A model generated the notes under the pieces. That model searched no databases and was not told where the DNA came from. It saw nothing but the letters and a program-made list of their open reading frames with translations. The position numbers and the translations under genes were made by a program. A stretch of 64,000 bases of DNA, taken from IMG/VR virus record IMGVR_UViG_3300045988_131014, positions 32,001-96,000 of that record, one strand, 5' to 3'. Below, one piece after another: positions 1 to 64,000 of the stretch. Every line of letters begins with the position of its first letter. Position 1 is the stretch's first letter. This stretch comes from a virus.

Positions 1-2
1 AT

Positions 3-725
3 TTGAAAACTAAAGAACAGAATGGTATGTCACCAACCACATTGGAAACTAGAAAGCATATGATAAGTAGCTTTTGGGATTATATGAGTAGAGTAATGGG
101 AGCTGAAATTAAAGATAAATTCTTCAAAGATGTAACATATAAAGGAATTCCATCTGGAAACAATTTAACTAAAAAACTTCCAACAGAAAAACAGCTTAAT
201 GATATGGAAGAGAAAATAATGTGGAAAAAGGATATTCCAGTAAGAAATAGAAATATTGCTATCTTTCGTGTATTAAGAGGAACTGGAATAAGAGAATCTG
301 AACTTGCTGGTTTAGATTTATCTGATTTACATTTGGACGAAGAAATGCCATATATTACTATTCTTGGTAAAGGTGTGTACCGAGAAATGCAAAATAGAGC
401 AGTATATCTTAGCGGATCTGCTCTGAAAGCATTAAGAGAATGGTTAGAATACAGAAGCACCTTAGATAATATTGTAGATACGGAAGCTGTGTTTGTAAAT
501 AAAAATGGCACACGTACAACGGAAAGAAATATCAAACAGATATTTGAGAATTATGGAAATGGTATTACTCCACATATGATGCGACATTATTATGCTAGTA
601 TAATGAACAGAAATGGAAATCTTGCATTTGTTCAGCAGCAGTTGGGGCATAGTAGTGTAAATACAACAGTTAATAATTATGCAAACGGAGCTGTTGGTAT
701 GAGAGAAAAATTAATGGAGATGTGA
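3..725 (+). CDS. tyrosine recombinase/integrase (XerC/D-like), possibly 5'-truncated by the window edge
   Basis: ORF open from window start; Arg box GTGIRESEL, HMMRHYYAS (HxxR) and LGHSSVNTTVNNY (catalytic Tyr) as in tyrosine recombinases. Confidence 0.85.
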   Translation: MKTKEQNGMSPTTLETRKHMISSFWDYMSRVMGAEIKDKFFKDVTYKGIPSGNNLTKKLPTEKQLNDMEEKIMWKKDIPVRNRNIAIFRVLRGTGIRESELAGLDLSDLHLDEEMPYITILGKGVYREMQNRAVYLSGSALKALREWLEYRSTLDNIVDTEAVFVNKNGTRTTERNIKQIFENYGNGITPHMMRHYYASIMNRNGNLAFVQQQLGHSSVNTTVNNYANGAVGMREKLMEM

Positions 726-732
726 TTTGATT

Positions 733-927
733 ATGGTTGAATATATTGGGAAGAAAATCAGAACTGAAAATAAAATAACAGTAAGAGGGCTTGCGAAAAT
801 GGCTGATATTGCACCAAGTACAATTAGCAAATGGGAAAATGGAAGTGCTGTTCCTGATTTAGCTGTATTGGATTTGGTTGCCAAAGCTATGAAAGTGAAT
901 CCGTTTGATTTGGTTAAATTTGTGTAA
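733..927 (+). CDS. XRE-family helix-turn-helix transcriptional regulator
   Basis: ITVRGLAKMADIAPSTISKWENGSAVPDL matches the XRE/Cro-type HTH; frame opens at TTG 727, first ATG at 733. Confidence 0.8.
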   Translation: MVEYIGKKIRTENKITVRGLAKMADIAPSTISKWENGSAVPDLAVLDLVAKAMKVNPFDLVKFV

Positions 928-935
928 TATGTATA

Positions 936-956
936 CGACACTAATTTTTAGTGTCG
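936..956. terminator. hairpin between convergent XRE and RHH genes (possible bidirectional terminator)
   Basis: CGACACT-aattttt-AGTGTCG, 7-bp stem; overlaps the 3' end of the minus-strand RHH gene. Confidence 0.45.
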
Positions 957-1114
957 CTGTGAACTTTGTTAACTTCGTTTGTTACGAGATTTCGAATCCA
1001 CCCAGATAAGGTTCGCCCATCTGTACATGCAATTTTTTCAGCCTTTGCTTTAACGTCTCTTGATAAGACAACCATTACTCTTGTGTTCTCTGGTTTGATT
1101 TTACCTTGTGGCAT
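941..1114 (-). CDS. ribbon-helix-helix (CopG/Arc-like) DNA-binding protein, 57 aa
   Basis: Hand translation: MPQGKIKPENTRVMVVLSRDVKAKAEKIACTDGRTLSGWIRNLVTNEVNKVHSDTKN. It has the beta-strand/helix/helix pattern and an AAGGAG RBS upstream. It is below the 60-aa cutoff of the ORF track. Confidence 0.7.
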   Translation of the reverse strand: MPQGKIKPENTRVMVVLSRDVKAKAEKIACTDGRTLSGWIRNLVTNEVNKVHSDTKN

Positions 1115-1146
1115 ATTATCTTCTCCTTTATCATTTTATAAACTAT

Positions 1147-1175
1147 ATTATAAGTTGTTGTAAACTGTATGTCAA
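1147..1175 (-). promoter_or_regulatory. consensus sigma-A-type promoter driving the RHH gene
   Basis: Minus strand reads TTGACA, 17 nt, TATAAT (rc of 1170-1175 and 1147-1152). Confidence 0.6.
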
Positions 1176-1202
1176 TTATTTTAAAAAACTGGCATAAACC
1201 TA

Positions 1203-1231
1203 TTGACAAGTTGTCATCAACTTGCTATAAT
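1203..1231 (+). promoter_or_regulatory. consensus sigma-A-type promoter with palindromic operator in the spacer, upstream of mazF-like gene
   Basis: TTGACA (1203-1208), 17 nt, TATAAT (1226-1231); the spacer contains the inverted repeat CAAGTTG-tcat-CAACTTG. Confidence 0.65.
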
Positions 1232-1300
1232 GCGAAGCATAAGAAGTAAACAAAAGATAAAAACGTAGGACATTACATAAGAAGAAAGGAGGTAAAAGGA

Positions 1301-1666
1301 ATGACTGTAAACTTTGGGGATGTTATGATGATTGACTTTGGAGAAGACAATATTAATTCAGTTCAAGTAGGAGTAAGACCAGATGTGATCATTCAGAACG
1401 ACATCGGGAACAAATATTCTCCAACCTCAATAGCTGTTCCTTTGACCAGTGAAATCAAGAAATTAAATATGCCATGTCATAAAGTCCTACATATGAATGA
1501 ACAAAATGGCTTGACGGAAGATTCAATGGTGCTTGGAGAGCAAGTAAGGGTAATTGACAAAAATTCGATATTATACAAAATGGGCACTTTAAACGATGGT
1601 GAATGTGATCTTGTCGTTAAAGCATATTTTGCAAATGTACCTAGAAGGAGGGTTAGTTGTGGCTGA
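1301..1666 (+). CDS. mazF: MazF/PemK (EndoA-like) endoribonuclease toxin
   Basis: GVRPDVIIQNDIGNKYSPTSIAVPLTSEIKKLNMPCH closely parallels the Bacillus EndoA core GGVRPVLVIQNDIGNRFSPT..LPTH; AAGGAGG RBS. Confidence 0.85.
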   Translation: MTVNFGDVMMIDFGEDNINSVQVGVRPDVIIQNDIGNKYSPTSIAVPLTSEIKKLNMPCHKVLHMNEQNGLTEDSMVLGEQVRVIDKNSILYKMGTLNDGECDLVVKAYFANVPRRRVSCG

Positions 1667-1961
1667 ATATAAGACTATCACAAAGAAAGAATTGACAGAA
1701 TTGCTTGATAAATATCCAGAAGATGAAGAGTTCAATATTATCCAAACTCAACTTGGAATGACAATTATTCCATTAGGAGGGCGGATAGCAAATAAGGTAG
1801 ACATTTTGGAAATTGCAAATGCAGCAAAAACAATGATTTATTCAGAGAATAAATTCATGTCACAAGTTGACATGCACAGTGTAAGGCAAGATATATTTAA
1901 TATAGAAAGAAATGGTGTAATGAATACGTTACTACTGCCGAGATTTTCTAATAAAGAATAA
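1659..1961 (+). CDS. hypothetical protein, translationally coupled to mazF-like gene (candidate cognate antitoxin)
   Basis: GTG 1659 lies behind AGGAGGG and overlaps the mazF stop (GTGGCTGA); the longer ORF-track start at 1596 lies inside mazF. Confidence 0.5.
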   Translation: MAEYKTITKKELTELLDKYPEDEEFNIIQTQLGMTIIPLGGRIANKVDILEIANAAKTMIYSENKFMSQVDMHSVRQDIFNIERNGVMNTLLLPRFSNKE

Positions 1962-2042
1962 TTTTAGTGTCCTGATTATAGGACACCATACATATTAAAA
2001 TGCAAACATGAACAAGAAATCGAACAAGTGTTTGTTTTATAC

Positions 2043-2071
2043 TTGACACAAACATATGTTTGGACTATGAT
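2043..2071 (+). promoter_or_regulatory. sigma-A-type promoter upstream of the tRNA locus
   Basis: TTGACA (2043-2048), 17 nt, TATGAT (2066-2071). Confidence 0.55.
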
Positions 2072-2103
2072 TATTATTGTAAGAGAAATAATGGAAATAA
2101 AAA

Positions 2104-2208
2104 CAGTCCGAATGACGTGGCTGCAACCACATATGTCATTCAGACTGTAACTCAACCAACCAAGATTAAGTCATTACATATTTTGGCATAATTTTCCAGT
2201 TATGTCAA
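2104..2208 (+). ncRNA. structured leader upstream of tRNA-Gln (two long hairpins), function unknown
   Basis: Hairpin 2104-2147 (13-bp outer stem plus GTGG/CCAC inner stem) and hairpin 2183-2208 (TTGGCATAA/TTATGTCAA); no ORF. Confidence 0.3.
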
Positions 2209-2265
2209 GTTCAGTATGGCTAAAATCATAGCCTGTTTCCAATATTTTATCAAAATTTAATATTT

Positions 2266-2338
2266 AGGGCATTCGCCAAGCGGTAAGGCACAGGAATTTG
2301 ATTCCTGCATTACATCAGTTCGAATCTGATATGCCCTG
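2266..2338 (+). tRNA. tRNA-Gln (anticodon UUG)
   Basis: Cloverleaf folded by hand: acceptor AGGGCAT/ATGCCCT, D region TCGCCAAGCGGTAAGGCA as in bacterial tRNA-Gln, anticodon arm CAGGA-ATTTGAT-TCCTG, T arm ATCAG-TTCGAAT-CTGAT. Confidence 0.8.
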
Positions 2339-2494
2339 CTTTGTGACATTCCACCCGGTATGTTACAGAACGCAAGTGATTTCCTTGTAAGAGCAAAATG
2401 TGTAGTTGCTATAGTTCTACCATAGTCTAATCCACTAACGGATTACAAGCTGATACTATACTTCCTGATAAACTTGCGATAGTGTCAGCGACTT

Positions 2495-2568
2495 GGATCA
2501 TTAGCACAATTGGTTAGTGCATTCGGCTCATAACCGAAAGGCTCAGAGTTCAAGTCTCTGATGATCCA
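2495..2568 (+). tRNA. tRNA with CAU anticodon (elongator Met or Ile2)
   Basis: Acceptor GGATCAT/ATGATCC, D arm GCAC-AATTGGTTA-GTGC, anticodon arm TTCGG-CTCATAA-CCGAA, T arm CAGAG-TTCAAGT-CTCTG; lacks initiator hallmarks. Confidence 0.85.
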
Positions 2569-2593
2569 TTGCTAAATCAAACAAAGAGAGGAG

Positions 2594-3211
2594 ATGATTA
2601 CGTTGGCACAATATGTAATTACAGACGGTTCTCGTTGGATTATGAGAAATCGTAATGGTAAATATGTTCCAACATCTTACGAAGCATTGGCTGATATATT
2701 TTCAAATAAAGTAGCCAATAATCTATATAATAACTCGCTACCCAAAGCCTTGAAATCAGTATTTCATATCCAGAAAATTGATACCCCACCCGATAATATA
2801 AAGCAGATTACACAATCAGAAGTGGAAAATAATACCGAAAAAGTTATGGTTGCTGAAAATATCCAGAAATGGATTGACAAAATAACTGATCTTAATGGAT
2901 TAGCAACAGATGCATTACATAGAAAAGAAGAGTTGTGTGAAGAACTTAGCTTTGTAGACATGGAATTATCCGATATCAATCATTATATAGAATTTTGCAA
3001 TCTTAATGCAGCACAGGGATGGAAAGCATATAAGATGATAAAGGAACGGAGGATAAAAAGAAGAAGTATCAAAAATGAGATACAAATTCTTAACATTATT
3101 CTTGATAAAAAGATTTCTGACACAGTTACAAATGAGATTTTGGAGTCCATGTCGAAAATGGATAAGCGTACATATGAACCACGAGTAATGAACGAGCTGT
3201 TTGATTTGTAA
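2594..3211 (+). CDS. hypothetical phage protein
   Basis: Long ORF on the coding strand with an AGAGGAG RBS; in-frame TTG 2603 is an alternative start; no recognisable motif. Confidence 0.6.
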   Translation: MITLAQYVITDGSRWIMRNRNGKYVPTSYEALADIFSNKVANNLYNNSLPKALKSVFHIQKIDTPPDNIKQITQSEVENNTEKVMVAENIQKWIDKITDLNGLATDALHRKEELCEELSFVDMELSDINHYIEFCNLNAAQGWKAYKMIKERRIKRRSIKNEIQILNIILDKKISDTVTNEILESMSKMDKRTYEPRVMNELFDL

Positions 3212-3226
3212 AGGAAGGATATACAT

Positions 3227-3406
3227 ATGGTGATTTGTAAAAATTGTTACATTCCGATGATTGGAGTTATGTCGTTTTCAAAGGACAAGCATGAGAAATT
3301 CTGTCGCTGTCCTAAGTGTATGGCAGAAACAAGACATACAAAATTAGACGATTCTGGATTAAATTTTGGAGAATATTTACATAGAGAGATTAAGAAGGGG
3401 AACTAA
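3227..3406 (+). CDS. small zinc-ribbon protein, 59 aa
   Basis: Hand translation MVICKNCYIPM...FCRCPKCMAETRH with two CxxC pairs; AAGGAAGG RBS; below the ORF-track cutoff. Confidence 0.55.
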   Translation: MVICKNCYIPMIGVMSFSKDKHEKFCRCPKCMAETRHTKLDDSGLNFGEYLHREIKKGN

Positions 3407-3413
3407 TTACATA

Positions 3414-3974
3414 ATGGAAATTCAAGAAATGTTGGAGTGGTACTGTGATCATAACATGTACCATTTAAAGAAAATGTGCTATCCAATGTTAATAAAAATC
3501 GGTGGTATATCAAGCAAAGATTATGATGATTTCTATTCTATTGCATTAAGCGTTTTGGCAGATGTCGCTTTAAAATACGATGAAGATAATGATTGTGATT
3601 TTGATGGTTTTTTGGCGAGCTGTATTAATAGAAAATTTAAGACAGAAATCCGTGACCGTAATCGAAAAAAACAAATACCGGCAAAGAAGTTAGAGAGTAC
3701 AAGTAATCTTGTTACAGAAGATGGACTGGAACTTGGAGAAACCATTCCATCAAAGTTTGATACATATGAAGCTGCTTGTGAATATTTGTTTGAAGGTACT
3801 AAGATTCAAAGATATTTGGATAAGTTATCATATACGCAACGCAAAATCGTTTCGCTGTTATCTGATGGATATAAGGCAAAGGAAATCAGAGAATTATTAC
3901 ATATGGATAGCAAACAATATTCTAATAATCTTGCAGCTATTCAAGCATATGAAAATGTAAAAATTTTAATGTAA
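3414..3974 (+). CDS. phage-encoded sigma-70-family (ECF-like) RNA polymerase sigma factor
   Basis: Region-2-like FYSIALSVLADVALKY..FDGFLASCINRKFKTEIRDRNRKKQ and region-4 HTH YTQRKIVSLLSDGYKAKEIRELLHM; start placed at ATG 3414 after the preceding small gene. Confidence 0.7.
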   Translation: MEIQEMLEWYCDHNMYHLKKMCYPMLIKIGGISSKDYDDFYSIALSVLADVALKYDEDNDCDFDGFLASCINRKFKTEIRDRNRKKQIPAKKLESTSNLVTEDGLELGETIPSKFDTYEAACEYLFEGTKIQRYLDKLSYTQRKIVSLLSDGYKAKEIRELLHMDSKQYSNNLAAIQAYENVKILM

Positions 3975-3993
3975 ACATAAGGAGGAAATAGTC

Positions 3994-5430
3994 ATGGCAA
4001 ACAAAGTAAGAGAAGAAAATATCCCATTAATTAACTATACCAATGAGGTAAAAGATGAAGATGTTAGTGATAATCAGGACGTACAGAGATATTTCTGTAG
4101 TGACAAGCCATTTGTTAATGGAATTGGCGTTACGATTTTAACTGGTGACTATCTTCCACCTTTAATTTTAGCTGAAGTTCCATTAAATGAAGATATCGTA
4201 CAGAAATATATTGTGGATGGTCTTCAGAGAACAACCGCATTAATGCAGATTAGATACGGAAATCATAAATTTACTGGTGCTATTGAAGATAGTGAAATTG
4301 AGTACCAAGAAAAACAGGTAGATGAAAATGGAAAATTCTTAAAAGATGATGACGGGAATTTTGTATGGGAAAAGAAAACATTTGATATTAAAAATAAAAC
4401 ATATGATGATTTTCCAAAAGAACTGAAGAAGCGTTTTGACAATTATCAGCTCAGAATTGCCACATATCAAAATTGTGATATGAAAAAGGTAAGCAAATTG
4501 GTAAGAAAGCTGAATGTACAAAGAGGAATGAATACAAGTCAGAGAGCATTGACTTGGATTCCTACATATGCAAGAAAAATTAAAAATATTGCTGATGAAG
4601 GATTTTTTAAAAATAGTATTGAGTATTCTGACACTGCCAGAAAAAATGGAGAATATATGCAGAGCGTATGCCGATCTGTTATGAATGTTTTTCATTTTGA
4701 TGACTACAAACGTGGTGCAAAAGAAATATGTGATTATCTCGAAGATAATAGTAACATTGAAGAATTCAATACAGTCCATGAATATTTTCAAAGAATCGAA
4801 GCAGCTTGTAAAGATACTTGTAAAGATATTCTTGTCAAAAAAGATATTCCTGTATGGCTGACAGTATTCAGTAGATTTGTAAAATGTGGTTTAGAAGATA
4901 GCAAGTTTGCAGATTTTATTCATGAGTTATCAGGAAAATTACATAGTATTGATGTTAATGGTGTCAGTTACGATTCGTTAAATAAAGAGTCTGGTACTAC
5001 AGACAAAAAACTTGTAGTTGCTAAAATTAATACATATACAGCTTTGATGAACGATTTTTTACATTTTGATATAACAGAAACAAGTAGCACAGAAGTAGAG
5101 AATAACAATACAGAAGAAAATGCTGAAGATAATACGGAAGAAAGTGTTCTTTCCTTTGTTCAAGAAAATGCAAATCCAAATGTGACAGACGAAGATATAA
5201 ACCTTTACACAGACATGGTAGAAGATTGTGTTAAGATTGACGATCCAGTTTATAAAGAGTGTGGAATGGCATTAGTAGCACTCATGGCATATGCTTGTCA
5301 AAATGATAAGGATCAGGATTTTGAAAAATGGATTGAGAATTACAGAAATAAATCTGATTTTAGTTCATCACAGAAAGTTAATTATACATATATGAAACGC
5401 AGCTTTGATAATTTTATAGCAAATGCGTAA
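3994..5430 (+). CDS. DUF262/ParB-like (GmrSD N-terminal type) domain protein with acidic low-complexity insert
   Basis: YIVDGLQRTTALMQI resembles the DGQQR motif of DUF262; AAGGAGG RBS; the C-terminal part is unassigned. Confidence 0.55.
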   Translation: MANKVREENIPLINYTNEVKDEDVSDNQDVQRYFCSDKPFVNGIGVTILTGDYLPPLILAEVPLNEDIVQKYIVDGLQRTTALMQIRYGNHKFTGAIEDSEIEYQEKQVDENGKFLKDDDGNFVWEKKTFDIKNKTYDDFPKELKKRFDNYQLRIATYQNCDMKKVSKLVRKLNVQRGMNTSQRALTWIPTYARKIKNIADEGFFKNSIEYSDTARKNGEYMQSVCRSVMNVFHFDDYKRGAKEICDYLEDNSNIEEFNTVHEYFQRIEAACKDTCKDILVKKDIPVWLTVFSRFVKCGLEDSKFADFIHELSGKLHSIDVNGVSYDSLNKESGTTDKKLVVAKINTYTALMNDFLHFDITETSSTEVENNNTEENAEDNTEESVLSFVQENANPNVTDEDINLYTDMVEDCVKIDDPVYKECGMALVALMAYACQNDKDQDFEKWIENYRNKSDFSSSQKVNYTYMKRSFDNFIANA

Positions 5431-5702
5431 TCAATTTGGTAATAAGCAATAGCTTTTACATAAAAGATGGGCAACGATATGTCGTGAAGTTGCTGTTGCC
5501 CATCTCGCATATCAACTAGGAATAATCCAGAAGTCGATATACATATATAGTATCTCATTTCTATGGCTGAATCAATATCCAAATGACATTCTTCTCGTTC
5601 TGAGTTGGATTATTCCATTATTAAAAATGGTAAATGAACAGAAATTAAAATAGAAATATCAAAATAAAGTTCGATTTCTTTGGAAAATGAAAGGAGAAAA
5701 AT

Positions 5703-6084
5703 ATGATTACAAAGACATTATATACTTGTCAGTTCTGTAATACTGATTATACAAAGAAATGAAAAAGCAATTGAACATGGTAAAATCGCTAAACATTCAA
5801 TGCATTTGATTCGTCTGTATATGATGTGTTTGGATATTCTTGAAAAAGAGAGAATAATCACGTATAGAGAAGACGAACATGATTTACTTATGGATATTCG
5901 TAATGGTAAGTATTTGGATAGCAACGATCAGCCAATCCCAGAATTCTTTGAAATGGTAAATGATTATGAAAAGAGATTGGATTATGCGAAGAAGAACACA
6001 AATCTTCCTGATAATCCTAATTATAAGGCTATCAATGAATTTGTTGCTAGTGTAAATGAAAGGGTGGTAAAAGGTGAAATCTAA
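5703..6084 (+). pseudogene. remnant of an RlaP-like (Pol-beta superfamily) nucleotidyltransferase: C-terminal domain only, joined out of frame to a 19-codon CxxC ORF
   Basis: ATG 5703 gives MITKTLYTCQFCNTDYTKK then TGA 5760. The +1 frame continues EKAIEHGKIAKHSMHLIRLYMMCLDILEKERIITYRED..IRNGKY, typical of the C-terminal half of this family. No N-terminal NTase domain is present upstream. Confidence 0.45.
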
Positions 6085-7426
6085 TCTAAAAATTGAAATT
6101 CCATATGGTGCAAATGAAATTATTCATACCTTACAGAATAATGGATATGAAGCTTTCTTAGTTGGAGGGTGCGTAAGAGACAGTATCCTTGGAAGACCAA
6201 TTCACGATTATGACATTACAACTTCTGCCACACCAGATGAAATGATGGAAGTATTCAAGGACAAGAGAATTATTGAAACTGGTTTGCAACATGGAACTAT
6301 TACCATTGTAATTGACGGTGATGGATATGAATGTACCACTTACAGAATTGACGGTAATTACTCAGATAGTCGTAGACCTGATAGTGTAACATTTACACGA
6401 AATCTTAAAGAAGATTTAAAGCGTAGAGATTTTACAATCAATGCAATGGCATATAATGATGAAGTTGGTCTTGTAGATCCGTTTAATGGTATGGAAGATA
6501 TTAAATACCACAAGATTAGATGTGTTGGTAGAGCAGAAGACAGATTTTCAGAAGATGCATTAAGAATTTTACGTGCTATTCGGTTTGCATCACAGTTGGG
6601 ATTTGTCCTTGAACCTGATACAGATTGGAATATCTCTAAAATGTATAAGAATTTGGAGAATATATCTATTGAAAGGATCAATAGTGAGTTCTGTAAAATT
6701 GCTGCATCGAGTGATTTCTGTGTACAAATGGTCTTATATCACGAAGTATTCTCATTGTTCATTCCTGAAATTAAAGACATGTTTGGCTTTCAACAGAATA
6801 ATCCATATCATATTTATGATGTATGGAATCATACAGTACATGCAATAGAATATTGTGAATCTGATGATTTAGTAACAAGATTAGCTGTGTTCTTTCATGA
6901 CATAGGAAAGCCACGTTGTTATCAAGATAGCGAGGATGGTATTAGACATTTCAAAGGTCATGGAAGAGTCAGTGCTGATATGACTGATAAAATAATGAAG
7001 CGATTAAGATTTGACAATGATACAAGAGAAAAGGTCGTTGAATTAGTCTATTATCATGATGCTACTTTTGAGGTGGGAAAGAAATATATCAAGAGATGGC
7101 TTAATAAAATTGGGGAAGAACAGTTCAGAAGGTTATTAAATGTTCGTAGAGCTGATATTAAAGCACAAGCAGACATTAATCAGGGAACAAGGTTACAGAA
7201 GATTGATAACATCGGATATATTTTAGAAGAAGTCTTACAGGATGATGAATGTTTTTCTCTAAAGGATTTAGCAGTTAATGGAAAGGATTTAATTACTATT
7301 GGATATAAGCCAGGAAAAGAAATTGGTGAGGTATTAAATAATCTGTTGGATTCAGTCATTAGTGGAGAATATATAAATGAGAAAGAAAAACTATTAGAAA
7401 TAGCAGAGAGAAGATTACATGGTTAA
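6074..7426 (+). CDS. cca: CCA-adding tRNA nucleotidyltransferase with HD domain
   Basis: GGCVRDSILGRPIHDYDITT, RRDFTINAMAY, ALRILRAIRFASQLGF and FHDIGKP motifs. Confidence 0.9.
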   Translation: MKSNLKIEIPYGANEIIHTLQNNGYEAFLVGGCVRDSILGRPIHDYDITTSATPDEMMEVFKDKRIIETGLQHGTITIVIDGDGYECTTYRIDGNYSDSRRPDSVTFTRNLKEDLKRRDFTINAMAYNDEVGLVDPFNGMEDIKYHKIRCVGRAEDRFSEDALRILRAIRFASQLGFVLEPDTDWNISKMYKNLENISIERINSEFCKIAASSDFCVQMVLYHEVFSLFIPEIKDMFGFQQNNPYHIYDVWNHTVHAIEYCESDDLVTRLAVFFHDIGKPRCYQDSEDGIRHFKGHGRVSADMTDKIMKRLRFDNDTREKVVELVYYHDATFEVGKKYIKRWLNKIGEEQFRRLLNVRRADIKAQADINQGTRLQKIDNIGYILEEVLQDDECFSLKDLAVNGKDLITIGYKPGKEIGEVLNNLLDSVISGEYINEKEKLLEIAERRLHG

Positions 7427-8339
7427 ATTATTCAGTCATACAGATTTAGATGGAATCGGTTGTGGTATTTTGGCAAAACTTGCATTCGGAGATGATGTAG
7501 ATATTTCATATTGTGATTATGATAACATTGATTCAAGTGTCATGGAGTTTATTGATAGTGAAACAGAATTTGATATGTGTATTATTACAGATATCAGAGT
7601 AAATGAAGATACAGCGAAAATTATTGATGACAGATTTAATAATTTTTATTTATTAGACCATCATCCAACAGCTCTTGGACTTAATAAGTATCTTTGGTGT
7701 TCTGTGACTATTGAGTATGAAGATATGGAACTTGGAACTATTAAAACCAGTGGAACAGAGATGTTTTATTATTGGTTAATCAAGAATGGTTATTTAAAAG
7801 ATTCAGAGACATTAAGAAGATTTGCTGAACTTGTGAGAGATTATGACACTTGGAGATGGTCGGAACTTGGTGGAGATGGGGTTATTTGTAAGCAGGTGAA
7901 TGACTTACTTTATCTGTATGGTCGAGATGATTTTATTCATTGGTGCGTTAACGAGATACGTGGTGAAATATTCCCATTATTATCTGCTAAAGATGAGGTC
8001 GTTCTAAAGATTAAGCAGGATGAAATTGATAGATATATCGAAGAGAAGAACGAAACTATGTTTACCAGTCCTATGTGTGGTAAGGTTTGTGGTTTTGTAT
8101 TTGCAGATAGGTTTGTTAGTGAATTAGGTAATAGACTTTGTAAAATGCATCCTGAAATCGATTTCGTGGCTATGATTGATATTGATGGTTGCACAGTATC
8201 TTATAGAACTGTTAAAGAAGATCTTGATCTTGGTAAAGAGGTAGCAAGTTTATTTGGTGGCGGCGGTCATCCAAAAGCTGCTGGTTCAGAATTTAGTCAG
8301 ACTATTAAGTTAAAAATTATTGAGAAAATCTTCGAATAA
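7419..8339 (+). CDS. DHH/DHHA1-family phosphoesterase (NrnA-like)
   Basis: SHTDLDGIGCG, ITD, LLDHHPT and GGGHPKAAG motifs; the start overlaps the cca stop (ATGGTTAA). Confidence 0.8.
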   Translation: MVKLFSHTDLDGIGCGILAKLAFGDDVDISYCDYDNIDSSVMEFIDSETEFDMCIITDIRVNEDTAKIIDDRFNNFYLLDHHPTALGLNKYLWCSVTIEYEDMELGTIKTSGTEMFYYWLIKNGYLKDSETLRRFAELVRDYDTWRWSELGGDGVICKQVNDLLYLYGRDDFIHWCVNEIRGEIFPLLSAKDEVVLKIKQDEIDRYIEEKNETMFTSPMCGKVCGFVFADRFVSELGNRLCKMHPEIDFVAMIDIDGCTVSYRTVKEDLDLGKEVASLFGGGGHPKAAGSEFSQTIKLKIIEKIFE

Positions 8340-8406
8340 TCTTTAATTCTATTCAAGGCTGATCAGCCAAAATTTCCAAATAAAAGTAACAAGAAATATT
8401 TTTTTT

Positions 8407-8447
8407 CCTATGGTTTTTGCAGACGTGCAAATTCCATAGGATTTTTT
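8407..8447 (+). terminator. rho-independent terminator
   Basis: CCTATGG..TTTGCA-gacg-TGCAAA..CCATAGG followed by ATTTTTT. Confidence 0.75.
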
Positions 8448-8530
8448 ACAACAAAATAATTAAGAAGAAAGGAATTAAGCAGTAACTCCTAGGTAATTAT
8501 GGTTACGTAACCTCTGTAAAATAGTGTATT

Positions 8531-9496
8531 TTGACAGAGAATAATGAAAAAAATAATTCTCAAGGACTACGAGTATTAAGTTTATGTGGTGGAATCTCTT
8601 GTGGAAGAGTTGCATTAGATAAAGCCAATATTTCAGTCAGTGAGTATAACGCATTTGAAATTGAAGAGAATGCAATCAAAATCAGTAGATATAATTATCC
8701 TGATATCAAAAGATACGGTGACGTATTTTCTACCGACTTCAAGGGTTTTAATGGAGTCGATCTATTAATGGGTGGTTCACCTTGCCAGTTCTGGTCGAAA
8801 GCCAAGTGTAGTAAAACAGCAAAATTGAAGAGAGAAATTGATACAGAAGGCGAAGGTTGGAAACTGTTTCAGAAATTTGTGGAAGCAAAGAATAACACAA
8901 ATCCAAAATATTTCCTATATGAAAACAATTATGGAATGGCTGATGAGATTCAAGACGCTATTAGTGAGGAATTGGGTGTACAACCAATTATGATTGATAG
9001 TCAATTATTATCAGCTCAGAGAAGAAAACGTCTGTATTGGACGAACATACCAAATATCACGCTTCCTGATGATAAAGGATTATTAGTGAAAGATGTTATT
9101 TGTGATGATCCAGATTTAGTCAAATACTTTGATGACAGAATCAGGAACACAATGATTAAGTGTGAGAATTACATAAAATATGATCTTGGTGGCAAAGGTC
9201 ATTATTCGCAACAGGACAGGCTGTACTTTTTAGATAAGAAAGCTCCAACAGTACCACGTTGTAGAACAGAAACAAAATTCAATGTTTGGCTTGGTGGAGA
9301 AAAATATAAAAAGACATGTCCATTAGAGATTGAACGACTTCAGACACTTCCAGACAATTATACGGAGTTTGGAATGGATGAGAGTGGCAATGTAAAAGCA
9401 ATGCCTAAGACAAGAAGGTTTGAAGCAATTGGTAACGGATGGACTGTCGATGTTATAGCACATATTTTGAGTTTTATGAAGTGTAATGGAGAATAA
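8531..9496 (+). CDS. dcm: DNA (cytosine-5)-methyltransferase
   Basis: LSLCGGISCG (motif I), GGSPCQFWS (motif IV PCQ), ENNYG (motif VI), QRRKRLYW, GNGWTVDVIAHIL (motif X); TTG start without an obvious RBS. Confidence 0.9.
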   Translation: MTENNEKNNSQGLRVLSLCGGISCGRVALDKANISVSEYNAFEIEENAIKISRYNYPDIKRYGDVFSTDFKGFNGVDLLMGGSPCQFWSKAKCSKTAKLKREIDTEGEGWKLFQKFVEAKNNTNPKYFLYENNYGMADEIQDAISEELGVQPIMIDSQLLSAQRRKRLYWTNIPNITLPDDKGLLVKDVICDDPDLVKYFDDRIRNTMIKCENYIKYDLGGKGHYSQQDRLYFLDKKAPTVPRCRTETKFNVWLGGEKYKKTCPLEIERLQTLPDNYTEFGMDESGNVKAMPKTRRFEAIGNGWTVDVIAHILSFMKCNGE

Positions 9497-9583
9497 CATA
9501 ATATGAAGTTCGCAGTAAAGCGGAATTTCTTCTGAGTTTTCAGAGAATAAATACATATAAAAATAAAGAAAAGAGGTAGCAAA

Positions 9584-10108
9584 ATGAGAGAAACATTAAT
9601 TGTTGTAGATATGCAGAATGATTTTATTGATGGAACACTTGGTACAAAGGAAGCACAGGCAATTGTATCAAATGTAGCAAAGAAAATTAAGGAGTATAAG
9701 GATGCTGGTAAGCAGGTAATTTTTACAAGAGATACACATTCTGAGAATTACTTAGAAACATACGAGGGTAAGCACCTTCCTGTTGCTCACTGTGTAAAGA
9801 ATACTATTGGTTGGCAGATTTCCGATAAGTTAGATTTTGATATTGAGAACGATATTCTGATTGATAAGCCTACATTTGGTTGTTTAAACTGGAAGGATTT
9901 TGGATTTGAAAGCGTTGAGATTTGCGGATTATGCACCGATATCTGTGTGGTTTCAAATGCACTTATTATCAGAGCAAATTATCCTGAGATTGATATTACA
10001 ATAGATGCAAGTTGCTGTGCAGGTGTCACACCTGATACTCACAAGGCTGCATTAGCAACTATGAAGATGTGTCAGATCGAAGTGATTGGAGAGAATAATG
10101 AAGTGTAA
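9584..10108 (+). CDS. pncA: nicotinamidase (isochorismatase-fold PncA)
   Basis: LIVVDMQNDF, FTRDTHSENYLETYEGKHLPVAHCV and CGLCTDICV (catalytic Cys) motifs. Confidence 0.85.
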   Translation: MRETLIVVDMQNDFIDGTLGTKEAQAIVSNVAKKIKEYKDAGKQVIFTRDTHSENYLETYEGKHLPVAHCVKNTIGWQISDKLDFDIENDILIDKPTFGCLNWKDFGFESVEICGLCTDICVVSNALIIRANYPEIDITIDASCCAGVTPDTHKAALATMKMCQIEVIGENNEV

Positions 10109-10652
10109 GAATTATATCATTAATACTTTCAGACATTTTAAGAAAGTCTGTACTCATAAACGTTGGGTATTCTACTATTGCTGTAAAGTGGGAATTCCAT
10201 TTCAAGGGTTAGTACATGATTTATCTAAATTTTCTCCAACGGAATTTTGGGAGAGTGTTAAGTATTATCAAGGTACTTCAAGTCCAATAGATGCTTGCAA
10301 GAAAGAGAATGGTTGGTCAGTAGCTTGGATGCACCATAAAGGAAGAAACAAGCACCATTACGAATATTGGCAGGACAATTTTGATAATGGTGGAAATCCT
10401 ATTGAAATGCCAATGAAGTATAAAAAAGAAATGCTTTGTGATTATCTTGGAGCAGGTAGAGCATATCATGGTAAATCATTTAATTTTGAGAAGGAATTAA
10501 AATGGTGGGAATCTAAGAAAAGTAAACCAATTGCAATGCATCCAAATGACATGGCTTTTATTGATAAGTACATTAATCTGTTTTATGAGTACGAAAACAG
10601 AGAATATGATATTAGAACAATATTTAATCAAATCAAGAAAGAAGGAAAATAA
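10098..10652 (+). CDS. uncharacterised His-rich protein (possible metal-dependent hydrolase) embedded in the NAD operon
   Basis: VHDLSKFSPTEF and WMHHKGRNKHHYEYW motifs; ATG 10098 behind GGAGAG overlaps the pncA end; the ORF-track start 10086 is TTG. Confidence 0.6.
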   Translation: MKCKNYIINTFRHFKKVCTHKRWVFYYCCKVGIPFQGLVHDLSKFSPTEFWESVKYYQGTSSPIDACKKENGWSVAWMHHKGRNKHHYEYWQDNFDNGGNPIEMPMKYKKEMLCDYLGAGRAYHGKSFNFEKELKWWESKKSKPIAMHPNDMAFIDKYINLFYEYENREYDIRTIFNQIKKEGK

Positions 10653-10653
10653 T

Positions 10654-11862
10654 ATGGAGCAGATTATTACAAGTTTGTTGGAGACAGATGCCTACAAATT
10701 GTCAATGGGACAGGCTATTTATCATCAGTTTAGCGATTATAAAACCACTTGGAGTTTTAAATGTCGTAATAAGGATGTTCATTTTACACCAGAAATGGTA
10801 GAAGAGATCCGTAGACAGATTAAATTATATTGTGGTTTGAGATTCACAGAAGATGAACTTACTTATATTGATAATATCAAATGGATGAAAGGTTCATATG
10901 TTGATTTTCTGAGATTGTGGCAGCCAAGATATGAGGATTTTGAGATTACAACAGATTCAGATTGTGGTCTTTCTATCGAAACATTTGGTACATGGCTTAA
11001 TACATCTATGTATGAGATTCCTACACTTGCGATTGTAAACGAAGTATATTTCAGAATGGCATATAACTATGAGGAATTGCTTAATAGTTTCAAAAAGAGA
11101 TTAGATGAAAAGTACGAAAATCTCAGAAGCGGTCATTGGTACGCTGGTACATTTTCTGAATTTGGTCTTAGAAGAAGACTTTCTGCTGAAGCACAGGAGT
11201 TAGCTGTTGAGAAGTTTTCACATTTGAATGATACATTACACAGTCCATCTAAGTTTGTTGGTACATCTAATGTATATCTCGCAAAGAAATACAATCTCAC
11301 GCCTGTTGGAACTATGGCTCATGAATGGATTATGTGTTCTGGTCAGGGCAATCACAAGCACAATCCAGCATATTCAAACTGGTATGCCATAGACGCATGG
11401 GTTAGAGAGTATGGTGTGTTAAATGGTATTGCGCTCACAGACACAATTACAACTGATTGTTTCTTGAAAGATTTTCAGTTGACATATGCAACATTATTCA
11501 GTGGTGTAAGACATGATAGTGGCGATCCGATTGAATGGGGTGAAAAGATGATTAATCATTATGAGTCACTTGGTATCAATCCTAAGACAAAGACACTTCT
11601 GTTTAGTGACAGTCTTGATTTTGAAAGAGCTGATAAGTTATTCAGACACTTCCATGATAGAGTAAACGTTGCATTTGGAATTGGTACTTATTTGAGTAAT
11701 GACACAGATGTTCCCGCTTTAAATATTGTAATGAAAACCACTAAATGTAATGGCATGGATGTTGCAAAAGTGTCTGATGTAGAAGGTAAAGGTATGTGTA
11801 AAAACCCTGATTATGTTGATTATTTAAAGAGATGTATTAATTGGAGAATGAATCATGAATAA
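10654..11862 (+). CDS. pncB: nicotinate phosphoribosyltransferase
   Basis: The N-terminus MEQIITSLLETDAYKLSMGQA is typical of PncB, as are GTMAHEW and LFSGVRHDSGDP. ATG 10654 follows the RBS GAAGGAAA. The ORF-track start 10531 lies inside the preceding gene. Confidence 0.85.
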   Translation: MEQIITSLLETDAYKLSMGQAIYHQFSDYKTTWSFKCRNKDVHFTPEMVEEIRRQIKLYCGLRFTEDELTYIDNIKWMKGSYVDFLRLWQPRYEDFEITTDSDCGLSIETFGTWLNTSMYEIPTLAIVNEVYFRMAYNYEELLNSFKKRLDEKYENLRSGHWYAGTFSEFGLRRRLSAEAQELAVEKFSHLNDTLHSPSKFVGTSNVYLAKKYNLTPVGTMAHEWIMCSGQGNHKHNPAYSNWYAIDAWVREYGVLNGIALTDTITTDCFLKDFQLTYATLFSGVRHDSGDPIEWGEKMINHYESLGINPKTKTLLFSDSLDFERADKLFRHFHDRVNVAFGIGTYLSNDTDVPALNIVMKTTKCNGMDVAKVSDVEGKGMCKNPDYVDYLKRCINWRMNHE

Positions 11863-12481
11863 AATTTTACTTATACCAGGAAGTTTTAATCCAATTACTA
11901 ACGCCCATGTTGATATGGCATTGACTGCTAAAAAAGCGGTTAATGCCGATGCTATATTGTTTATTCCTGCACATGATACATATGTTGCGAAGAAAAAGAT
12001 TTTGATACCTGGATATTGTCGAGTATCGCTGATTAATTCAATGCCAAATTGTGAGGAAAATAATATGTGCGCATCCGAAGTTGAAACAACCAGCTTCTTT
12101 CCACAGAGGACATACAATACTATTACTCAGATAAGAGATATGAATGAAAAAGATTATATTTTCAACGAATACTATATTTGTTTAGGAATGGATAATATTG
12201 AAACACTTACAACTTGGTATAATTGGAAACCGTTTGTTGAGGAATATAATTTTGTAGCATGTGTGAGGGAAGGTCAGAATCTTGAGACTGCTTTAAGAGA
12301 AGCAAATCTTATGGAATATAAAGATCACTTCACAGAAATTCAGATACCAGAAAATCACACTTCTTCAAGTTTGGTTAGAGATTTATGTGAAAAGGGTGAA
12401 TTTGAAAAAGTAAAAGAATTAGTTCCTAGAAATGTATATGAGTATTTAATTCGGTTCTATGATGTGATGAATCGAATGTAG
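11855..12481 (+). CDS. nadD: nicotinate/nicotinamide mononucleotide adenylyltransferase (NadD-like)
   Basis: LLIPGSFNPITNAHVDM ((H/T)xGH-type motif) and TSSSLVRD (ISSTxxR-like); the start overlaps the pncB stop. Confidence 0.75.
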   Translation: MNKILLIPGSFNPITNAHVDMALTAKKAVNADAILFIPAHDTYVAKKKILIPGYCRVSLINSMPNCEENNMCASEVETTSFFPQRTYNTITQIRDMNEKDYIFNEYYICLGMDNIETLTTWYNWKPFVEEYNFVACVREGQNLETALREANLMEYKDHFTEIQIPENHTSSSLVRDLCEKGEFEKVKELVPRNVYEYLIRFYDVMNRM

Positions 12482-12497
12482 GAAGGAGAATATATAA

Positions 12498-13262
12498 ATG
12501 TTTGATGCTAAGAAAGTAAAGAATGAGATCGTAGAGTGGATTAGAGATTGGTTTGAACAGAATGGTAAAGATTGTATGGCAGTAGTTGGAATTTCTGGCG
12601 GTAAAGATTCAAGTGTTGTAGCTGCATTATGTGTAGAAGCTCTTGGAAAAAATAGAGTAATTGGAGTCCTTATGCCAAATGGACATCAATCAGATATTAT
12701 GGATGCATATAAATTATGCAAATTACTGAATATTAAAAGTATTGAGGTTAATATAAAAGAAACTGTAGATAGTGTGTACGATGCTATTCGTTATGGTGTT
12801 TATGATGATACACGACAAGGTTTTGACGAATTAAACATATCTGTACAGTCCAGAATTAATTTACCACCAAGAATTAGAATGGCTACATTATATGCTATTT
12901 CTCAGTCAGTAAATGGTCGTGTTGCTAATACATGTAATCTTTCTGAGGATTGGGTAGGTTATGCTACAAAATATGGCGATGCCGCTGGTGATTTCAGTCC
13001 ATTATCTCAGCTTACAGTAACAGAGGTTAAGGCTCTTGGTCGTGAGTTAGGACTTACATCTGAATTAATTGACAAGACACCTACCGATGGTCTTTGTGGA
13101 AAGACAGATGAAGATAATCTTGGATTTACATATGCAGAATTAGACGCATATATCAGAGATGGAATCGAGCCAAATGAGGAAGTAAAAGCTAAGATTGATT
13201 CAATGCATGAGAAAAATCTGTTTAAATTACAGCCAATGCCAAGTTTTGTGTATCAAGCGTAA
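12498..13262 (+). CDS. nadE: NH3-dependent NAD+ synthetase
   Basis: VVGISGGKDSSVVAAL PP-loop and DWVGYATKYGDAAGDFSPL; AAGGAG RBS. Confidence 0.85.
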   Translation: MFDAKKVKNEIVEWIRDWFEQNGKDCMAVVGISGGKDSSVVAALCVEALGKNRVIGVLMPNGHQSDIMDAYKLCKLLNIKSIEVNIKETVDSVYDAIRYGVYDDTRQGFDELNISVQSRINLPPRIRMATLYAISQSVNGRVANTCNLSEDWVGYATKYGDAAGDFSPLSQLTVTEVKALGRELGLTSELIDKTPTDGLCGKTDEDNLGFTYAELDAYIRDGIEPNEEVKAKIDSMHEKNLFKLQPMPSFVYQA

Positions 13263-13268
13263 ATGAGA

Positions 13269-13321
13269 TACTATATATAGTGTTTGTGGAAGATATAGGC
13301 ACTATATATAGTAATATTTTT
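13269..13321 (+). terminator. rho-independent terminator closing the NAD operon
   Basis: TACTATATATAGTG (13269-13282) pairs with CACTATATATAGTA (13300-13313), followed by ATATTTTT; each arm is itself palindromic. Confidence 0.7.
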
Positions 13322-13364
13322 ACCAAGAAACATAGATTTCCTTGGGTTAGAAAAGAGGTAAAAA

Positions 13365-13568
13365 ATGGCAAAATTAAAGAAAATCGCTGAAATTAAGGCA
13401 TATTACGGATGTGAAGCAAAAGAGGTCGTTGAAACCCTTGAAAATAAAGGGTTTTTGGTGGTCGATGATGATGAAAACGATACTGTCAATAAAATATGGC
13501 ATGTGCTAAAAAATGTAGAAAAACGGATGAAACCGAAGTTTCTTGGTGATTTAGGAGGTGACAAATGA
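13365..13568 (+). CDS. hypothetical protein
   Basis: ORF with AAGAGG RBS; stop overlaps the next start (ATGA). Confidence 0.55.
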   Translation: MAKLKKIAEIKAYYGCEAKEVVETLENKGFLVVDDDENDTVNKIWHVLKNVEKRMKPKFLGDLGGDK

Positions 13569-13849
13569 CAGAAAGTGAAGCTATCGAAGAACTAAAATAT
13601 GATTGTAATGAACTTGGTAAAGCAATCCCATGTGATACTTCATGGGGATGTTCTTTTGAAAATGCTTATGGAATGGCAATACAGGCACTTGAAAAGCAGA
13701 CACCAAAGAAAGTAAAAAATAGCGGAGAGAGAATTCCGTTTGAATGGTATTGTCCTACTTGCGGAGAAATATTGTGTGATGATGGCTACAAAGATATCGA
13801 CATTAAATATTGTGATCAATGCGGTCAGGCATTAGATTGGGAAAATTAA
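13565..13849 (+). CDS. hypothetical zinc-ribbon protein
   Basis: CPTCGEILC..CDQCGQ motif; AGGAGGTG RBS. Confidence 0.6.
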   Translation: MTESEAIEELKYDCNELGKAIPCDTSWGCSFENAYGMAIQALEKQTPKKVKNSGERIPFEWYCPTCGEILCDDGYKDIDIKYCDQCGQALDWEN

Positions 13850-13918
13850 GAGAATAAGAATAATGAAAGGAGACGAGGTTCGTGTACACAAGAAGGAATT
13901 CCTTACTCCAAGTAATTT

Positions 13919-14653
13919 ATGAAATATATGGGTTCAAAATCTCGTATAGTTGATAATATTTTACCGATTATTCAAGAAAGATTGCGAGATTATAATATCA
14001 AAACATACATAGAGCCATTTTGCGGTGGTTGTAATGTAATCGACAAAGTTCAGTGTGACACAAAAATCGCTTCTGACAATCATAAATATCTTATTGAAAT
14101 GTTCAAGAATCTAAATCAGATTCAAAATCTCCCAGAATTTATTACAAAAGAACACTATTCAGATGTAAGAGAGTGCTTTAACAAAAGATTGTCTACATAT
14201 CCTGATTGGTATATTGGAGCAGTTGGTTTTCTCTCAAGTTATAACGGCAGATTCTTTGATGGCGGTTACTCAGGTATCGTACATACAAAAGCTGGAACTG
14301 AAAGAAATTATTATGACGAAGCTAAGAGAAATTTGTTAGAACAAATTCCAAGGTTAGAAGATATTCAATTCCAATGTGGAGATTATGAAGAGTTATATTC
14401 TGATAAAGTTGACTGCTTATTTTATTGCGATATTCCATATAAGGGTACGAAACAATATGGATCAAGTAAGAACTTTGATTATGACAGATTTTGGAATTGG
14501 GCTGAGAAGATGAGTGAGAGGAATATTGTCTTAGTCAGTGAGCATGAAGCTCCTTCAGAATGGGAATGTATTTGGCAACAGGAAGTCAAAAGAACGATTG
14601 ACAATACAAAGCGAGTTAAAGCAGTAGAAAAGTTATTTGAAATAAGAGAATAA
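13919..14653 (+). CDS. dam: DNA N6-adenine methyltransferase (Dam/D12 class)
   Basis: MKYMGSKSRI N-terminus, EPFCGGCNV (FxGxG) and YCDIPYKGT (DPPY-like) motifs. Confidence 0.8.
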   Translation: MKYMGSKSRIVDNILPIIQERLRDYNIKTYIEPFCGGCNVIDKVQCDTKIASDNHKYLIEMFKNLNQIQNLPEFITKEHYSDVRECFNKRLSTYPDWYIGAVGFLSSYNGRFFDGGYSGIVHTKAGTERNYYDEAKRNLLEQIPRLEDIQFQCGDYEELYSDKVDCLFYCDIPYKGTKQYGSSKNFDYDRFWNWAEKMSERNIVLVSEHEAPSEWECIWQQEVKRTIDNTKRVKAVEKLFEIRE

Positions 14654-14672
14654 ATATCTGGGAGGTGATAAT

Positions 14673-15059
14673 TTGATAGAACCAAAGTCTTGTGTACAAG
14701 AATTAATATCTATGGAATGTATAGACAGAAGTGTTTTAATCCTATATCCATATGGACTTAGCAATGAACCAATATTAAAAGACAATATTCCCAAAATGAC
14801 AAAAGTGATAAGAGAATATATAAAAGAGTATGAAATGTATAGAAAGTGTGTAGATACAATTCCAAATCTTATATGGGATTCTCAAAAATTATCTATGCAG
14901 AATGAAGCTGATGAGCATCAAAGAAAAGCCGATGAACTTGCAAAAATAATGAATGAAGGTATCAGCCCTTATGCATGGTATGTCAAAGGTAGGTTTAATG
15001 GAGAGATAGGTGTGCTTCATTATAATGTAGATAATATAGTTTATTTGGATAGAAACTAA
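14673..15059 (+). CDS. hypothetical protein
   Basis: TTG start behind GGGAGGTG; ORF on the coding strand. Confidence 0.55.
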   Translation: MIEPKSCVQELISMECIDRSVLILYPYGLSNEPILKDNIPKMTKVIREYIKEYEMYRKCVDTIPNLIWDSQKLSMQNEADEHQRKADELAKIMNEGISPYAWYVKGRFNGEIGVLHYNVDNIVYLDRN

Positions 15060-15069
15060 AAAGAAATTT

Positions 15070-15261
15070 TGGTTTCATTTGGTTCTTAAAAAATCACTTA
15101 TTTTCAAATCAATCGCTCAAAACCCTTAATTTATAAGGCTTTCAGAGCATTGATTTTTATAAAATTAGACAAATCCTTAAAAATGCCGTATTTTACTCAA
15201 TTTTTGACGATTTTCAAATTTTCATGCCCTGCAACCCTTGATTTTACTAGGGTTACAGAGC
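15070..15261 (+). repeat. 192-bp inverted repeat, copy A
   Basis: Base-by-base reverse-complement identity with 42903-43094; similarity continues imperfectly for about 10-35 bp on both sides. Confidence 0.95.
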
Positions 15262-15297
15262 CAAGGAAATCCACGTTTCTTTTGAGGAGGTGATTGA

Positions 15298-15459
15298 TTG
15301 GATACATCGTGTGAAACTTGTAAATGTAATACATGTAAGATGAATGAAAATGGTGGTATTTATGGTGGATGTCTTGACTGTGAAAATTGCAAAGAACAAG
15401 ATTTACACTGTGAAGGTTGTTCAATGTATGAATATGACAAAGATAGACTGAGTAATTAA
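15298..15459 (+). CDS. small Cys-rich protein, 53 aa
   Basis: TTG start 7 nt after GAGGAGG; hand translation LDTSCETCKCNTCKMNENGGIYGGCLDCENCKEQDLHCEGCSMYEYDKDRLSN; below the ORF-track cutoff. Confidence 0.55.
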   Translation: MDTSCETCKCNTCKMNENGGIYGGCLDCENCKEQDLHCEGCSMYEYDKDRLSN

Positions 15460-15471
15460 GAGAATAATAGT

Positions 15472-15753
15472 ATGAATAAGAGACAGAAAAAGAAATTTAT
15501 TAAGAATAATATGACAAAGCTAAGGAAGATACATCCAAATGAAGGTGATATTGTAGTTCTTCAATGGAATCCAGATAGTGAATATATAAATTTTGACACC
15601 ATTGTTGAGTTCTATAAAGCTTGGGAGAATGCAGGAATTTTTGATAAATGCGGAGCTGCTATTGTTCCGTGCGACTTTAAGATTTTCAACAAGGAAGAAG
15701 CTCAGATATATATTGATAAGTTACAGAGCATTGTAGATCAGATGGGAGAATAA
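15472..15753 (+). CDS. hypothetical protein
   Basis: ORF on the coding strand; basic N-terminus. Confidence 0.55.
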   Translation: MNKRQKKKFIKNNMTKLRKIHPNEGDIVVLQWNPDSEYINFDTIVEFYKAWENAGIFDKCGAAIVPCDFKIFNKEEAQIYIDKLQSIVDQMGE

Positions 15754-15757
15754 GAAC

Positions 15758-16138
15758 ATGAGTAAATATAAGGTAAGTAATTATATTGCGAAAAAGTGGG
15801 AAGATATTTCAAAAGAGACACCAATGTATAAAGCTTATGAATTAGGTATAGCACAGGGAATGGCTTGGAGTTATGAAAATTTAAAATCTGCAACAGATAA
15901 GGAAACAGCAGATAAAATATGGCGTAATTATTTAGATGGAACAGATGAATTATGCACCATTTTTAGAACAATTGTTAATTTATCAAATGATGATACCAAT
16001 TCAAAAATTGAAAAATTAATGGAGAGACTATCTGAGACTAAGAAACCAGAAAAGGTTATGTCTGATGATGATAGAGATATGATTGAAGAGTTTCTTGAAT
16101 ATCTACAACATAAAAATGAAAATAAAAAGTCTAATTAA
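15758..16138 (+). CDS. hypothetical protein
   Basis: ORF on the coding strand; GGGAG RBS within the preceding stop region. Confidence 0.55.
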   Translation: MSKYKVSNYIAKKWEDISKETPMYKAYELGIAQGMAWSYENLKSATDKETADKIWRNYLDGTDELCTIFRTIVNLSNDDTNSKIEKLMERLSETKKPEKVMSDDDRDMIEEFLEYLQHKNENKKSN

Positions 16139-16244
16139 AGAAGCATTTCCTGTTGATTTTATCTAAGAGCGTTTCTGCTCACAATTTCCAAAATAAAAGA
16201 GAGAATAATTAAGCGACAATAAAAGTTTGAAGGAGATATGTTTT

Positions 16245-16937
16245 ATGAGTAAGAAGCAACAATTTAAAGGTTTGAAATTTAATTATTCCATAAATGGGAA
16301 AGGCTTGAAAAGTAAATATAAGACAATCAAGGATTTCTTAAACACAGAATTCCCAAAGAACAATAATCCATTGTCGCCTACTCTTGATACAGAGATTACA
16401 GGAATTAAATGGAATGGTAATACTATTTCTATTTCCAATAAAATTCACACAGTAAGAGATTTGGTTAACTTATTAAGCAAGAAAAATACAGAAAATGTTT
16501 TTATTTCAAATAAAGATATTAGATTGCATGAGTTTAAACCAAAACATGACAATCTCATCAGAAAATCCACGTACTCCATAGGAGAGGTACACGATAAGGT
16601 TAAAGATGTTTTATTTGAGAAAGATAAAAGACTTGCAAAAGTTGATTTCGATGGGGATTTAATTAAGGGTAACAGCCAGAGATACCAGACTTTTTTCACT
16701 AAAGGCTGTAAATGTGCAGTTTGTGGAATTGAAGGAAAATATTTTGCAAAAGAAAGACATTTGCAGGATAAGAATTATCATCTGAATTTGTATGCAGTTG
16801 ATGATAATGGTGATGAAATTTTAATGACAAAAGATCATATTATACCACGCTCAAAAGGTGGTATTGATGATATTAGTAACTATCAAACAATGTGTAAGCT
16901 TTGTAATGAAGCAAAAGGCAACAAATTAGAAGATTAA
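16245..16937 (+). CDS. HNH endonuclease
   Basis: C-terminal CAVCG..KDHIIPRSKGGIDDISNYQTMCKLCNEAKGNK (HNH with flanking Cys pairs); ATG 16245 behind AAGGAG. Confidence 0.8.
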   Translation: MSKKQQFKGLKFNYSINGKGLKSKYKTIKDFLNTEFPKNNNPLSPTLDTEITGIKWNGNTISISNKIHTVRDLVNLLSKKNTENVFISNKDIRLHEFKPKHDNLIRKSTYSIGEVHDKVKDVLFEKDKRLAKVDFDGDLIKGNSQRYQTFFTKGCKCAVCGIEGKYFAKERHLQDKNYHLNLYAVDDNGDEILMTKDHIIPRSKGGIDDISNYQTMCKLCNEAKGNKLED

Positions 16938-17009
16938 AAATAAGAAAGGAAAAATAGAAAAGTTCCTATAGGATAAAGTGCGCACTACTTACTAAGATAA
17001 GAGGAACTT

Positions 17010-18329
17010 ATGTATTGTGCTTATATCACAACATTAAAAGGATTAAGAAAACATAGTAACGCTGATAGATTACAGTGTGTAGAAGTATTTGGACAGAATG
17101 TAATTGTAGATTTGAGTTATCATGAAGGGCAGAAAGTGGTCTTCTTCCCATCTGACGGTCAGTTATCACTTGAGTATGCAACAGATAACAACCTTGTAAG
17201 GAAGAAAGACGAAAGCGGAAACAACATTGGTGGTTATATGGATGCTGAGAAGAGAAATGTAACCGCTATTAGACTTAGAGGTGAGAAGTCAGAAGGACTT
17301 GTATTACCTGTTGAGACGCTTTCTAAGTATACAGATATTTCAAAATTAAAAGATGGCGATCAGATTACAGTTCTTGGTGGTCATGAGATTTGTCAGAAAT
17401 ATATTCCTAGTGGAAAGAATCGTTCAAGAAGTGATGGAAATAGTTCAAATAAGAAGAACAAGTTTCAGAAAGAAACAGTATCATATCCATTTTTTGAGGA
17501 GCATAAAGATACTGCACAGCTTGCATATAATATGTCAGCATTTAAGCCAGGAGATACAATTTATATTACTCGTAAGCTCCATGGAACATCAGCTCGTACT
17601 ATGAAGACTGTTAAGGTTACAAAGAAGAATAGTAAACTGAGAAAGTTCTTACATATGCAGCCAAAGGTTACAAGAGAAGTTTCTGTTGTATCTGGTAGCA
17701 GAAGAGTTGTATTAAAGGATATGACAAAGAATGATGGATATTATTCTGATAATGGATTTAGAAAGAAGTACCACGATTTATTAAAAGACAAGCTTCCTGA
17801 GGGTGCTGAGATTTTCTATGAAATTGTAGGATATGTAAATGAAACAACACCAATTATGGGTTCAGTATCTAATAAAGGAGTTAAGGAAAAAGAATTTACA
17901 AAGAAATTTGGTGACATCACAACATTCTCATATGGTTGTGAGCCAGGCGAAAATGAGATGTATGTATATCGAATGACAATGACAACAGCAGACGGAACAG
18001 TTGTTGAAGTGCCTTGGGAGATTGTAGAGGTATGGTGTGACAAGTTGGGTGTTAAGCATGTACCTGATTTAGAGAAGTTTATTTTTACTACACCAGAAGA
18101 TTTGAAAGAAAGAGTAAATAAATATCTTGATGGTATGCCAGCAGATGAAATCGGTAAGACACATGTTGCCGAAGGTGTAGTTGTTCGTATTGATAACAGA
18201 GCAACATTCACGGCTTATAAGGATAAGGTGTTTGAATTTAAGGTAATTGAGGGGATCGCCAAAGATACATCTGATGTACCTGATATGGAAGAAGCTGAAG
18301 AATTATTTGAGGAGACTTTAAATGAATAA
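17010..18329 (+). CDS. ATP-dependent RNA ligase (Rnl5/DRB0094-like, N-terminal OB-type domain)
   Basis: RKLHGTSAR (nucleotidyltransferase motif I, KxxG) and N-terminal KHSNADRLQCVEVFGQNVIV resembling tRNA-binding OB domains. Confidence 0.6.
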   Translation: MYCAYITTLKGLRKHSNADRLQCVEVFGQNVIVDLSYHEGQKVVFFPSDGQLSLEYATDNNLVRKKDESGNNIGGYMDAEKRNVTAIRLRGEKSEGLVLPVETLSKYTDISKLKDGDQITVLGGHEICQKYIPSGKNRSRSDGNSSNKKNKFQKETVSYPFFEEHKDTAQLAYNMSAFKPGDTIYITRKLHGTSARTMKTVKVTKKNSKLRKFLHMQPKVTREVSVVSGSRRVVLKDMTKNDGYYSDNGFRKKYHDLLKDKLPEGAEIFYEIVGYVNETTPIMGSVSNKGVKEKEFTKKFGDITTFSYGCEPGENEMYVYRMTMTTADGTVVEVPWEIVEVWCDKLGVKHVPDLEKFIFTTPEDLKERVNKYLDGMPADEIGKTHVAEGVVVRIDNRATFTAYKDKVFEFKVIEGIAKDTSDVPDMEEAEELFEETLNE

Positions 18330-19212
18330 ACCTACAATGTGGGTACTCGTTTGACTGAGTGGTAGTGGCAAGTCAACCATTGCTACTCAGATTGCCAATG
18401 AGAATCCAAATACAGTAATCGTATCATCAGACGCAATTCGTGAAGAATTAACAGGTAATTACGAAGATCAAGAACATAACGAAGAAGTGTTTAAGATTTT
18501 TCACGATAGAATCCGCAAGAATTTGGAGAATAAAAAGAATGTAATTGCAGATGCAACTAATCTAACTATGAAATCTCGTAGAGCAATTATGATGAAAGTA
18601 AATGGTTTAAATGTCAGAAAAGTATGTGTAATTATTCCAAAGCCATTTAAACAGTGCAAAAAAGATAATCTACATAGAGAACATCCTGTACCTGATTTTG
18701 TGTTGGATAAGCAGATTAGAAAATATCAGATTCCGTTCTACGAGGAAGGATTCGATGAGATTATTATTCATAAATTTCATAATGCTAATGCAATGACCAC
18801 AGGTGGATTGATTGCTAAAATGAAAGATTTTGACCAGAAGAATCCTCATCATACTATGACTTTAGAAAATCATTGCTTTAATACATATGATTTATTTACA
18901 GAAAAAGGACATAAAGCTGAATACAATATTGGAGCAGTTCTTCATGATTATGGCAAACTATACTGCCAGACAATTGATGAAAATGGTATAGCTCATTATT
19001 ATGACCACCCATCTGTCGGATGCTATTTGGTTTTAGAGAGTTTAATGGAAGAGTTTAATAAGGTTGTATTAGATATATGTTTCCTCATCAATTACCATAT
19101 GATGCCTTTTAGTTGGGATACTGATAAAGCAAAGCAGCGTTGGAAAGAAAGATTTGGAGAATATAAATATAAGATGCTTTTAGATTTCAATGAATGTGAT
19201 AAAGCGAGGTAA
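18322..19212 (+). pseudogene. polynucleotide 5'-kinase (P-loop) fused to HD phosphohydrolase, interrupted by an in-frame TGA at 18352-18354
   Basis: MNKPTMWVLV-TGA-LSGSGKSTIATQI: the stop sits where the Walker A glycine is expected. Downstream are IADATNLTMKSRR, then HD-domain motifs PHHTMTLENH and AVLHDYGK. ATG 18322 overlaps the ligase stop. Confidence 0.65.
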
Positions 19213-19216
19213 GTGT

Positions 19217-19393
19217 ATGTGTAATCGTTGTGATTATGACTCACCTGATAATCGAATATATGTAGATCCATTGACGAATGAATATTATTTGGATATAGAA
19301 ACATCAGAATGGGATGAATATGACGATGGATTTGTTCATCAGGAAGAGTATATTGCATATTGTCCTTGGTGTGGAAGAAAGTTAGGAGAATAA
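19217..19393 (+). CDS. small zinc-ribbon protein, 58 aa
   Basis: MCNRCDY..YCPWCGRKLGE; ATG 19217 lies 8 nt after GAGG. Confidence 0.55.
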   Translation: MCNRCDYDSPDNRIYVDPLTNEYYLDIETSEWDEYDDGFVHQEEYIAYCPWCGRKLGE

Positions 19394-19397
19394 AGAT

Positions 19398-19871
19398 ATG
19401 AGGATAGAATTAATTAGATTAAAATTTAACGACACTCATTCGTACAAGTATAAGCCATTTAAGTATTGTTGTGATGAAATTCAGAATAATGAGTGCATAG
19501 AATTTACAAACGAAAATTTAACAAATTTTAATGTTGATTATGATAAAGAATATGGTTTTATTCCTCAGCTCTGTACTTCACATACAGAAGTTATTACATC
19601 GTATGAAGATGAATGGGAACAGACAGACAATTATCCAATCCAGTTTTGTCCTCATTGTGGCAAAAAGATTGAGATTTCAGTCGTAGAAGAGATTAATGTA
19701 TCTGATAAGTACAATGAATTATCTAAGCAGCGTAATGAATTATGGAAGAAGTGTCAGAGAACAGATAGTAAGAAGAAAGAATCTGAATTAAGAGAGCAAG
19801 TTAGAAAGCTTGATAAACAGATTGATAGTTTCTATTGGTTAGATGAGTGGAAAGAGGACGTATATGTATAA
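19398..19871 (+). CDS. hypothetical zinc-ribbon protein
   Basis: FCPHCGKKIE motif; GGAG RBS within the preceding stop region. Confidence 0.55.
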   Translation: MRIELIRLKFNDTHSYKYKPFKYCCDEIQNNECIEFTNENLTNFNVDYDKEYGFIPQLCTSHTEVITSYEDEWEQTDNYPIQFCPHCGKKIEISVVEEINVSDKYNELSKQRNELWKKCQRTDSKKKESELREQVRKLDKQIDSFYWLDEWKEDVYV

Positions 19872-20277
19872 ACAAATTATTATTGCTAGAAAAGATTTGA
19901 ATATGAGTTCTGGGAAGCTCGCAGCTCAAGTCAGCTACGGCTCTATGGCATTTCTTAGTTGGTTTATTAGAAATAATGCCGATTTAGATGGTCATGTCGA
20001 TGGCTATATTGACGAAGATATTCTTCACAATTGGATTGAGGGTGAATTTACAAAATGTGTTCTTCAAGCCAAGAATAAGAATCAGTTGCTAAAAGCTAAG
20101 ACTATGGCAGAAGAATTAGGAATGGTTGAAGGCAAAGATTTCTGGCTCATAAAGGATAACTATCACACTGAATTAGAACCAGAAGAAGATGGTAGAACAC
20201 TTACTGTAATTGGTTTTAGACCAATGGACAGTGAACTTATTGATCAGATTGGAAGAAAATATCATTTATATATGTAG
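19864..20277 (+). CDS. peptidyl-tRNA hydrolase 2 (PTH2)-like protein
   Basis: KQIIIARKDLNMSSGKLAAQVSYGS and C-terminal LTVIGFRPMDSELIDQIGRKYHLYM parallel the Pth2 pattern K.v.vvR.DL.M..GK.aAQ and ID..TG.LkLY. Confidence 0.65.
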   Translation: MYKQIIIARKDLNMSSGKLAAQVSYGSMAFLSWFIRNNADLDGHVDGYIDEDILHNWIEGEFTKCVLQAKNKNQLLKAKTMAEELGMVEGKDFWLIKDNYHTELEPEEDGRTLTVIGFRPMDSELIDQIGRKYHLYM

Positions 20278-20294
20278 AAATGGAGAATAATAAA

Positions 20295-20630
20295 ATGGCA
20301 AATAGATTATTATTTGAGAAAGATATTATTAGAGCAGTTGATAGGCATACGAATGACGATAGTAAGTTAGATGATGATATTAGCTGTATTCTTGAAGAAG
20401 TTGAAACAGCTACAATAGAACTTCCACCTATTATATTATCTCCAAAAGTAGAAACTAAACCAGTGCAGAAACAGAGACGAGTATTATTATTCGAGAATGA
20501 GAATCTTGACTTAGAGCAGCGTGGTAACAGATATTATTTATCCCTTTATGATAAGGAAGGAAAATTTCAGAGAGAAGTAACTATTGATGTAAAGGATGAC
20601 TATAAAGTTGGACTTGGGAATGGTAAGTAG
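20295..20630 (+). CDS. hypothetical protein
   Basis: ATG 20295 lies 9 nt after GGAG; an upstream in-frame ATG 20280 has no RBS. Confidence 0.5.
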   Translation: MANRLLFEKDIIRAVDRHTNDDSKLDDDISCILEEVETATIELPPIILSPKVETKPVQKQRRVLLFENENLDLEQRGNRYYLSLYDKEGKFQREVTIDVKDDYKVGLGNGK

Positions 20631-20639
20631 AGGAGTTTT

Positions 20640-20828
20640 ATGAGATCAGAGATTAAAAGACGACAATTTTCTGAAAATCATCAATCTTGGTTCTCCCATG
20701 ATTATGCTTGTTGGGCAAATAATCACAATGGTTGGAGAAAGATGAAAAAGAAGAATCGTAGATTATTCAAAAAGAAATATAGAAGAGAAGTTGAGAAAGA
20801 TATTAATAAAGAATTGAATGATATGTAA
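20640..20828 (+). CDS. small basic hypothetical protein
   Basis: AGAGGAG RBS; Lys/Arg-rich 62 aa. Confidence 0.5.
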   Translation: MRSEIKRRQFSENHQSWFSHDYACWANNHNGWRKMKKKNRRLFKKKYRREVEKDINKELNDM

Positions 20829-20891
20829 TAACAGTAAATTCAGGTTTCTTTTGGTTACAAAGAAAGAATATTAGAGCGAGGTGAACGATTA

Positions 20892-21518
20892 ATGTCTTTG
20901 GCATATAAAAATGACACATACAACTATAATGGCGAATATGAAATGGGTTCATTAAATAAGTTTGCACAAGCAGAAAGAAGATTGTCTGCAAAGAAACAAG
21001 CATTGGATGATATGAAGAATGAATATAACCTTATTGAACAACAAACATTTCGCATTTATAAAGAAAACATCCAGTATATGCTGCTTGATCAGCCGTCCAC
21101 GATTAAAATGTGTAGAGAATGGTTAAATATGTTATTAAAAAATCAGGATACGGACGGTAACAAGCTTGACAAAAGAAAGAAGTATAAAGAAAAGGAAACA
21201 TATGATTGGTATGTCAATTATATTAAAAAGCTTCTTGATATTGAGTATATGAATGATGTTAAATTCATTGACTTTAATTTTGGGCAAGCTACTAATATTC
21301 AGTTTGAATATAAAAAGCATAATTGGCGTTTAGAAATTCCTCATATTAAAGCTATCAAATTAGATGCATATAAGAATTATGGTGGCAGTGTATTTGAACT
21401 TGCGTTAGTACACAATGATATAGAATATAGTTGTAGTTGGTCGCAGTTTGGCTCTACATATGAGGAAGATGAATTAAGAGATATTATGACACAAGGTATT
21501 GAGAAATATTGTAATTAG
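20892..21518 (+). CDS. hypothetical protein
   Basis: GAGGTG RBS; ORF on the coding strand. Confidence 0.55.
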   Translation: MSLAYKNDTYNYNGEYEMGSLNKFAQAERRLSAKKQALDDMKNEYNLIEQQTFRIYKENIQYMLLDQPSTIKMCREWLNMLLKNQDTDGNKLDKRKKYKEKETYDWYVNYIKKLLDIEYMNDVKFIDFNFGQATNIQFEYKKHNWRLEIPHIKAIKLDAYKNYGGSVFELALVHNDIEYSCSWSQFGSTYEEDELRDIMTQGIEKYCN

Positions 21519-21577
21519 TTGGGAGTAACTTTACAAGAAAGCAACATATCCTTGGATTATTGAAAAGAGGTGATTGA

Positions 21578-22054
21578 GTGTTAGTACCTGCAATTTTATA
21601 TAAAGAACAGATTAAAAAAGAATTTCAGAAATATTACTATACAACAGATATGATGTACGAGACTGGTTGCATGTGCAATTGGAGTCCTGAAATTGCAGAA
21701 TGTCCAAATGAGAGTCAATTCCAATATGCAATAGTTGATAAGAACGAAAAAGTCATTGGCTACTTAGGATATTCAGTAGATTGGTATGCGTCTAAAGCGT
21801 ATAACTTTGGATTATTTTCATTTGACAGAGGGAATATCTTGGTTGGTAAGAATGTATTCGATAAATTAGAAGAATTGATTAAAACATTACATAGAGTTGA
21901 ATGGAGAGCTGTTGGTGGCAATCCTGCTTGTAGAGGATATGATAGCTTTATCGAGAGACATAATGGAACGAAACATGTTCTAAAAGATTCGATTAAAGAT
22001 AAGAATGGTAAATATCACGATGATATTATTTATGAGATTGTGAGTGGAGAATAA
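21578..22054 (+). CDS. possible GNAT-family acetyltransferase
   Basis: Size and VIGYLGYSV..LHRVEWRAVGGNPACRGYDSFIERHNG resemble the GNAT core; weak. Confidence 0.4.
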   Translation: MLVPAILYKEQIKKEFQKYYYTTDMMYETGCMCNWSPEIAECPNESQFQYAIVDKNEKVIGYLGYSVDWYASKAYNFGLFSFDRGNILVGKNVFDKLEELIKTLHRVEWRAVGGNPACRGYDSFIERHNGTKHVLKDSIKDKNGKYHDDIIYEIVSGE

Positions 22055-22075
22055 TACATTGGAGGTGAAAACATA

Positions 22076-22507
22076 ATGGAAATGTATACAGAGATTAATG
22101 TGTGTTTTGATTTGTTAAGGAACACACCGAAAGACATTGTAGATATTTTACATTGTCTTATAGAAGGAACAGATGCTCCTTTAATATTACCAGAACACAA
22201 ATTTTTCAGGTGTGATAGATGGAGTATGGTCGCTTGTTGTGACAGTTATTATTTTGATGGCTCAACTAACAGTAAAATGGTGTTTGATGATATTTCTAAA
22301 ACTTGGAAAATTAATATCAGAGCCAATTTGAAAAATTATGATTCTGAAATTGAAGAGTTTTTAGATTGGTTAGAGCCTTATATCGGAACAGATGGTTTTA
22401 TTGGATACATGAGATATGAAGAGTGGGAAGATCCAACATTAATTTATAATGATTTTGACAATGATAAAATTGTATTTAAATGCGTAGAAGCAGCAGAAGT
22501 TGAATAA
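22076..22507 (+). CDS. hypothetical protein
   Basis: GGAGGTG RBS; ORF on the coding strand. Confidence 0.55.
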   Translation: MEMYTEINVCFDLLRNTPKDIVDILHCLIEGTDAPLILPEHKFFRCDRWSMVACCDSYYFDGSTNSKMVFDDISKTWKINIRANLKNYDSEIEEFLDWLEPYIGTDGFIGYMRYEEWEDPTLIYNDFDNDKIVFKCVEAAEVE

Positions 22508-22528
22508 ATTTAAAGGAGAATATTAAAC

Positions 22529-22855
22529 ATGGAAACAATTTTAAGATTATTAGCAGAGAACCCAGAAAGTTTAGGAGAGGTAGTAAAAACATATATTACA
22601 AAGTACAAAGAGCCTGTATATGATGTTCTGAAGGAACTCATGATTATTGCAAAGGATTATTCTGAGAATACTGAGTATCCTGCAATTCAGGCGAGAACTA
22701 AGAAAAATATGTTTGATGCATATGTAAATGTTGGTTTTACTGAGGATCAGGCATTAGCACTTATGATTAACGATAATATTCAGCTTATGAAGAATATTCA
22801 GAAATCAGTTAATAATACTTCTGTAAAAAAAGAGCAAGTAGTGGTTTCTAAGTAA
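22529..22855 (+). CDS. hypothetical protein
   Basis: AAGGAG RBS; ORF on the coding strand. Confidence 0.55.
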   Translation: METILRLLAENPESLGEVVKTYITKYKEPVYDVLKELMIIAKDYSENTEYPAIQARTKKNMFDAYVNVGFTEDQALALMINDNIQLMKNIQKSVNNTSVKKEQVVVSK

Positions 22856-23034
22856 ACAAATCTTTCAAGCGAATTTTCAATCTTCACTCGATAGAATTTA
22901 TGTTCATTTCCTTGCTTATCAAATCCTTTAATAATGGATTTATCTAGCCAAAAGTAGCCTTCTTTCAGATCTTCTAATGGCTGTTTAGTCGTATCTCGCA
23001 AGAATGTAAGATACTCATTGTAAATTGGGTTCAC
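22798..23034 (-). CDS. possible antisense-oriented small gene (78 aa)
   Basis: The only sizeable ORF in the 245-bp gap 22856-23100; protein-like composition (KEGYFWLDKSIIKGFDKQGNEHKFYRVKIEN); GTG start, weak RBS; its 3' end overlaps the preceding + gene by 58 nt. Confidence 0.35.
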   Translation of the reverse strand: MNPIYNEYLTFLRDTTKQPLEDLKEGYFWLDKSIIKGFDKQGNEHKFYRVKIENSLERFVYLETTTCSFFTEVLLTDF

Positions 23035-23099
23035 TCATATACCTGAGTGTTATGTACATAACCTTTTAACTAGTATTATCCTTACCTTTCTTTGATTTT

Positions 23100-24284
23100 A
23101 TGGCATTTGCAACTACCATTTATGTTGTTATTTATCCAAAATTTTTCAATGAAAGATTGGATTGTACCAAATTGAAATCCTATGACAATATATCAGATGT
23201 AGATTTAGCAAGTTGGCAAGATTTAATCAAATTACAGAAAGAACATCTAACGCAGCTTGAAGCTGATTCATTAGAACTAATCAAAGAAAAGACAGAGAAA
23301 TTTAATACATATACTTCGATAATTCCTGTCTCTATGGGTAAGGATTCAATGCTTACCTGTCATCTAGTCAGAAAATTATATCCAGAAACAAAAGCAATAT
23401 TCAATAATACATCACTTGATTGTGTTGACACATATAGAATGATTAAGACTTTCCCTAATTGTGAGATTATGAATCCTGAGAAGGGATTTTACCAATATAT
23501 TAAAGAACAAAATATTATATTTAATAGAATTTCTCGTGGTTGTTGTAGAATCTTCAAAGTAGGTGAAATGGTTAGGCGTTTAGACCATAACAAACCATAT
23601 TTAATGTGGATGGGTATGCGAAACGAAGAATCTAATACTAGAAGCGGATATCAGGATGAATGGGTAAACGAAGCTGAATGGGGAAATACATGTTGGCAGG
23701 GAATACTACCAATAAGAAAATGGGACGAAATAGATGTCTGGTTATATACAATATGGAAAAATATTGAAATAAATTCAAAGTATAAAAAGGGATATTCAAG
23801 GGTTGGCTGTGCCGTATCGTGCCCTTACTACACCAAATCAACGTGGATTCTTGATAAATATTGGTATCCAACAATGAGAAATCGTTGGGAGAATATTTTA
23901 AAAGAAGACTTTATAGGCAATTCAAAATGGTTAGTTATGAATTGCACAGTAGATGAATATATCAATCAAGCTTGGAATGGTGGCGTGTTTAGAGATGAAC
24001 CAACAAAAGAGGTTATTAAAGAATATGCTAAGTATAGCAATTTAGATGAGAAAGTTGCTGCACAGTATTTTAACAAATATTGTGACAATGGATGCAAGTC
24101 TCAATCTGGTAAGTTGAAGCGAATTAAGGCGAAGGATGTTATTGGTATGAACTTAAAATATCATGGAAGGAATATCAATAAGTTTTATTGTAAAAAGTGT
24201 CTCATGAAAATGTATAACATGGATGAAGAAAAATGGAACAAACAAGTAGAAAGATTTAAACAATCAGGATGTGATTTGTTTTAA
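23100..24284 (+). CDS. PAPS reductase-like PP-loop protein (IbrA-like) with Cys-rich C-terminal region
   Basis: IIPVSMGKDSMLTCHL (SGGKDS-like PP-loop) and C-terminal Cys clusters GCAVSCPYY, CDNGC, CKKC; start uncertain (no RBS at ATG 23100). Confidence 0.55.
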   Translation: MAFATTIYVVIYPKFFNERLDCTKLKSYDNISDVDLASWQDLIKLQKEHLTQLEADSLELIKEKTEKFNTYTSIIPVSMGKDSMLTCHLVRKLYPETKAIFNNTSLDCVDTYRMIKTFPNCEIMNPEKGFYQYIKEQNIIFNRISRGCCRIFKVGEMVRRLDHNKPYLMWMGMRNEESNTRSGYQDEWVNEAEWGNTCWQGILPIRKWDEIDVWLYTIWKNIEINSKYKKGYSRVGCAVSCPYYTKSTWILDKYWYPTMRNRWENILKEDFIGNSKWLVMNCTVDEYINQAWNGGVFRDEPTKEVIKEYAKYSNLDEKVAAQYFNKYCDNGCKSQSGKLKRIKAKDVIGMNLKYHGRNINKFYCKKCLMKMYNMDEEKWNKQVERFKQSGCDLF

Positions 24285-24405
24285 AACAGAGAATAATATG
24301 ATGTAACAATTAATCATATCTAAGCCATTCGGCTATGGGAATCCCAATAAATAAGAGAATATTACAGTGTAACCAATAAAAATATTACATATAAAGGATA
24401 TTGAA

Positions 24406-24957
24406 ATGAAGAACACAAATTGGAAAGTGCCAGTAATTATTGGCGTAGGAGTATTAGCAGTTATTTTGATGATTGTATTTGGTGTACAGAGTTCGCAGAA
24501 TAAAGCTATTGCACTTGAGGAGCAGGTAAATACAGCGTCATCAGATATTAAGGTACAGGAAAAACGAAGAGTTGACCTTGTATATAACCTTGCTGATTGT
24601 GTAAAACAGTATGACAAACATGAAGCTGATACATTGACAGCAGTTGCAGATGGTCGTGGATCAACAGGAGATATTGAGAATGTAACAACAGCTATCACAG
24701 CGGTTGCAGAAGCATATCCTGAGTTGAAGTCCAATGAGAACTATAAGACTCTTATGAATGAGTTATCTATGACAGAGAATATGATTGCAGAGTATCGCAG
24801 CAATTATAATAAACAGATTAAGGAATACAAGCGATATGTGAGAAAGTTCCCTACAAGACAGTTTCTTGGATTGCTTGGATATGAAGTACAGGAATATGAG
24901 TATCTGGATTACAATGCACCAGTTGATGCTCCACAGGATTTGTTTAAAGAGGATTAG
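24406..24957 (+). CDS. lemA: LemA-family membrane protein
   Basis: N-terminal TM segment, then ALEEQVNTASSDIKVQEKRRVDLVYNLADCVKQYDKHE, AYPELKSNENY and EYRSNYNKQIKEY..FPT, as in LemA. Confidence 0.75.
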   Translation: MKNTNWKVPVIIGVGVLAVILMIVFGVQSSQNKAIALEEQVNTASSDIKVQEKRRVDLVYNLADCVKQYDKHEADTLTAVADGRGSTGDIENVTTAITAVAEAYPELKSNENYKTLMNELSMTENMIAEYRSNYNKQIKEYKRYVRKFPTRQFLGLLGYEVQEYEYLDYNAPVDAPQDLFKED

Positions 24958-24960
24958 TCT

Positions 24961-25722
24961 ATGAGATATGGTAGAAAAGGTTTTGATTTTGGCGATTTTG
25001 AAATAACAAAACGGGAAATCTTGGCTAGTATTTCTATCATTGCAGTTATGATTCTGTTTGATATTCTGATTTCTTCCAAGATTTCAGAATACCAAATGGA
25101 TAAAAATGAAATTTATAACAAAGCTGTTAAGATAGAAAGTCAAGAAATGTTCCAATATGGAATGGATACAAATGTTGGTAATGCGTTTGTATATGGTGAC
25201 TTGAAAGCAGTTGATACAGTTACATATCCTGAAATTAGTGGGGAATATATGTATGTAGAAAAAGTCAAAGAGCGATATACGATGCATACAAGAGTTGTTA
25301 CATATACAACGGGTAGTGGAAAAACAAGACGAACTCATACAAGAACAGAAACATATTGGACTTGGGATAGAGTTGGAAGTGAAGATATTAAGTGTAAAAA
25401 AGTATCATTTTGTGGAGTAAATTTCACAAGTAATAAAATTGATTTACCTGGTACTGGTTATATTGACACTATCAAGGAATCAAGTCATGTAAGGTATAAG
25501 TATTATGGTGTTGGTACTGAATATAAAGGAACAATTTTTACAGATTTGAGAGATAAAACCATTTCTGATAACACATCATTTTATAATAATTCAACTATTG
25601 ATGAGACGATAGAAAGGCTAGAATCTGATTTTCCAATTATTATTTTCTGGATCTTTTGGGTTATTTTAATTGGTGGAATGGTATTTGGTTTCTATTATTT
25701 AGATAATAGATGGTTGGATTAG
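24961..25722 (+). CDS. membrane protein with N- and C-terminal TM segments (partner of LemA)
   Basis: Hydrophobic segments ILASISIIAVMILFDILI and FPIIIFWIFWVILIGGMVFGFYY; abuts lemA. Confidence 0.55.
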   Translation: MRYGRKGFDFGDFEITKREILASISIIAVMILFDILISSKISEYQMDKNEIYNKAVKIESQEMFQYGMDTNVGNAFVYGDLKAVDTVTYPEISGEYMYVEKVKERYTMHTRVVTYTTGSGKTRRTHTRTETYWTWDRVGSEDIKCKKVSFCGVNFTSNKIDLPGTGYIDTIKESSHVRYKYYGVGTEYKGTIFTDLRDKTISDNTSFYNNSTIDETIERLESDFPIIIFWIFWVILIGGMVFGFYYLDNRWLD

Positions 25723-25750
25723 GATTTTTTCAAGTGAGGTTAAAGGATAA

Positions 25751-25963
25751 ATGGACAAAGAAATTAAAAATAAATTAATTGAATGGGTAAAGAACAATTA
25801 TAGCCCAAAGGTGTGTGGGTATACAGAAATGAGATCTTCTGGGAATGAATCTGATGTATTTTGTGATGGATATGATTGTGGTATATCAAACGCTGCATAT
25901 GAAATTGGTTGTATTCTTGGTATGGAATTAAAAGAACCTGAAGAGCAGGACTATGGCTTCTAA
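25751..25963 (+). CDS. hypothetical protein
   Basis: ORF with AAAGGA RBS. Confidence 0.5.
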   Translation: MDKEIKNKLIEWVKNNYSPKVCGYTEMRSSGNESDVFCDGYDCGISNAAYEIGCILGMELKEPEEQDYGF

Positions 25964-26011
25964 AATTTTAAATGAATTTTTTCTTTCCCTTGGATAGATT
26001 GGAGGTATTAT

Positions 26012-26200
26012 ATGCCTTTTACAGTAGATTTTAGTTCAATAAGAACAGTTAGAGTTCACAAAGAACAATTTGACGCAATAGACAATAAAGCAAATGTCGT
26101 AATGATTACTTGCATTGAGGACGGAAGAGTTATTCCATTCAATAGAGCTGATAGCGAAAAAGATAAAATTGATAGATTGAACAGGAATAGTGGAGAATAA
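26012..26200 (+). CDS. hypothetical protein
   Basis: GGAGG RBS. Confidence 0.5.
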   Translation: MPFTVDFSSIRTVRVHKEQFDAIDNKANVVMITCIEDGRVIPFNRADSEKDKIDRLNRNSGE

Positions 26201-26204
26201 CATT

Positions 26205-26939
26205 ATGGATAATTTAACACGTAGAGAAGAAGTAAATCTTCATGAAGCAATTCAGAAATCTTTTCCTAAAATTCTTATCAAGGATCTAACAGAACATGAA
26301 AGAATCTGTCCTGTCTGTAATGGTCTTGGTATGATCATTGAAAACAATATTTATGGAATCAAAGGTGACAAGTCCGAAGCTGCGAAACGAGAACCCTTCC
26401 CATATAAGCATCAAGCACTTTCATTTTGTCAGAGTTGTTTTAATGGAGTACAGAGATTATGTCCTTATTGTGAACAGCCTTATAAGAATCAGGGATATAT
26501 GCATTGTGATTGTGAAGGACAAAAGAAAGCTGATGAAGAAGAGAGAATAAAGAAGTGGAATGAGAAAGTAGCAAATGCAGTAGCTGTTGATGAAAAAGAT
26601 GTAGATACAATGCTGTACTGTGAGGAATTTGACGAGTATTACGACACTGTTGATGATTTCTTTGACGATTATGCATGTAATCATGAAGAAGATGATAATG
26701 AAAGACCTGTACGATTATGGGTATGTAGCGTAGAGAAGATTTATATTGATGCTGATAATGTAGCTGATAATGCTTGTGAAGATCTACATGAAGATGCTTA
26801 TGAACAATGCGATATTGGTGGTCTGCAAACTCTGTTAGATGGCTGGTGCGAAGCTCAAACAGGAACTACTACATATTATCCTTGTTATGAAAAATATGTA
26901 GAAATTGATTGGGGTAAATATGAAGATTGTAGCAGGTAA
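26205..26939 (+). CDS. hypothetical zinc-finger protein with acidic C-terminal half
   Basis: CPVCNGLGM, CQSCFNG and CPYCEQ motifs; ATG 26205 follows GGAG in the preceding stop region. Confidence 0.55.
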   Translation: MDNLTRREEVNLHEAIQKSFPKILIKDLTEHERICPVCNGLGMIIENNIYGIKGDKSEAAKREPFPYKHQALSFCQSCFNGVQRLCPYCEQPYKNQGYMHCDCEGQKKADEEERIKKWNEKVANAVAVDEKDVDTMLYCEEFDEYYDTVDDFFDDYACNHEEDDNERPVRLWVCSVEKIYIDADNVADNACEDLHEDAYEQCDIGGLQTLLDGWCEAQTGTTTYYPCYEKYVEIDWGKYEDCSR

Positions 26940-27234
26940 TTATTTCGGTAAAAATATTCAGTTTGTATGTAGATGCTGCAACTGTGTATATGAAGTTGAA
27001 TCAAAGGATGATTGGAATGTTCAGATGATATTTCCTAACTATTATAGTTTTAAATATAAAGTTCCTGAATATGGAGTAACTTGTCCTAATTGTGGTCATG
27101 AAGAATATCTTGGTTGCGATCAAGATGACTTGATAGGAACTGAATCTGAAAACCTACACTGTCCTTGGATTCCATTATTAAAGAAGAGAGCAGATTGGAA
27201 TGAACGATATAGGGTTGAGCCAATAAGAGAATAA
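26920..27234 (+). CDS. hypothetical zinc-ribbon protein
   Basis: CRCCNCVYE..CPNCGHEEY; ATG 26920 overlaps the preceding gene end. Confidence 0.5.
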   Translation: MKIVAGNYFGKNIQFVCRCCNCVYEVESKDDWNVQMIFPNYYSFKYKVPEYGVTCPNCGHEEYLGCDQDDLIGTESENLHCPWIPLLKKRADWNERYRVEPIRE

Positions 27235-27253
27235 GTATTTGTGAGGTGAGTAG

Positions 27254-27478
27254 ATGAGAGCATACAAATGTGATGTTTGTGGTAAGTATTGTGAAGATTG
27301 TTTTGAAATTAAGGATGATACATTTGATGTCTTCCCATCAGATTTCGTTGACAGAGGACAATATGATAAAAAAAAGGTGGAAGTACGAGATTTGTGTTCT
27401 GAATGTTATGTAGATATTAAAAATTATATTCATAACAAAGTATTCAATAGGTTTAAGAAAGAGGAAGAATCGAAGTAA
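27254..27478 (+). CDS. hypothetical zinc-ribbon protein
   Basis: YKCDVCGKYC..CSECY; GAGGTGA RBS. Confidence 0.55.
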   Translation: MRAYKCDVCGKYCEDCFEIKDDTFDVFPSDFVDRGQYDKKKVEVRDLCSECYVDIKNYIHNKVFNRFKKEEESK

Positions 27479-27514
27479 AGATTCGTTTCTTGTGGAATGA
27501 AAGGAGAATATATA

Positions 27515-27790
27515 ATGAATGAAGAATTTTTATTAATCGTAGAAAGCTTAGAAAAATATAAGGATCTATTAGAAAGCAAAAATGATGAAATTTGTGATGG
27601 AATGACTGAAGGCGAAAAAAGAGCATATCAGTTAGGAATTACAAATATGTATGAAATGTTGAAACAAATTATTGAACATGATCACAGCGAAGGTAATTAT
27701 AACGTATTTGTTCCTGAGATTAAGGAAGAAGAATCTGGTGAATATGATTTAGAAGATTTTATTGAGTGGGATTTTAAAAATAGAGAATAA
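27515..27790 (+). CDS. hypothetical acidic protein
   Basis: ATG 27515 follows AAAGGAG; the ORF-track start 27497 includes the RBS itself. Confidence 0.5.
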   Translation: MNEEFLLIVESLEKYKDLLESKNDEICDGMTEGEKRAYQLGITNMYEMLKQIIEHDHSEGNYNVFVPEIKEEESGEYDLEDFIEWDFKNRE

Positions 27791-27828
27791 ATAAGTAAGA
27801 ATTATCGGTTTCCTTTGGAGGTGAAAAA

Positions 27829-28410
27829 TTGGAGAAAGAAATAGTATACATTGCAGATTTAGACCAAGATGTTGATGATGTTGTTGCAGCACATTATCTT
27901 CATAACGAAGGTGTATTGAAATGTGTTGTATGTGATCCATATCCAATGACAGAAGATGGGTTGAAAAGAAAAGACATTCTTGAAAGTTTGGGCGTTCAAG
28001 TATTAAAGAAAATGCCACCAGTTGCAAAATATGTATTTGTTGGTGGTGCATTAACGCTTGTTGCCGATTATATCAAAATGCATCACATTGACTGGTTAGT
28101 AATGAATGGTGGTTTTGTTGGTACAAACATCGCTTCGTTTGAACTGGATAAATTTAAAGGAAAAGAAACAGTAAGAACATTAGTAACAGATAACAAGAAA
28201 AGCTTTAGAGTTGGTGAAGATGTTGCATTTACGTTATTCAATAAAGTGACAAATCATCACGATCACTACATAGGAAATATTATAGAAATGACAGACACTT
28301 CTATTAAAATTTCTAATATTGAAATTGATAGATGTCATGAAGATGGCGAAATGATTATTGACTTAGAAAATATTGAATCCAATAGCTGTAATTATGTGTA
28401 TTATGATTAA
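27829..28410 (+). CDS. hypothetical protein with nucleoside-hydrolase-like N-terminal segment
   Basis: IADLDQDVDDVVA (DxDxxxDD-like), GGALTLVADYI and LVMNGGFVG recall IU-nucleoside hydrolases, but the protein is much shorter. Confidence 0.35.
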   Translation: MEKEIVYIADLDQDVDDVVAAHYLHNEGVLKCVVCDPYPMTEDGLKRKDILESLGVQVLKKMPPVAKYVFVGGALTLVADYIKMHHIDWLVMNGGFVGTNIASFELDKFKGKETVRTLVTDNKKSFRVGEDVAFTLFNKVTNHHDHYIGNIIEMTDTSIKISNIEIDRCHEDGEMIIDLENIESNSCNYVYYD

Positions 28411-28442
28411 AACAGAGAATATATAGTTAGAGAGGTGAGAAT

Positions 28443-28727
28443 GTGATTCAAGTAATTGAGACAAATTTAAGCATTGACAAAGATGACACCATAAGAGATC
28501 ATCAGTCACGAATTGTTGAAGTTGAAGATTGGGATACATATTGCAAAGCATTTGAAAAATATAATGGCGAAGCCGTTTATTTCAAGTCAAAGACTATGCG
28601 TGGTTACAGTATCTTATCGAATTGCACAATGACAGATTTGATATATGATGACATTCATTTATCTTGTATGGTCTTACACCGATCAGGTTTTATTACTAAG
28701 AAACTTGCATATAGAATTGTTCTATAA
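28443..28727 (+). CDS. hypothetical protein
   Basis: GTG start behind AGAGGTGA. Confidence 0.5.
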   Translation: MIQVIETNLSIDKDDTIRDHQSRIVEVEDWDTYCKAFEKYNGEAVYFKSKTMRGYSILSNCTMTDLIYDDIHLSCMVLHRSGFITKKLAYRIVL

Positions 28728-28796
28728 TCTATGACTCATTCGAGTCACAATTTCCAATAAAAAGAAAATCGAATAGAGAATAAGTAAGAGGTGGAT

Positions 28797-29129
28797 ATGG
28801 ATAATCAAACATATAACGCTTGCCGTTGTTTTATTAGTAATATTGATTCAATAAGCAGTAATGCAAAAATTGTTATTGATAACATTAAATCTTATAACAA
28901 TGATACTGATTCATCAGCAAAATTATTTATTCATTCAAAACACTCCAATACGGAAAACATACTAACAGAAGATGAGGTAAATCTGGTAATTTCAATGCTA
29001 TTGAAAAAATATAAGAAAAGTATTGAGCAATATCAAAAGGAATTGAATGAATGTATTAATGAAGAAGTTTTGAAAATAACGGAGACATTAAAAGAGTTGG
29101 ATAATAAGAGTAAAACAGAGAATAAGTAA
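28797..29129 (+). CDS. hypothetical protein
   Basis: ATG 28797 follows AAGAGGTGG. Confidence 0.5.
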   Translation: MDNQTYNACRCFISNIDSISSNAKIVIDNIKSYNNDTDSSAKLFIHSKHSNTENILTEDEVNLVISMLLKKYKKSIEQYQKELNECINEEVLKITETLKELDNKSKTENK

Positions 29130-29144
29130 GTGAAAGGAAAACAT

Positions 29145-29300
29145 ATGAGTAAGAAAATTATTGTAAAGATTACAAGATTATTATGCAAGCTAACACATAA
29201 TGAATTTCTCATTATATTAGATGGAATCAGCTCTTGGTCTGTATCTAAGAATACACATATAAGAGATGTGGTTTATTATCATAGAAAATTATTATCATAG
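29145..29300 (+). CDS. small hypothetical protein, 51 aa
   Basis: ATG behind GAAAGGAAA; hand translation MSKKIIVKITRLLCKLTHNEFLIILDG...; the 3' end contains a tandem TTATTATCATAGAAAA x2; below the ORF-track cutoff. Confidence 0.4.
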   Translation: MSKKIIVKITRLLCKLTHNEFLIILDGISSWSVSKNTHIRDVVYYHRKLLS

Positions 29301-29356
29301 AAAAACAGAAAGTTGATTGTAAATCACTGTTTCATTCGGATTTTGAGGAGGTGAAC

Positions 29357-29590
29357 ATGTTAGTAGTTTTAATGAGTATTCATATAATTGGAGCAATTAT
29401 TACTATTATTATTCATTGTAGAGACGGAACAATGGAACATGCTTCAAAATATGGAGATGGATTTAGATTTGCAAAACCGTCAGATATTATATTTCAAGAT
29501 TGCTTACTATGGGAAATTCAATTAGTAATTCATACGATAGTCTTTGTAGAAGATTACATAAACAGTAAATTCAATAAGCATTTTCATTGA
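29357..29590 (+). CDS. small membrane protein
   Basis: ATG 29357 follows GAGGAGG; hydrophobic N-terminus LVVLMSIHIIGAIITIIIH. Confidence 0.5.
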   Translation: MLVVLMSIHIIGAIITIIIHCRDGTMEHASKYGDGFRFAKPSDIIFQDCLLWEIQLVIHTIVFVEDYINSKFNKHFH

Positions 29591-29844
29591 ACAAATCAGT
29601 TCAAAATTTTCAAAAACAAAATGTCACGAATAATATATAAAATCCGTGACAAACAAGAGAATAAATAAATGCGGAAAGCATTTGTACAGGTGGAAGAACA
29701 GCATACCCTTGGGCTTTTGCGCTCAAAAATCACTGTTGAAGATAGATTTTTACATAAATTTATTTTCTGTGTTCCAGTCGCAAGACTGTTCAAATATAGT
29801 TATCAAAAAATTTTATTTCATATTATAAGGAGGACATTTTTTAA

Positions 29845-30921
29845 ATGGCAGAGACAAAGAAAAAAGGAAGATTATTTGATTTACCTGAGACAAAGGGTGC
29901 ATTCCAGTTAAAGGGAGTTGTATCTGGTATGGAGAAGGATACGGCATTTAAGGAAATTAAGACCAAAAGTGGGAAACCTATGAGAATGCTTAATTTTGGT
30001 ACAAGTTATCTTGGCGGTGAGACATTATATGTCAATCTTCAGGGAATGGAACAGGAATATGTTTATTTCTATAAGAGGGCTGAAAAGAAGGGTGAAAAGG
30101 CTGATATTGTAAAAGTACCTTGGGCTGATAGATTTTCTTATAACCGTGAAGGATATCGCATGATTGGTAAGAATATCGGTGTAAAGAAGAAGGTTGATTC
30201 TGAGGGTAAGACAGTTAATGACAAGAAGGTTCTTACAGATTTTGATGCTTGTAAGGAAGTTAAAGAGAATCTGAAGGATGGTGCAAGCGTATTTATTCGT
30301 GGAAATCTTGATTATAGCAGTTTTACAGATGATAAGGGTAATAAGAGAACATCTACAAAGCTTGTTCCAAATCAAATTTCACTTTGCTCAGAGGTAAACT
30401 TTGATGATGAGAAGTTTGAGAAGCAGAATGATTTCAACCAGGTAATTATTTTCATGGAAATCGAGCAGGAAAAGGATGATAACGATAAGCCAACAGGCAG
30501 ATTTATTGTCCTTGCAAAGATTGTTACATACAGCAATATTGAGGATGTTCAGTTTATCATCGAGGATAAGGCTCTCGCTAATAAGTTTAAGAAGTCACTT
30601 AATCCTTACAATGCAATTAAGGTAAGTGGACATATGGTTTCTTCTACTCAGACAGAGACAGTTGCAACAGATGATGATGACAATTGGGGTGAAGAGGACA
30701 GCATGGAGAAAGTATCTGCACCTACAAAGAGAGAGTTTATTATCACAGGAGCAAAGGGTTCTTCAATTGATAAGGAACTTTATACAGAGGAGAATGTAAC
30801 AGAGGCTATTGCAAAGATTAAGAATGCAAATAAGGCAGAGGAGAGTTTTGGTTCTGATTCTAATGACGATTGGGGAGATGGAACAGATCTTGATGATGGA
30901 GACGATGAAGCGTGGGATTAA
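29845..30921 (+). CDS. putative single-stranded DNA-binding protein
   Basis: Leads the replication module; acidic C-terminal tail DDWGDGTDLDDGDDEAWD as in SSBs; AAGGAGG RBS; fold not verifiable by eye. Confidence 0.4.
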   Translation: MAETKKKGRLFDLPETKGAFQLKGVVSGMEKDTAFKEIKTKSGKPMRMLNFGTSYLGGETLYVNLQGMEQEYVYFYKRAEKKGEKADIVKVPWADRFSYNREGYRMIGKNIGVKKKVDSEGKTVNDKKVLTDFDACKEVKENLKDGASVFIRGNLDYSSFTDDKGNKRTSTKLVPNQISLCSEVNFDDEKFEKQNDFNQVIIFMEIEQEKDDNDKPTGRFIVLAKIVTYSNIEDVQFIIEDKALANKFKKSLNPYNAIKVSGHMVSSTQTETVATDDDDNWGEEDSMEKVSAPTKREFIITGAKGSSIDKELYTEENVTEAIAKIKNANKAEESFGSDSNDDWGDGTDLDDGDDEAWD

Positions 30922-31006
30922 TTCTCACAACAGAGAATAACTAAGTGGAACGTCAGAAATGGCGTTCCAATAAATCAATATTATAGAATTACGGAGGAAT
31001 TATTTA

Positions 31007-32161
31007 ATGGCAAAAGCAAGAAAAGCGTCAGTAACAGAAAGTAAATTAGGAATGATTTTATATGGTAAACCATTTACAGGTAAATCAACTATGGCAATGC
31101 AACTTGCGTATTTTAAGCGTCCTAATGGAAAGCCTTTCAGAGTTTTATATCTTGATCCTGAGTCTGGTTCAATTGATGATTACCTTGGCGATTTAGAAGC
31201 AAATGGTGTAAATCTTGAAAATATTTATATTGTTTATACACAGTCTCTTGGAGAAGTAAGACAGTATATTGCAAAGGTAAAGAATAATGAAGATTTTTAT
31301 GAGTTAGACGATGATGGCAATGAAACAGATGATGTTGTTGTAGATGCGGATGGAGAACCATTTAGAGCAGATGCAATCGTTGTTGATGGCACTACAATTC
31401 TTAATTTAACAACAAAACAGGGATTAGTAGAGTTCTCTAAAAAGAGAAATAAGGTTAAAGCTGACAAAGATGGACTTGTAGGAGATGCTAGGCTCGTAAA
31501 AATTGAAGGTGCTGGAATGGAATTAAAGGATTACCAGACTGTTAATTTTAAAGGTCAGGATTTAATTCTTGATTTAATGTCATCTGGTGTTCATTATATT
31601 GTAACTGCAAGAGAAACAGATGAGAAGGAAACAATTAAGTTACCTGATGGAACAACTCAGAGTGTGGTTACTGGAAGAAAGATTCCAGATGGATTTAAAG
31701 GAATGGATCACAATGTTAAGACTGAGATTCGTATGTTTAGAAATGAAGACGGAACAGTTTGTGCATGGATTGAAAAGGATAGAACCCATGTACATGATGA
31801 TTATGTAACTATTGAAGATCCAACATTGGTTGACTGGCAGGCAGTTATTGATAAAACAGCAGGAAAATCAAAATTCGTTCTCAAGAATGATTTAACAAAA
31901 GCTGTTGATATTGAGCAGGATATTTATAGAAAGGAAATTCTTGGTCAGGTTGGCGAACCAGCTGAAGAGGATACTACATCTAATGATGGGCATGCAGATA
32001 TTGAAGTGATTAAGAAAGAAATCATTGCTAAAAGAAATGCACTTCCACCAATTGAGAAGAAAGCCATGAAGGAAAAACTTGAAGCAGCAGGACTTCCTAC
32101 AGCATACAAGAATGTGACTGATGTTGAGATTCTTAATAAAGTATTAGCAATGTTTGATTAA
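31007..32161 (+). CDS. RecA-fold ATPase (AAA_24/Sak4-like recombination protein)
   Basis: MILYGKPFTGKSTMAMQLA Walker A and AIVVDGTT Walker B-like. Confidence 0.6.
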   Translation: MAKARKASVTESKLGMILYGKPFTGKSTMAMQLAYFKRPNGKPFRVLYLDPESGSIDDYLGDLEANGVNLENIYIVYTQSLGEVRQYIAKVKNNEDFYELDDDGNETDDVVVDADGEPFRADAIVVDGTTILNLTTKQGLVEFSKKRNKVKADKDGLVGDARLVKIEGAGMELKDYQTVNFKGQDLILDLMSSGVHYIVTARETDEKETIKLPDGTTQSVVTGRKIPDGFKGMDHNVKTEIRMFRNEDGTVCAWIEKDRTHVHDDYVTIEDPTLVDWQAVIDKTAGKSKFVLKNDLTKAVDIEQDIYRKEILGQVGEPAEEDTTSNDGHADIEVIKKEIIAKRNALPPIEKKAMKEKLEAAGLPTAYKNVTDVEILNKVLAMFD

Positions 32162-32186
32162 ATTTGGCTTATGTAAAGGTAGGATT

Positions 32187-32879
32187 ATGGCAAGATACAC
32201 AGGCAATAACAAAAATGGTGTTAAAAGAAAATGTGGTTGTTGCGGAGAAAACCTTTATATAAACAAGAATAATATTGACGATGCAATCTACTATGATAAA
32301 AAAACATATCATAGTAGTTGCTTTATCAATATATGTCAGAAGCGTATTGCTAATAAAAGGGCAGACGTATCAGCAAAATGGACTTGGATATATGACCACA
32401 TTGATTCTATAAAAAAAGATACATATTCGCATCTCGCAGTAGCAATAGAGCAAGACGAGATATTTGAATTTATTAAAGAAGCATATGATTTGACAATTAT
32501 TCCTACTACCGTATGGCAGAAGTTGGGTAACATTTATAATGGAACTTTTAAAGGAATGTCGGTAGGTATTCCACCTTCAGACTTACTTGATATGTGGCAA
32601 AGAAAAATAGATATGCTTAATGGTATTGCGAAAAAGAATGAAGTAAAAGGTATTCATATGCAGCCAGAACAACGACTTTCGTATGATTTATCCATTTTGG
32701 TTAATAAATATGACAGTTATTTAAGGTGGAAAGAAAAACAGAAAATACTTGAAGCTGAGAAAGAAACAGAAAAATCACAGAATATTGTCAGTCAATCAAT
32801 TGGTTATACTAATGTGTCCAAAGATAGTAAGGCTGATACAGATGATATTTCAGGCTTGGTGGATGATATTTTTGGATAG
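32187..32879 (+). CDS. hypothetical replication-module protein (N-terminal zinc finger)
   Basis: CGCCGENL..YHSSCF; ATG 32187 follows AAAGGTAGG. Confidence 0.5.
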   Translation: MARYTGNNKNGVKRKCGCCGENLYINKNNIDDAIYYDKKTYHSSCFINICQKRIANKRADVSAKWTWIYDHIDSIKKDTYSHLAVAIEQDEIFEFIKEAYDLTIIPTTVWQKLGNIYNGTFKGMSVGIPPSDLLDMWQRKIDMLNGIAKKNEVKGIHMQPEQRLSYDLSILVNKYDSYLRWKEKQKILEAEKETEKSQNIVSQSIGYTNVSKDSKADTDDISGLVDDIFG

Positions 32880-32888
32880 GAGATAATA

Positions 32889-34442
32889 TTGGATAATGAA
32901 CATGAATTAAAAGACTGTAATGTGCAAGCAGAAATCTTATTTGTTGGTTCTATAGCAAAGGATTTAGACTTGATTGTAAATTACAGCACATTTATGAGAA
33001 GCAAGTATGATTTCTCTGATCCTGCGACAAAATTCTTTTATGATAATCTTGAAACTTATTTTCTTACATTTTCACAAACATTAGATGAAACAAAAATGAA
33101 TGTGTTTATGAGTCAGAATGAAGAACGACTTAAATTATATAAGCAGTATAAAGGTTGGAAAACGCTTCAAAGGTTTATGACATTGGCAGATGAAAATGAT
33201 GTGAAAAATTATTTTGATACTGTTAAGAAATATTCATTAGTAAGAGAATATGGAAGAAATGGATTTCCAGTTGAGAAGATATTATCTCATAGAAACTTTG
33301 ATAAAATGTCACCAAATGACATTTACAGAATTATTCGTACAAAAGCAGATAAAATAAATACAGTAATTAATGCTGGTGAAGAAGCTGTTGAGCTTACTGA
33401 TAAAAACTCATCTCAAATCGACAAATATCTTGAAAAGCCAAATTTCGGCTTACCTTTCCCTTGGTATATGTATAACGAATTTTTTCTTGGTCTTAGAGAA
33501 ACAAAGGTTCTCTTTGAAGGATTCCTTTCTAATGAGGGTAAAACAAGAAAACTTGTACTTTTAGCAGCTTATGTAGCACTTGTGCAGAACGAGAACTTTT
33601 TTCTTATGAGTAATGAGATGGACGAAGAAGATCTTCGTAGTTGTCTTATTACGACTGTTATTAATAACAAAGAATTTCAAGAGTTGCATGGTGTACATAT
33701 TACAAAGCCTGAGAAAGAGATTGTATTAGGTGTTTATCATGATAAAAATGGTGACATTATCAGAAGAAAAATTGATGATAATGGTGTTTATCTTGAAAGT
33801 AATGAAGATTACATAAAGAGAATAAAAGATACGTCAGAGGAATATTGGAATGTAAAAAAAGTTACAGATTGGATTGATAGTAGTGATCGTAAGGGCAAAG
33901 TTATGTTTAAAGATGTTGGAGATGATTATAGCCCTGAGAGAATTGAATTTGAATTGCGTAAAGCAAAGATGGTTCAGAACATTAAATATTATGGTTATGA
34001 CACGTTAAAAGGTTATAACACTGATGATTGGTCACAAATTAAACAATTTGCAACTAAATTGAAAGAATTAACAAAAGAACTTCGTATGAGTGGATATGCA
34101 GTATTCCAGTTAAGTGATGATACGGTGTTTACTGATATTTTTAGTTTGAGTAGTAATAACATTGCCAATGCAAAGCAGATAAAGCATGTAGCTGATATTC
34201 TGAATATTGGTAAAAAGTTAAATAAGGAAGAATACCATAAATATCAAGTTGTTTTAGAATGTGATTCTTGGGGTGAGCCAGTGACGGAAGATTTGGATTT
34301 AAGTAAACAATATTTTTGTATCAAACCAGATAAAAACAGAGCAGGTAGTAAGGACAAGATTATGTTATTTGAGATTGATTTGAACTTAAATATTTGGAGA
34401 AATATAGGTTATATCATTAAAAAATCAAAAAATAGTGACTAA
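32889..34442 (+). CDS. DnaB-like replicative helicase (divergent)
   Basis: N-terminal AEILFVGSIAKDLDLI..YDFSDPATKFFYDNL resembles the DnaB N-domain; it has a degenerate P-loop GFLSNEGKT and sits next to the primase. Confidence 0.5.
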   Translation: MDNEHELKDCNVQAEILFVGSIAKDLDLIVNYSTFMRSKYDFSDPATKFFYDNLETYFLTFSQTLDETKMNVFMSQNEERLKLYKQYKGWKTLQRFMTLADENDVKNYFDTVKKYSLVREYGRNGFPVEKILSHRNFDKMSPNDIYRIIRTKADKINTVINAGEEAVELTDKNSSQIDKYLEKPNFGLPFPWYMYNEFFLGLRETKVLFEGFLSNEGKTRKLVLLAAYVALVQNENFFLMSNEMDEEDLRSCLITTVINNKEFQELHGVHITKPEKEIVLGVYHDKNGDIIRRKIDDNGVYLESNEDYIKRIKDTSEEYWNVKKVTDWIDSSDRKGKVMFKDVGDDYSPERIEFELRKAKMVQNIKYYGYDTLKGYNTDDWSQIKQFATKLKELTKELRMSGYAVFQLSDDTVFTDIFSLSSNNIANAKQIKHVADILNIGKKLNKEEYHKYQVVLECDSWGEPVTEDLDLSKQYFCIKPDKNRAGSKDKIMLFEIDLNLNIWRNIGYIIKKSKNSD

Positions 34443-34457
34443 TTGGAGGGTGGCAGC

Positions 34458-35483
34458 TTGGATGTAAAAGAGTTGAAGAATTATATATATGAAAATAATT
34501 ATTGTGAACAGATATTAGAATCCGTTGGTTGCCACCATATCAAATATCATTCAGTTGGAGCATATTGGACTGCTGGTAATCCTGATGGAGATAATAAAGG
34601 AGCAATTATTTTATACAATAATGAGTCCCTTATCTGCTTGAATAAAACTCGACAAATGATAAAGGGGAACAGACAAACAGATATTATTGATCTTGTGTGT
34701 TATGTCAAAGACCTTACATTTCCAGAAGGATTAAAGGAAATATGCTCAGAAATAGGAATGTCTTATTATCACGATTTTGAAGAGGATATTCCAGATAGTT
34801 TTAAAATACTGAAAATGTTAGAAGATATGGATTCTAATATATCAGAAGAGAAAGAAAAACCATTACAACCTATTTCGGAGAAAATACTTTCGTATTATAA
34901 ACCTTATGTAAATGATTTATTCTACGAAGACCATATAGATTATGAAACACAAAGAGAGTTTGAGATAGGTTTTGATGAAGAAACAAACCGATACACAATT
35001 CCTATTCGTTCTGAATTAGGAGATTTAGTCGGTGTAAAAGCAAGATATTTTGATAGAAAAGTACCTGATGGAATGAATAAATATATTTATTTAGAGCCAT
35101 GTGCAAAATCAAAAATTATATATGGATTGTATAAAACTCTTCCTTATATAAAAAGAACAGGAAGGATTTATGTTGGTGAATCTGAAAAATTTGTTGAACA
35201 AGCATGGAGTTATGGTTATCAAAACACTGGTGGTACAGGTGGGAAGGAACTTTCACAATATCAAATTGATATGTTGGTTCGACTTGGTGTTGATATAGTT
35301 TTATGTTTAGACAAAGATGTAAAAAAAGAAGAATTGGAGGAACTAGCAGAAAGATTTCCTGACGGTGTTCCACTTTATTATATGTTTGACGAAGATAATA
35401 TTCTTAGTGAGAAAGAATCCCCAACAGATGATCCTATTAAATGGAAGCACTTGGTAGAGAATAATATATATAGATTAAGATAG
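34458..35483 (+). CDS. DNA primase (TOPRIM domain)
   Basis: IYVGESEKFVEQAW (Toprim Glu) and IVLCLDKDV (DxD); TTG 34458 lies 7 nt after GGAGGGTGG. Confidence 0.6.
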   Translation: MDVKELKNYIYENNYCEQILESVGCHHIKYHSVGAYWTAGNPDGDNKGAIILYNNESLICLNKTRQMIKGNRQTDIIDLVCYVKDLTFPEGLKEICSEIGMSYYHDFEEDIPDSFKILKMLEDMDSNISEEKEKPLQPISEKILSYYKPYVNDLFYEDHIDYETQREFEIGFDEETNRYTIPIRSELGDLVGVKARYFDRKVPDGMNKYIYLEPCAKSKIIYGLYKTLPYIKRTGRIYVGESEKFVEQAWSYGYQNTGGTGGKELSQYQIDMLVRLGVDIVLCLDKDVKKEELEELAERFPDGVPLYYMFDEDNILSEKESPTDDPIKWKHLVENNIYRLR

Positions 35484-35489
35484 GAAGGT

Positions 35490-37265
35490 GTGTATTTGAA
35501 GTACAAATTATATGAAAATAGCGACAATAACACTTCTAATGTATTAGAGGAAGTTTTAAGAAATAGAGGAGTTGACGATTATGAAAAATATCTCAACTTA
35601 GATGAAAGCGTTTTAATTCCATATGAGAATTTGGACAATATAAATAAAGCAGTAGAGTTATTTATGAAACACTTTAATAACAAGGATAAAATTGAAATAC
35701 TTGTTGATGAAGATCCAGACGGATTTTGTTCAGCAGCTATGATGTATTCTTATATTAAGAAAATGAATGCTGATTATCCAGTTAATTACATATTACATAC
35801 AAGAGCAAAGGCACATGGACTAGATGATGATATTGTGATATCTAATGATACAAGATTATTGATTATCCCTGATGCTGGTACAAATGACACAGAACAGTGC
35901 AGAGAGCTTTCAGAAAATGGTATTGATATACTTATTCTTGATCACCATGAGTCAGAAGAAAAAAATCCATATGCATTGATTGTAAATAATCAAATGAGTA
36001 ACAATTATTCTAATAAGGATTTTTGCGGAGCAGGTGTTGTATATAAGTTTTTACAAGCATTAGATGCTGAGACATGGAATGAGTTTGCAGATGACTATTT
36101 AGATTTGTGTGCATTAGCAAATATTAGCGATGTTATGGATATGCGTTCATTTGAGACAAGATATATTACAAATCTTGGATTACTCAATATTACAAATAAA
36201 TGTTTTCAGGCACTTATTAAAGCACAAGATTACAGTATAAATGGTAAGGTTAATATTCACAATATCCAATGGTATATAACACCTATTTTGAACGGAATGA
36301 TCCGTATCGGTTCAAGTGATGAAAAGGAATTATTATTTAGAGCTTTTATTGAAAAAGATGAGTTCTTTGAATATAAAAAAAGAGCCACAAAGAATAAACC
36401 AGCAGAAACAATTCAAGAAAGCATTTATGATAGAACTGCTAGACTTTGTAAAAATGCAAAATCACGACAAGATAAAATGAAAGAAAAAGGCGTAAAAGCC
36501 ATTTCAGAAGTTGTAGATAATCTTCCAATTGATGATAAAGTTATTATGGTTGATGTATCTGACTTACTTGATAGTGGATTAACTGGTGTTGTAGCAATTA
36601 AAATTGCAGAGCAATATAATAAACCTTGCATTCTGCTAAAGAAACATTTTGATAAAAAGACAAAAACAACTGTATTTGGTGGTAGTGCAAGAAATATTGA
36701 TAATAGTCCAATTGATAGTTTTAAAGATATTGTTAATTCAACAGGATTCATTAATGGTAAAGGTCATGCAAATGCTTTTGGTATTGTAGATTTACCAGTT
36801 GATGATAAAGAAAAAGCAATTAATATGATGAACAGTATTCTTAAAAATACTGAATATGATTCTACATATCGTGTAGATTTTATCTTAGACATTAATCATG
36901 TCACAATCCCTTTAATTATTAAGTTATCACAGTTTGAAGATATTATTTGTCAAGGAATTGATGAACCTATGCTTGCAATAGAGAATATATCATTGACAAG
37001 AGATTGTTTTGAAGTATTTGGCAAGAATGAGGATACTATTAGTTTTATGGTGAATGATATTAAATACATTCAGTTCAAATGTAAAGAAGGTAATCAGCTA
37101 TATGATTTTCTTCAAAACGCATGGGATGATAACGATAGTATTACATTTAATATTGTCGGAAAACCTTCAATAAACGAATATAACGGTATTAGAACACCAC
37201 AGATTATTATCGAAGATGTAGCTGTTATTAGTACAAATAGTAACGATGAAGACGATGATTGGTAG
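35490..37265 (+). CDS. RecJ-like DHH-family ssDNA exonuclease
   Basis: VDEDPDGFCSAA, IIPDAGT, ILDHHE, FCGAGVVYKF and GKGHANAFG motifs; the start could be GTG 35490 or TTG 35496. Confidence 0.75.
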   Translation: MYLKYKLYENSDNNTSNVLEEVLRNRGVDDYEKYLNLDESVLIPYENLDNINKAVELFMKHFNNKDKIEILVDEDPDGFCSAAMMYSYIKKMNADYPVNYILHTRAKAHGLDDDIVISNDTRLLIIPDAGTNDTEQCRELSENGIDILILDHHESEEKNPYALIVNNQMSNNYSNKDFCGAGVVYKFLQALDAETWNEFADDYLDLCALANISDVMDMRSFETRYITNLGLLNITNKCFQALIKAQDYSINGKVNIHNIQWYITPILNGMIRIGSSDEKELLFRAFIEKDEFFEYKKRATKNKPAETIQESIYDRTARLCKNAKSRQDKMKEKGVKAISEVVDNLPIDDKVIMVDVSDLLDSGLTGVVAIKIAEQYNKPCILLKKHFDKKTKTTVFGGSARNIDNSPIDSFKDIVNSTGFINGKGHANAFGIVDLPVDDKEKAINMMNSILKNTEYDSTYRVDFILDINHVTIPLIIKLSQFEDIICQGIDEPMLAIENISLTRDCFEVFGKNEDTISFMVNDIKYIQFKCKEGNQLYDFLQNAWDDNDSITFNIVGKPSINEYNGIRTPQIIIEDVAVISTNSNDEDDDW

Positions 37266-37275
37266 GAGGTGAGTT

Positions 37276-40200
37276 ATGTATAGTTCATTACATAACCATA
37301 CATATTATTCATTACTTGATGGATATGGTAGTCCAAAAGAAATGTTGGACAGAGCAAAAGAAATAGGGTTAAAAGCATTTGCTATAACAGAACACGGAAA
37401 TGTATATAGCCACATTTATTTTGACTTAATCAAGAAGGATTATCCAGAAATTAAAATGATATATGGATGTGAGTTATATGAGTGTGAAGATATAGAAATT
37501 AAGGATAAAGACAACAAATATTTCCATTTGATTTGCTTGATTAGGAATGAACAGGGCAGAAAAGATTTAAACAAAGTTATTACAAAGAGTAACTTTGAAG
37601 GGTTTTATTTTAAACCACGATGCACAGTAGAAGATATTAAACCCTATGCTGAAAATTTTGTTATTTCTTCTGCTTGTTTAGCAAGTAAGTTAGCAAGAGA
37701 GTCAGATTTTGAAAAGTGTATTGAATATGTTAATGAATATAAAGAAGCTTTTCCTTATTTCTTTCTTGAGATGCAGTCACATTCTCATCAGGATCAGTGT
37801 TTATATAACCAGAAAATCTTAGAACTTTCAAAAAGAACAAATACCCCATTTATTATTACAACAGATAGTCATGCACCTAAAAAAGAAGATTTGTATTATC
37901 AGGACAAACTTATTCAGATTGGTAGAAAAAGTAGTAACAATGACAAAAATGCTATCGAAAATAGTGAGATATATGAAGGTTGCTATATGCAATCTGAAGA
38001 TGAAATCCATGAAATTATGGATAGTCAGATTGGATATGAAAACGTATGTCTTGGATTAGAGAATACTAATAAGGTAGCAGATTTAATTGAAAATGTAGAT
38101 ATGCCATTTCAGAAGCCACAGTTACCTACATTCCCATTGCCTGATGGATATAGAGATAATAATGAATTTTTATGGCATTTAGTGAGACAAGGTTGGAAAG
38201 ATAGAGGATATGATAATCTTAGCGAAGATGAACAGCAAGTAAGAAGAACTAGATTGAACTACGAGATGGGTGTTATTCATTCGATGGGGTTCGATGGTTA
38301 TTTCTTGTTCGTATGGGACTTTATTAAGGCTGCTGAGAAACTTGGAATTGAAGTTGGTAAAGGAAGAGGAAGTGCAGCAGGTTCTTTAGTTTGTTATTGT
38401 TGTCATATCACAGATATTGATCCGATTAAATATGGACTCATTTTTGAGAGATTCTTAAATCCTGAACGAGTAGGACTTCCTGATATTGATACAGATGTTG
38501 GTAATAGAGATGCAATCATTGATTACCTTGTAGACAAATATGGAGAAGAAAGAGTATGTCAAATTATTAACTACTCGTATATTACTCCAACAGTTGCAAT
38601 TACTGACGTTGGTAAAATACTTGGATTTCCATATAATCAGATGCAAAAACTTTCACAGAAATTTACATTCGATAAATGGGATGACTGTATGAAAGCAAAC
38701 CCAAATTTACTCGCAGACAATCCACAATATACTGATTTGTTTGATATTGCAAAGCATTTAAGTGGTCGTGTTAAAACAGTTTCTATTCATGCTGGTGGTG
38801 TTGGCATCGTTGATACAACAATTAATGACTATATGCCAATGAAAATAGGAACTAAGGGCGAGCATGTAATTCAAGTTGATAAACATTATGTAGAAGACAT
38901 TGGAATTGTAAAGTTTGACCTTCTTGGAGTAGCAACACTTAATCTTGTGAAGGAAATTAAGGATGATTTACACTTAAATCCTTGGGATTATGATATCAAT
39001 AATCCAGAATTTGAGAATGACAGAGCTACATATGAATTATTAGCAAGTGGTAAAACTAATGGTGTATTCCAGGTTGAATCAGCAGGAATGAAAGATTTGC
39101 TTATTCGATTAAAACCAAAGCTTGAACAACTAGACTTTGAGGTTATATCTGTCATCTTGGCATTATATAGACCTGATAGTATGGGAGCACTTGACGAGTA
39201 TGTTGAAATGGCAACAGGTGGAAGTAGACCACCATCAATTCATCCAGATATGGATGAAATTTTAAAAGACACAAATTACTGTATGATTTATCAGGAACAG
39301 CTTCTTGATATTGTTAAAAAGTTTGGTGGAAGAACATACGGTGGTGCTGACTTATTTCGTAAGGCGATTGGAAAAAAGATAGTTGAATTAGTACAGAAAG
39401 AGTCAGAAATTCTTCGTGGTGAAATTGTAGCAAACGGATATTCTAAAGAAATTGCTGATAAAATTGCGAATGAACTATCACAAAAAGGCGGTTATCTATT
39501 CAATAAATCGCATTCATACAGTTACGCAGTCCTTTGTTTCGAGACAGCTTGGTTCAAAGCTCATTACCCAACTTACTTTTTCAAAGCATTGTTCAATCAG
39601 AACAAAGATAAAGCAGGTGCAATTAATAAGTATATTCTTGATGCAAGGTATTTTAATGTGGATATTATGCCACCGAATATCAATCATTCTGGAATGAATT
39701 TCACAGTTGATAAAGATAAGGTTCTTTTTGGATTATCTGCTATTGGTGGAATTGGTGAATCACTCTCTAAGCAAATTATCGAAGAAAGAGAGAATAATGG
39801 TATATACAAATCGTTTAATGATTTGATTCAGAGACTTTCTTTAGGTAAGGCATCTGTTATTGCACTGATAAAATCTGGTGCAATTCCTTGTAAAAATAAG
39901 CGTGAAAAACTTATATCATATCTTAAATCAGAGTATCAACCATTAAAATTCTCAGAAGTTCAATCATTGCCTACCTATAAGAAACTCGAAGAAGATTGGA
40001 ACATTAACTTAAAGAAGTACGTAATTCCTTCATCTGGAAAACGAATTGTATATGACAAGGAAGCACTACTTGCTGAATATAACAGATTGAAAAAGATACA
40101 GTTTGAAGAAAATCAGAAGGTAAGATTCCAAAAGTACATAGATGATAACAAAAAATATCTTGAAGATGAAAAGTTTTGGGAATTCCAAACATTACAGGTA

Positions 40201-40545
40201 TTTATCAATGATAATCCATTTGATGCAGCTTATACATTCTTGACACCATTTGAGGATGTACCTGATGGTGAGAAATGTACTTTAGTTGGAATTATAGCAA
40301 AGGTTCAAAAGAAGAAAGATAAGAATGGTAAGCAATTCGCATATATAAATATCTATTCAAGTTTTGGGCTTGTTGAAGGAATTGTATGGCATAGTCAATT
40401 AAAAGAATATGAAGATTTAGTAAAAAAAGGACAGCAAGTAGCAATTCTTTGTAAGAAAGATAGCGAAGAAAAAGTGATTGTAGAAAAATTAAAGCCATAT
40501 AGTAAATGGCTTGAATATGTGAGAAAGAAAGGAGTATCAGTCTAA
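37276..40545 (+). CDS. dnaE: DNA polymerase III alpha subunit (DnaE-type, PHP domain)
   Basis: LHNHTYYSLLDG (PHP), GKGRGSAAGSLVCYC, LPDIDTD, FDLLGVATL, VFQVES and NKSHSYSYA motifs; 1089 aa. Confidence 0.9.
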   Translation: MYSSLHNHTYYSLLDGYGSPKEMLDRAKEIGLKAFAITEHGNVYSHIYFDLIKKDYPEIKMIYGCELYECEDIEIKDKDNKYFHLICLIRNEQGRKDLNKVITKSNFEGFYFKPRCTVEDIKPYAENFVISSACLASKLARESDFEKCIEYVNEYKEAFPYFFLEMQSHSHQDQCLYNQKILELSKRTNTPFIITTDSHAPKKEDLYYQDKLIQIGRKSSNNDKNAIENSEIYEGCYMQSEDEIHEIMDSQIGYENVCLGLENTNKVADLIENVDMPFQKPQLPTFPLPDGYRDNNEFLWHLVRQGWKDRGYDNLSEDEQQVRRTRLNYEMGVIHSMGFDGYFLFVWDFIKAAEKLGIEVGKGRGSAAGSLVCYCCHITDIDPIKYGLIFERFLNPERVGLPDIDTDVGNRDAIIDYLVDKYGEERVCQIINYSYITPTVAITDVGKILGFPYNQMQKLSQKFTFDKWDDCMKANPNLLADNPQYTDLFDIAKHLSGRVKTVSIHAGGVGIVDTTINDYMPMKIGTKGEHVIQVDKHYVEDIGIVKFDLLGVATLNLVKEIKDDLHLNPWDYDINNPEFENDRATYELLASGKTNGVFQVESAGMKDLLIRLKPKLEQLDFEVISVILALYRPDSMGALDEYVEMATGGSRPPSIHPDMDEILKDTNYCMIYQEQLLDIVKKFGGRTYGGADLFRKAIGKKIVELVQKESEILRGEIVANGYSKEIADKIANELSQKGGYLFNKSHSYSYAVLCFETAWFKAHYPTYFFKALFNQNKDKAGAINKYILDARYFNVDIMPPNINHSGMNFTVDKDKVLFGLSAIGGIGESLSKQIIEERENNGIYKSFNDLIQRLSLGKASVIALIKSGAIPCKNKREKLISYLKSEYQPLKFSEVQSLPTYKKLEEDWNINLKKYVIPSSGKRIVYDKEALLAEYNRLKKIQFEENQKVRFQKYIDDNKKYLEDEKFWEFQTLQVFINDNPFDAAYTFLTPFEDVPDGEKCTLVGIIAKVQKKKDKNGKQFAYINIYSSFGLVEGIVWHSQLKEYEDLVKKGQQVAILCKKDSEEKVIVEKLKPYSKWLEYVRKKGVSV

Positions 40546-40546
40546 A

Positions 40547-42829
40547 TTGGATGAAGATGAGATTTATAAATTCACAGCGATAATTACATATGAGCAATAC
40601 TATTCGGATGATTCAACGTGGGGTGTGTTTGGATTTTCAACAAAAGATGATATTCCATTCTTTACAAAACCTACAAAAACATTCGATCCGTTTTGTGATA
40701 ATAATTCTGCAAATGATACTGATGATAAAAAAATGAGTAAGCTGGCAGGAAAGATGCAACACTTAGTTGTTGGTGGAGAATATGTGGTTAAGGCGAAATA
40801 TAAAAAGGATAAAAAATATGGCGATCAATATACACCGATTGCCATATACGCCATTATTCCACAAAGCAGAGAAACACAGTTATTATTTTTGAAGTCAATG
40901 ATTCCTGAATGGATGGCTGATAATTTAATAAATGCATATCCAAATGTAGTTAATGATGTAGCGAATGGTACATTAAAAACTATTGATTACAGTCTTGTAA
41001 AAGGTGTTAGAGAAATTACTTGGAATAAAATCAAGAAAAAAATCATCAATAATTATCTCATTTCTGACATTATCTCAATGCTAAAACCAATTGGTGTCAC
41101 TTATGCAATGATTAAAAAATTGCTTTCAGAAGAACCAAATCCAGTTTTATTAAAGCAAGAGTTAGAAAAAAATCCATACATCATGACAAAAATTGATGGA
41201 ATTGGGTTTCGCAAATGTGATGATTTAGCATTGAAGCTAAAACCTGAACTGATTGATTCTACACAAAGACTTGTGGCTTTTATCCAATACTATTTCAAAG
41301 ATCTAGGAGAAAGTAAAGGTCATACATGGTGTTCTGAAAAGATTTTAAGGGCAGCCATAAGTAATAATATATACGAGTGTTGCAATAAGGTTGATTGGCT
41401 ATTAGAAAATAATGACTTTCTTCATATTGATAATGGTCGAATTGGTCTGAAATATTATTACGATATTGAGATGCAGATTTATCATTTGATTCTGAATAAA
41501 TCTCAAATTGAAACAACAATCAATATTTCTGATGAAGCGATTGATAAAGCAATTAAACATGCAGAAGAAGAACAAGGATTTGATTATGTAGTAGAGCAGT
41601 TAGACACGATTCATAAGAGCTTACATAGAACTGTTAGTTTGATAACTGGAAAAGCAGGAACTGGTAAAACATCAATAATGCGAGCAATTGTTAAGGCTTA
41701 TATGGAGAATAATTATATGATGACAGCTTCAGCACTTTCAGCAATGGCAGCTCAAAGAATTACAGAAGCAACAGAATTTCCTGCAATGACTATTCATAGA
41801 ACACTTGGATGCCAAGGTTTAAATGATTTTACATACAATAAGTATAATCATTTGATTACAGATGTTGCATTTCTTGATGAGGGAAGTATGGTTAATGCTA
41901 GTTTATTTTTGCATTGGCTTGAGGCAATTGGAGATAATACAAGAATTATTATTTCAGGAGATCATAAGCAGTTACCACCTATCGGATTTGGTAACGTGTT
42001 CTCAGATTTAATAGAAATGTTTGATGATTCAGTAGTAAGTAAATTAGTAAAGCCAATGAGACAGGCTAAAAAATCAGGTATTCTTGTTGATGCAAATAAG
42101 ATTCGTGAGAATATAAATCCTATATCTGAGAAGTTACAGCCACGAATTATTCATGGTGAATTACAGGATATGTATTATATGTTCCGTACAAATCGACAGT
42201 CATTATTTAATATTGCTATTAAGACATTCATCAAATCTGTTAAATCAGATGGAATCGACAATGTGGTTATTGCAGTACCTCGTAGAAAAGATTGTTTGAA
42301 TAGTACCAATGAAATTAACAAGGTTATTCAAAATGAATTACTTGGTGATGTTTTAGAGAGTATTGAAGGTTTTGATACAACTTTCAAACTTGGTGCAAAA
42401 GTCATGCAAACAGTTAATGATTATGACAAAAATGTATTTAATGGTGAGATTGGTTATGTGACAAAAATCAGTGAAAGATATGATGGTAAGAAAAAAGAAG
42501 AGTATTGTGAAGTAACTTACACTGATATTTTTGGAAAAGACAAAATTATTGAATACACAAAGAAAGAGTTAGCTGCTTTGGATCTTGCTTATGCTATGAC
42601 AGTACATAAATTGCAGGGTGCTGGTCGAAAGACGGTAATTGGTATTATTGACAATACACATCATCAGCTTCTTGATAACTGTATGCTTTATACATTATTG
42701 ACTAGAGCAAAGAAGAGGTGTTTGTTGTTAGCAGAGCCAGAAGCATTTTTACAGTGCATTAGAACAAGTCATAACAATAGAAATACTTGGATGATGTTAG
42801 AAACAGAGAATAATACAGCAGAAGAGTAA
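40547..42829 (+). CDS. RecD/RecD2-like SF1 DNA helicase
   Basis: ITGKAGTGKTS (Walker A), FLDEGSMV, ISGDHKQLPPIG, AMTVHKLQGAG and LYTLLTRAKKR motifs. Confidence 0.85.
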   Translation: MDEDEIYKFTAIITYEQYYSDDSTWGVFGFSTKDDIPFFTKPTKTFDPFCDNNSANDTDDKKMSKLAGKMQHLVVGGEYVVKAKYKKDKKYGDQYTPIAIYAIIPQSRETQLLFLKSMIPEWMADNLINAYPNVVNDVANGTLKTIDYSLVKGVREITWNKIKKKIINNYLISDIISMLKPIGVTYAMIKKLLSEEPNPVLLKQELEKNPYIMTKIDGIGFRKCDDLALKLKPELIDSTQRLVAFIQYYFKDLGESKGHTWCSEKILRAAISNNIYECCNKVDWLLENNDFLHIDNGRIGLKYYYDIEMQIYHLILNKSQIETTINISDEAIDKAIKHAEEEQGFDYVVEQLDTIHKSLHRTVSLITGKAGTGKTSIMRAIVKAYMENNYMMTASALSAMAAQRITEATEFPAMTIHRTLGCQGLNDFTYNKYNHLITDVAFLDEGSMVNASLFLHWLEAIGDNTRIIISGDHKQLPPIGFGNVFSDLIEMFDDSVVSKLVKPMRQAKKSGILVDANKIRENINPISEKLQPRIIHGELQDMYYMFRTNRQSLFNIAIKTFIKSVKSDGIDNVVIAVPRRKDCLNSTNEINKVIQNELLGDVLESIEGFDTTFKLGAKVMQTVNDYDKNVFNGEIGYVTKISERYDGKKKEEYCEVTYTDIFGKDKIIEYTKKELAALDLAYAMTVHKLQGAGRKTVIGIIDNTHHQLLDNCMLYTLLTRAKKRCLLLAEPEAFLQCIRTSHNNRNTWMMLETENNTAEE

Positions 42830-42902
42830 TTTGGATTTCTGGAATGCCCATAAATAGGGCGTTTCAGAGACTCAAAAAGCCAAGGAAAGACGGATTTCAT
42901 TC

Positions 42903-43094
42903 GCTCTGTAACCCTAGTAAAATCAAGGGTTGCAGGGCATGAAAATTTGAAAATCGTCAAAAATTGAGTAAAATACGGCATTTTTAAGGATTTGTCTAAT
43001 TTTATAAAAATCAATGCTCTGAAAGCCTTATAAATTAAGGGTTTTGAGCGATTGATTTGAAAATAAGTGATTTTTTAAGAACCAAATGAAACCA
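42903..43094 (-). repeat. 192-bp inverted repeat, copy B
   Basis: Exact reverse complement of 15070-15261. Confidence 0.95.
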
Positions 43095-43132
43095 TTATTT
43101 CTTTTGAAAAATAAATGAAAGGAGATAAAAAA

Positions 43133-43864
43133 TTGGAAAATAATTACGAATTATGGCAAGGGAATTGCTTAAACCTTATGAAAAATATTTCTGATAAATC
43201 GGTTGATATGATTCTATGCGATTTACCGTATGGTACAACAAAATGTTCTTGGGATATTGTTATTCCATTTGATAAATTGTGGAAACAGTATGATCGTATT
43301 GCAAAAGATAATGCAGCGATTGTGTTGTTTGGACAAGAACCATTTTCATCGTTGTTAAGGAATAGCAATATTGATAATTATAAATATGATATTTACTGGG
43401 AGAAAGAACGACTCACAAATATTAATCAGGTAAAACGTAGAGTTGGCAAAACAGTTGAAACAATATCGGTATTTTATAAGAAACAATGTACATATAATCC
43501 TCAGATGGTGAAATATGATGGCAAGCCACGAACTAATAAAGTTAAAAACGGCAAGTTGGGCAAATTAACAGATGAAAACGAAAAGAAAGTAATTGAATAT
43601 AAAGATACTGGATAGAGATATCCAACACAGGTTTGGAAGTTTCAAAGAGACTGTTTAACTTCAAATCTACATCCAACTCAGAAACCATTGTTGCTTTGTG
43701 AAGAACTTATAAAGACATTTTCCAATGAAGGTGATGTTATTTTAGATAATTGTATGGGCTCTGGTACAACTGGTGTTGCTTGTAAAAATCTTAATCGAAA
43801 ATTTATTGGAATTGAGTTAGATGAAAAATATTTTGAGATAGCAAGAAAGAGAATAAGTAAGTAA
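43133..43864 (+). pseudogene. beta-class N6A/N4C DNA methyltransferase interrupted by an in-frame TAG at 43613-43615
   Basis: The N-terminal part has ILCDLPYGTT (DPPY-type). After KDTG-TAG-RYPTQVW the same frame continues with HPTQKPLLLCEELI and LDNCMGSGTTG (FxGxG). TTG 43133 follows AAAGGAG. Confidence 0.75.
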
Positions 43865-43927
43865 CAAGAATCTAAACTTTCTTTTTGAAAATAATGGAAA
43901 GACTTGATCATATAGGGAGGTAGAAAG

Positions 43928-44347
43928 ATGGAATGGTATGTGTATTATTATGACATCAATCATGGAAATATTGTCACATACAATATTTTTGATCATGGTA
44001 GCTTTAAAGAAGACTTTAACAAATTGATATCAGATTATAATATCACAAAAGAAGAATTTGCAAATAAACTTGATATTATGCTTAGATATTATTTCTGGTC
44101 AAAAGCTCAATGGGAGACATTTTTGAAGCCTTGGGTTGGAGATAGTAAGATTGAAAAGAAGATTGATGTGTATGACCAAATTAAACTTAACTGGGACAAA
44201 TTCTTAGAATATGCATATAACTATAAATTTAAAAGATTTGCAGATGTTATTGAATATGAAAAATATAAAAACATCGGCACTGTTGAAGAGTGTGAAAAAG
44301 CAATGAAGTTTGTAAAACACTATCAGGAAGAGAATAAATATTTATAA
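43928..44347 (+). CDS. hypothetical protein
   Basis: GGGAGG RBS. Confidence 0.55.
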   Translation: MEWYVYYYDINHGNIVTYNIFDHGSFKEDFNKLISDYNITKEEFANKLDIMLRYYFWSKAQWETFLKPWVGDSKIEKKIDVYDQIKLNWDKFLEYAYNYKFKRFADVIEYEKYKNIGTVEECEKAMKFVKHYQEENKYL

Positions 44348-44362
44348 GGAGGATCAAGTATA

Positions 44363-45088
44363 TTGAAAGCTACAGTAACAAGTATTACAGGATTTTATGA
44401 AGCATTTGTATCTATGTTTATGAGTAAAAGAACGTGGACACCAGAATTGAACGAAGAAATTAAAGTTGTATGCGATAAGGTTTTAAATCCTGATGGAAGA
44501 TTAAAAGAGGATCAAGAGGTTGAAAGCTATGATAAGTTTTGTAAATGGCTTGGGATGCTGCTTCGTATGGGCAAAAGACATATTACAGTTCTTAGATACA
44601 TTGACATTACAATTATGACAGAAGGATTGCATAGAGCAGGACAAGATGACGTTGATGCACACGCAAGAAGATTTGATAATCGAATTATTAGAAACAGTAC
44701 AAGGTTAGCAACATTTGATGAAGGAGAAATGTCAGATTATTACAAGGATAAAGTATTAACAGATGGACAGGCTTGCAAAATTCTTGGATTTGAATTACCA
44801 AACGAGATTGAGCATGATGGTAAAACATATGTAAAATCGACTAATGGATATGTTTTAAAAGAATATGAGAATAACAAAGATGTAAAACGTGGTCTTTATA
44901 TGTTGGGTATTCCAAGCAATTTTATATCTAAAATCAATCTTTGTGAATGGGGACACGTATTTAGAGAGCGTTGTGCTGATGGCGGTGCTAATCCAGAAGT
45001 AAAAGAATGGGCAGAACAGGTTATGAAACAGATTACGGAATTTCATAAAGAGATTACAAGAGATTATGTTTTATCAATTCAAAACTAA
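44363..45088 (+). CDS. hypothetical protein, possibly a divergent ThyX-fold enzyme
   Basis: GKRHITVLRYIDITIMTEGLHRAGQDDVDAHARRFDNRIIRNSTRL loosely follows the ThyX pattern GH..plEh..ftf.i.g.sRa...q..RHR...s..S.RY, but with altered signature residues. Confidence 0.3.
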   Translation: MKATVTSITGFYEAFVSMFMSKRTWTPELNEEIKVVCDKVLNPDGRLKEDQEVESYDKFCKWLGMLLRMGKRHITVLRYIDITIMTEGLHRAGQDDVDAHARRFDNRIIRNSTRLATFDEGEMSDYYKDKVLTDGQACKILGFELPNEIEHDGKTYVKSTNGYVLKEYENNKDVKRGLYMLGIPSNFISKINLCEWGHVFRERCADGGANPEVKEWAEQVMKQITEFHKEITRDYVLSIQN

Positions 45089-45116
45089 ATCCTGATTTCA
45101 AGAGAGGAGGAATTGA

Positions 45117-46394
45117 ATGGAAGAAGTAATTAAAATTTTCAAACAGATACAAAATACAAGTAGTACAAATGATAAGAAAGCCATCATTGAAGCAAACAAA
45201 GATAACGAATTATTCAAAAAGTGCTTAGTGTTCTTACTTGATTCAAATATTGTAACTGGTATCAGCGATAAGAAATTAAATAAATTCGTTGGTATGTCAG
45301 GAACAGAATTGAACTCTTTTGAAGAAGTAATGAAATACTTAGCTGATTTTAATTCAGGTAGCGATATGGATATTGGAACTATGCAAGGGTTTATCGAGAA
45401 TCAACCAGAAGAATACCAAGATTTTTATAAACAAATGATCACAAAGAAATTTCGTCTTGGTTGTGATAAAAAAGTTGTAAACAGTGTAATTCATGGTTTG
45501 ATTCCATCATGGGACGTACAACAAGCATATCCTATTTCTGAAAAGAATGAACCCAAAGATGGTGAATGGTTTGCGTTATCTCAGAAGCTTAATGGTAATA
45601 ACTGCGCATACTATAAAGGAAAACTAATTAGTAGACAAGGTAAACCATTTACATGTCTTGACCACATCATTAAAGATATTGAACGATTACCAAAACATGA
45701 AAACTATATGTTTAATGGTGAGCTAATTCGTAAAAATTATGATAATCTTTCTGATAATGACAACTTTCAGATTGGAACTGGTATTATCAATTCTGACGAT
45801 TCTGACAAGTCTTGCATCAAATTTGTAATCTATGAATGTATCCCAAACGAAGAATTTGAAAATGGTGAGAGTAAATTAAAGTACAAAGATCGTAGAGAAC
45901 ATGTGTTGAATCCATTAACAATCGCAATTTCTCGACTTCAGACAGATAATCTTGAGGTTGTTCCTATTATATATGAAGGAACTGATAAATCGGTTATTCA
46001 ACCATTGCTTAATAAAGCAGATAAAGATGGTTGGGAAGGTTTAATGCTCAACAAAGATACAAAGTGGAAGAATAAACGTAATAACGGAATTCTTAAAGTC
46101 AAGTCATTTAAACATGCAGATATTCGTTGCACTGACGTTATCGAAGGTGATGGCAAATACAAAGGTACGCTTGGACTAATCAAATGTGATTACAAAGGAT
46201 GTGAACTTGGTGTAGGATCTGGATTTACTGATGAGCAGAGAACTTACTATTGGAACAATCCTAGTGAGATTATTGGCAAAATTGTGCAGATTAAATTCAA
46301 AGGCGAAACAAAGAATAAAAATGGTGGAATTTCGGTTCAGTTCCCTATTTTTGAAATCGTAAGAGATGACAAATCTGAACCTTCTTATAATTAA
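45117..46394 (+). CDS. ATP-dependent DNA ligase
   Basis: LSQKLNGNNC (motif I KxxG), FNGELI, EGLMLNK and ILKVKSF (motif V). Confidence 0.8.
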   Translation: MEEVIKIFKQIQNTSSTNDKKAIIEANKDNELFKKCLVFLLDSNIVTGISDKKLNKFVGMSGTELNSFEEVMKYLADFNSGSDMDIGTMQGFIENQPEEYQDFYKQMITKKFRLGCDKKVVNSVIHGLIPSWDVQQAYPISEKNEPKDGEWFALSQKLNGNNCAYYKGKLISRQGKPFTCLDHIIKDIERLPKHENYMFNGELIRKNYDNLSDNDNFQIGTGIINSDDSDKSCIKFVIYECIPNEEFENGESKLKYKDRREHVLNPLTIAISRLQTDNLEVVPIIYEGTDKSVIQPLLNKADKDGWEGLMLNKDTKWKNKRNNGILKVKSFKHADIRCTDVIEGDGKYKGTLGLIKCDYKGCELGVGSGFTDEQRTYYWNNPSEIIGKIVQIKFKGETKNKNGGISVQFPIFEIVRDDKSEPSYN

Positions 46395-46484
46395 CAATTC
46401 GCTAAATATTCCCAATTCAAACAGAGAATATACAAATGTAACGTACCAATAGCACAAAGGAGGCAATGTATTTTATTACGAAAA

Positions 46485-47276
46485 ATGACATTTGGAATGG
46501 CAGTTGTTGTAATTCTCACAACTTCTGTTCCAACAGCACAAGCAGAGGTTTATGACGAAAACCCTTGCATAACAGTCACGCCATGTCTTACGGCAGGGTT
46601 CAGTAATCAATTAAACTTATTATTTCAATCAAAAGAGAAAATTGAGTACAAGAAAAAGTATGTAAAAGGTACATATGTGAACATTCGAGAGCAGCCAAGC
46701 AAGAATTCAGAAGTTATTAAACAGGTTTCGTTTAATGAACAGGTTATTATCATTGGAAACGAACTTACAAACGGTTGTTGGTATACTGTCGATCTTGATG
46801 ACAAAACTGGTTATATCCATAAAGATTATGTATCTGACAAACCAATCAATTACAGGATCTACAATGTTCCATATGCAAAAAATAAGACTTGGATGCCATA
46901 CACAGCAATTACCAGTAGAGGGAGCAAACAGTATAAGTTACAACAGAAAGCATATACAAGCGATTATGGTATTCGAATGGTAAATGGAAGATATTGTGTA
47001 GCAATTGGTTCACATTTTGAATGTAAGATTGGTCAGTATTTTGACTTGATTTTAGCAAATGGTGAAGTAATTCCTTGTATTATGGCTGATGCGAAAAGTA
47101 ACAAACATACTGATTCAGCGAATATTATTACGATTTCTACAAATTGTTTAAGTGAATTTATTGTAGACAAAAATGCTTTAAATCGTAATGCAAAACGTGA
47201 TGGTGATATATCTTCTTGCTGCGCAGAATGGAAATCTGTTGTAAAGAAAATTAAAATATATGAAAAGGTGATCTAA
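46485..47276 (+). CDS. secreted SH3b-domain protein, possible cell-wall hydrolase (3D/DPBB-like C-terminus)
   Basis: Signal-like AVVVILTTSVPTAQA; SH3b-like GTYVNIREQPSKNSEVIKQVSFNEQVIIIG..WYTV..GYIHKDYV; the C-terminal YCVAIGSHF..GQYFDLILANGEVIPCIMADAK recalls 3D-domain proteins. Confidence 0.5.
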   Translation: MTFGMAVVVILTTSVPTAQAEVYDENPCITVTPCLTAGFSNQLNLLFQSKEKIEYKKKYVKGTYVNIREQPSKNSEVIKQVSFNEQVIIIGNELTNGCWYTVDLDDKTGYIHKDYVSDKPINYRIYNVPYAKNKTWMPYTAITSRGSKQYKLQQKAYTSDYGIRMVNGRYCVAIGSHFECKIGQYFDLILANGEVIPCIMADAKSNKHTDSANIITISTNCLSEFIVDKNALNRNAKRDGDISSCCAEWKSVVKKIKIYEKVI

Positions 47277-47316
47277 TGTTTATTAGTGGGCTTGTTTTAG
47301 AGAGGTGAAAAAGAAA

Positions 47317-47568
47317 ATGGAAAGAATGTATAAATTGGATTTGGAAAGTATTAACGATGCAAAAGACTTTGTAGTTGCAATTAACAAGATGAATAGTGAA
47401 GTTGACGCAAGATATGGGGTACATGTCGTTGACGCAAAATCTATGTTAGGATTACTAAATGTATCGCACTGTAAACCATTAGAGATGACCATTTACTCTG
47501 ATGATGAAAATGAAATTAATAAATTTGCTGAAATTTGTAAGAAATACGAGGTAAAAAAGAATGACTAA
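47317..47568 (+). CDS. HPr-fold (Crh-like) protein lacking the His-15 phosphorylation site
   Basis: YGVHVVDAKSMLGLLNVSHCKPLEMTIYSDDENE parallels HPr ..vnlKSImGvMsLg..kgaei.i.a.G.DE; the segment aligned with His-15 reads ESINDAKD. Confidence 0.6.
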   Translation: MERMYKLDLESINDAKDFVVAINKMNSEVDARYGVHVVDAKSMLGLLNVSHCKPLEMTIYSDDENEINKFAEICKKYEVKKND

Positions 47569-47692
47569 TTATTCACAGGTATTAGAGTTAGATGAAATTA
47601 CATTAGAAGATTGCATGAATTTATTCAAATATGGCAAAACAACACTAATTGAAGATGGTAGAATTACAAATATCTTGGAAGAAGGTGATTGA
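47561..47692 (+). CDS. small hypothetical protein, 43 aa
   Basis: ATG overlaps the preceding stop (ATGACTAA) and its stop overlaps the next start; below the ORF-track cutoff. Confidence 0.4.
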   Translation: MTNYSQVLELDEITLEDCMNLFKYGKTTLIEDGRITNILEEGD

Positions 47693-48261
47693 TTATTCTT
47701 TGTTTGATTGGTAAAAGCGCAAGTGGTAAAACATTTGTGCGAGATAAATTAGTAAAAGAACATGGTTATAAAAGTCTGGTGACATTTACATCTCGTCCAC
47801 CAAGAAAAGGTGAAAAACAGGATATTACATATCATTTTATTTCCCAAGAAGATTTTGAACAGAAAATTGAAGATGGATTCTTTGCAGAGTGGAAGAAGTA
47901 CGACACTGAGCAAGGTGTTTGGTATTATGGCACTGCATTAACAGATTGCTATGATGCAGACGATGATACAGTTACAATTCTTACTCCTAATGGTGTAAGA
48001 GATTTGCAAGCAAAAGAGATTCCAATGGTTATTATCTATCTGTATAGCAATTTGAGTACGATTAAGCAGAGATTATCCATTCGTGGCGACAATCCAAAAG
48101 AAGTTGAAAGACGTATAGAAGCCGACATTAAAGATTTTAATGGTGCTGAAATGCTTGCGGATAGAATCGTATACAATAATCAATCTGATGATATTGAGGA
48201 TGTTATCAGTAATGTTGACTATTGGTATAAAAAAATTTTAAAGGAGAAAGCGGATGAGTAA
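47689..48261 (+). CDS. guanylate-kinase-like nucleoside monophosphate kinase
   Basis: LIGKSASGKT P-loop and TFTSRPPRKGEKQDITYHF, as in guanylate kinases (TTRppR.gE.dG.dY.F). Confidence 0.75.
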   Translation: MIILCLIGKSASGKTFVRDKLVKEHGYKSLVTFTSRPPRKGEKQDITYHFISQEDFEQKIEDGFFAEWKKYDTEQGVWYYGTALTDCYDADDDTVTILTPNGVRDLQAKEIPMVIIYLYSNLSTIKQRLSIRGDNPKEVERRIEADIKDFNGAEMLADRIVYNNQSDDIEDVISNVDYWYKKILKEKADE

Positions 48262-48721
48262 TAAACTAACTATTTATTTAGCTGGACGTATGGGTGGTCT
48301 TACAAAAACTGAATATAACACATGGCGAGAAGTTTTAAGGAAGAAACTTGAAATTGCAGCAGAGTGTTGCAATTCAATTATTCAAGTCATCAATCCTGCT
48401 GATTATTTTGACTTTGATAACATGGAAGGTCATACAGATAAGGAAATTATGCAGTTTGATCTCAATATGGTACGTCAAAGCGATATTGTGATTGCAAATG
48501 TTAATGGTATAAACGAAAGTATTGGAACATCTATTGAAGTTTATGAAGCTAATAGATTAAATATTCCTGTCATTGCATATTCAGACGTATTAGATGCCAA
48601 AAAAGGAGATATTTTTGACAAAATTCACCCTTGGATTAAGGAATGTTTGGCAACGAAACTAATGTTTCATGCGGATGATGTTGTACAGTATGTGAAGGAT
48701 TTCTACATGGTTAGATATTAG
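48254..48721 (+). CDS. nucleoside 2-deoxyribosyltransferase-like protein
   Basis: IYLAGRMGG N-terminus and IANVNGINESIGTSIEVYEANRLNIPV match the family pattern. Confidence 0.55.
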   Translation: MSNKLTIYLAGRMGGLTKTEYNTWREVLRKKLEIAAECCNSIIQVINPADYFDFDNMEGHTDKEIMQFDLNMVRQSDIVIANVNGINESIGTSIEVYEANRLNIPVIAYSDVLDAKKGDIFDKIHPWIKECLATKLMFHADDVVQYVKDFYMVRY

Positions 48722-48729
48722 GAAAGGAA

Positions 48730-48915
48730 GTGATTGAGATATACACAGGATATATGAGTTGTCGAAGTCTTGCTGATGCGTTATATGATAAAGACAATTT
48801 CGTAACAGTTCAAGTTGGAGACAGAGAATATTATATTAGAACGGTTAAGCAGAAACGAACCCATGCAAATTTAGATGATTCAGTGACACACACGGTTCTA
48901 GTTTGTGAAGAATAG
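48730..48915 (+). CDS. hypothetical protein
   Basis: GTG behind AAAGGAAG. Confidence 0.45.
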   Translation: MIEIYTGYMSCRSLADALYDKDNFVTVQVGDREYYIRTVKQKRTHANLDDSVTHTVLVCEE

Positions 48916-48928
48916 ATTGGAGGTAATT

Positions 48929-49084
48929 ATGCCAGATATGACGTTATGCAGCAGTTTACATTGTCCAGTAAAAGGAGATTGTTTTCGTGCCACCGCAAAA
49001 CCAAATCCAGTGAAACAGAGTTATTATAATTTTGAATATACTTGTCACGAGGATAATGACTTTGCAGATTTTATTAAAAAATGA
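48929..49084 (+). CDS. small Cys-containing protein, 51 aa
   Basis: ATG behind GGAGG; MPDMTLCSSLHCPVKGDCFRATAKPNPVKQSYYNFEYTCHEDNDFADFIKK; below the ORF-track cutoff. Confidence 0.5.
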   Translation: MPDMTLCSSLHCPVKGDCFRATAKPNPVKQSYYNFEYTCHEDNDFADFIKK

Positions 49085-49124
49085 AAGGTTGATTTCTTGT
49101 GGAATTAAAAAAGGAGAATCATAT

Positions 49125-49298
49125 ATGTGTTTAACAGTAAAAGAAGTAAAAGAAATTTTGGATGGAATGCGTGATGATGCATTGGTTTTAGCAGACAAAG
49201 AGCTTGATGGCGATGCCGCACATAAACTAACTTCTTATGAATATCCATCTGGCGATAAAAAGGATTGGAATTTTGTAATTTTAACGTGGGAGAAATAG
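49125..49298 (+). CDS. small hypothetical protein, 57 aa
   Basis: ATG 49125 follows AAAGGAG; the ORF-track start 49032 lies upstream of the RBS. Confidence 0.5.
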   Translation: MCLTVKEVKEILDGMRDDALVLADKELDGDAAHKLTSYEYPSGDKKDWNFVILTWEK

Positions 49299-49315
49299 AA
49301 AGGAGATAAGATAGA

Positions 49316-51565
49316 TTGGTAGTTATTAAAAGAGACTGTTCCGAAGTTGATTTTGACAAATCAAAAATCTCAACGGCAATTATTAAAGCTATGAAGAATG
49401 GTTCAGGTATTGTAAAACCAAAGATTGCAGAAGATATTGCAAATGAGATTGAAGAAGAGTGTAAAAACAAAGAAGATGTGAGTATTTCTGATATTGAATC
49501 AATGGTTTATGATAAATTGATTACTAAGAAGCAGAGACTTACTGCAAAAGCATATGAAGGATATAGAAGTATTCGTGAGTTTCAGAGAGAAAATGAGAAT
49601 ACAACGGATGAAGAAATTCACAATCTTGTAGAAGACAAAGATGAATATTGGAAGGATGAAAATGCAAATAAAAATCCTGTATTAAACCCTACCAAAAGAG
49701 ATTATATTGCTGGATCTGTTAGCACAGATATAACAAAAAGATATTTATTATCTCCTGAAATTATTCAGGCTCATAATGATGGACTAATTCATTTTCATGA
49801 TGCTGATTATTTCTTGCAGCACATGCATAACTGTGGGTTGGTCAATTCTGAAGATATGCTTCAAAATAATACCGTAATTAGCGAAACTCTTATTGAAACG
49901 CCACATAGTTTTTCAACTGCTTGTAATATTGAAACGCAGGCTATAGCACAGATTGCTAGTAACCAATATGGGGGGCAGAGCATTTCTTTAGCACATCTTG
50001 CTCCATTTGTTAATGTGAGTAGAAAATCAATCAGAAAGAAAGTAACAGAAGAATTATACGATAATGGATTGATTAGTGAGTATAATGAAGACCTTGCAGA
50101 AGTCGTTAATATAACAAATAAACGATTAAAAGAAGAAATAGAAAAAGGCGTTCAAACAATTCAGTATCAGTTGGTCACACTTATGACAACAAATGGACAA
50201 GCACCTTTTATCACAATTTTTATGTATCTCAATGAAGCAAAAAATAAACAAGAAAAAGCTGACTTGGCAATGTTAATTGAAGAAATGCTTCGTCAGAGAA
50301 TTCAAGGGGTAAAAAACGAAAAGGGTGTTTATATTGCCCCTGCATTCCCTAAACTGATTTATGTATTAGAAGAAGATAATATCACAGAAGATTCTAAATA
50401 TTGGTATCTCACAGAATTAGCTGCTGAATGTACATCTAAGAGACTTGTCCCTGATTATATATCCGAAAAAATGATGCTTGAATTAAAGGGTGATGTCTAT
50501 ACATGTATGGGCTGCCGAAGTTTTCTGACAGTAGATAGATTTACAGATAAAGTAGGAAATATTGCAAACGCAAAGAATTTTGATCCGAATAAACATAAAT
50601 ATTATGGGCGATTCAATCAGGGCGTTATAACGATTTCACTTCCAGATATTGCTTTCTCATCTGATGGAGATTTTGATAAGTTTTGGGAAATCTTTGAGGA
50701 AAGAACGGAGTTGTGTCATAAAGCACTTAGGGCGAGACACGAAAGATTACTTGGTACGTCTTCTGATGTAGCACCTATTCTGTGGCAGCATGGAGCATAT
50801 GCAAGATTAAAGAAACATGAGAAAATCGACAGACTTCTTTATGATGGTTATTCTACAATATCACTTGGTTATGCTGGTTTATATGAATGTGTAAAATTTA
50901 TGACTGGTCATTCTCATTCGGATGAAGGAATTGGCGAAGAATTTGGATTAAAGATTATGCAGGCGTTAAATGATAAATGTAATCAGTGGAAACAAGCTGA
51001 AAACATTGACTATAGTTTGTATGGAACACCATTAGAGTCCACAACTTACAAATTCGCAAAGTGCCTAAAATCTCGTTTTGGTAATGATATTTTTGAAAAA
51101 TTAGATGGTTTTGATAGAAATTATATTACTAATTCATATCATATTCCTGTCTTTGAACATATTACGGCATTTGAAAAGTTAAGAATCGAATCAAAATTCC
51201 AGAAATTAAGTCCAGGAGGAGCAATTTCATATATCGAAGTACCAAGTATGAGTCATAATATTCCTGCTATATTAGAAGTCATTAAGTTTATTTACAACAA
51301 CATCATGTATGCAGAGATTAACACAAAGAGTTGTTATTGTGAAAAATGTGGCTTTGATGGTGATATTCCTCTTGTATCAGATGAAAACAATAGACTTAAA
51401 TGGGAATGTCCTAACTGTGGGAATACTGACAATACAACAATGGATATTGCATTTAGAGTTTGTGGTTACATAGGAACTGCTAAAAATGGTGGAAATCAAG
51501 GTAGATATGGCGACATTCATGATAGAGTGTATCATTTGGACGATATGGAATATACGGAGGAATAA
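49316..51565 (+). CDS. nrdD: anaerobic ribonucleoside-triphosphate reductase
   Basis: N-terminal ATP-cone VIKRDCSEVDFDKSKISTAI, C-terminal zinc site CEKCGF..CPNCG and glycyl-radical motif FRVCGYIG. Confidence 0.9.
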   Translation: MVVIKRDCSEVDFDKSKISTAIIKAMKNGSGIVKPKIAEDIANEIEEECKNKEDVSISDIESMVYDKLITKKQRLTAKAYEGYRSIREFQRENENTTDEEIHNLVEDKDEYWKDENANKNPVLNPTKRDYIAGSVSTDITKRYLLSPEIIQAHNDGLIHFHDADYFLQHMHNCGLVNSEDMLQNNTVISETLIETPHSFSTACNIETQAIAQIASNQYGGQSISLAHLAPFVNVSRKSIRKKVTEELYDNGLISEYNEDLAEVVNITNKRLKEEIEKGVQTIQYQLVTLMTTNGQAPFITIFMYLNEAKNKQEKADLAMLIEEMLRQRIQGVKNEKGVYIAPAFPKLIYVLEEDNITEDSKYWYLTELAAECTSKRLVPDYISEKMMLELKGDVYTCMGCRSFLTVDRFTDKVGNIANAKNFDPNKHKYYGRFNQGVITISLPDIAFSSDGDFDKFWEIFEERTELCHKALRARHERLLGTSSDVAPILWQHGAYARLKKHEKIDRLLYDGYSTISLGYAGLYECVKFMTGHSHSDEGIGEEFGLKIMQALNDKCNQWKQAENIDYSLYGTPLESTTYKFAKCLKSRFGNDIFEKLDGFDRNYITNSYHIPVFEHITAFEKLRIESKFQKLSPGGAISYIEVPSMSHNIPAILEVIKFIYNNIMYAEINTKSCYCEKCGFDGDIPLVSDENNRLKWECPNCGNTDNTTMDIAFRVCGYIGTAKNGGNQGRYGDIHDRVYHLDDMEYTEE

Positions 51566-51566
51566 A

Positions 51567-52223
51567 ATGAGATATGCGAGCATTCGTAGTCTTGACATAA
51601 GTAATGGGGAGAACGTAGGAGTCTCCCTATTCGTTCAAGGCTGTGATAGAAAACCACACTGTAAAAACTGCTTTAATCCTGAGACTTGGGATTTTAATGG
51701 CGGTAAGGAGTGGACAGAAGAAACAAAAAATAAATTTTTAGAGTTAATAGATAGACCATATATTAAAAGAGTGTCCATCCTCGGAGGAGAACCATTATCA
51801 GAGCAAAATCTTGATGGAGTTTTGGACTTAATACAGACAATTCGTGAAAAATATCCTATTTCTCAAAATCCCAATTCAGAAAACATAGGAAAATCAAGGG
51901 TTTTAGAAGATGAAAATTCCAAAGAAATCCGTATTTCTTTTCCTGAGAAAACTATCTGGTTATATACAGGTTTTCGATGGAATTACATAATGAATTATCA
52001 ACCTGTAGAAACAGATGATTTTGATTATATTGAAGAATCTTATAATGATGGATTGATGGAAAAACGCAAGCAGATAATTTCACTATGTAATATCGTGGTT
52101 GACGGAGAATATATAGATGAGCAGAAAGATCTCACACTTGCTTATCGTGGCAGTAAGAATCAGCACGTTATTGATGTAAAGCAATCTCTTGCTCAGAACA
52201 AAGTAGTTTTATATTGTGATTAA
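51567..52223 (+). CDS. nrdG: anaerobic RNR activating enzyme (radical SAM)
   Basis: SIRSLDISNGENVGVSLFVQGCDRKPHCKNCFNPETW; ATG 51567 lies 6 nt after GGAGG, immediately after nrdD. Confidence 0.8.
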   Translation: MRYASIRSLDISNGENVGVSLFVQGCDRKPHCKNCFNPETWDFNGGKEWTEETKNKFLELIDRPYIKRVSILGGEPLSEQNLDGVLDLIQTIREKYPISQNPNSENIGKSRVLEDENSKEIRISFPEKTIWLYTGFRWNYIMNYQPVETDDFDYIEESYNDGLMEKRKQIISLCNIVVDGEYIDEQKDLTLAYRGSKNQHVIDVKQSLAQNKVVLYCD

Positions 52224-52239
52224 AGGAGATAATACAAAT

Positions 52240-52407
52240 ATGGAAATGGAAGATTTATACAAATTAAAGAAAGGCGATAAAATTCTTGTTAAATGTACTG
52301 TAGAAGCAGTATTTGTTCAAAGCGGAATGGTAATGGTTACAACAAGAGATTGCGACAATGGGTTCGATGCTTATGTTGATGAGATTAAAGGTGTTGTAAA
52401 TGAATAG
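52240..52407 (+). CDS. small hypothetical protein, 55 aa
   Basis: ATG 52240 follows AAAGGAG. Confidence 0.45.
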   Translation: MEMEDLYKLKKGDKILVKCTVEAVFVQSGMVMVTTRDCDNGFDAYVDEIKGVVNE

Positions 52408-52549
52408 CATTATTGGATTTCTGTTATTTCTTCTTGGAATCATATTTGGCGAAATTATTGTATTTATAGCTATATATCCAATAATAAAAGATATGTTTAA
52501 CTATATTCAAGATATGAACAAAATTTTCAAAGACAAGGAGAATAAATAA
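52400..52549 (+). CDS. small membrane protein, 49 aa
   Basis: MNSIIGFLLFLLGIIFGEIIVFIAIYPII...; the start overlaps the preceding stop; below the ORF-track cutoff. Confidence 0.45.
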   Translation: MNSIIGFLLFLLGIIFGEIIVFIAIYPIIKDMFNYIQDMNKIFKDKENK

Positions 52550-52968
52550 ATGGAAATAAACGAATATCAAGAATTAGCAATGCGAACAAATCCACACAAG
52601 GCAACAGAAAGATTACTTGGGAATATGCTAACATGTGATATGAAATATCTACTACAGCAAATTTAATCGCAGAAGATGAACGTCATATTGATTTTGGCGG
52701 CGTATTCAATTCTTGTCTTGGATTGTCTGGCGAAGTTGGCGAGTTTAACGATATGATTAAAAAGCATATATTTCACGAGAAAACACTTGATGAAACCCAT
52801 GCAAAGAAAGAGTTAGGCGATATTATGTGGTATATTGCTATGATGTGTGAATCTTTTGGATGGGATATGAATGAAATTGCAGAAATGAACATTGACAAAT
52901 TAAAGGCACGTTATCCAGAAGGATTTGATATTAAAAGAGCAAACAACAGAGATTCAAAAGATATATAA
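52550..52968 (+). pseudogene. MazG-like nucleoside triphosphate pyrophosphohydrolase split by a frameshift
   Basis: ATG 52550 gives MEINEYQELAMRTN... and stops at TAA 52664. The conserved core LGLSGEVGEFNDMIKKHIFH..ELGDIMWYIAMM is in the -1 frame, open from 52639 to 52968. Confidence 0.65.
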
Positions 52969-52983
52969 AGGAGAACAAAATAA

Positions 52984-53421
52984 ATGGAGAAAATTAAGAT
53001 TAAATACTTTGACAAGGATATTGAGAAACTTACATACATTGGTGGTGGTAAATCTAACTGGATTGACCTTCGTTCAGCCGAAACTGTCCACCTGAAGAAA
53101 GGTGAATTTCGTCTGATCCCATTAGGAGTTGGAATGAAACTACCAGACGGATATGAAGCCAATATTGTGCCTCGTAGCAGTACATATAAGAATTTCAAGA
53201 TCTTACAGACGAATTGTTTCGCTGTCATTGATAATTCATATTCGGGAGATGCAGATGAATGGAAACTTCCTGTAATTGCTATAGAAGACACAGTAATTAA
53301 TAAGAATGATAGAATCTGCCAATTCCGTATCAATAAAATTCAGCCAGAGATTGAGTTTGAGGAAGTGGAACACTTGGACGAAACAAACAGAGGTGGTTTT
53401 GGTTCTACAGGACGAAAGTAA
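52984..53421 (+). CDS. dut: dUTP diphosphatase
   Basis: [39 protein letters not shown] and RGGFGSTG motifs. Confidence 0.85.
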
Positions 53422-53425
53422 AGAG

Positions 53426-53632
53426 GTGATATACATAAAACAGGCGGTTGAAATTAAAGATAAAATAAATCTTACGATTCCAGAAGCATCTACATACTCT
53501 AATATTGGAGAAACAACAATTAGAAAATTGCTTTCCGAAAAAGCATGTCCCTTCCTATTAAAAGTAGGAAACAAACATCTAGTAAAAAGGGTTGAATTTG
53601 AGAAATATTTAGCTGGAAAGCATTTTATTTAA
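53426..53632 (+). CDS. xis: excisionase-family (MerR-like HTH) DNA-binding protein
   Basis: LTIPEASTYSNIGETTIRKLLSEKACPFLLKVGNKHLVKRVEFEKYL; start uncertain (GTG 53426 abuts the RBS-like AAGAGG). Confidence 0.65.
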   Translation: MIYIKQAVEIKDKINLTIPEASTYSNIGETTIRKLLSEKACPFLLKVGNKHLVKRVEFEKYLAGKHFI

Positions 53633-53633
53633 T

Positions 53634-53663
53634 TTGGTAAAAAGAACTTTTGTGTGATATAAT
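53634..53663 (+). promoter_or_regulatory. extended -10 promoter upstream of int, flanked by a 12-bp inverted repeat
   Basis: TTGGTA, 18 nt, TGaTATAAT (53655-53663); AAAGAACTTTTG (53641-53652) and CAAAAGTTCTTT (53673-53684) bracket the -10. Confidence 0.5.
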
Positions 53664-53708
53664 ACAGTCATGCAAAAGTTCTTTGCCATATACAAGGAGG
53701 AAATACGA

Positions 53709-54725
53709 TTGGGCAAAGATCTTAAAGGAAAAGAATTGGGACAAGGAATAATACAGAAAAAGAATGGGAGGTATGAAGCAAGATATATAGATAGATTTGG
53801 TAAAAGGGTATCAATTTCAGGCAGAGATCTAAAAGATGTTAAAAAGAGATATAATGAAGCGATTTACGAAAATGACAAGCAAATAAACGTAAAAGACAAT
53901 ATAACACTTGACGAATGGTATAAGAAATGGATGAACGTTTACAAGTTTGATATTATTCGTGAAAACACAAAAAGACATTATAATAATGTATATTATAAGC
54001 ATATATCTCCGAGTCTTGGGAATTTTCAATTAGGAAGTATTACTCAATATCAAATCAAACAACTTATCAAAGAATTAAAGAGTAGTGGGTATCAATACGA
54101 AACGTGCAACAAGGTAAAAATTCTTCTTGTTGATATTTTTAACAAAGCTATGATTAACGAATATGTGCGAAAGAATCCAGCAAAAGGAATATCATTAAAA
54201 AGAGACGAAGAAAGGGACGTAAGAGTTTTGTCGCAGGATGAACAAACGGTATTCTTTGATTGTTGTAAGGGAACATTTTATGACAATCTGTTTGTTACGG
54301 CAGTATCAACGGGAATGAGGATTGGAGAACTTGCTGCTTTAAGATGGACAGATGTTGACTGGGATAGTAGAGTAATTCATGTAACTAGAACTCTCGTATA
54401 TCAGAAATATGAAAGCGACAGTCAAAAGGAATATCATTTTGAAAAGCCAAAGACAAGAACTAGCTTAAGAGATATACCAATCAACAGGCAGTGTGAAATA
54501 GCATTAAAGAAACAATTTATTCAAAAGTCTGTTGTTGCTACTAAGCAACCAATTACAAAGAAAGTTGACGATAAATATGCTGATTTGTTATTTACATCAA
54601 AATTCAACACACCATTAAATTCGCAAGTTGTATGTCAAGCAATTAACAAAATTATTACGTTTACCAGCAGACACCATATGAGTTCATCAATACCGATGAA
54701 ATCATTGGGAAATAGCGGTATTTAA
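53709..54725 (+). pseudogene. int: Tn916/phage-type tyrosine integrase, C-terminally truncated (lacks HxxR and catalytic Tyr)
   Basis: It has the N-terminal arm-binding GRYEARYIDRFGKRVSISG, the core-binding domain and the Arg box TGMRIGELAALRW. The ORF ends after QAINKIITFTSRHHMSSS with no H-x-x-R...Y segment in any frame. TTG 53709 lies 8 nt after AAGGAGG (ORF opens at ATG 53670). Confidence 0.7.
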
Positions 54726-54808
54726 AGGGTATGACAATAATTTTAAAAAATGAGAAACCAAGATAAGTTGATATATTTTCGTATAAATTGATATAGTTTT
54801 ATATATCA

Positions 54809-54848
54809 ATGGAGACAAAATGGAGATTCCTGAAAAATCAAATGGAGA
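54809..54848 (+). repeat. three phased ATGGAGA direct repeats (11- and 22-bp spacing)
   Basis: ATGGAGAcaaa ATGGAGAttcctgaaaaatcaa ATGGAGAcaaaa at 54809, 54820 and 54842, next to TTGATATA x2 plus an inverted copy at 54768-54809. Confidence 0.8.
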
Positions 54849-54893
54849 CAAAATAATATAACAGTTTTGCCGCAAAGAACTTTTGCAAAATCG

Positions 54894-54934
54894 TAAAAAA
54901 ATAGGGACAGGTAGAAATTCATATACTTGTCCCT
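54894..54934 (-). terminator. rho-independent terminator ending the minus-strand transcription unit
   Basis: Minus strand: AGGGACAAG-loop-CCTGTCCCT followed by TTTTTTT (rc of 54894-54900). Confidence 0.7.
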
Positions 54935-54953
54935 AAATTATTATTACATCATA

Positions 54954-55205
54954 TTACAACATTTGTCCGTTCCATTTTCGTCTATTCTCTGTGTCATATT
55001 CAACTTGAATCCGTGAGAGCGTATCATTGTGGCTTAATTCTTCATAGGCATATTCCTGAGTTTCATATAAGCGTTTTAAAGGTAGCTGAGTACCACTACC
55101 GTCTATAAAACGTATAATCGCCAAACTTCCACTAATACGAACTATTTTACATTTCCGAACAGTTCTATTGTTTTCTATAATCCATGCAGTATCACCTTGT
55201 TTCAT
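54954..55205 (-). CDS. hypothetical protein, 83 aa
   Basis: GAGGTG RBS; has its own promoter and terminator. Confidence 0.55.
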   Translation of the reverse strand: MKQGDTAWIIENNRTVRKCKIVRISGSLAIIRFIDGSGTQLPLKRLYETQEYAYEELSHNDTLSRIQVEYDTENRRKWNGQML

Positions 55206-55230
55206 ATTATCACCTCTGATATATTATGAC

Positions 55231-55260
55231 ATTATAACAGAATACATATTCGTATGTCTA
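55231..55260 (-). promoter_or_regulatory. extended -10 promoter for 54954-55205
   Basis: Minus strand reads TAGACA, 18 nt, TGtTATAAT. Confidence 0.5.
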
Positions 55261-55499
55261 CAGATTTCTATAAATATACGAACATATATTCGATAATCTT
55301 CTTTAAACGGCAGTTTAGAACGTCAAGGTGAAAAAGCATGTACTTTAGTAAATGCTGCCGTTTAAAACAACATTGTCGAACAAAAGTTCTTTGTATAATA
55401 CAATTCAAGTCAATACATACTATCAATGCGCAAAAATTGTTTAATTTTGTGCGTATTCCTTTCTTGTTTGGCGTGTATTTGCACATTCATATACGCCAC

Positions 55500-56348
55500 T
55501 TACATAACCTTATTAAATTCATTTCTAACATTTTTCTTATCACAAATACAATAAATCATTGTAGTATCCAACTTAGCATGACCAAGAATTTGTTGAACAT
55601 ACTGAATTGGCATACCTTTACGAGCTAATTCTGTTGCCATTGTACGTCTGCATCTGTGCGGATGAACATTTGTCACGTTTGCCACATCTCCAATTTTATG
55701 TAATCTTTGTCTAATGCTTTCCTTGGATAATCGTGTCCCATGATCATTTAAAAATAATGGTTCAAGATTGTCTTTTCTAGTCATAATATATTCTTTGATA
55801 TAATACATAGAGCGTTCAGATATATAAACCGTCCTTTCTTTGTTGCCTTTTCCAACGACAGTACATTCGCCCGATTTAAAATCAATGTCCTCACGGTTAA
55901 CATTCTGTACTTCAGAAACTCGACATCCAGTAGAAAACATAAATTCTAATAACGCACGATTTTTAATTGTATCGCAGTTATCTAAAAGCTTTTCTACATC
56001 TTCATCAGAGAATGGTTTCTTTGTGACATATCGAGACTTAATCTCATGGATTTTCAACATAGGATTCTTTGGAATAATTTCTTCAAGAGTCAACCATCTA
56101 AAGAACGCAGAAAGGTTTTTTCTCCTATTATTAGCAGTAGTATTTGAAACTCTTTGCTGATACAATGAGAGTGCCCATCTAATGTCGTTTGTAGTAATAT
56201 CCTTTATATTTTTGTTTCCAAGATCATCTAACGTGTGCTTAATCGAATCCATATACTGATAAATTGTACTGGGTGAACGACCTTCAAGACGCAAAGAAGC
56301 TCTATATGTATTAAGAATTTTCTCATTCTCATTTTCAAGTACACACAA
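55500..56348 (-). CDS. tyrosine recombinase (XerC/D-like); in-frame upstream ORF to 56480 separated by one TGA
   Basis: STGCRVSEVQNV (Arg box), HPHRCRRTMATEL (HxxR) and LGHAKLDTTMIY (Tyr). TTG start 56348 has no RBS. ATG 56480 (GGAGG upstream) is in the same frame, interrupted only by TGA at 56400-56402. Confidence 0.8.
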   Translation of the reverse strand: MCVLENENEKILNTYRASLRLEGRSPSTIYQYMDSIKHTLDDLGNKNIKDITTNDIRWALSLYQQRVSNTTANNRRKNLSAFFRWLTLEEIIPKNPMLKIHEIKSRYVTKKPFSDEDVEKLLDNCDTIKNRALLEFMFSTGCRVSEVQNVNREDIDFKSGECTVVGKGNKERTVYISERSMYYIKEYIMTRKDNLEPLFLNDHGTRLSKESIRQRLHKIGDVANVTNVHPHRCRRTMATELARKGMPIQYVQQILGHAKLDTTMIYCICDKKNVRNEFNKVM

Positions 56349-56608
56349 TTCTGTATGTTTCTCATTTATATCATATTTTCTTAATAATCTACAAACACAT
56401 CAATCTATCATCATTACAGTATTATCATCTGCAAATCTGTCAATCATTGATAATAATTCTAATCTAAATTTCTCTTCCATAACGTAAAAAAATACCTCCA
56501 TCCTAAATCAAAATTTATATGTTCTACATATATATTCTCCATTTGGAAATAAATGGAATTGATTTTAGAACGGAGGTTCGGTTATTCAATATTCAGTTGT
56601 AGATAAGA

Positions 56609-56791
56609 TTATTCAGATACAATACAATCTGAGAATCCATCAAGTTCCAAGATACTATTTACAGTATCCTGATAACGTCCATACAGTTTTGCGGCACTCT
56701 TTCTTACGAAATATGCTCTGTACTTTGCCTGTCCCTTTTCAAGACTAGTTCCTCTTGCTTCTTCAATTCTTGTTGCCATAAATGTTTCCAT
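56609..56791 (-). CDS. small phage protein, 60 aa (tail-fibre-adjacent)
   Basis: ATG 56791 follows AAGGAGG; METFMATRIEEARGTSLEKGQAKYRAYFVRK...; the longer ORF-track start at 57022 overlaps the upstream gene. Confidence 0.55.
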   Translation of the reverse strand: METFMATRIEEARGTSLEKGQAKYRAYFVRKSAAKLYGRYQDTVNSILELDGFSDCIVSE

Positions 56792-56816
56792 ATTAAAATC
56801 CTCCTTTGAAATATAT

Positions 56817-57215
56817 TTATTCAGCACCTTCAGTATCTTCCATACCTGGAATAATATCTGTGATGATTGAATCAATAGCAGTAGCGTTTGCAATGTGACC
56901 TTTTTCCAATGAATCCAGACGTTTTTCGATTTCATTTTTGGTTCGCAGCCTGATAGTAACCGTGTAGGTTCCATCTTCCTTGCCGGCCTCGTCCGTATTC
57001 GGTGCGTATGTAAACCCATCACACTTCAGATCGGTGTATTTTCCAGATACCTCATCATTGTGTTTAAAGGTCACTTCCGCAATGTTGTTCTCTGCAAAAG
57101 TGTCCGTGATCGTTTTAATCCCGTCAAAATTTTTGGACTGGATCTGGATGTTTCCAAGGCTTGCACCATCGGCAATTTCAAAGCTGGTCTGATCTTTTAA
57201 AATAATTTTATCCAT
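56817..57215 (-). CDS. hypothetical phage structural-module protein
   Basis: ORF on the late-gene strand with an AAAGGA RBS. Confidence 0.55.
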   Translation of the reverse strand: MDKIILKDQTSFEIADGASLGNIQIQSKNFDGIKTITDTFAENNIAEVTFKHNDEVSGKYTDLKCDGFTYAPNTDEAGKEDGTYTVTIRLRTKNEIEKRLDSLEKGHIANATAIDSIITDIIPGMEDTEGAE

Positions 57216-57376
57216 ATTATTTTTTCCTTTCTATGATAAAAAATGGTTAATAAGTTGCGTTCGAATATTTGTTCGATATATTTTCTTAAACGGCAGTTTA
57301 AATACAACAATAAAAAGAGCTAATACATTAGATGGAAACGAAGCATTAGGCACAACATGTTATGGGAAACCTTTCT

Positions 57377-59707
57377 TTAACCTAAGTGGATAACTAACGG
57401 CATGTATCTAATATCTGTAAGTATTTGGTTTGTACGCCCAGTGAATTTAATTGATAAATTCCAAATTTTTGGGCTACTTGTAAAGTTACTTCTAATGAAT
57501 GATCCTTGTATATCAATATTCTCTCCATTAAGTGTATTTACATCAACAATAACAATGCTATTAGCAGGTAACGATAATGAGACCGTAAGATTAGTAAACG
57601 TTCCTGCAGGATACTTTATGTCTTTGACCCTATAGCCGCCATTGTCTATATCCCAATCGGTTTGTACACTTATTACATCGGAACCATTGTTGACTATACA
57701 AAACGGGTTTCCAGTAAATATGTTTTCGATGCCAAATGATGGTACTTTCTTACTATTTAGACTGCCGTTTAAAACACTTATCTGCTTTGCGAGCGATCCA
57801 TCAATATTCGGGTTCGCCTGCCTTGCGTCCAGTGCAAATCCCGCCACAGTCGTTGTCTGGTTATTTACGATACTTTCCGGTTGCAGTGCGCTTCCGATCT
57901 CCTTTTTCAGCGTAGGGTTACTAAGAGTTGTAGGCTGGTATTCGTGTCTTATAGTGCCACATTCTAACTGGAATTTTATAATACAGTTAGTTAAAGTAGT
58001 ACCAGCTACAATATATAAACCAAGTTCATCACGATAAAAGTCATCGGTTTGCGAATACTTAAAAATAACACTTAATGTTGAATTATTAACAGTACGGCAA
58101 GCAGCAATGTCCGTATTTATATTTTGTTTGTTTTTATTGGCTAAATATAAACTCGCTTGTCCTTCGACTGTAGTTATCGTCAACACGTAATTTTTTCCAA
58201 TTTCTAATCCTAACTTACCTATAAAAACAGCATAGTACGCGGTAGCCGTAGCTGTACCGTTAGCAGTTATAGACCCATCTTCGTTTACTGTCCAAGTGAT
58301 ACCGTTATTCATATAACTATCCGGTCTATAATATGGATAAGGTATTAAATTCTGCCCTTGCTGAGTCGAAGTTTTGTCAATTTCTTTTTTCAGATTTACA
58401 TTGCTCTCTATTGATGGTTCATAAGCATGAGCAATAGTACCTAACTCTAATTGAGGTTTGCATATACAATCATAAGTTTCGCTATTAGCGGCAGTTTCAA
58501 TACATAAAGCAACCCAAGTATCAACATCAAATTTTAATGTTTTTGTCGCTGTACCATAAACTATATTATCAACTAATTTTGAACCACTTTCATCATAAAC
58601 GTAATAGCGAATCCCTGCATTGTCAGAGCTACAATTAGCAGAAATAGTAAAATAAGTATTGGCATCAATTTTAATGTTGCCCTCTTTTTTATCTGTACCC
58701 CACCATATACCAACACCCATATAAGGTCTTGATGTACTGCCATCTTGCGTTCCAGAAATACCGATAGAACCATCTTTATTATCTGTAAATGTTACTCCAT
58801 ATACAGTTTTAGTGGTTTGAGAATACGGATATGGTATAATATTTCTTCCCTGCGAAGTTCCAACACCACCAAGCTTAGTCTTTTCTTCGCTTGTATAATC
58901 ATTAGAAGATAATCCCTTACCTTCTTCCTTTACAACAAGATTAGAGATATCTTGATGTTCAGTAAGATATCCTGCATCATTTATAAACTCAGATACATTT
59001 GTTGGAACTATTGGAATTTCCGTCTTATCCGCTTTACCAATCTGTAATGCTGTAATAGCACTCTTATTATCCTTAATGGCACTATTCATGGCAGACGCAC
59101 TTGTTTCATGTGTAGAAATCCAATCAGACATTTCCTTCAATGTATCAAAATCTTCAGGTGCGCCAGCTACAACCTTTGCAATTTCGTCTGAAACTGCCTT
59201 TTTTACTGAGCCATCGCCCGTTCCATTTAATGTGGAAATTGCCGTTTCATTGGCTTCAATTCTTTTCGTGTTGCTTTTTATTGTTGATTCATCTGTTCCA
59301 ATCTTAGATTTAATGCTTTTTAATTCGCCAGCAATCACTTTATTCTGTAAAGGATTTGTTGAAATTTCTGATAAAGCATCGTCTACAGGAATTCCTTTTA
59401 CAACACCGCTTTCGTCAATAGTAATAGTAGTACCATCAACTTTTGACGCAACGTGACCGTTTGAATCAATTAACGAAACTGGTAACTTTGAATCTCCTTT
59501 AGAGATATACAGTCTATCCTCATCAGAGGAAAATTCAAATTTGTAACCGTCAAGAGTGTCATTAATTTTGCCAATAGCCTCATCAATCAGTCGAATATTG
59601 CTTTTACCACCTTGACCTGTAAGTTGATCAAATACAGTCAACCATAATTCGCTGTAATCTGTTTCAGCCCACAACTTAACGCCAGTGTTACTTAATATTT
59701 CTGACAT
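57377..59707 (-). CDS. tail fibre / receptor-binding protein with two tandem about 170-aa modules
   Basis: Fibre-like N-terminal part (VAGAPEDFDTLKEMSDWI, coiled repeats), then two related modules each starting ..G(R/Q)N(I/L)IPYPY and ending E(L/C)GTI(A/R)H(A/E)Y(E/Q)P...LKKEI. Confidence 0.75.
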   Translation of the reverse strand: MSEILSNTGVKLWAETDYSELWLTVFDQLTGQGGKSNIRLIDEAIGKINDTLDGYKFEFSSDEDRLYISKGDSKLPVSLIDSNGHVASKVDGTTITIDESGVVKGIPVDDALSEISTNPLQNKVIAGELKSIKSKIGTDESTIKSNTKRIEANETAISTLNGTGDGSVKKAVSDEIAKVVAGAPEDFDTLKEMSDWISTHETSASAMNSAIKDNKSAITALQIGKADKTEIPIVPTNVSEFINDAGYLTEHQDISNLVVKEEGKGLSSNDYTSEEKTKLGGVGTSQGRNIIPYPYSQTTKTVYGVTFTDNKDGSIGISGTQDGSTSRPYMGVGIWWGTDKKEGNIKIDANTYFTISANCSSDNAGIRYYVYDESGSKLVDNIVYGTATKTLKFDVDTWVALCIETAANSETYDCICKPQLELGTIAHAYEPSIESNVNLKKEIDKTSTQQGQNLIPYPYYRPDSYMNNGITWTVNEDGSITANGTATATAYYAVFIGKLGLEIGKNYVLTITTVEGQASLYLANKNKQNINTDIAACRTVNNSTLSVIFKYSQTDDFYRDELGLYIVAGTTLTNCIIKFQLECGTIRHEYQPTTLSNPTLKKEIGSALQPESIVNNQTTTVAGFALDARQANPNIDGSLAKQISVLNGSLNSKKVPSFGIENIFTGNPFCIVNNGSDVISVQTDWDIDNGGYRVKDIKYPAGTFTNLTVSLSLPANSIVIVDVNTLNGENIDIQGSFIRSNFTSSPKIWNLSIKFTGRTNQILTDIRYMPLVIHLG

Positions 59708-59720
59708 ATATTTCCTCCTT

Positions 59721-60365
59721 TTAAACTATTTTCTTTCTGCCTGTTTCTGAGATTGTTTGATTATAATAACTATTTAATGATCCACTCATCATTTTTAATC
59801 GTATCAAATAACTAGCAGACATATTGGCCTTCCCATTTGTAAAATTGATTTTATTATCTTCATTTGATTTATTAAAAACGCCTATCTGTATATGAACTTC
59901 GTTGTTCTTAACCTGAATATTATTATTATTATCAATTTTCAGTTTTTCGCTTAATAAAAGGGAAGAATTGTTGCCCTGTACAACAATATCAGAATTGTTT
60001 TTGGATTTAATTATTTTAGAAACTATGAAAGAGGATGTATTTTTATTCTCTATCTTTATTGTGTTTTCTTCTTTACTTTTGACATTTTCACGAATTAAAA
60101 ATGTTGAATCATCATCAAACTTAATCTCATTTCTTGATTTTGCATGGAACAAAAACAAGACTCTTGTTAGAAATTTTGAATTACTAAAAGCCACGTTGTT
60201 TATGCGTGGCTTTAATATTGCTTTTAATGCTGTTTTAATAGAGTTTTTAATTTTAATAAAACTCGTATTAACAAGCTGAGTATATCGTGAAGCACCATGA
60301 ATATACTCACGAAATGTTTGTCTATCCGAAATCTTGGATGATAAAATGTGATAGTTTATTCGCAT
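59721..60365 (-). CDS. hypothetical Asn/Lys-rich structural-module protein
   Basis: GAGGTG RBS; ORF on the late-gene strand. Confidence 0.5.
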   Translation of the reverse strand: MRINYHILSSKISDRQTFREYIHGASRYTQLVNTSFIKIKNSIKTALKAILKPRINNVAFSNSKFLTRVLFLFHAKSRNEIKFDDDSTFLIRENVKSKEENTIKIENKNTSSFIVSKIIKSKNNSDIVVQGNNSSLLLSEKLKIDNNNNIQVKNNEVHIQIGVFNKSNEDNKINFTNGKANMSASYLIRLKMMSGSLNSYYNQTISETGRKKIV

Positions 60366-60383
60366 ACTTCACCTCGTTTTCTT

Positions 60384-60788
60384 TTATGCGTTCAGTACAG
60401 TAGTCGTTAGTCCTTCTGCTGGGATTTCAAGAACTGCACCAGCAGGAATTTCCTGTGCTCTCATAAGCTCTCCATAGAACATCATATTTCCACCAGTGGC
60501 GGCATCAAAAATTACCCAATGAGTTACAGGTGACGCTGCAGTTGTCCATGACTCCTGTGCTTCATCAAAACGAAATACTACAGAATTTGTAGTCGAACCT
60601 TGAACAGATTCGTTCCAATTAGTTGTATCACATTTTGCAGCAAAACGCTTATAACTAGAAACCGTAGGCTCAGTACAATTAGTTCCGTCTTCACTTGGAG
60701 CAGTTTTACTTACACCAATATAAATTGTCTTTTCTCCATTGCGAAAAATATTATTAAGAATTTGATTTTTTTCGTATGTATTAATCAT
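60384..60788 (-). CDS. hypothetical phage tail-associated protein
   Basis: GGAGG RBS; ORF on the late-gene strand. Confidence 0.55.
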   Translation of the reverse strand: MINTYEKNQILNNIFRNGEKTIYIGVSKTAPSEDGTNCTEPTVSSYKRFAAKCDTTNWNESVQGSTTNSVVFRFDEAQESWTTAASPVTHWVIFDAATGGNMMFYGELMRAQEIPAGAVLEIPAEGLTTTVLNA

Positions 60789-60804
60789 TACGAATCCTCC
60801 TTAT

Positions 60805-61149
60805 TTACTTGATCATGGGTTTGATTGAAATTTTGCCGAGGTCGGCTACGAATTGATTTCCCAACTTATCTGTAATAACCAACTGATGTGTAAATTTACC
60901 AAATAAGTTCTGTGTATCAGAAGAGGGAATTGTTATTTGAATTATGTTATCTGTAATATTTATTGTACCTTTGACAGTTGATTCGGTTGCTAAGACTTCT
61001 GTTTCTCCATATTTAGCCAAACGCCATTCACATGAAGATGCAGCAATATGATATTCTTCATCAAGAATATCATATAAATCTACACTAAATGTCTGCTGAC
61101 ATCCACCAATCATACCAAAGTCTGAATTGTTAAATACTTCACATGACAT
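60805..61149 (-). CDS. hypothetical structural-module protein
   Basis: The start abuts the upstream stop (TAA then ATG). Confidence 0.5.
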   Translation of the reverse strand: MSCEVFNNSDFGMIGGCQQTFSVDLYDILDEEYHIAASSCEWRLAKYGETEVLATESTVKGTINITDNIIQITIPSSDTQNLFGKFTHQLVITDKLGNQFVADLGKISIKPMIK

Positions 61150-61365
61150 TTACTTTACCTCATTATTTTGTGACTCCTTTGTTACATTTTCTGTTTTATC
61201 CTCTACAATTGGGTTGTTAAGAATTACACTAATCTGTGCGATTCCCTGTGCTTGCTGAATCCCTATAAAACTCATAGAGTTCAGTATATTAAAAAGAAGC
61301 TGAATCTTATCTTTTGGATAAGAAACAACTTCCAGTGTTTGTATATTATTCTGTTTTTGTTCCAT
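61150..61365 (-). CDS. small hypothetical structural-module protein
   Basis: ORF on the late-gene strand. Confidence 0.45.
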   Translation of the reverse strand: MEQKQNNIQTLEVVSYPKDKIQLLFNILNSMSFIGIQQAQGIAQISVILNNPIVEDKTENVTKESQNNEVK

Positions 61366-61379
61366 ATTAAGCCCTTTCT

Positions 61380-63998
61380 TTACTTCTTTTTAAATGTACT
61401 GTTACACCATGATTTTGTTGCATAATTATTTCTTACCCATGATTTTATATCATCTAATCTGTCCTCAAGATGAGAATTTGTTGTGTGTCCAGATAAATCT
61501 GTTTTTAATGCAAATTTATCATTACACCATTCTTCTCTAGCAAGGTAAGAACTATAATTATCAATATAAGGCGTATTTTTAAAATGTACATTATTTGTGG
61601 TATCGAATGTAAGATATCCACTAGGACATGTAATTTTTGGGTTGGATAACATAATAAAATTTAATTGCTTCAACGATAGCTCCTGTGTTGTTATAGAATC
61701 TCTTTTTATTAATGAACACAAATCATTAGAATCCCAACCAATATTTAATGCATTTATAATCATAGTATTATTTTGACCTAATAAATCGAACGATAACCCA
61801 CCAGGAGATAATACTGCGTTCATATAACCAATAGAAGTATTTATATAACCACTATACAAAGATGTTTCTCCAATATTCCAACCTCCTATTGTCCCAGAAG
61901 ATGCATTTACTTTACCACTAAAACTTCCATCTGCTCCATCCAATGTCCCTTTAAATGTACAGTTTCCACCAAACGTTCCATTGTTTGCAAAAACATTTCC
62001 ATTCTTATCAACCATAAATGTCCCATTACCAAGATTAATAGAACCACCTTTTAACTGACCGCTGAAAATGCCAGAAGAACCAGTCAAATCGCCTGTAAAA
62101 TGCACATTACCATCTGAGTCAACGTAAAACTGTTTGTTATTTCCTTTGTAAATAGAAAATAATTCTCCACTTTGATTCGGTTGAATTCGTACAGAGTTAT
62201 TACCACCTTTAGCAATAAAACCATCATCATCAAATTTATAAGTACCTGAATTATTTTGTAGCGTAAGATATTCTCCCAAAAATAATTTTCCTAAAATCGC
62301 TTCGGCATTTACGGCATAAACAGTATTACCATTTTTATCAATGGGTATCTTACCGATAGCCATTTTTGCACTCTTGAAACCATCATCGGAAAATACAATT
62401 TGGTTGTTAATAATCTTAATCTGTTCGGGATCGAAGTCATTCTTCTGTTCATTCCATTGCCTGAACCACATTCCAGTTTCGTCCCATGATTGATGTTGAT
62501 TTTTTACAGGAATATTTGCAACATCTAATCCATATTTCCGCATTTCCTCAACAAAGTTACTCTGATTTACAGACTTATCGTATTGGTCTTTGTTAAACTG
62601 AAAGCTCATAGCAGCCGAATTAGCTTGCGCTTGAATGCTAGATGCATCTTCATAAATATCATGTACACGAATAGCATCAGAGAAAGTTACATCAATCTTA
62701 CTTGTGTCATTATAATCAACAGTAAAACTAATCAATCTCAGTTTAATAACGGTGTCGTAATCAGTAGCCATTCTTATAAAATTGCCAAGTTGGAAATATT
62801 TCAAGAATCCTTTGAATTGTGGAATAGTAAGAACATTAGAAAGAGTAGAAGAGTATTGATATTGTGGTCTACATTTTTTAGATAAATCTTTCCATGCAAC
62901 ATCAAATAACTGTCGCTCAATATCAAATCTTTCTGTATCAGTTGTATTATCTGTAGTAATATAATTGTCGTTACTATATGTTTCCTCTACAACATAAGAA
63001 TCAAGTGTTTTCCATTCATCCTTAGTAAACCATTTATCCATATCCAACTGAGATTGAACAGCATTTCTTTCTGCGATAATAGAATTATATACATCTGTAG
63101 CAGAATCAACCTCAGACTTTCTTTTATTGTATTCGGCAGTAACATTGTTCAAATCCTCAAGATTTTGCTGATACAGATTATAGTTAAAAGAATTTGGCTT
63201 ATTCATACCTTGGGCACAATAAACTTCATCTATGTTCTTGAACGATTTAACCTTTGAATCCAGAAAATCCAATCCATATTTCGTCCAATCTTTAGAATCC
63301 AAACTATCAGGTAATCTCGTTTCAAGTTCCTGAATAACACCAATCTGATCGCCAAGACGTTTCATGATTTCTTCATACTGTGGTTTTAAAGACTGATATT
63401 TCTCATTATATGCTTTCACCTTATTCTGAATAGATTCTTCCATTTCTGGTAGGTAATACTCAAAATTGTAAATTTTATTTGTACTATTAGGATTAACTTC
63501 ATTGATATAAATTCCGTCACCACCATTGACACGATAGCATGTAATAATGCTATTTTCATCAATGCTTTCTGTCATAGACTGCGCAAGATTATCCATTGAG
63601 ACATAGATATTTGTATCTTCCCCATAATTGTCTAAATCATAAGCATTTATAGTCATATTGAATGTATCGAAAACAAACAAACAATTAAATGCTTCTGATA
63701 CATCACCAGTCAAAAATGAATATATATCTATATCGTCCTCGTCAAAACTTCTCTGTTTGTTAGCAAGAGTAGCATCTACATGACCAACCGACCAACTCGG
63801 AGCAACATTTAATACTCGATGCAATAAACTTCCTTTAGGGTTTGTAGGATCGTAGAAGATGGTCTTTACATAATCGTCATACAAAATCTCGCCTGTATTA
63901 CATTCAAAATCAATGAGTCGCTTATTGCACAAAGTACATTCCAATGAGTTTGCTGTAATACTTTTTGAGATCCCTGTATTCTCAATATTAGTCTCCAC
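61380..63998 (-). CDS. phage tail protein (Tal / minor structural protein type), 5' end probably beyond the window
   Basis: Large ORF running to the window edge. SLLHRVLNVAPSWSVGHVDATLANKQRSFDEDD resembles siphovirus tail-tip proteins, and the C-terminal Gly-rich repeats GTFGGNCTFKGTLDGADGSFSGKVNASSGTIGGW are typical of fibre/spike proteins. Confidence 0.7.
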   Translation of the reverse strand: METNIENTGISKSITANSLECTLCNKRLIDFECNTGEILYDDYVKTIFYDPTNPKGSLLHRVLNVAPSWSVGHVDATLANKQRSFDEDDIDIYSFLTGDVSEAFNCLFVFDTFNMTINAYDLDNYGEDTNIYVSMDNLAQSMTESIDENSIITCYRVNGGDGIYINEVNPNSTNKIYNFEYYLPEMEESIQNKVKAYNEKYQSLKPQYEEIMKRLGDQIGVIQELETRLPDSLDSKDWTKYGLDFLDSKVKSFKNIDEVYCAQGMNKPNSFNYNLYQQNLEDLNNVTAEYNKRKSEVDSATDVYNSIIAERNAVQSQLDMDKWFTKDEWKTLDSYVVEETYSNDNYITTDNTTDTERFDIERQLFDVAWKDLSKKCRPQYQYSSTLSNVLTIPQFKGFLKYFQLGNFIRMATDYDTVIKLRLISFTVDYNDTSKIDVTFSDAIRVHDIYEDASSIQAQANSAAMSFQFNKDQYDKSVNQSNFVEEMRKYGLDVANIPVKNQHQSWDETGMWFRQWNEQKNDFDPEQIKIINNQIVFSDDGFKSAKMAIGKIPIDKNGNTVYAVNAEAILGKLFLGEYLTLQNNSGTYKFDDDGFIAKGGNNSVRIQPNQSGELFSIYKGNNKQFYVDSDGNVHFTGDLTGSSGIFSGQLKGGSINLGNGTFMVDKNGNVFANNGTFGGNCTFKGTLDGADGSFSGKVNASSGTIGGWNIGETSLYSGYINTSIGYMNAVLSPGGLSFDLLGQNNTMIINALNIGWDSNDLCSLIKRDSITTQELSLKQLNFIMLSNPKITCPSGYLTFDTTNNVHFKNTPYIDNYSSYLAREEWCNDKFALKTDLSGHTTNSHLEDRLDDIKSWVRNNYATKSWCNSTFKKK

Positions 63999-64000
63999 AT

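Follow-up and report, generated by a model that had tools for sequence, protein, structure and literature searches.

The window analyzed here, a 64,000-nucleotide stretch of IMG/VR virus record IMGVR_UViG_3300045988_131014 (positions 32,001 to 96,000), carries a compact set of genes that an initial annotation had read as an operon for rebuilding NAD+ from nicotinamide, and as a candidate counter to NAD+-cleaving immune effectors. The locus raises the question of whether these genes encode the enzymes they appear to encode, whether they belong to a phage, and what a phage would gain from them.

Operon layout and flanking signals

The five open reading frames at 9584-10108, 10098-10652, 10654-11862, 11855-12481, and 12498-13262 are all located on the + strand and overlap or abut, as first described, in the order pncA, a gene encoding a DUF5662 protein, pncB, nadD, and nadE (9584-13262, +). 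The pncA and DUF5662 genes overlap by 11 bp and pncB and nadD by 8 bp, while gaps of 1 nt and 16 nt separate DUF5662 from pncB and nadD from nadE, respectively. Shine-Dalgarno ribosome-binding sites of the GAGG/GGAG type were found at all five starts. The block exceeds chance expectation by far, and a survey of related phages revealed the same five-gene order in most of the 80 IMG/VR loci examined.

Upstream of pncA is a 5' leader (9517..9583, +) with the ribosome-binding site AAAGAGG, identified by homology to ~59 related loci; the homology begins at ~9489 or ~9517 of the window irrespective of the upstream gene. A promoter scan found no canonical sigma-70 site on the + strand of the leader region, and no Rfam riboswitch match was obtained within 8300-13600. 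The closing terminator of the initial annotation was borne out as a terminator-like hairpin (13269..13321, +) by folding, z-score, and conservation. Its stem comprises 14 perfect bp, or up to 20 pairs counting G-U, and precedes a T-run, the hairpin at 13269-13313 being followed by ATATTTTTAC. A folding energy of -25.9 kcal/mol (z-score -7.55) was obtained, which none of 200 shuffled sequences matched. The stem sequence is unique in the window, and the hairpin is conserved directly 3' of nadE in 61 loci regardless of the NadE allele; together, the ~70-nt leader and the 3' hairpin are kept in ~60 loci irrespective of flanking genes. Translational coupling of the genes, together with the conserved leader and terminator on either side, makes it probable that the whole set is produced as a single unit.

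Identity of the encoded proteins

All five proteins matched a family in profile-HMM searches, and the assignments of PncA, PncB, NadD, and NadE were upheld by profile matches, solved relatives, and intact catalytic residues; the residues checked were present, and were invariant in ~50-65 alleles. Each motif quoted in the initial annotation was found in the sequence. Median dN/dS values of 0.04-0.25 show purifying selection on each of the five genes.

The 174-residue PncA (9584..10108, +; Pfam PF00857, 9.5e-30) is a nicotinamidase of the isochorismatase superfamily and would convert nicotinamide to nicotinate and NH3. Its best solved relative is the pyrazinamidase/nicotinamidase of P. horikoshii (1ILW, 4e-16), with whose catalytic D10/K94/C133 and zinc ligands D52/H54/H71 the PncA residues D9/K95/C121 and D50/H52/H69 align. 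None of these residues varies among 60-62 alleles (median dN/dS 0.13). PncB, a nicotinate phosphoribosyltransferase of 402 residues (10654..11862, +), would then form NaMN from nicotinate and PRPP. It matched the Pfam NAPRTase family and its N-domain as well as the NCBIfam models PRK05321 (480 bits, cut-off 379) and TIGR01514 (402 bits, cut-off 269.55), with 1YIR as best solved relative (8.9e-96). His223 (GTMAHEW), which we take to be the phospho-histidine site, is invariant in 66 alleles (median dN/dS 0.04).

The next step, from NaMN and ATP to NaAD, would be carried out by the 208-residue nadD product (11855..12481, +), a mononucleotide adenylyltransferase of the NadD/NMNAT family (Pfam PF01467, CTP_transf_like) whose motifs GSFNPITNAH (9-18) and SSSLVRD (170-176) are invariant (median dN/dS 0.09). 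Among solved structures, Bacillus NadD 2QTR/3HFJ comes closest (1.3e-10), and close relatives are annotated in sources as "NMNAT protein [Caudoviricetes sp.]". The TIGR00482 score of 100.8 bits falls just under the NCBIfam cut-off of 112.45, a point against the overall reading of the operon given below. NadE (12498..13262, +) is a single-domain ammonia-dependent NAD+ synthetase (TIGR00552, 185 bits, cut-off 63.65) that would produce NAD+ from NaAD, ATP, and NH3. No glutaminase domain is present in its 254 residues, and the solved structures closest to it, headed by 2E18 (8.9e-32), all come from NH3-dependent NAD synthetases; the NH3 freed by PncA could be reused at this step. NadE alleles form a mosaic, sharing 48-97% identity. 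The PP-loop SGGKDS (33-38) does not vary among 65 alleles.

The protein encoded between pncA and pncB (10098..10652, +; 184 aa) is all-alpha and belongs to DUF5662 (Pfam PF18907, 7.9e-33). Across 48 diverse homologues, no variation occurs at H20, H40, D41, H80, H86, or H87 and very little at H13, D115, or H148; the pattern is a metal-binding-like H/HD/H/HH/D motif. No solved structure was found among its sequence relatives. The AlphaFold2 model (pLDDT 96.2) gave weak fold matches to HD-GYP and other HD proteins (best E 0.22), and we tentatively predict an HD-like metal-dependent hydrolase, which would assist NAD+ salvage chemistry or remove a defense-related nucleotide. The gene is under constraint (median dN/dS 0.12), immediately precedes pncB in three distinct gene arrangements, is split in one relative only (L005), and on one contig is fused to an Nmnat-like domain with a NAMPT gene adjoining. 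Of 80 diverse viral loci, just 3 had NAD genes near DUF5662; that the family mostly occurs away from NAD genes is a further point against the overall reading.

Phage carriers and origin of the operon core

The block belongs to a phage and not to an ordinary host chromosome, as shown by phage genes in the window and by viral relatives. The window encodes a DnaE-type DNA polymerase, a RecJ-like exonuclease, helicases, an RNA ligase, a minor tail protein, and a YorF-family protein, the polymerase and the YorF-family protein giving the carrier a likeness to SPbeta. Three tyrosine recombinases (integrases), an HTH regulator, and a PemK toxin are temperate features, and the carrier is probably a large, temperate gut phage with integrases whose host is a member of the Lachnospiraceae. 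Close PncB relatives were found on at least 167 IMG/VR contigs, mostly of 90-215 kb, and members of the operon's protein clusters on contigs of 0.3-1.25 Mb. The cluster is conserved across divergent phages and survives allele swapping and endonuclease insertions.

The operon is co-oriented within a long replication/nucleotide-metabolism block, away from the integrase and repressor; the initial annotation placed it among early genes, a label that is an inference. DNA methyltransferases and tRNA/RNA-repair genes occur nearby, the RNA-repair set of the window comprising an RNA ligase, a kinase, a CCA-adding enzyme, and PTH2. On a related 225-kb contig (L169), NadR-like and PnuC genes, resembling NARP3, lie 4 kb from the same cluster. 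Both neighborhoods are points for counter-defense.

Chromosomal PncB of Lachnospiraceae shares 77-85% identity with the phage protein; the native operon there is pncA-pncB(-nadE), an order matched by pncA-pncB1-nadE in Pseudomonas (PMC7318152). Among 80 host loci, pncA is just upstream of pncB in ~40 and nadE downstream in ~15. The host operon thus shares these three enzymes and their order with the phage copy, but none of the 80 loci has DUF5662 or a close linked nadD, whereas the phage operon has phage-specific flanking signals and a phage-like GC content of 34%, compared to about 40-45% for the majority of host loci. A host pncA-pncB(-nadE) operon is the probable source of the core, within which the phage also has nadD and DUF5662. 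The phage PncB allele itself was absent among the best 80 matches in species-representative genomes, where identity reached 85% at most.

Known NAD+ pathways and possible functions

The route is distinct from NARP1 and NARP2, as the initial annotation held, and also from NARP3 (PMC13464706), but the claim of novelty did not stand, since phage Preiss-Handler clusters are published (PMC11662467). That study (Microbiome 2024) reported phage pncB-nadD-nadE clusters and phage pncA and proposed that they counter NAD+ depletion; both the phage cluster and the counter-defense idea are therefore not new, and publication of the same hypothesis is itself a point for counter-defense. Its "NAD-jumbo phages" (e.g., Kuafu_71) likewise come from gut metagenomes and carry clustered pncB, nadD, and nadE, with the counter-depletion role proposed without testing. 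They differ in genome size (>200 kb versus mostly ~90-215 kb here) and in hosts (mainly Bacteroidota versus probably Lachnospiraceae). In the present operon pncA is built in, so that the route starts from nicotinamide; the embedded DUF5662 gene and the clearly host-operon-derived core are further differences.

The experimentally shown NARP2 (Nampt and Nmnat; bioRxiv 10.1101/2024.02.11.579819) is also phage-borne, starts from nicotinamide and PRPP, and its adenylyltransferase falls in the same superfamily. NARP2 proceeds in two amidated steps via NMN, using Nampt, whereas the operon would take four via nicotinate, NaMN, and NaAD, using NAPRTase and an extra NAD synthetase. NARP1 (Adps and Namat) and NARP3 (PnuC and NadR; PMC13464706) share the proposed purpose but start from ADP-ribose and nicotinamide riboside, respectively, instead of nicotinamide; the window contains no PRPS-like Adps, Namat, PnuC, or NadR. 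A further point against novelty is the cultured 469-kb Sinorhizobium phage Phosso (PV764938), where all four enzyme types are grouped within ~6 kb: nadE, pncB, a nicotinamide-nucleotide adenylyltransferase, and a PncA-like "hydrolase". Unlike the operon, these are loosely arranged, with MutT-like and hypothetical genes interspersed; the sequences are only distantly similar (30% identity for PncB), DUF5662 was not noted, and Phosso, unlike the carrier here, is a jumbo phage infecting a proteobacterium.

With about even confidence, we read the operon as phage-encoded deamidating NAD+ salvage with a plausible role in countering NADase-driven NAD+ depletion. The proposed steps follow from firmly assigned enzyme families, and the most likely benefit would be an NAD+ level upheld in the infected cell while NAD+ is split to nicotinamide, most probably by host NADase defenses (effectors of the SIR2, TIR, or SEFIR type), perhaps with a contribution from NAD+-consuming enzymes of the phage itself. 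NARP2 and NARP3 show NAD+ depletion being overcome by pathways of the salvage type (bioRxiv 10.1101/2024.02.11.579819; PMC13464706). Judged from gene content and neighborhood, a counter-defense role is plausible. The nicotinamide-to-NAD+ route costs PRPP and three ATP-consuming steps, and may therefore be slow during NAD+/ATP collapse. In most candidate hosts pncA-pncB(-nadE) is already present, which would leave only dosage or timing to gain.

The operon might instead boost or recycle NAD+ for replication and phage NAD+ consumers independently of host immunity, which we regard as rather unlikely. A sirtuin-like SIR2 lies within a few kb upstream of the cluster in five relatives (L014, L016, L032, L073, and L259), as does the NAD+-dependent RNA 2'-phosphotransferase Tpt1 in two (L014 and L259), in keeping with recycling for phage enzymes; the RNA-repair set of the window and the argument that NAD+ synthesis and NAD+-consuming enzymes come paired in phages (PMC11662467) also fit. 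However, no SIR2, Tpt1, ADP-ribosyltransferase, or NAD+-dependent ligase was recognizable in the 64-kb window, its DNA ligase is of the ATP-dependent type, and the cluster is kept in many relatives without SIR2, Tpt1, or other NAD+-consumer genes nearby. The integrases, HTH regulator, PemK toxin, and contigs of up to 1.25 Mb, consistent with integrated prophages, make a benefit to the lysogen possible, namely improved niacin salvage and NAD+ supply of gut Lachnospiraceae. The operon's own conserved leader and terminator suit such expression, and a preprint noting prophage nadE/pncA in Eubacterium ramulus reads them likewise. This idea is more doubtful still, given that pncA-pncB(-nadE) is already common in host genomes, that the operon sits apart from integrase and repressor with no sigma-70-like promoter in the upstream scan, and that the phage allele was absent from the best species-representative matches. 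Chance pickup of host pncA-pncB-nadE without a selected phage role, which the resemblance to host PncB and gene order might suggest, is highly improbable and largely refuted by the conservation data: occurrence in so many viral contigs, low dN/dS with invariant catalytic residues, GC shifted to that of the phage, the added nadD and DUF5662, and persistence through allele swapping and endonuclease insertions.

The operon is a genuine metabolic module with a possible anti-defense use, and the DUF5662 protein is its least explored part.

Composition of the NAD operon

The five open reading frames of the initial annotation were recovered at exactly the coordinates given there, all on the + strand: pncA (9584-10108), a gene whose product matches Pfam DUF5662 (10098-10652; 7.9e-33), pncB (10654-11862), nadD (11855-12481), and nadE (12498-13262). 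Apart from the DUF5662 protein, the predicted products are, in this order, a nicotinamidase, a nicotinate phosphoribosyltransferase (NAPRTase), an adenylyltransferase, and an NH3-dependent NAD+ synthetase. The junctions comprise two overlaps (11 bp and 8 bp) and two gaps (1 nt and 16 nt), and a Shine-Dalgarno sequence of the GAGG/GGAG type precedes each of the five ATG codons. The hairpin 3' of nadE (13269-13313), which is followed by a T-run, has a stability of -25.9 kcal/mol and a z-score of -7.55 against shuffled sequences, and its stem sequence is unique within the window. In related loci, a leader of ~70 nt and the 3' hairpin accompany the NAD cluster regardless of the flanking genes. No riboswitch was revealed in or upstream of the operon by an Rfam scan, and a sigma-70 promoter scan of the leader found no convincing canonical promoter; since the phage encodes a sigma-like protein (3366-3974), its promoters may be non-canonical.

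An Asp-His-His metal site sets nicotinamidases apart from other isochorismatase-like hydrolases. The pncA product matched the Isochorismatase family PF00857 with 104.4 bits (cut-off 27; 9.5e-30), and upon alignment with its structural relative 1ILW, the nicotinamidase of Pyrococcus horikoshii, the zinc ligands D50, H52, and H69 corresponded to D52, H54, and H71, while the catalytic residues D9, K95, and C121 corresponded to D10, K94, and C133. The ligands were invariant in 62 alleles and the catalytic residues in 60-62. The protein fell below the cut-off of the NCBIfam equivalog PRK11609 (36.3 bits, cut-off 174), which matched the N-terminus only. By sequence, PncA is a short (174 aa) and divergent predicted nicotinamidase, nearest to the archaeal 1ILW type.

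PncB scored above the cut-offs of both PRK05321 (479.9 bits, cut-off 379) and TIGR01514 (402 bits, cut-off 269.55), matched PF04095 (NAPRTase) as well as the N-terminal domain family PF17767 (NAPRTase_N), and aligned with 1YIR over its full length (8.9e-96). That alignment includes H223 of the sequence GTMAHEW, an instance of the GT(x)AHE motif; the residue, which we take to be the ATP-coupled phospho-histidine, was invariant in 66 alleles. By sequence, PncB is a bona fide NAPRTase, and it is the sole phosphoribosyltransferase in the Pfam annotation of the window between ~650 and 56,000.

NadD narrowly missed the TIGR00482 equivalog (100.8 bits, cut-off 112.45) and matched PF01467 (CTP_transf_like) with 54.9 bits (cut-off 21). 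Its GSFNPITNAH sequence (residues 9-18), holding the (H/T)xxH motif, and SSSLVRD sequence (residues 170-176), holding the C-terminal SxxxxR motif, align to Bacillus NadD and were invariant in 47-49 alleles. The motif is like that of eukaryotic NMNATs, which take both NaMN and NMN. The protein appears to be a divergent family member; NaMN is the substrate that the route would require, and by sequence either NaMN or NMN could be preferred. NadE matched Pfam NAD_synthase and TIGR00552 (184.9 bits, cut-off 63.65), with the PP-loop SGGKDS at residues 33-38; it is a single-domain protein of 254 aa lacking a glutaminase domain, and the solved structures closest to it all belong to NH3-dependent NAD synthetases.

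The four enzyme identities put forward in the initial annotation were therefore borne out by Pfam and NCBIfam profiles, by alignments to solved structures, and by intact catalytic residues. Missing residues were looked for as a sign against them; those checked were present on alignment, and the catalytic and motif residues of the four enzymes did not vary among 47-66 distinct alleles, all taken from related viral contigs. The assignments appear sound and as firm as sequence analysis permits, with PncA and NadD as divergent members of their families. Median dN/dS values, in operon order, were 0.13 (pncA), 0.12 (DUF5662), 0.04 (pncB), 0.09 (nadD), and 0.25 (nadE). PADLOC matched none of the five operon proteins to a defence system.

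Phage context and origin of the cluster

The initial annotation named host chromosome as the origin that would undo its reading. Host chromosomal DNA was rejected on the basis of phage gene content in the window and the occurrence of the block on viral contigs. Among the products encoded in the window are a DnaE-type DNA polymerase (PHROG 405, about 1e-276), a RecJ-like exonuclease, RecD/Dda-like and DnaB-like helicases, a YorF-family protein, a DNA ligase of the ATP-dependent type, NrdD/NrdG, a dUTPase, and a minor tail protein. Several integrases are encoded as well, among which are three tyrosine recombinase/integrase genes (3-725, cut by the window start; 53670-54725; and 55500-56348 on the - strand). 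Toward its start are a PemK-family toxin gene (1301-1666), tRNA-Gln(TTG) (2266-2339), tRNA-Met(CAT) (2494-2569), the gene for the sigma-factor-like protein, and a gene for a GmrSD_N/DUF262-like protein (3994-5430). GC content is uniform at 30-36%; GC skew and coding strand flip at ~54 kb, adjoining two integrases.

Two DNA methyltransferase genes bracket the NAD operon, one of the C5-cytosine type upstream (8531-9496) and one of the Dam-like D12 class N6-adenine type downstream (13919-14653). A tRNA/RNA-repair set is also present, comprising a CCA-adding enzyme (6074-7426), a DHH phosphoesterase (7419-8339), an RNA ligase (17010-18329), an AAA_33 kinase (18487-19212), and a PTH2 peptidyl-tRNA hydrolase (~19864-20277). 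This set suggests defence against host nucleases that cleave tRNA, and a PAPS-reductase-like protein (23100-24284) could have a role in DNA modification.

Close relatives of PncB were found on at least 167 IMG/VR viral contigs, the best 80 of which were examined. Most of these are 90-215 kb long; the related viral contigs lie for the most part between 90 and 196 kb, with one of 216 kb, the jumbo limit being 200 kb. A survey of related phages for the same gene order, called for in the initial annotation, showed pncA-DUF5662-pncB-nadD-nadE to be retained in most of these 80 loci; variants lacked DUF5662 or nadD, or had PncA or NadE exchanged for other alleles, so that these two proteins are mosaic among the loci (41-97% identity). 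The five-gene order was also found in more distant phage-like contigs, with DUF5662 proteins 68-72% identical, and cluster proteins occur on contigs of 0.3-1.25 Mb, consistent with integrated prophages. A Megablast search of GenBank phages with the operon region gave no match. The carriers are ~150-kb integrase-encoding Lachnospiraceae phages, and their operon is compact, starts from nicotinamide, and embeds a conserved DUF5662 gene.

Homing-endonuclease-like ORFs, by eye of the HNH/AP2 and GIY-YIG types, interrupt the cluster in eight of the related loci (L004, L005, L007, L021, L022, L055, L062, and L067); they occupy the nadD-nadE junction, the DUF5662-pncB junction, or the position after pncA. 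In L005, a frameshift divides the DUF5662 gene. Between pncA and DUF5662 in three loci lies an ORF of ~211 aa with a radical-SAM-like CxxxCxxC motif (FGCHYSCPYC; L007:4811-5455, L008:4810-5445, and L062:4192-4851).

Chromosomal PncB proteins of Agathobacter, Roseburia, Butyrivibrio, Lachnospira, and other Lachnospiraceae share 77-85% identity with that of the phage. In 80 host pncB loci, pncA was directly upstream in ~40 and nadE directly downstream in ~15. Because of this identity and the shared pncA-pncB(-nadE) order, the operon core was probably derived from the host operon. None of the 80 host loci contained DUF5662 or a nadD closely related to the phage gene; relative to the host operon, the phage cluster has gained the adenylyltransferase and DUF5662, and its GC content has shifted to the phage composition.

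The DUF5662 family

DUF5662 is a large family, for which one search gave more than 8,000 matches and another 2,859 cluster representatives (E <= 0.001), and it went unmentioned in the literature searched. An alignment of 48 diverse members revealed H20, H40-D41, S43, K44, E49, H80, N84, H86, H87, W91, E111, and Y123 as invariant, and H13, D115, and H148 as almost so; conserved among them is H20/H40-D41/H80/H86-H87/D115, a candidate set of metal ligands of the H..HD..D kind. The AlphaFold2 model is all-alpha and of high confidence (pLDDT 96.2). Foldseek searches of PDB and BFVD with this model returned non-significant matches only, the top ones being the HD-GYP structures 4MCW and 4R8Z (E 0.22-0.31), with other HD proteins scattered lower in the list at likewise non-significant values. 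A permissive Pfam scan of the 48 members gave a marginal HD match in one (E 0.054), and sequence and profile searches against solved structures found nothing relevant. We regard a putative HD-like metal-dependent hydrolase as a lead from the model and alignment rather than a finding.

A connection of the family with nucleotide chemistry is suggested, at the sequence level, by its domain fusions. DUF5662 is fused to 2-thiouracil desulfurase in two proteins, to the HAD domain of "Swiss army knife" RNA-repair proteins, and, on the phage-like contig L174 (6001-9149), to a CTP_transf_like (Nmnat-like) adenylyltransferase. The latter fusion gene is followed by a 184-aa ORF unrelated to DUF5662 and then by a NAMPT gene, a predicted NARP2-like cluster that includes DUF5662. 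The DUF5662 gene is directly upstream of pncB in three gene orders, namely that of the operon, nadE-DUF5662-pncB-pncA (L190 and L191), and pncA-DUF5662-pncB..nadE (L197). Of 80 diverse viral DUF5662 loci, only these last three have NAD genes at a distance of up to 6 kb; the usual neighbours are genes for DNA and RNA ligases, Lar, gyrase, and NrdD. A general linkage of DUF5662 to NAD genes was rejected on this count, which likewise disfavours a dedicated NAD role for the family.

Relation to known NAD+ pathways and possible roles

The predicted enzymes would carry out the textbook four-step deamidating salvage of nicotinamide via nicotinate, NaMN, and NaAD to NAD+. The three later steps each release pyrophosphate, and the route uses PRPP and three ATP equivalents. 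As NadE is of the ammonia-dependent type, we infer that the NH3 freed by PncA could be reused in the last step.

By gene content, this route differs from the described phage NAD+ reconstitution pathways, as the initial annotation had proposed for NARP1 and NARP2. NARP1 requires a PRPS-like ADP-ribose pyrophosphokinase and a Nampt-like ADPR-PP transferase, whereas the operon has a NAPRTase; no PRPP-synthetase-like or NAMPT-type gene was present in the Pfam annotation of the window between ~650 and 56,000. NARP2 requires a NAMPT_N domain, in place of which PncB has NAPRTase_N, and PncB matched the PHROG Nampt family weakly (1.9e-18). The NARP3 genes for the PnuC transporter and the bifunctional NadR-like kinase/adenylyltransferase are absent from the window annotation. 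A literature search on "NARP4" found nothing relevant. The novelty claimed for the route did not stand, however, as complete salvage or Preiss-Handler pathways were reported in 174 of 668 gut jumbo phages in a study that illustrates them by a pncB-nadD-nadE cluster and also mentions phage pncA (PMC11662467). The operon shares with these "NAD-jumbo phages" the clustering of pncB, nadD, and nadE on a phage genome.

PncB homologues in public phage records include those of the LR7565xx series of huge phages, of Agrobacterium phage Atu_ph07, and of Sinorhizobium phage Phosso, the last of which has nadE, pncB, Nmnat, and a PncA-like hydrolase all within ~6 kb. In phage Phass-1 (L084, OQ749652; 5998-9100), an annotated nicotinamidase gene directly precedes genes for ribose-phosphate pyrophosphokinase and nicotinamide phosphoribosyltransferase, a PRPS-like/Nampt-like pair that is NARP1-like by sequence. 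The arrangement is odd, in that the nicotinamide used by NARP1 would be destroyed by the nicotinamidase. The 225-kb contig L169 (1-898 and 4424-8049) carries genes for a NadR-like protein (CTP_transf_like and AAA_28) and PnuC (NMN_transporter) ~4 kb upstream of the five-gene cluster, so that a NARP3-like pair and pncA-DUF5662-pncB-nadD-nadE provide two predicted NAD routes in one phage.

NADase effectors release nicotinamide. The salvage-type routes NARP2 and NARP3 are able to overcome NAD+ depletion (10.1101/2024.02.11.579819; PMC13464706). For these reasons, together with the position of the operon among methyltransferase and tRNA/RNA-repair genes and the pairing of the same cluster with NadR-like and PnuC genes on the 225-kb contig, a counter-defence role in NAD+ reconstitution is plausible. 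The idea, a reasonable hypothesis, has already been put forward in print for clusters of this kind (PMC11662467). The operon could also recycle NAD+ for NAD+-consuming enzymes of the phage itself. SIR2 and Tpt1 use NAD+ and release nicotinamide, and in several close relatives such genes lie upstream of the cluster at a distance of a few kb (in L259 at 5434-7533): a gene for a 246-aa sirtuin-like SIR2 in L259, L014, L016, L032, and L073, and in two of these also one for the RNA 2'-phosphotransferase Tpt1/KptA. Both are absent from the 64-kb window, however, and its DNA ligase is of the ATP type, for which reason a need for NAD+ by an NAD-dependent DNA ligase was rejected. A benefit to the lysogen is possible as well, as the phage encodes integrases, an HTH regulator, and a PemK toxin, and a preprint interprets prophage nadE and pncA in Eubacterium ramulus as host-complementing genes. 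Counter-defence, recycling for the phage's own enzymes, and lysogen benefit are not mutually exclusive and can coexist.

A stronger proposal is that the operon constitutes a fourth, mechanistically distinct deamidating route of NAD+ reconstitution that beats NADase immunity in gut Firmicutes, with DUF5662 as a previously unrecognised enzymatic component. DUF5662 would then be a metal-dependent hydrolase whose substrate is an immune signal or a product of the NADase, or one that draws the three pyrophosphate-releasing steps forward. The repeated placement of its gene directly before pncB, in three gene orders, and the Nmnat-like fusion beside NAMPT argue for such a component, yet we consider the proposal as a whole unlikely.

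With textbook enzymes, and with gene set and hypothesis both published before, the operon has limited value as a discovery; the interest left lies in experimental validation and in the role of DUF5662. If the operon protects against NAD+-depleting immunity, a nicotinate route would join the three phage pathways of NAD+ reconstitution already validated. The setting is one of abundant human-gut Lachnospiraceae phages, in which defence and counter-defence have hardly been explored, and the operon offers a concrete handle on DUF5662, a family of thousands of members without a literature.

Follow-up and report, generated by a model that had tools for sequence, protein, structure and literature searches.

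A perfect 192-bp inverted repeat around phage replication genes, probably a recent inverted duplication of a PeSL-like spacer cassette

Why should the replication genes of a phage lie between two perfect, oppositely oriented copies of one non-coding sequence? The question is raised by a 64,000-nt stretch of viral DNA (hereafter, the window; positions 32,001 to 96,000 of IMG/VR record IMGVR_UViG_3300045988_131014), in which the left arm at 15070–15261 (minus strand) and the right arm at 42903–43094 (plus strand) are reverse complements at 192 of 192 bases, the first outer bases being mismatched. A perfect repeat of 192 nt cannot have arisen by chance. When mismatches are allowed, it reaches 224 nt at 96% identity (15059–15282 and 42882–43105); other repeats within the window extend to at most 49 nt at approximately 75% identity. 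Both arms are intergenic, following stops at 15059 and 42829 and preceding starts at about 15298 and 43115, respectively. The 27.6-kb block enclosed by them encodes an HNH endonuclease, an RNA ligase, a kinase, PTH2, SSB, a DnaE-type polymerase, a RecJ-like protein, and a RecD-like helicase. An earlier note on this DNA had described the exact repeat, weaker similarity beyond it on both sides, the intergenic setting, the lack of any other duplication of such scale in the window, and a block with HNH endonuclease, RNA-repair, and replisome genes. Its description was borne out throughout, as was its mention of a hairpin within the arms, located at 15229–15258 and 42906–42935.

The most probable explanation, to which we attach a probability of roughly two in three, is that both arms are copies of one non-coding, hairpin-rich intergenic cassette of about 190 bp in a lineage of ~150-kb, Lachnospiraceae-linked gut phages, and that the inverted repeat arose through recent short-homology inverted duplication of this cassette, a regulatory spacer resembling the promoter-early stem-loop (PeSL) elements. 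In the usual state, a single sense cassette follows the RecD-like helicase gene and is enclosed by two palindromic GAAA-N6-TTTC linkers. The window's sub-lineage would recently have gained another copy, inserted in reverse between a further pair of these motifs, after the gene at 14673–15059, thereby replacing whatever cassette occupied this second hypervariable junction. On this reading, the replication genes are not enclosed by any conserved switch or origin; the bracketing of the block by the repeat looks incidental, although homologous recombination between the arms could in principle invert the segment.

The right arm represents the cassette in its usual site and sense orientation. About 20 related contigs carry one copy each, always in sense, within a variable region 3′ of the RecD-like helicase gene and beside differing neighbour genes. 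The earlier note treated the repeat as a bracket of the replication block and called for the unit to be sought in related genomes; the unit was found in 3 of 80 IMG/VR helicase relatives and the inverted pair in no relative, and that reading is not supported. The 77 relatives without the unit belong to a set with 73%–99% identical helicases, and the homology of nearly all helicase relatives ends at approximately 42899. Single-copy versions in contigs L001, L185, L186, and L197 are identical to the window's 192-bp core; hence, ongoing gene conversion, one of two sources of perfect identity suggested earlier, is not required, while the other—recent duplication—agrees with the restriction of the left copy to a sub-lineage. 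Exact empty sites are known in L069 and in L200 with L202, each retaining one motif or the other, and gene content beside both sites differs among relatives whose flanks are 93%–100% identical. A 48-nt cassette-related fragment also lies inside nrdG, adjoining GAAATCCGTATTTC.

Palindromic GAAA-N6-TTTC motifs flank both arms, and it is there that the homology of relatives ends. With 13 occurrences versus 3.5 expected, the motif is enriched, and clusters of homology breakpoints at 13340–45, 13529–65, 15054–84, 15259–72, 42892–910, and 43091–114 all fall on it; six instances carry such clusters, four of which flank the arms. Upstream of the right copy, GAAAGACGGATTTC (42885–42898) stands where the homology of relatives is lost (approximately 42892–42910), and it is retained in the empty site of L069. 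Downstream, GAAACCATTATTTC (43088–43101) travels with the leader of the methyltransferase gene at 43115: it is the sole motif kept at the empty sites of L200 and L202, and in L195, L196, and L198 it occurs after other upstream genes. The difference between empty and filled sites amounts to an exchange within the motif.

At the left site, GAAATTTTGGTTTC (15063–15076) forms the outer junction and is part of the recipient site. Contigs that are 100% identical to the window through 15076 part from it right after this motif, and the outer crossover lies within a 7-nt microhomology, TGGTTTC. The inner junction, GAAATCCACGTTTC (15266–15279), is positioned just upstream of the ribosome-binding site of the 15298 gene, and homology to relatives resumes at 15259–15272. 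Here, the microhomology is AGC or AGG, representing two junction variants, and the range over the left junctions is 3–7 nt. As the motif is palindromic, short homology is available in either orientation. The junctions accordingly agree with recombination at short homologies, or with a microhomology-mediated switch of template while the DNA was replicating; the second cassette was probably copied by one of these two routes. Direct repeats of 5 bp (GAAAT) border both copies and resemble a target-site duplication.

The left arm is an inverted, antisense copy that is confined to the window's sub-lineage, in which it recurs in independent samples. A close copy at this site was found in none of 80 left-site relatives, and the inverted copy occupies one of ten places encoding the identical upstream protein. 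At the left site of L146, a full-length homolog, approximately 60% diverged and flanked by two motifs, is present in sense orientation; the antisense orientation is unique to the window's left copy. The arm was seen in at least four independent metagenome assemblies (ERZ827518, ERZ28659983, ERR912143, and JGI 3300029850), and an identical inner junction recurs in independent samples. In ERR912143, a 27,925-nt MEGAHIT contig covers exactly 15125–43039 of the window and has 127-nt inverted ends, which is precisely the product that an unresolved inverted repeat would give. Two inner-junction variants of the left arm coexist within one sample. The arms may thus still be recombining with each other or with relatives, and the pattern fits gene conversion, possibly with crossovers, better than a single frozen event.

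Folding of the post-helicase region favours the sense strand. Hairpin H0 (42830–42876, plus strand), directly 3′ of the helicase stop, shows sense-strand pairing in 98.9% of cells; it belongs to a canonical intergenic module of hairpin, A-rich spacer, and GAAA-N6-TTTC, and is kept in relatives with or without the cassette. Within the cassette, copy variants of H1 (42904–42937, plus strand; left copy 15227–15260) preserve stem pairing by means of G·U pairs, an effect limited to the sense strand, and the long, imperfect H2 (43010–43056, plus strand; left copy 15108–15154) is the best-kept part of the diverged L146 homolog. Fold energy is −91 kcal/mol (z −7.7) for the sense strand versus −65 kcal/mol (z −4.2) for the antisense. 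The sense strand also has most of the G·U pairs, an asymmetry that could partly reflect a G-rich coding strand. A terminator scan called no terminator, and a U-tract follows none of H0, H1, and H2. Apart from the two arms, the only recurring elements are the short linker (13 copies) and hairpins of the CTCTG...CAGAG type.

A sigma-70-like match, TTGAAA-N16-TAAAAT (42947–42974, plus strand), is directed at the methyltransferase gene; its left counterpart (15217–15190, minus strand) points antisense into the upstream gene. Judged by sequence, it is a hypothetical promoter of the methyltransferase gene: despite agreement at 10 of 12 positions, promoter-like matches in this AT-rich region are not above the shuffled-sequence count. 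How well the −10 region is conserved among copies is in part a matter of ascertainment, the search pattern for copies having been a 29-mer that includes it. By analogy with PeSLs, the native role of the cassette would be that of a transcript-boundary module, in which the hairpins would end or stabilise the replication-gene transcript and the predicted promoter and structured leader would serve the next gene.

T4-type phages carry PeSLs as mobile regulatory cassettes (Arbiol et al. 2010, PMC2839356; Comeau et al. 2014, PMC4122927). The present unit resembles them as a small, non-coding intergenic cassette of hyperplastic regions, with stem-loops and a sigma-70-like promoter (here a chance-level match). 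In both, insertion, deletion, and replacement breakpoints of close relatives fall in conserved intergenic sequences, and crossovers occur at varied points of the cassette (loop, stem, and between boxes). The sequences are, however, unrelated, and so are phage group and host: the phage of the window is Lachnospiraceae-associated with a DnaE-type polymerase. Its recurring linker combines a hairpin with a short palindrome, GAAA-N6-TTTC, whereas the PeSL is a promoter/terminator consensus of ~100 bp; PeSLs form a class with many dispersed ~100-bp copies, whereas the 192-bp unit occurs twice in the window and once in relatives. Mini-circles excised when cassettes recombine with one another are a further mark of the PeSL class. 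Inverted duplication, as seen here, is described in neither PeSL paper (PMC2839356, PMC4122927).

The perfect inverted repeat is also an ample substrate for homologous recombination, and the earlier note had proposed that exchange between the arms flips the replication block, giving a population with two genome isomers. We consider this unlikely. Besides the RecJ-like protein, SSB, and RecD-like helicase, the phage encodes an AAA_24-like ATPase (a weak Pfam match, under the curated cut-off); the ends of an inverted block would stay beside identical arm sequence, presumably keeping their local regulatory context; and the two inner-junction variants within one sample suggest that the arms still recombine. 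Read-through contigs are nevertheless all in the standard orientation (L173 and L188 for the left arm, L197 and L206 for the right), neither the inverted repeat nor an inverted block was found in any relative, and the 15 IMG/VR contigs with both flanking markers are all collinear, orientation being judged from assembled contigs, in which minority inverted isomers stay hidden. That SPAdes could resolve the left arm in ERZ827518 speaks against a 50:50 mixture in that assembly. Furthermore, the genes at 1–54.7 kb are all co-oriented and GC skew is uniform over both arms, so that an inverted block would oppose the surrounding transcription. Inversion by homologous recombination is possible in principle, with no sign of its use or even of its tolerance.

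Classical site-specific switches (Mu G, P1 C, and Hin/Gin/Cin, with tyrosine-recombinase switches such as fim) possess sites of ~10–35 bp, an adjacent invertase gene, and segments of 0.3–4 kb controlling tail-fibre or surface genes. Inverted repeats flank a phage DNA segment here too, but the arms are 192 bp long and the segment, at 27.6 kb, comprises replication genes. When the larger ORFs of the block and its surroundings were scanned against Pfam and PHROG, no serine invertase was detected, and no invertase gene was found adjoining the arms; the three tyrosine recombinases in the window (3–725, 53670–54725, and 55500–56348) each lie more than 10 kb from either arm. Precedent for isomerisation comes from Anabaena cyanophages, in which a ~30-kb region is invertible between inverted repeats of 400–700 nt that occupy matching positions in nine related phages, both isomers having been detected by PCR and read mapping (bioRxiv 10.64898/2026.02.14.705889). 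The two cases share a segment of ~28–30 kb between inverted repeats of a few hundred bp, with a dedicated invertase identified in neither; unlike the cyanophage repeats, that of the window is not conserved among relatives but restricted to one sub-lineage, and a single orientation is seen in assembled contigs.

Quite improbable is active mobility, in which a phage enzyme targets GAAA-N6-TTTC and inserts the cassette, as a non-autonomous element, either way round in the manner of a MITE, homing, or integron cassette. Candidates for this enzyme would be the window's three tyrosine recombinases and the HNH endonuclease encoded 1 kb from the left arm. Exact empty sites exist, cassette-related insertions are found at three motif sites (the right; the left, sense in L146 and antisense in the window; and the nrdG fragment), and the GAAAT repeats at both copies, with targets resembling AAAAGAAATCC, are compatible with a dedicated insertion mechanism. 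These apparent duplications are, however, halves of motifs already present at empty sites; the cassette lacks terminal inverted repeats, as comparison of its two ends shows; each genome has just one or two copies; and the distant recombinase genes look like integration or resolution functions. Junctions also vary (TGGTTTC, AGC, AGG, and within GAAA or TTTC), which suits homology-guided exchange better than fixed cleavage. REP, BIME, and REPIN sequences and MITEs are present in tens to hundreds of copies and depend on RAYT or another transposase, MITEs having terminal inverted repeats and fixed target-site duplications. The cassette is likewise hairpin-forming, non-coding, and intergenic, occurs in either orientation, and has its structure favoured on the transcribed strand, but the high copy number, transposase link, terminal inverted repeats, and fixed target-site duplication were not seen here.

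There is a slim chance that hairpin and GAAA-N6-TTTC linkers are the recognition sites of a phage-encoded, somewhat integron-like cassette-exchange system. One of the tyrosine recombinases, or a nuclease, would then add, remove, and invert cassettes of genes or spacers at these sites; the inverted copy, the L146 sense copy, and the nrdG fragment would be products of the system, and the window's lineage could flip its whole replication module as a by-product.

Selection for duplicated elements that bracket the replication/early block—as paired insulators, convergent or divergent promoters, or two origins—is very improbable. The arms do stand at both edges of the block, are AT-rich and full of hairpins, and have promoter-like hexamers on both strands, and the repeat-bearing lineage persists in at least four samples. 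Most relatives, however, replicate and express the same block with zero or one copy, the left copy is in the orientation with poorer RNA folding, the promoter-like matches are at chance level, and repeated short motifs typical of origins were not noticed in the arm sequence. Of the earlier suggestion of duplicated regulatory or origin elements, the regulatory half is plausible for the unit itself; an origin is unlikely, as most relatives lack the element.

A chimeric or misjoined contig is scarcely credible: the source does resemble a low-coverage metagenome assembly (NODE_53, coverage 6.8) and several assemblies break within the arms, but four samples with different assemblers yield identical left-arm junction sequences, microhomologies of 3–7 nt are far below any assembler k-mer, so that the junctions must exist in reads, and contig breaks 31, 55, and 127 nt into the arm are what a real repeat exceeding k in length should give.

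The repeat is exact over 192 of 192 bases: the left arm (15070-15261) is the reverse complement of the right arm (42903-43094), and the first bases outside mismatch; with mismatches allowed, inverted similarity reaches 224 nt at 96% (15059-15282 versus 42882-43105). Both arms are intergenic: the gene before the left arm stops at 15059 and the next one, preceded by its ribosome-binding site, starts at about 15298, whereas the right arm follows the end of the helicase gene (42829) and precedes a gene starting at 43115. The plus strand carries every gene from 1 to about 54.7 kb, and the 27.6-kb block between the arms encodes an HNH endonuclease, RNA ligase, kinase, PTH2, SSB, DnaE-type polymerase, RecJ-like protein, and RecD-like helicase. 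An earlier note had described a perfect, intergenic 192-bp inverted repeat around a replication block, with nothing else duplicated at this scale; the match and the gene map agree with that description, and the other repeats in the 64-kb window are all 49 nt or shorter at about 75% identity. We read the repeat as an intergenic cassette that was duplicated in inverted form, recently and in this lineage only, probably through palindromic linker motifs. It adds a case of modular shuffling mediated by linkers, and is best taken neither as a programmed switch nor as a pair of origins nor as an artefact.

The inverted repeat is real. Contig ERZ827518 NODE_53 crosses the left arm with 100% identity to window 11673-18059 and, by coordinate arithmetic, runs out 55 nt inside the right arm, at a position corresponding to window 42957, while ERZ28659983 scaffold_131 crosses the right arm with 100% identity to 39047-44329. 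Sample ERR912143 yields a 27,925-nt MEGAHIT contig equal to window 15125-43039, which coincides precisely with the block and has ends inverted over 127 nt, and contigs also start inside the left arm (a JGI contig 55 nt in, a Logan contig 31 nt in). Such breaks fall at k-mer length within the repeat, as expected when a genuine inverted repeat exceeds k. An assembly artefact is ruled out by these independent contigs through the arms, by the in-arm break positions, and by junction microhomologies of 3-7 nt, which are far below what an assembler could create.

The phage group is a large set of approximately 150-kb human-gut viral contigs without a close relative in GenBank, where no phage matches the arm or 13 kb of the block at the DNA level and the closest isolates reach a DnaE identity of at most 34%. 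Helicase relatives with 73-82% identity reside within genome assemblies of Roseburia, Acetatifactor, and other Lachnospiraceae, and these matches point to Lachnospiraceae as the probable hosts.

At the right site, arm sequence lies downstream of the helicase in only 3 of 80 IMG/VR helicase loci; in the others, homology nearly always holds to window position ~42899 and is then lost. Scanning with a conserved 29-mer from the arm recovered the cassette on 8 viral and 10 metagenome contigs, each with a single copy in right-arm orientation within the variable DNA that follows the helicase gene, with varying neighbour genes; GTDB genomes contain no exact match to this 29-mer. At the left site the arm is absent from all 80 relatives and, among ten places encoding the identical upstream 128-aa protein, is confined to the window's own lineage, which bears out the recent duplication proposed in the earlier note. 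One related locus, L146, carries a full-length cassette homolog at the left site, about 60% diverged and in sense orientation. A short BLAST match had suggested the left-arm orientation for this element, misleadingly so because of hairpin palindromy, and was overturned by a profile search and full alignment; the L146 genome holds no second copy of its variant. No relative possesses an inverted cassette pair, and the left arm of the window's lineage is the only antisense copy known.

The palindrome GAAA-N6-TTTC occurs 13 times in the window versus 3.5 expected, and flanks both sides of the left arm (15063 and 15266) and of the right arm (42885 and 43088). Homology endpoints with relatives cluster at six motif instances, namely the four beside the arms and two at 13327 and 13529, which bracket another swapped cassette. 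At the right locus, precise empty sites keep the upstream motif in one relative (L069) and the downstream motif in two others (L200 and L202). The canonical intergenic module of this phage group runs from a hairpin of the type CTCTGAAA..CCC-loop-GGG..TTTCAGAG through an A-rich spacer, GAAA-N6-TTTC, and a ribosome-binding site to the gene. Behind the helicase gene, several relatives from Lachnospiraceae genomes (L208, L211, and L212) retain this module in recognisable form. Approximately 60-130 nt past the helicase stop, a long and almost perfect palindrome, AGTCTATATATAG...CTATATATAGACT, is present in L208 (Roseburia sp. 1XD42-69), L209 (Acetatifactor muris DSM 23669), and L212 (a Lachnospiraceae MAG). 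In L208 and L212, GAAATAGGACTTTC comes next; L211 has it too, but behind another hairpin. The hairpin-plus-linker module therefore predates the 192-bp cassette. Short intergenic linkers of this kind would set both limits of an exchange, and their palindromic symmetry would allow a cassette to enter either way round.

The outer junction of the left copy reads ...AAAAGAAATTTTGGTTTC/TTGGCTTG in the recipient, ...AAAAGAAATAATGGTTTC/ATTTGGTTC in the donor, and ...AAAAGAAATTTTGGTTTC/ATTTGGTTC in the product; the exchange therefore lies within TGGTTTC, which sits in an 18-nt stretch with two positions differing between recipient and donor. The inner junction has the form ...GGGTTACAGAGC/CAAGGAAATCC, with microhomology AGC, in the window and in the ERR912143 Logan contig, and the form ...ACTAGG/CTTTCAGAGGTTGAAAAAGCC..., a hybrid hairpin with an extra GTTGAAAAAG, in the ERR912143 MEGAHIT contig. 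Two versions (window 15245-15275 equivalent) are thus found together in one metagenome, suggesting that exchange is still going on, with the other arm or with relatives lacking the arm, or that two strains share the sample. Junctions that vary and follow local homology in this way are compatible with recombination over short homologies, or with template switching at the palindromic linkers, but not with fixed-site transposition. The empty site of L069 can be read as a 198-bp insertion with a 5-bp GAAAT target-site duplication; this reading is rejected, as recipient sites already carried the whole GAAA-N6-TTTC and the apparent GAAAT duplication beside the copies consists of motif halves that were there beforehand. 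In a 1.3-kb gut contig (OKVA01010902.1), GC-richer DNA at 1-446 replaces the 5′ half of the first cassette hairpin (H1); the arm is joined at 447, and the remainder has 100% identity to the arm core. By eye, an apparent tyrosine recombinase C-terminus lies about 100 nt from this junction; either an integrative element has entered the hairpin or the contig is chimeric.

The cassette is non-coding, with only spurious overlapping ORFs in the arm. No tRNA or tmRNA lies within the arms; in Rfam searches of the window, two tRNAs alone pass the gathering threshold, and permissive E-values give nothing credible in the arm. The sense strand of 42830-43115 is predicted to fold into three strong plus-strand hairpins, H0 (42830-42876), H1 (42904-37), and H2 (43010-56), the latter two within the cassette, at -91 kcal/mol (z -7.7), versus -65 kcal/mol (z -4.2) for the opposite strand. 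Across 18 cassette variants, G·U pairs keep the stems paired on the sense strand, with 93-99% pairing and 147 G·U cells versus 77-83% and 18 for antisense, with the caveat that the fold was modelled on the sense strand, itself G-rich. A TTGAAA-N16-TAAAAT match, at chance level for AT-rich DNA here, is aimed at the downstream gene; in the left copy this promoter-like element points antisense, and the transcribed strand is the weaker-folding one. By analogy with the promoter-early stem-loop (PeSL) cassettes of T4-type phages, which likewise mark breakpoints of modular shuffling, we infer that the cassette is a transcript-boundary or promoter spacer.

Within nrdG (anaerobic ribonucleotide reductase activase, ~51568-52223), an in-frame 87-nt insertion within the region 51822-51937 of the window is present in one relative (L041) and missing from three (L024, L036, and L027); about 48 nt of it match the opening part of the arm, around H1, in sense orientation at 75% identity, and it ends directly at a conserved in-gene GAAATCCGTATTTC motif. 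The 9-mer AGAGAATAA occurs 25 times in the window versus 2.1 expected, always on the local gene strand (for example, 8536, 13849, 14645, 15459, 27226, 42805, and 43848, with one minus-strand site at 60043). It usually sits where one gene gives way to another, 0-25 nt upstream of the following start codon, and often provides the TAA stop; it may serve this phage as a specific signal for promotion, processing, or re-initiation. Some of the relatives' homology breakpoints (13844-59, 14652-62, and 42799-42833) also coincide with it.

Taken alone, the repeat is an incidental young rearrangement; its value lies in providing a dated, junction-resolved case of genome reshuffling in large temperate phages of gut Lachnospiraceae. 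With it, the PeSL "conserved linker" view of modular evolution reaches beyond the T4-type phages that infect Gram-negative bacteria to a phage group that is uncultivated and unrelated to them, with GAAA-N6-TTTC as a concrete candidate motif for protein binding.

A perfect 192-bp inverted repeat is able to recombine, and cyanophages offer a precedent for approximately 30-kb isomers flanked by inverted repeats; recombination between the arms, inverting the 27.6-kb block, is thus possible. The two genome isomers envisaged in the earlier note nevertheless find no support: every arm-spanning contig has the standard orientation, 15 of 15 IMG/VR contigs with both flanking markers are collinear, and contigs encoding the exact flanking proteins contain no inverted-isomer junctions at the assembly level, where minority forms are not visible. 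Moreover, the repeat is unconserved among relatives, a flipped block would set its genes against those around it, which all run the same way, and GC skew, in which a break was sought as a mark of recent inversion, is uniformly positive across both arms. Among the larger ORFs scanned in and around the block, no invertase adjoins the arms either, the window's three tyrosine recombinase genes lying at 3-725 (+), 53670-54725 (+), and 55500-56348 (-). The repeat still marks a natural strain with its replication module between perfect inverted repeats, a ready case for probing block inversion and its tolerance.

Two of the recombinase genes lie where gene orientation and GC skew flip (~54.7-55.0 kb), and the XerC/D-like gene is located between 39-nt direct repeats that are 79% identical (55279-55317 and 57262-57300). 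A prophage boundary or attachment region is suggested here by the many IMG/VR relatives that end close by, 13-16 kb past the helicase. At the other end of the window, tRNA genes Gln-TTG (2266-2339) and Met-CAT (2494-2569) share a 400-nt intergenic stretch, with near-consensus sigma-70 promoters, identified by eye, nearby at ~1200-1230 and ~2040.
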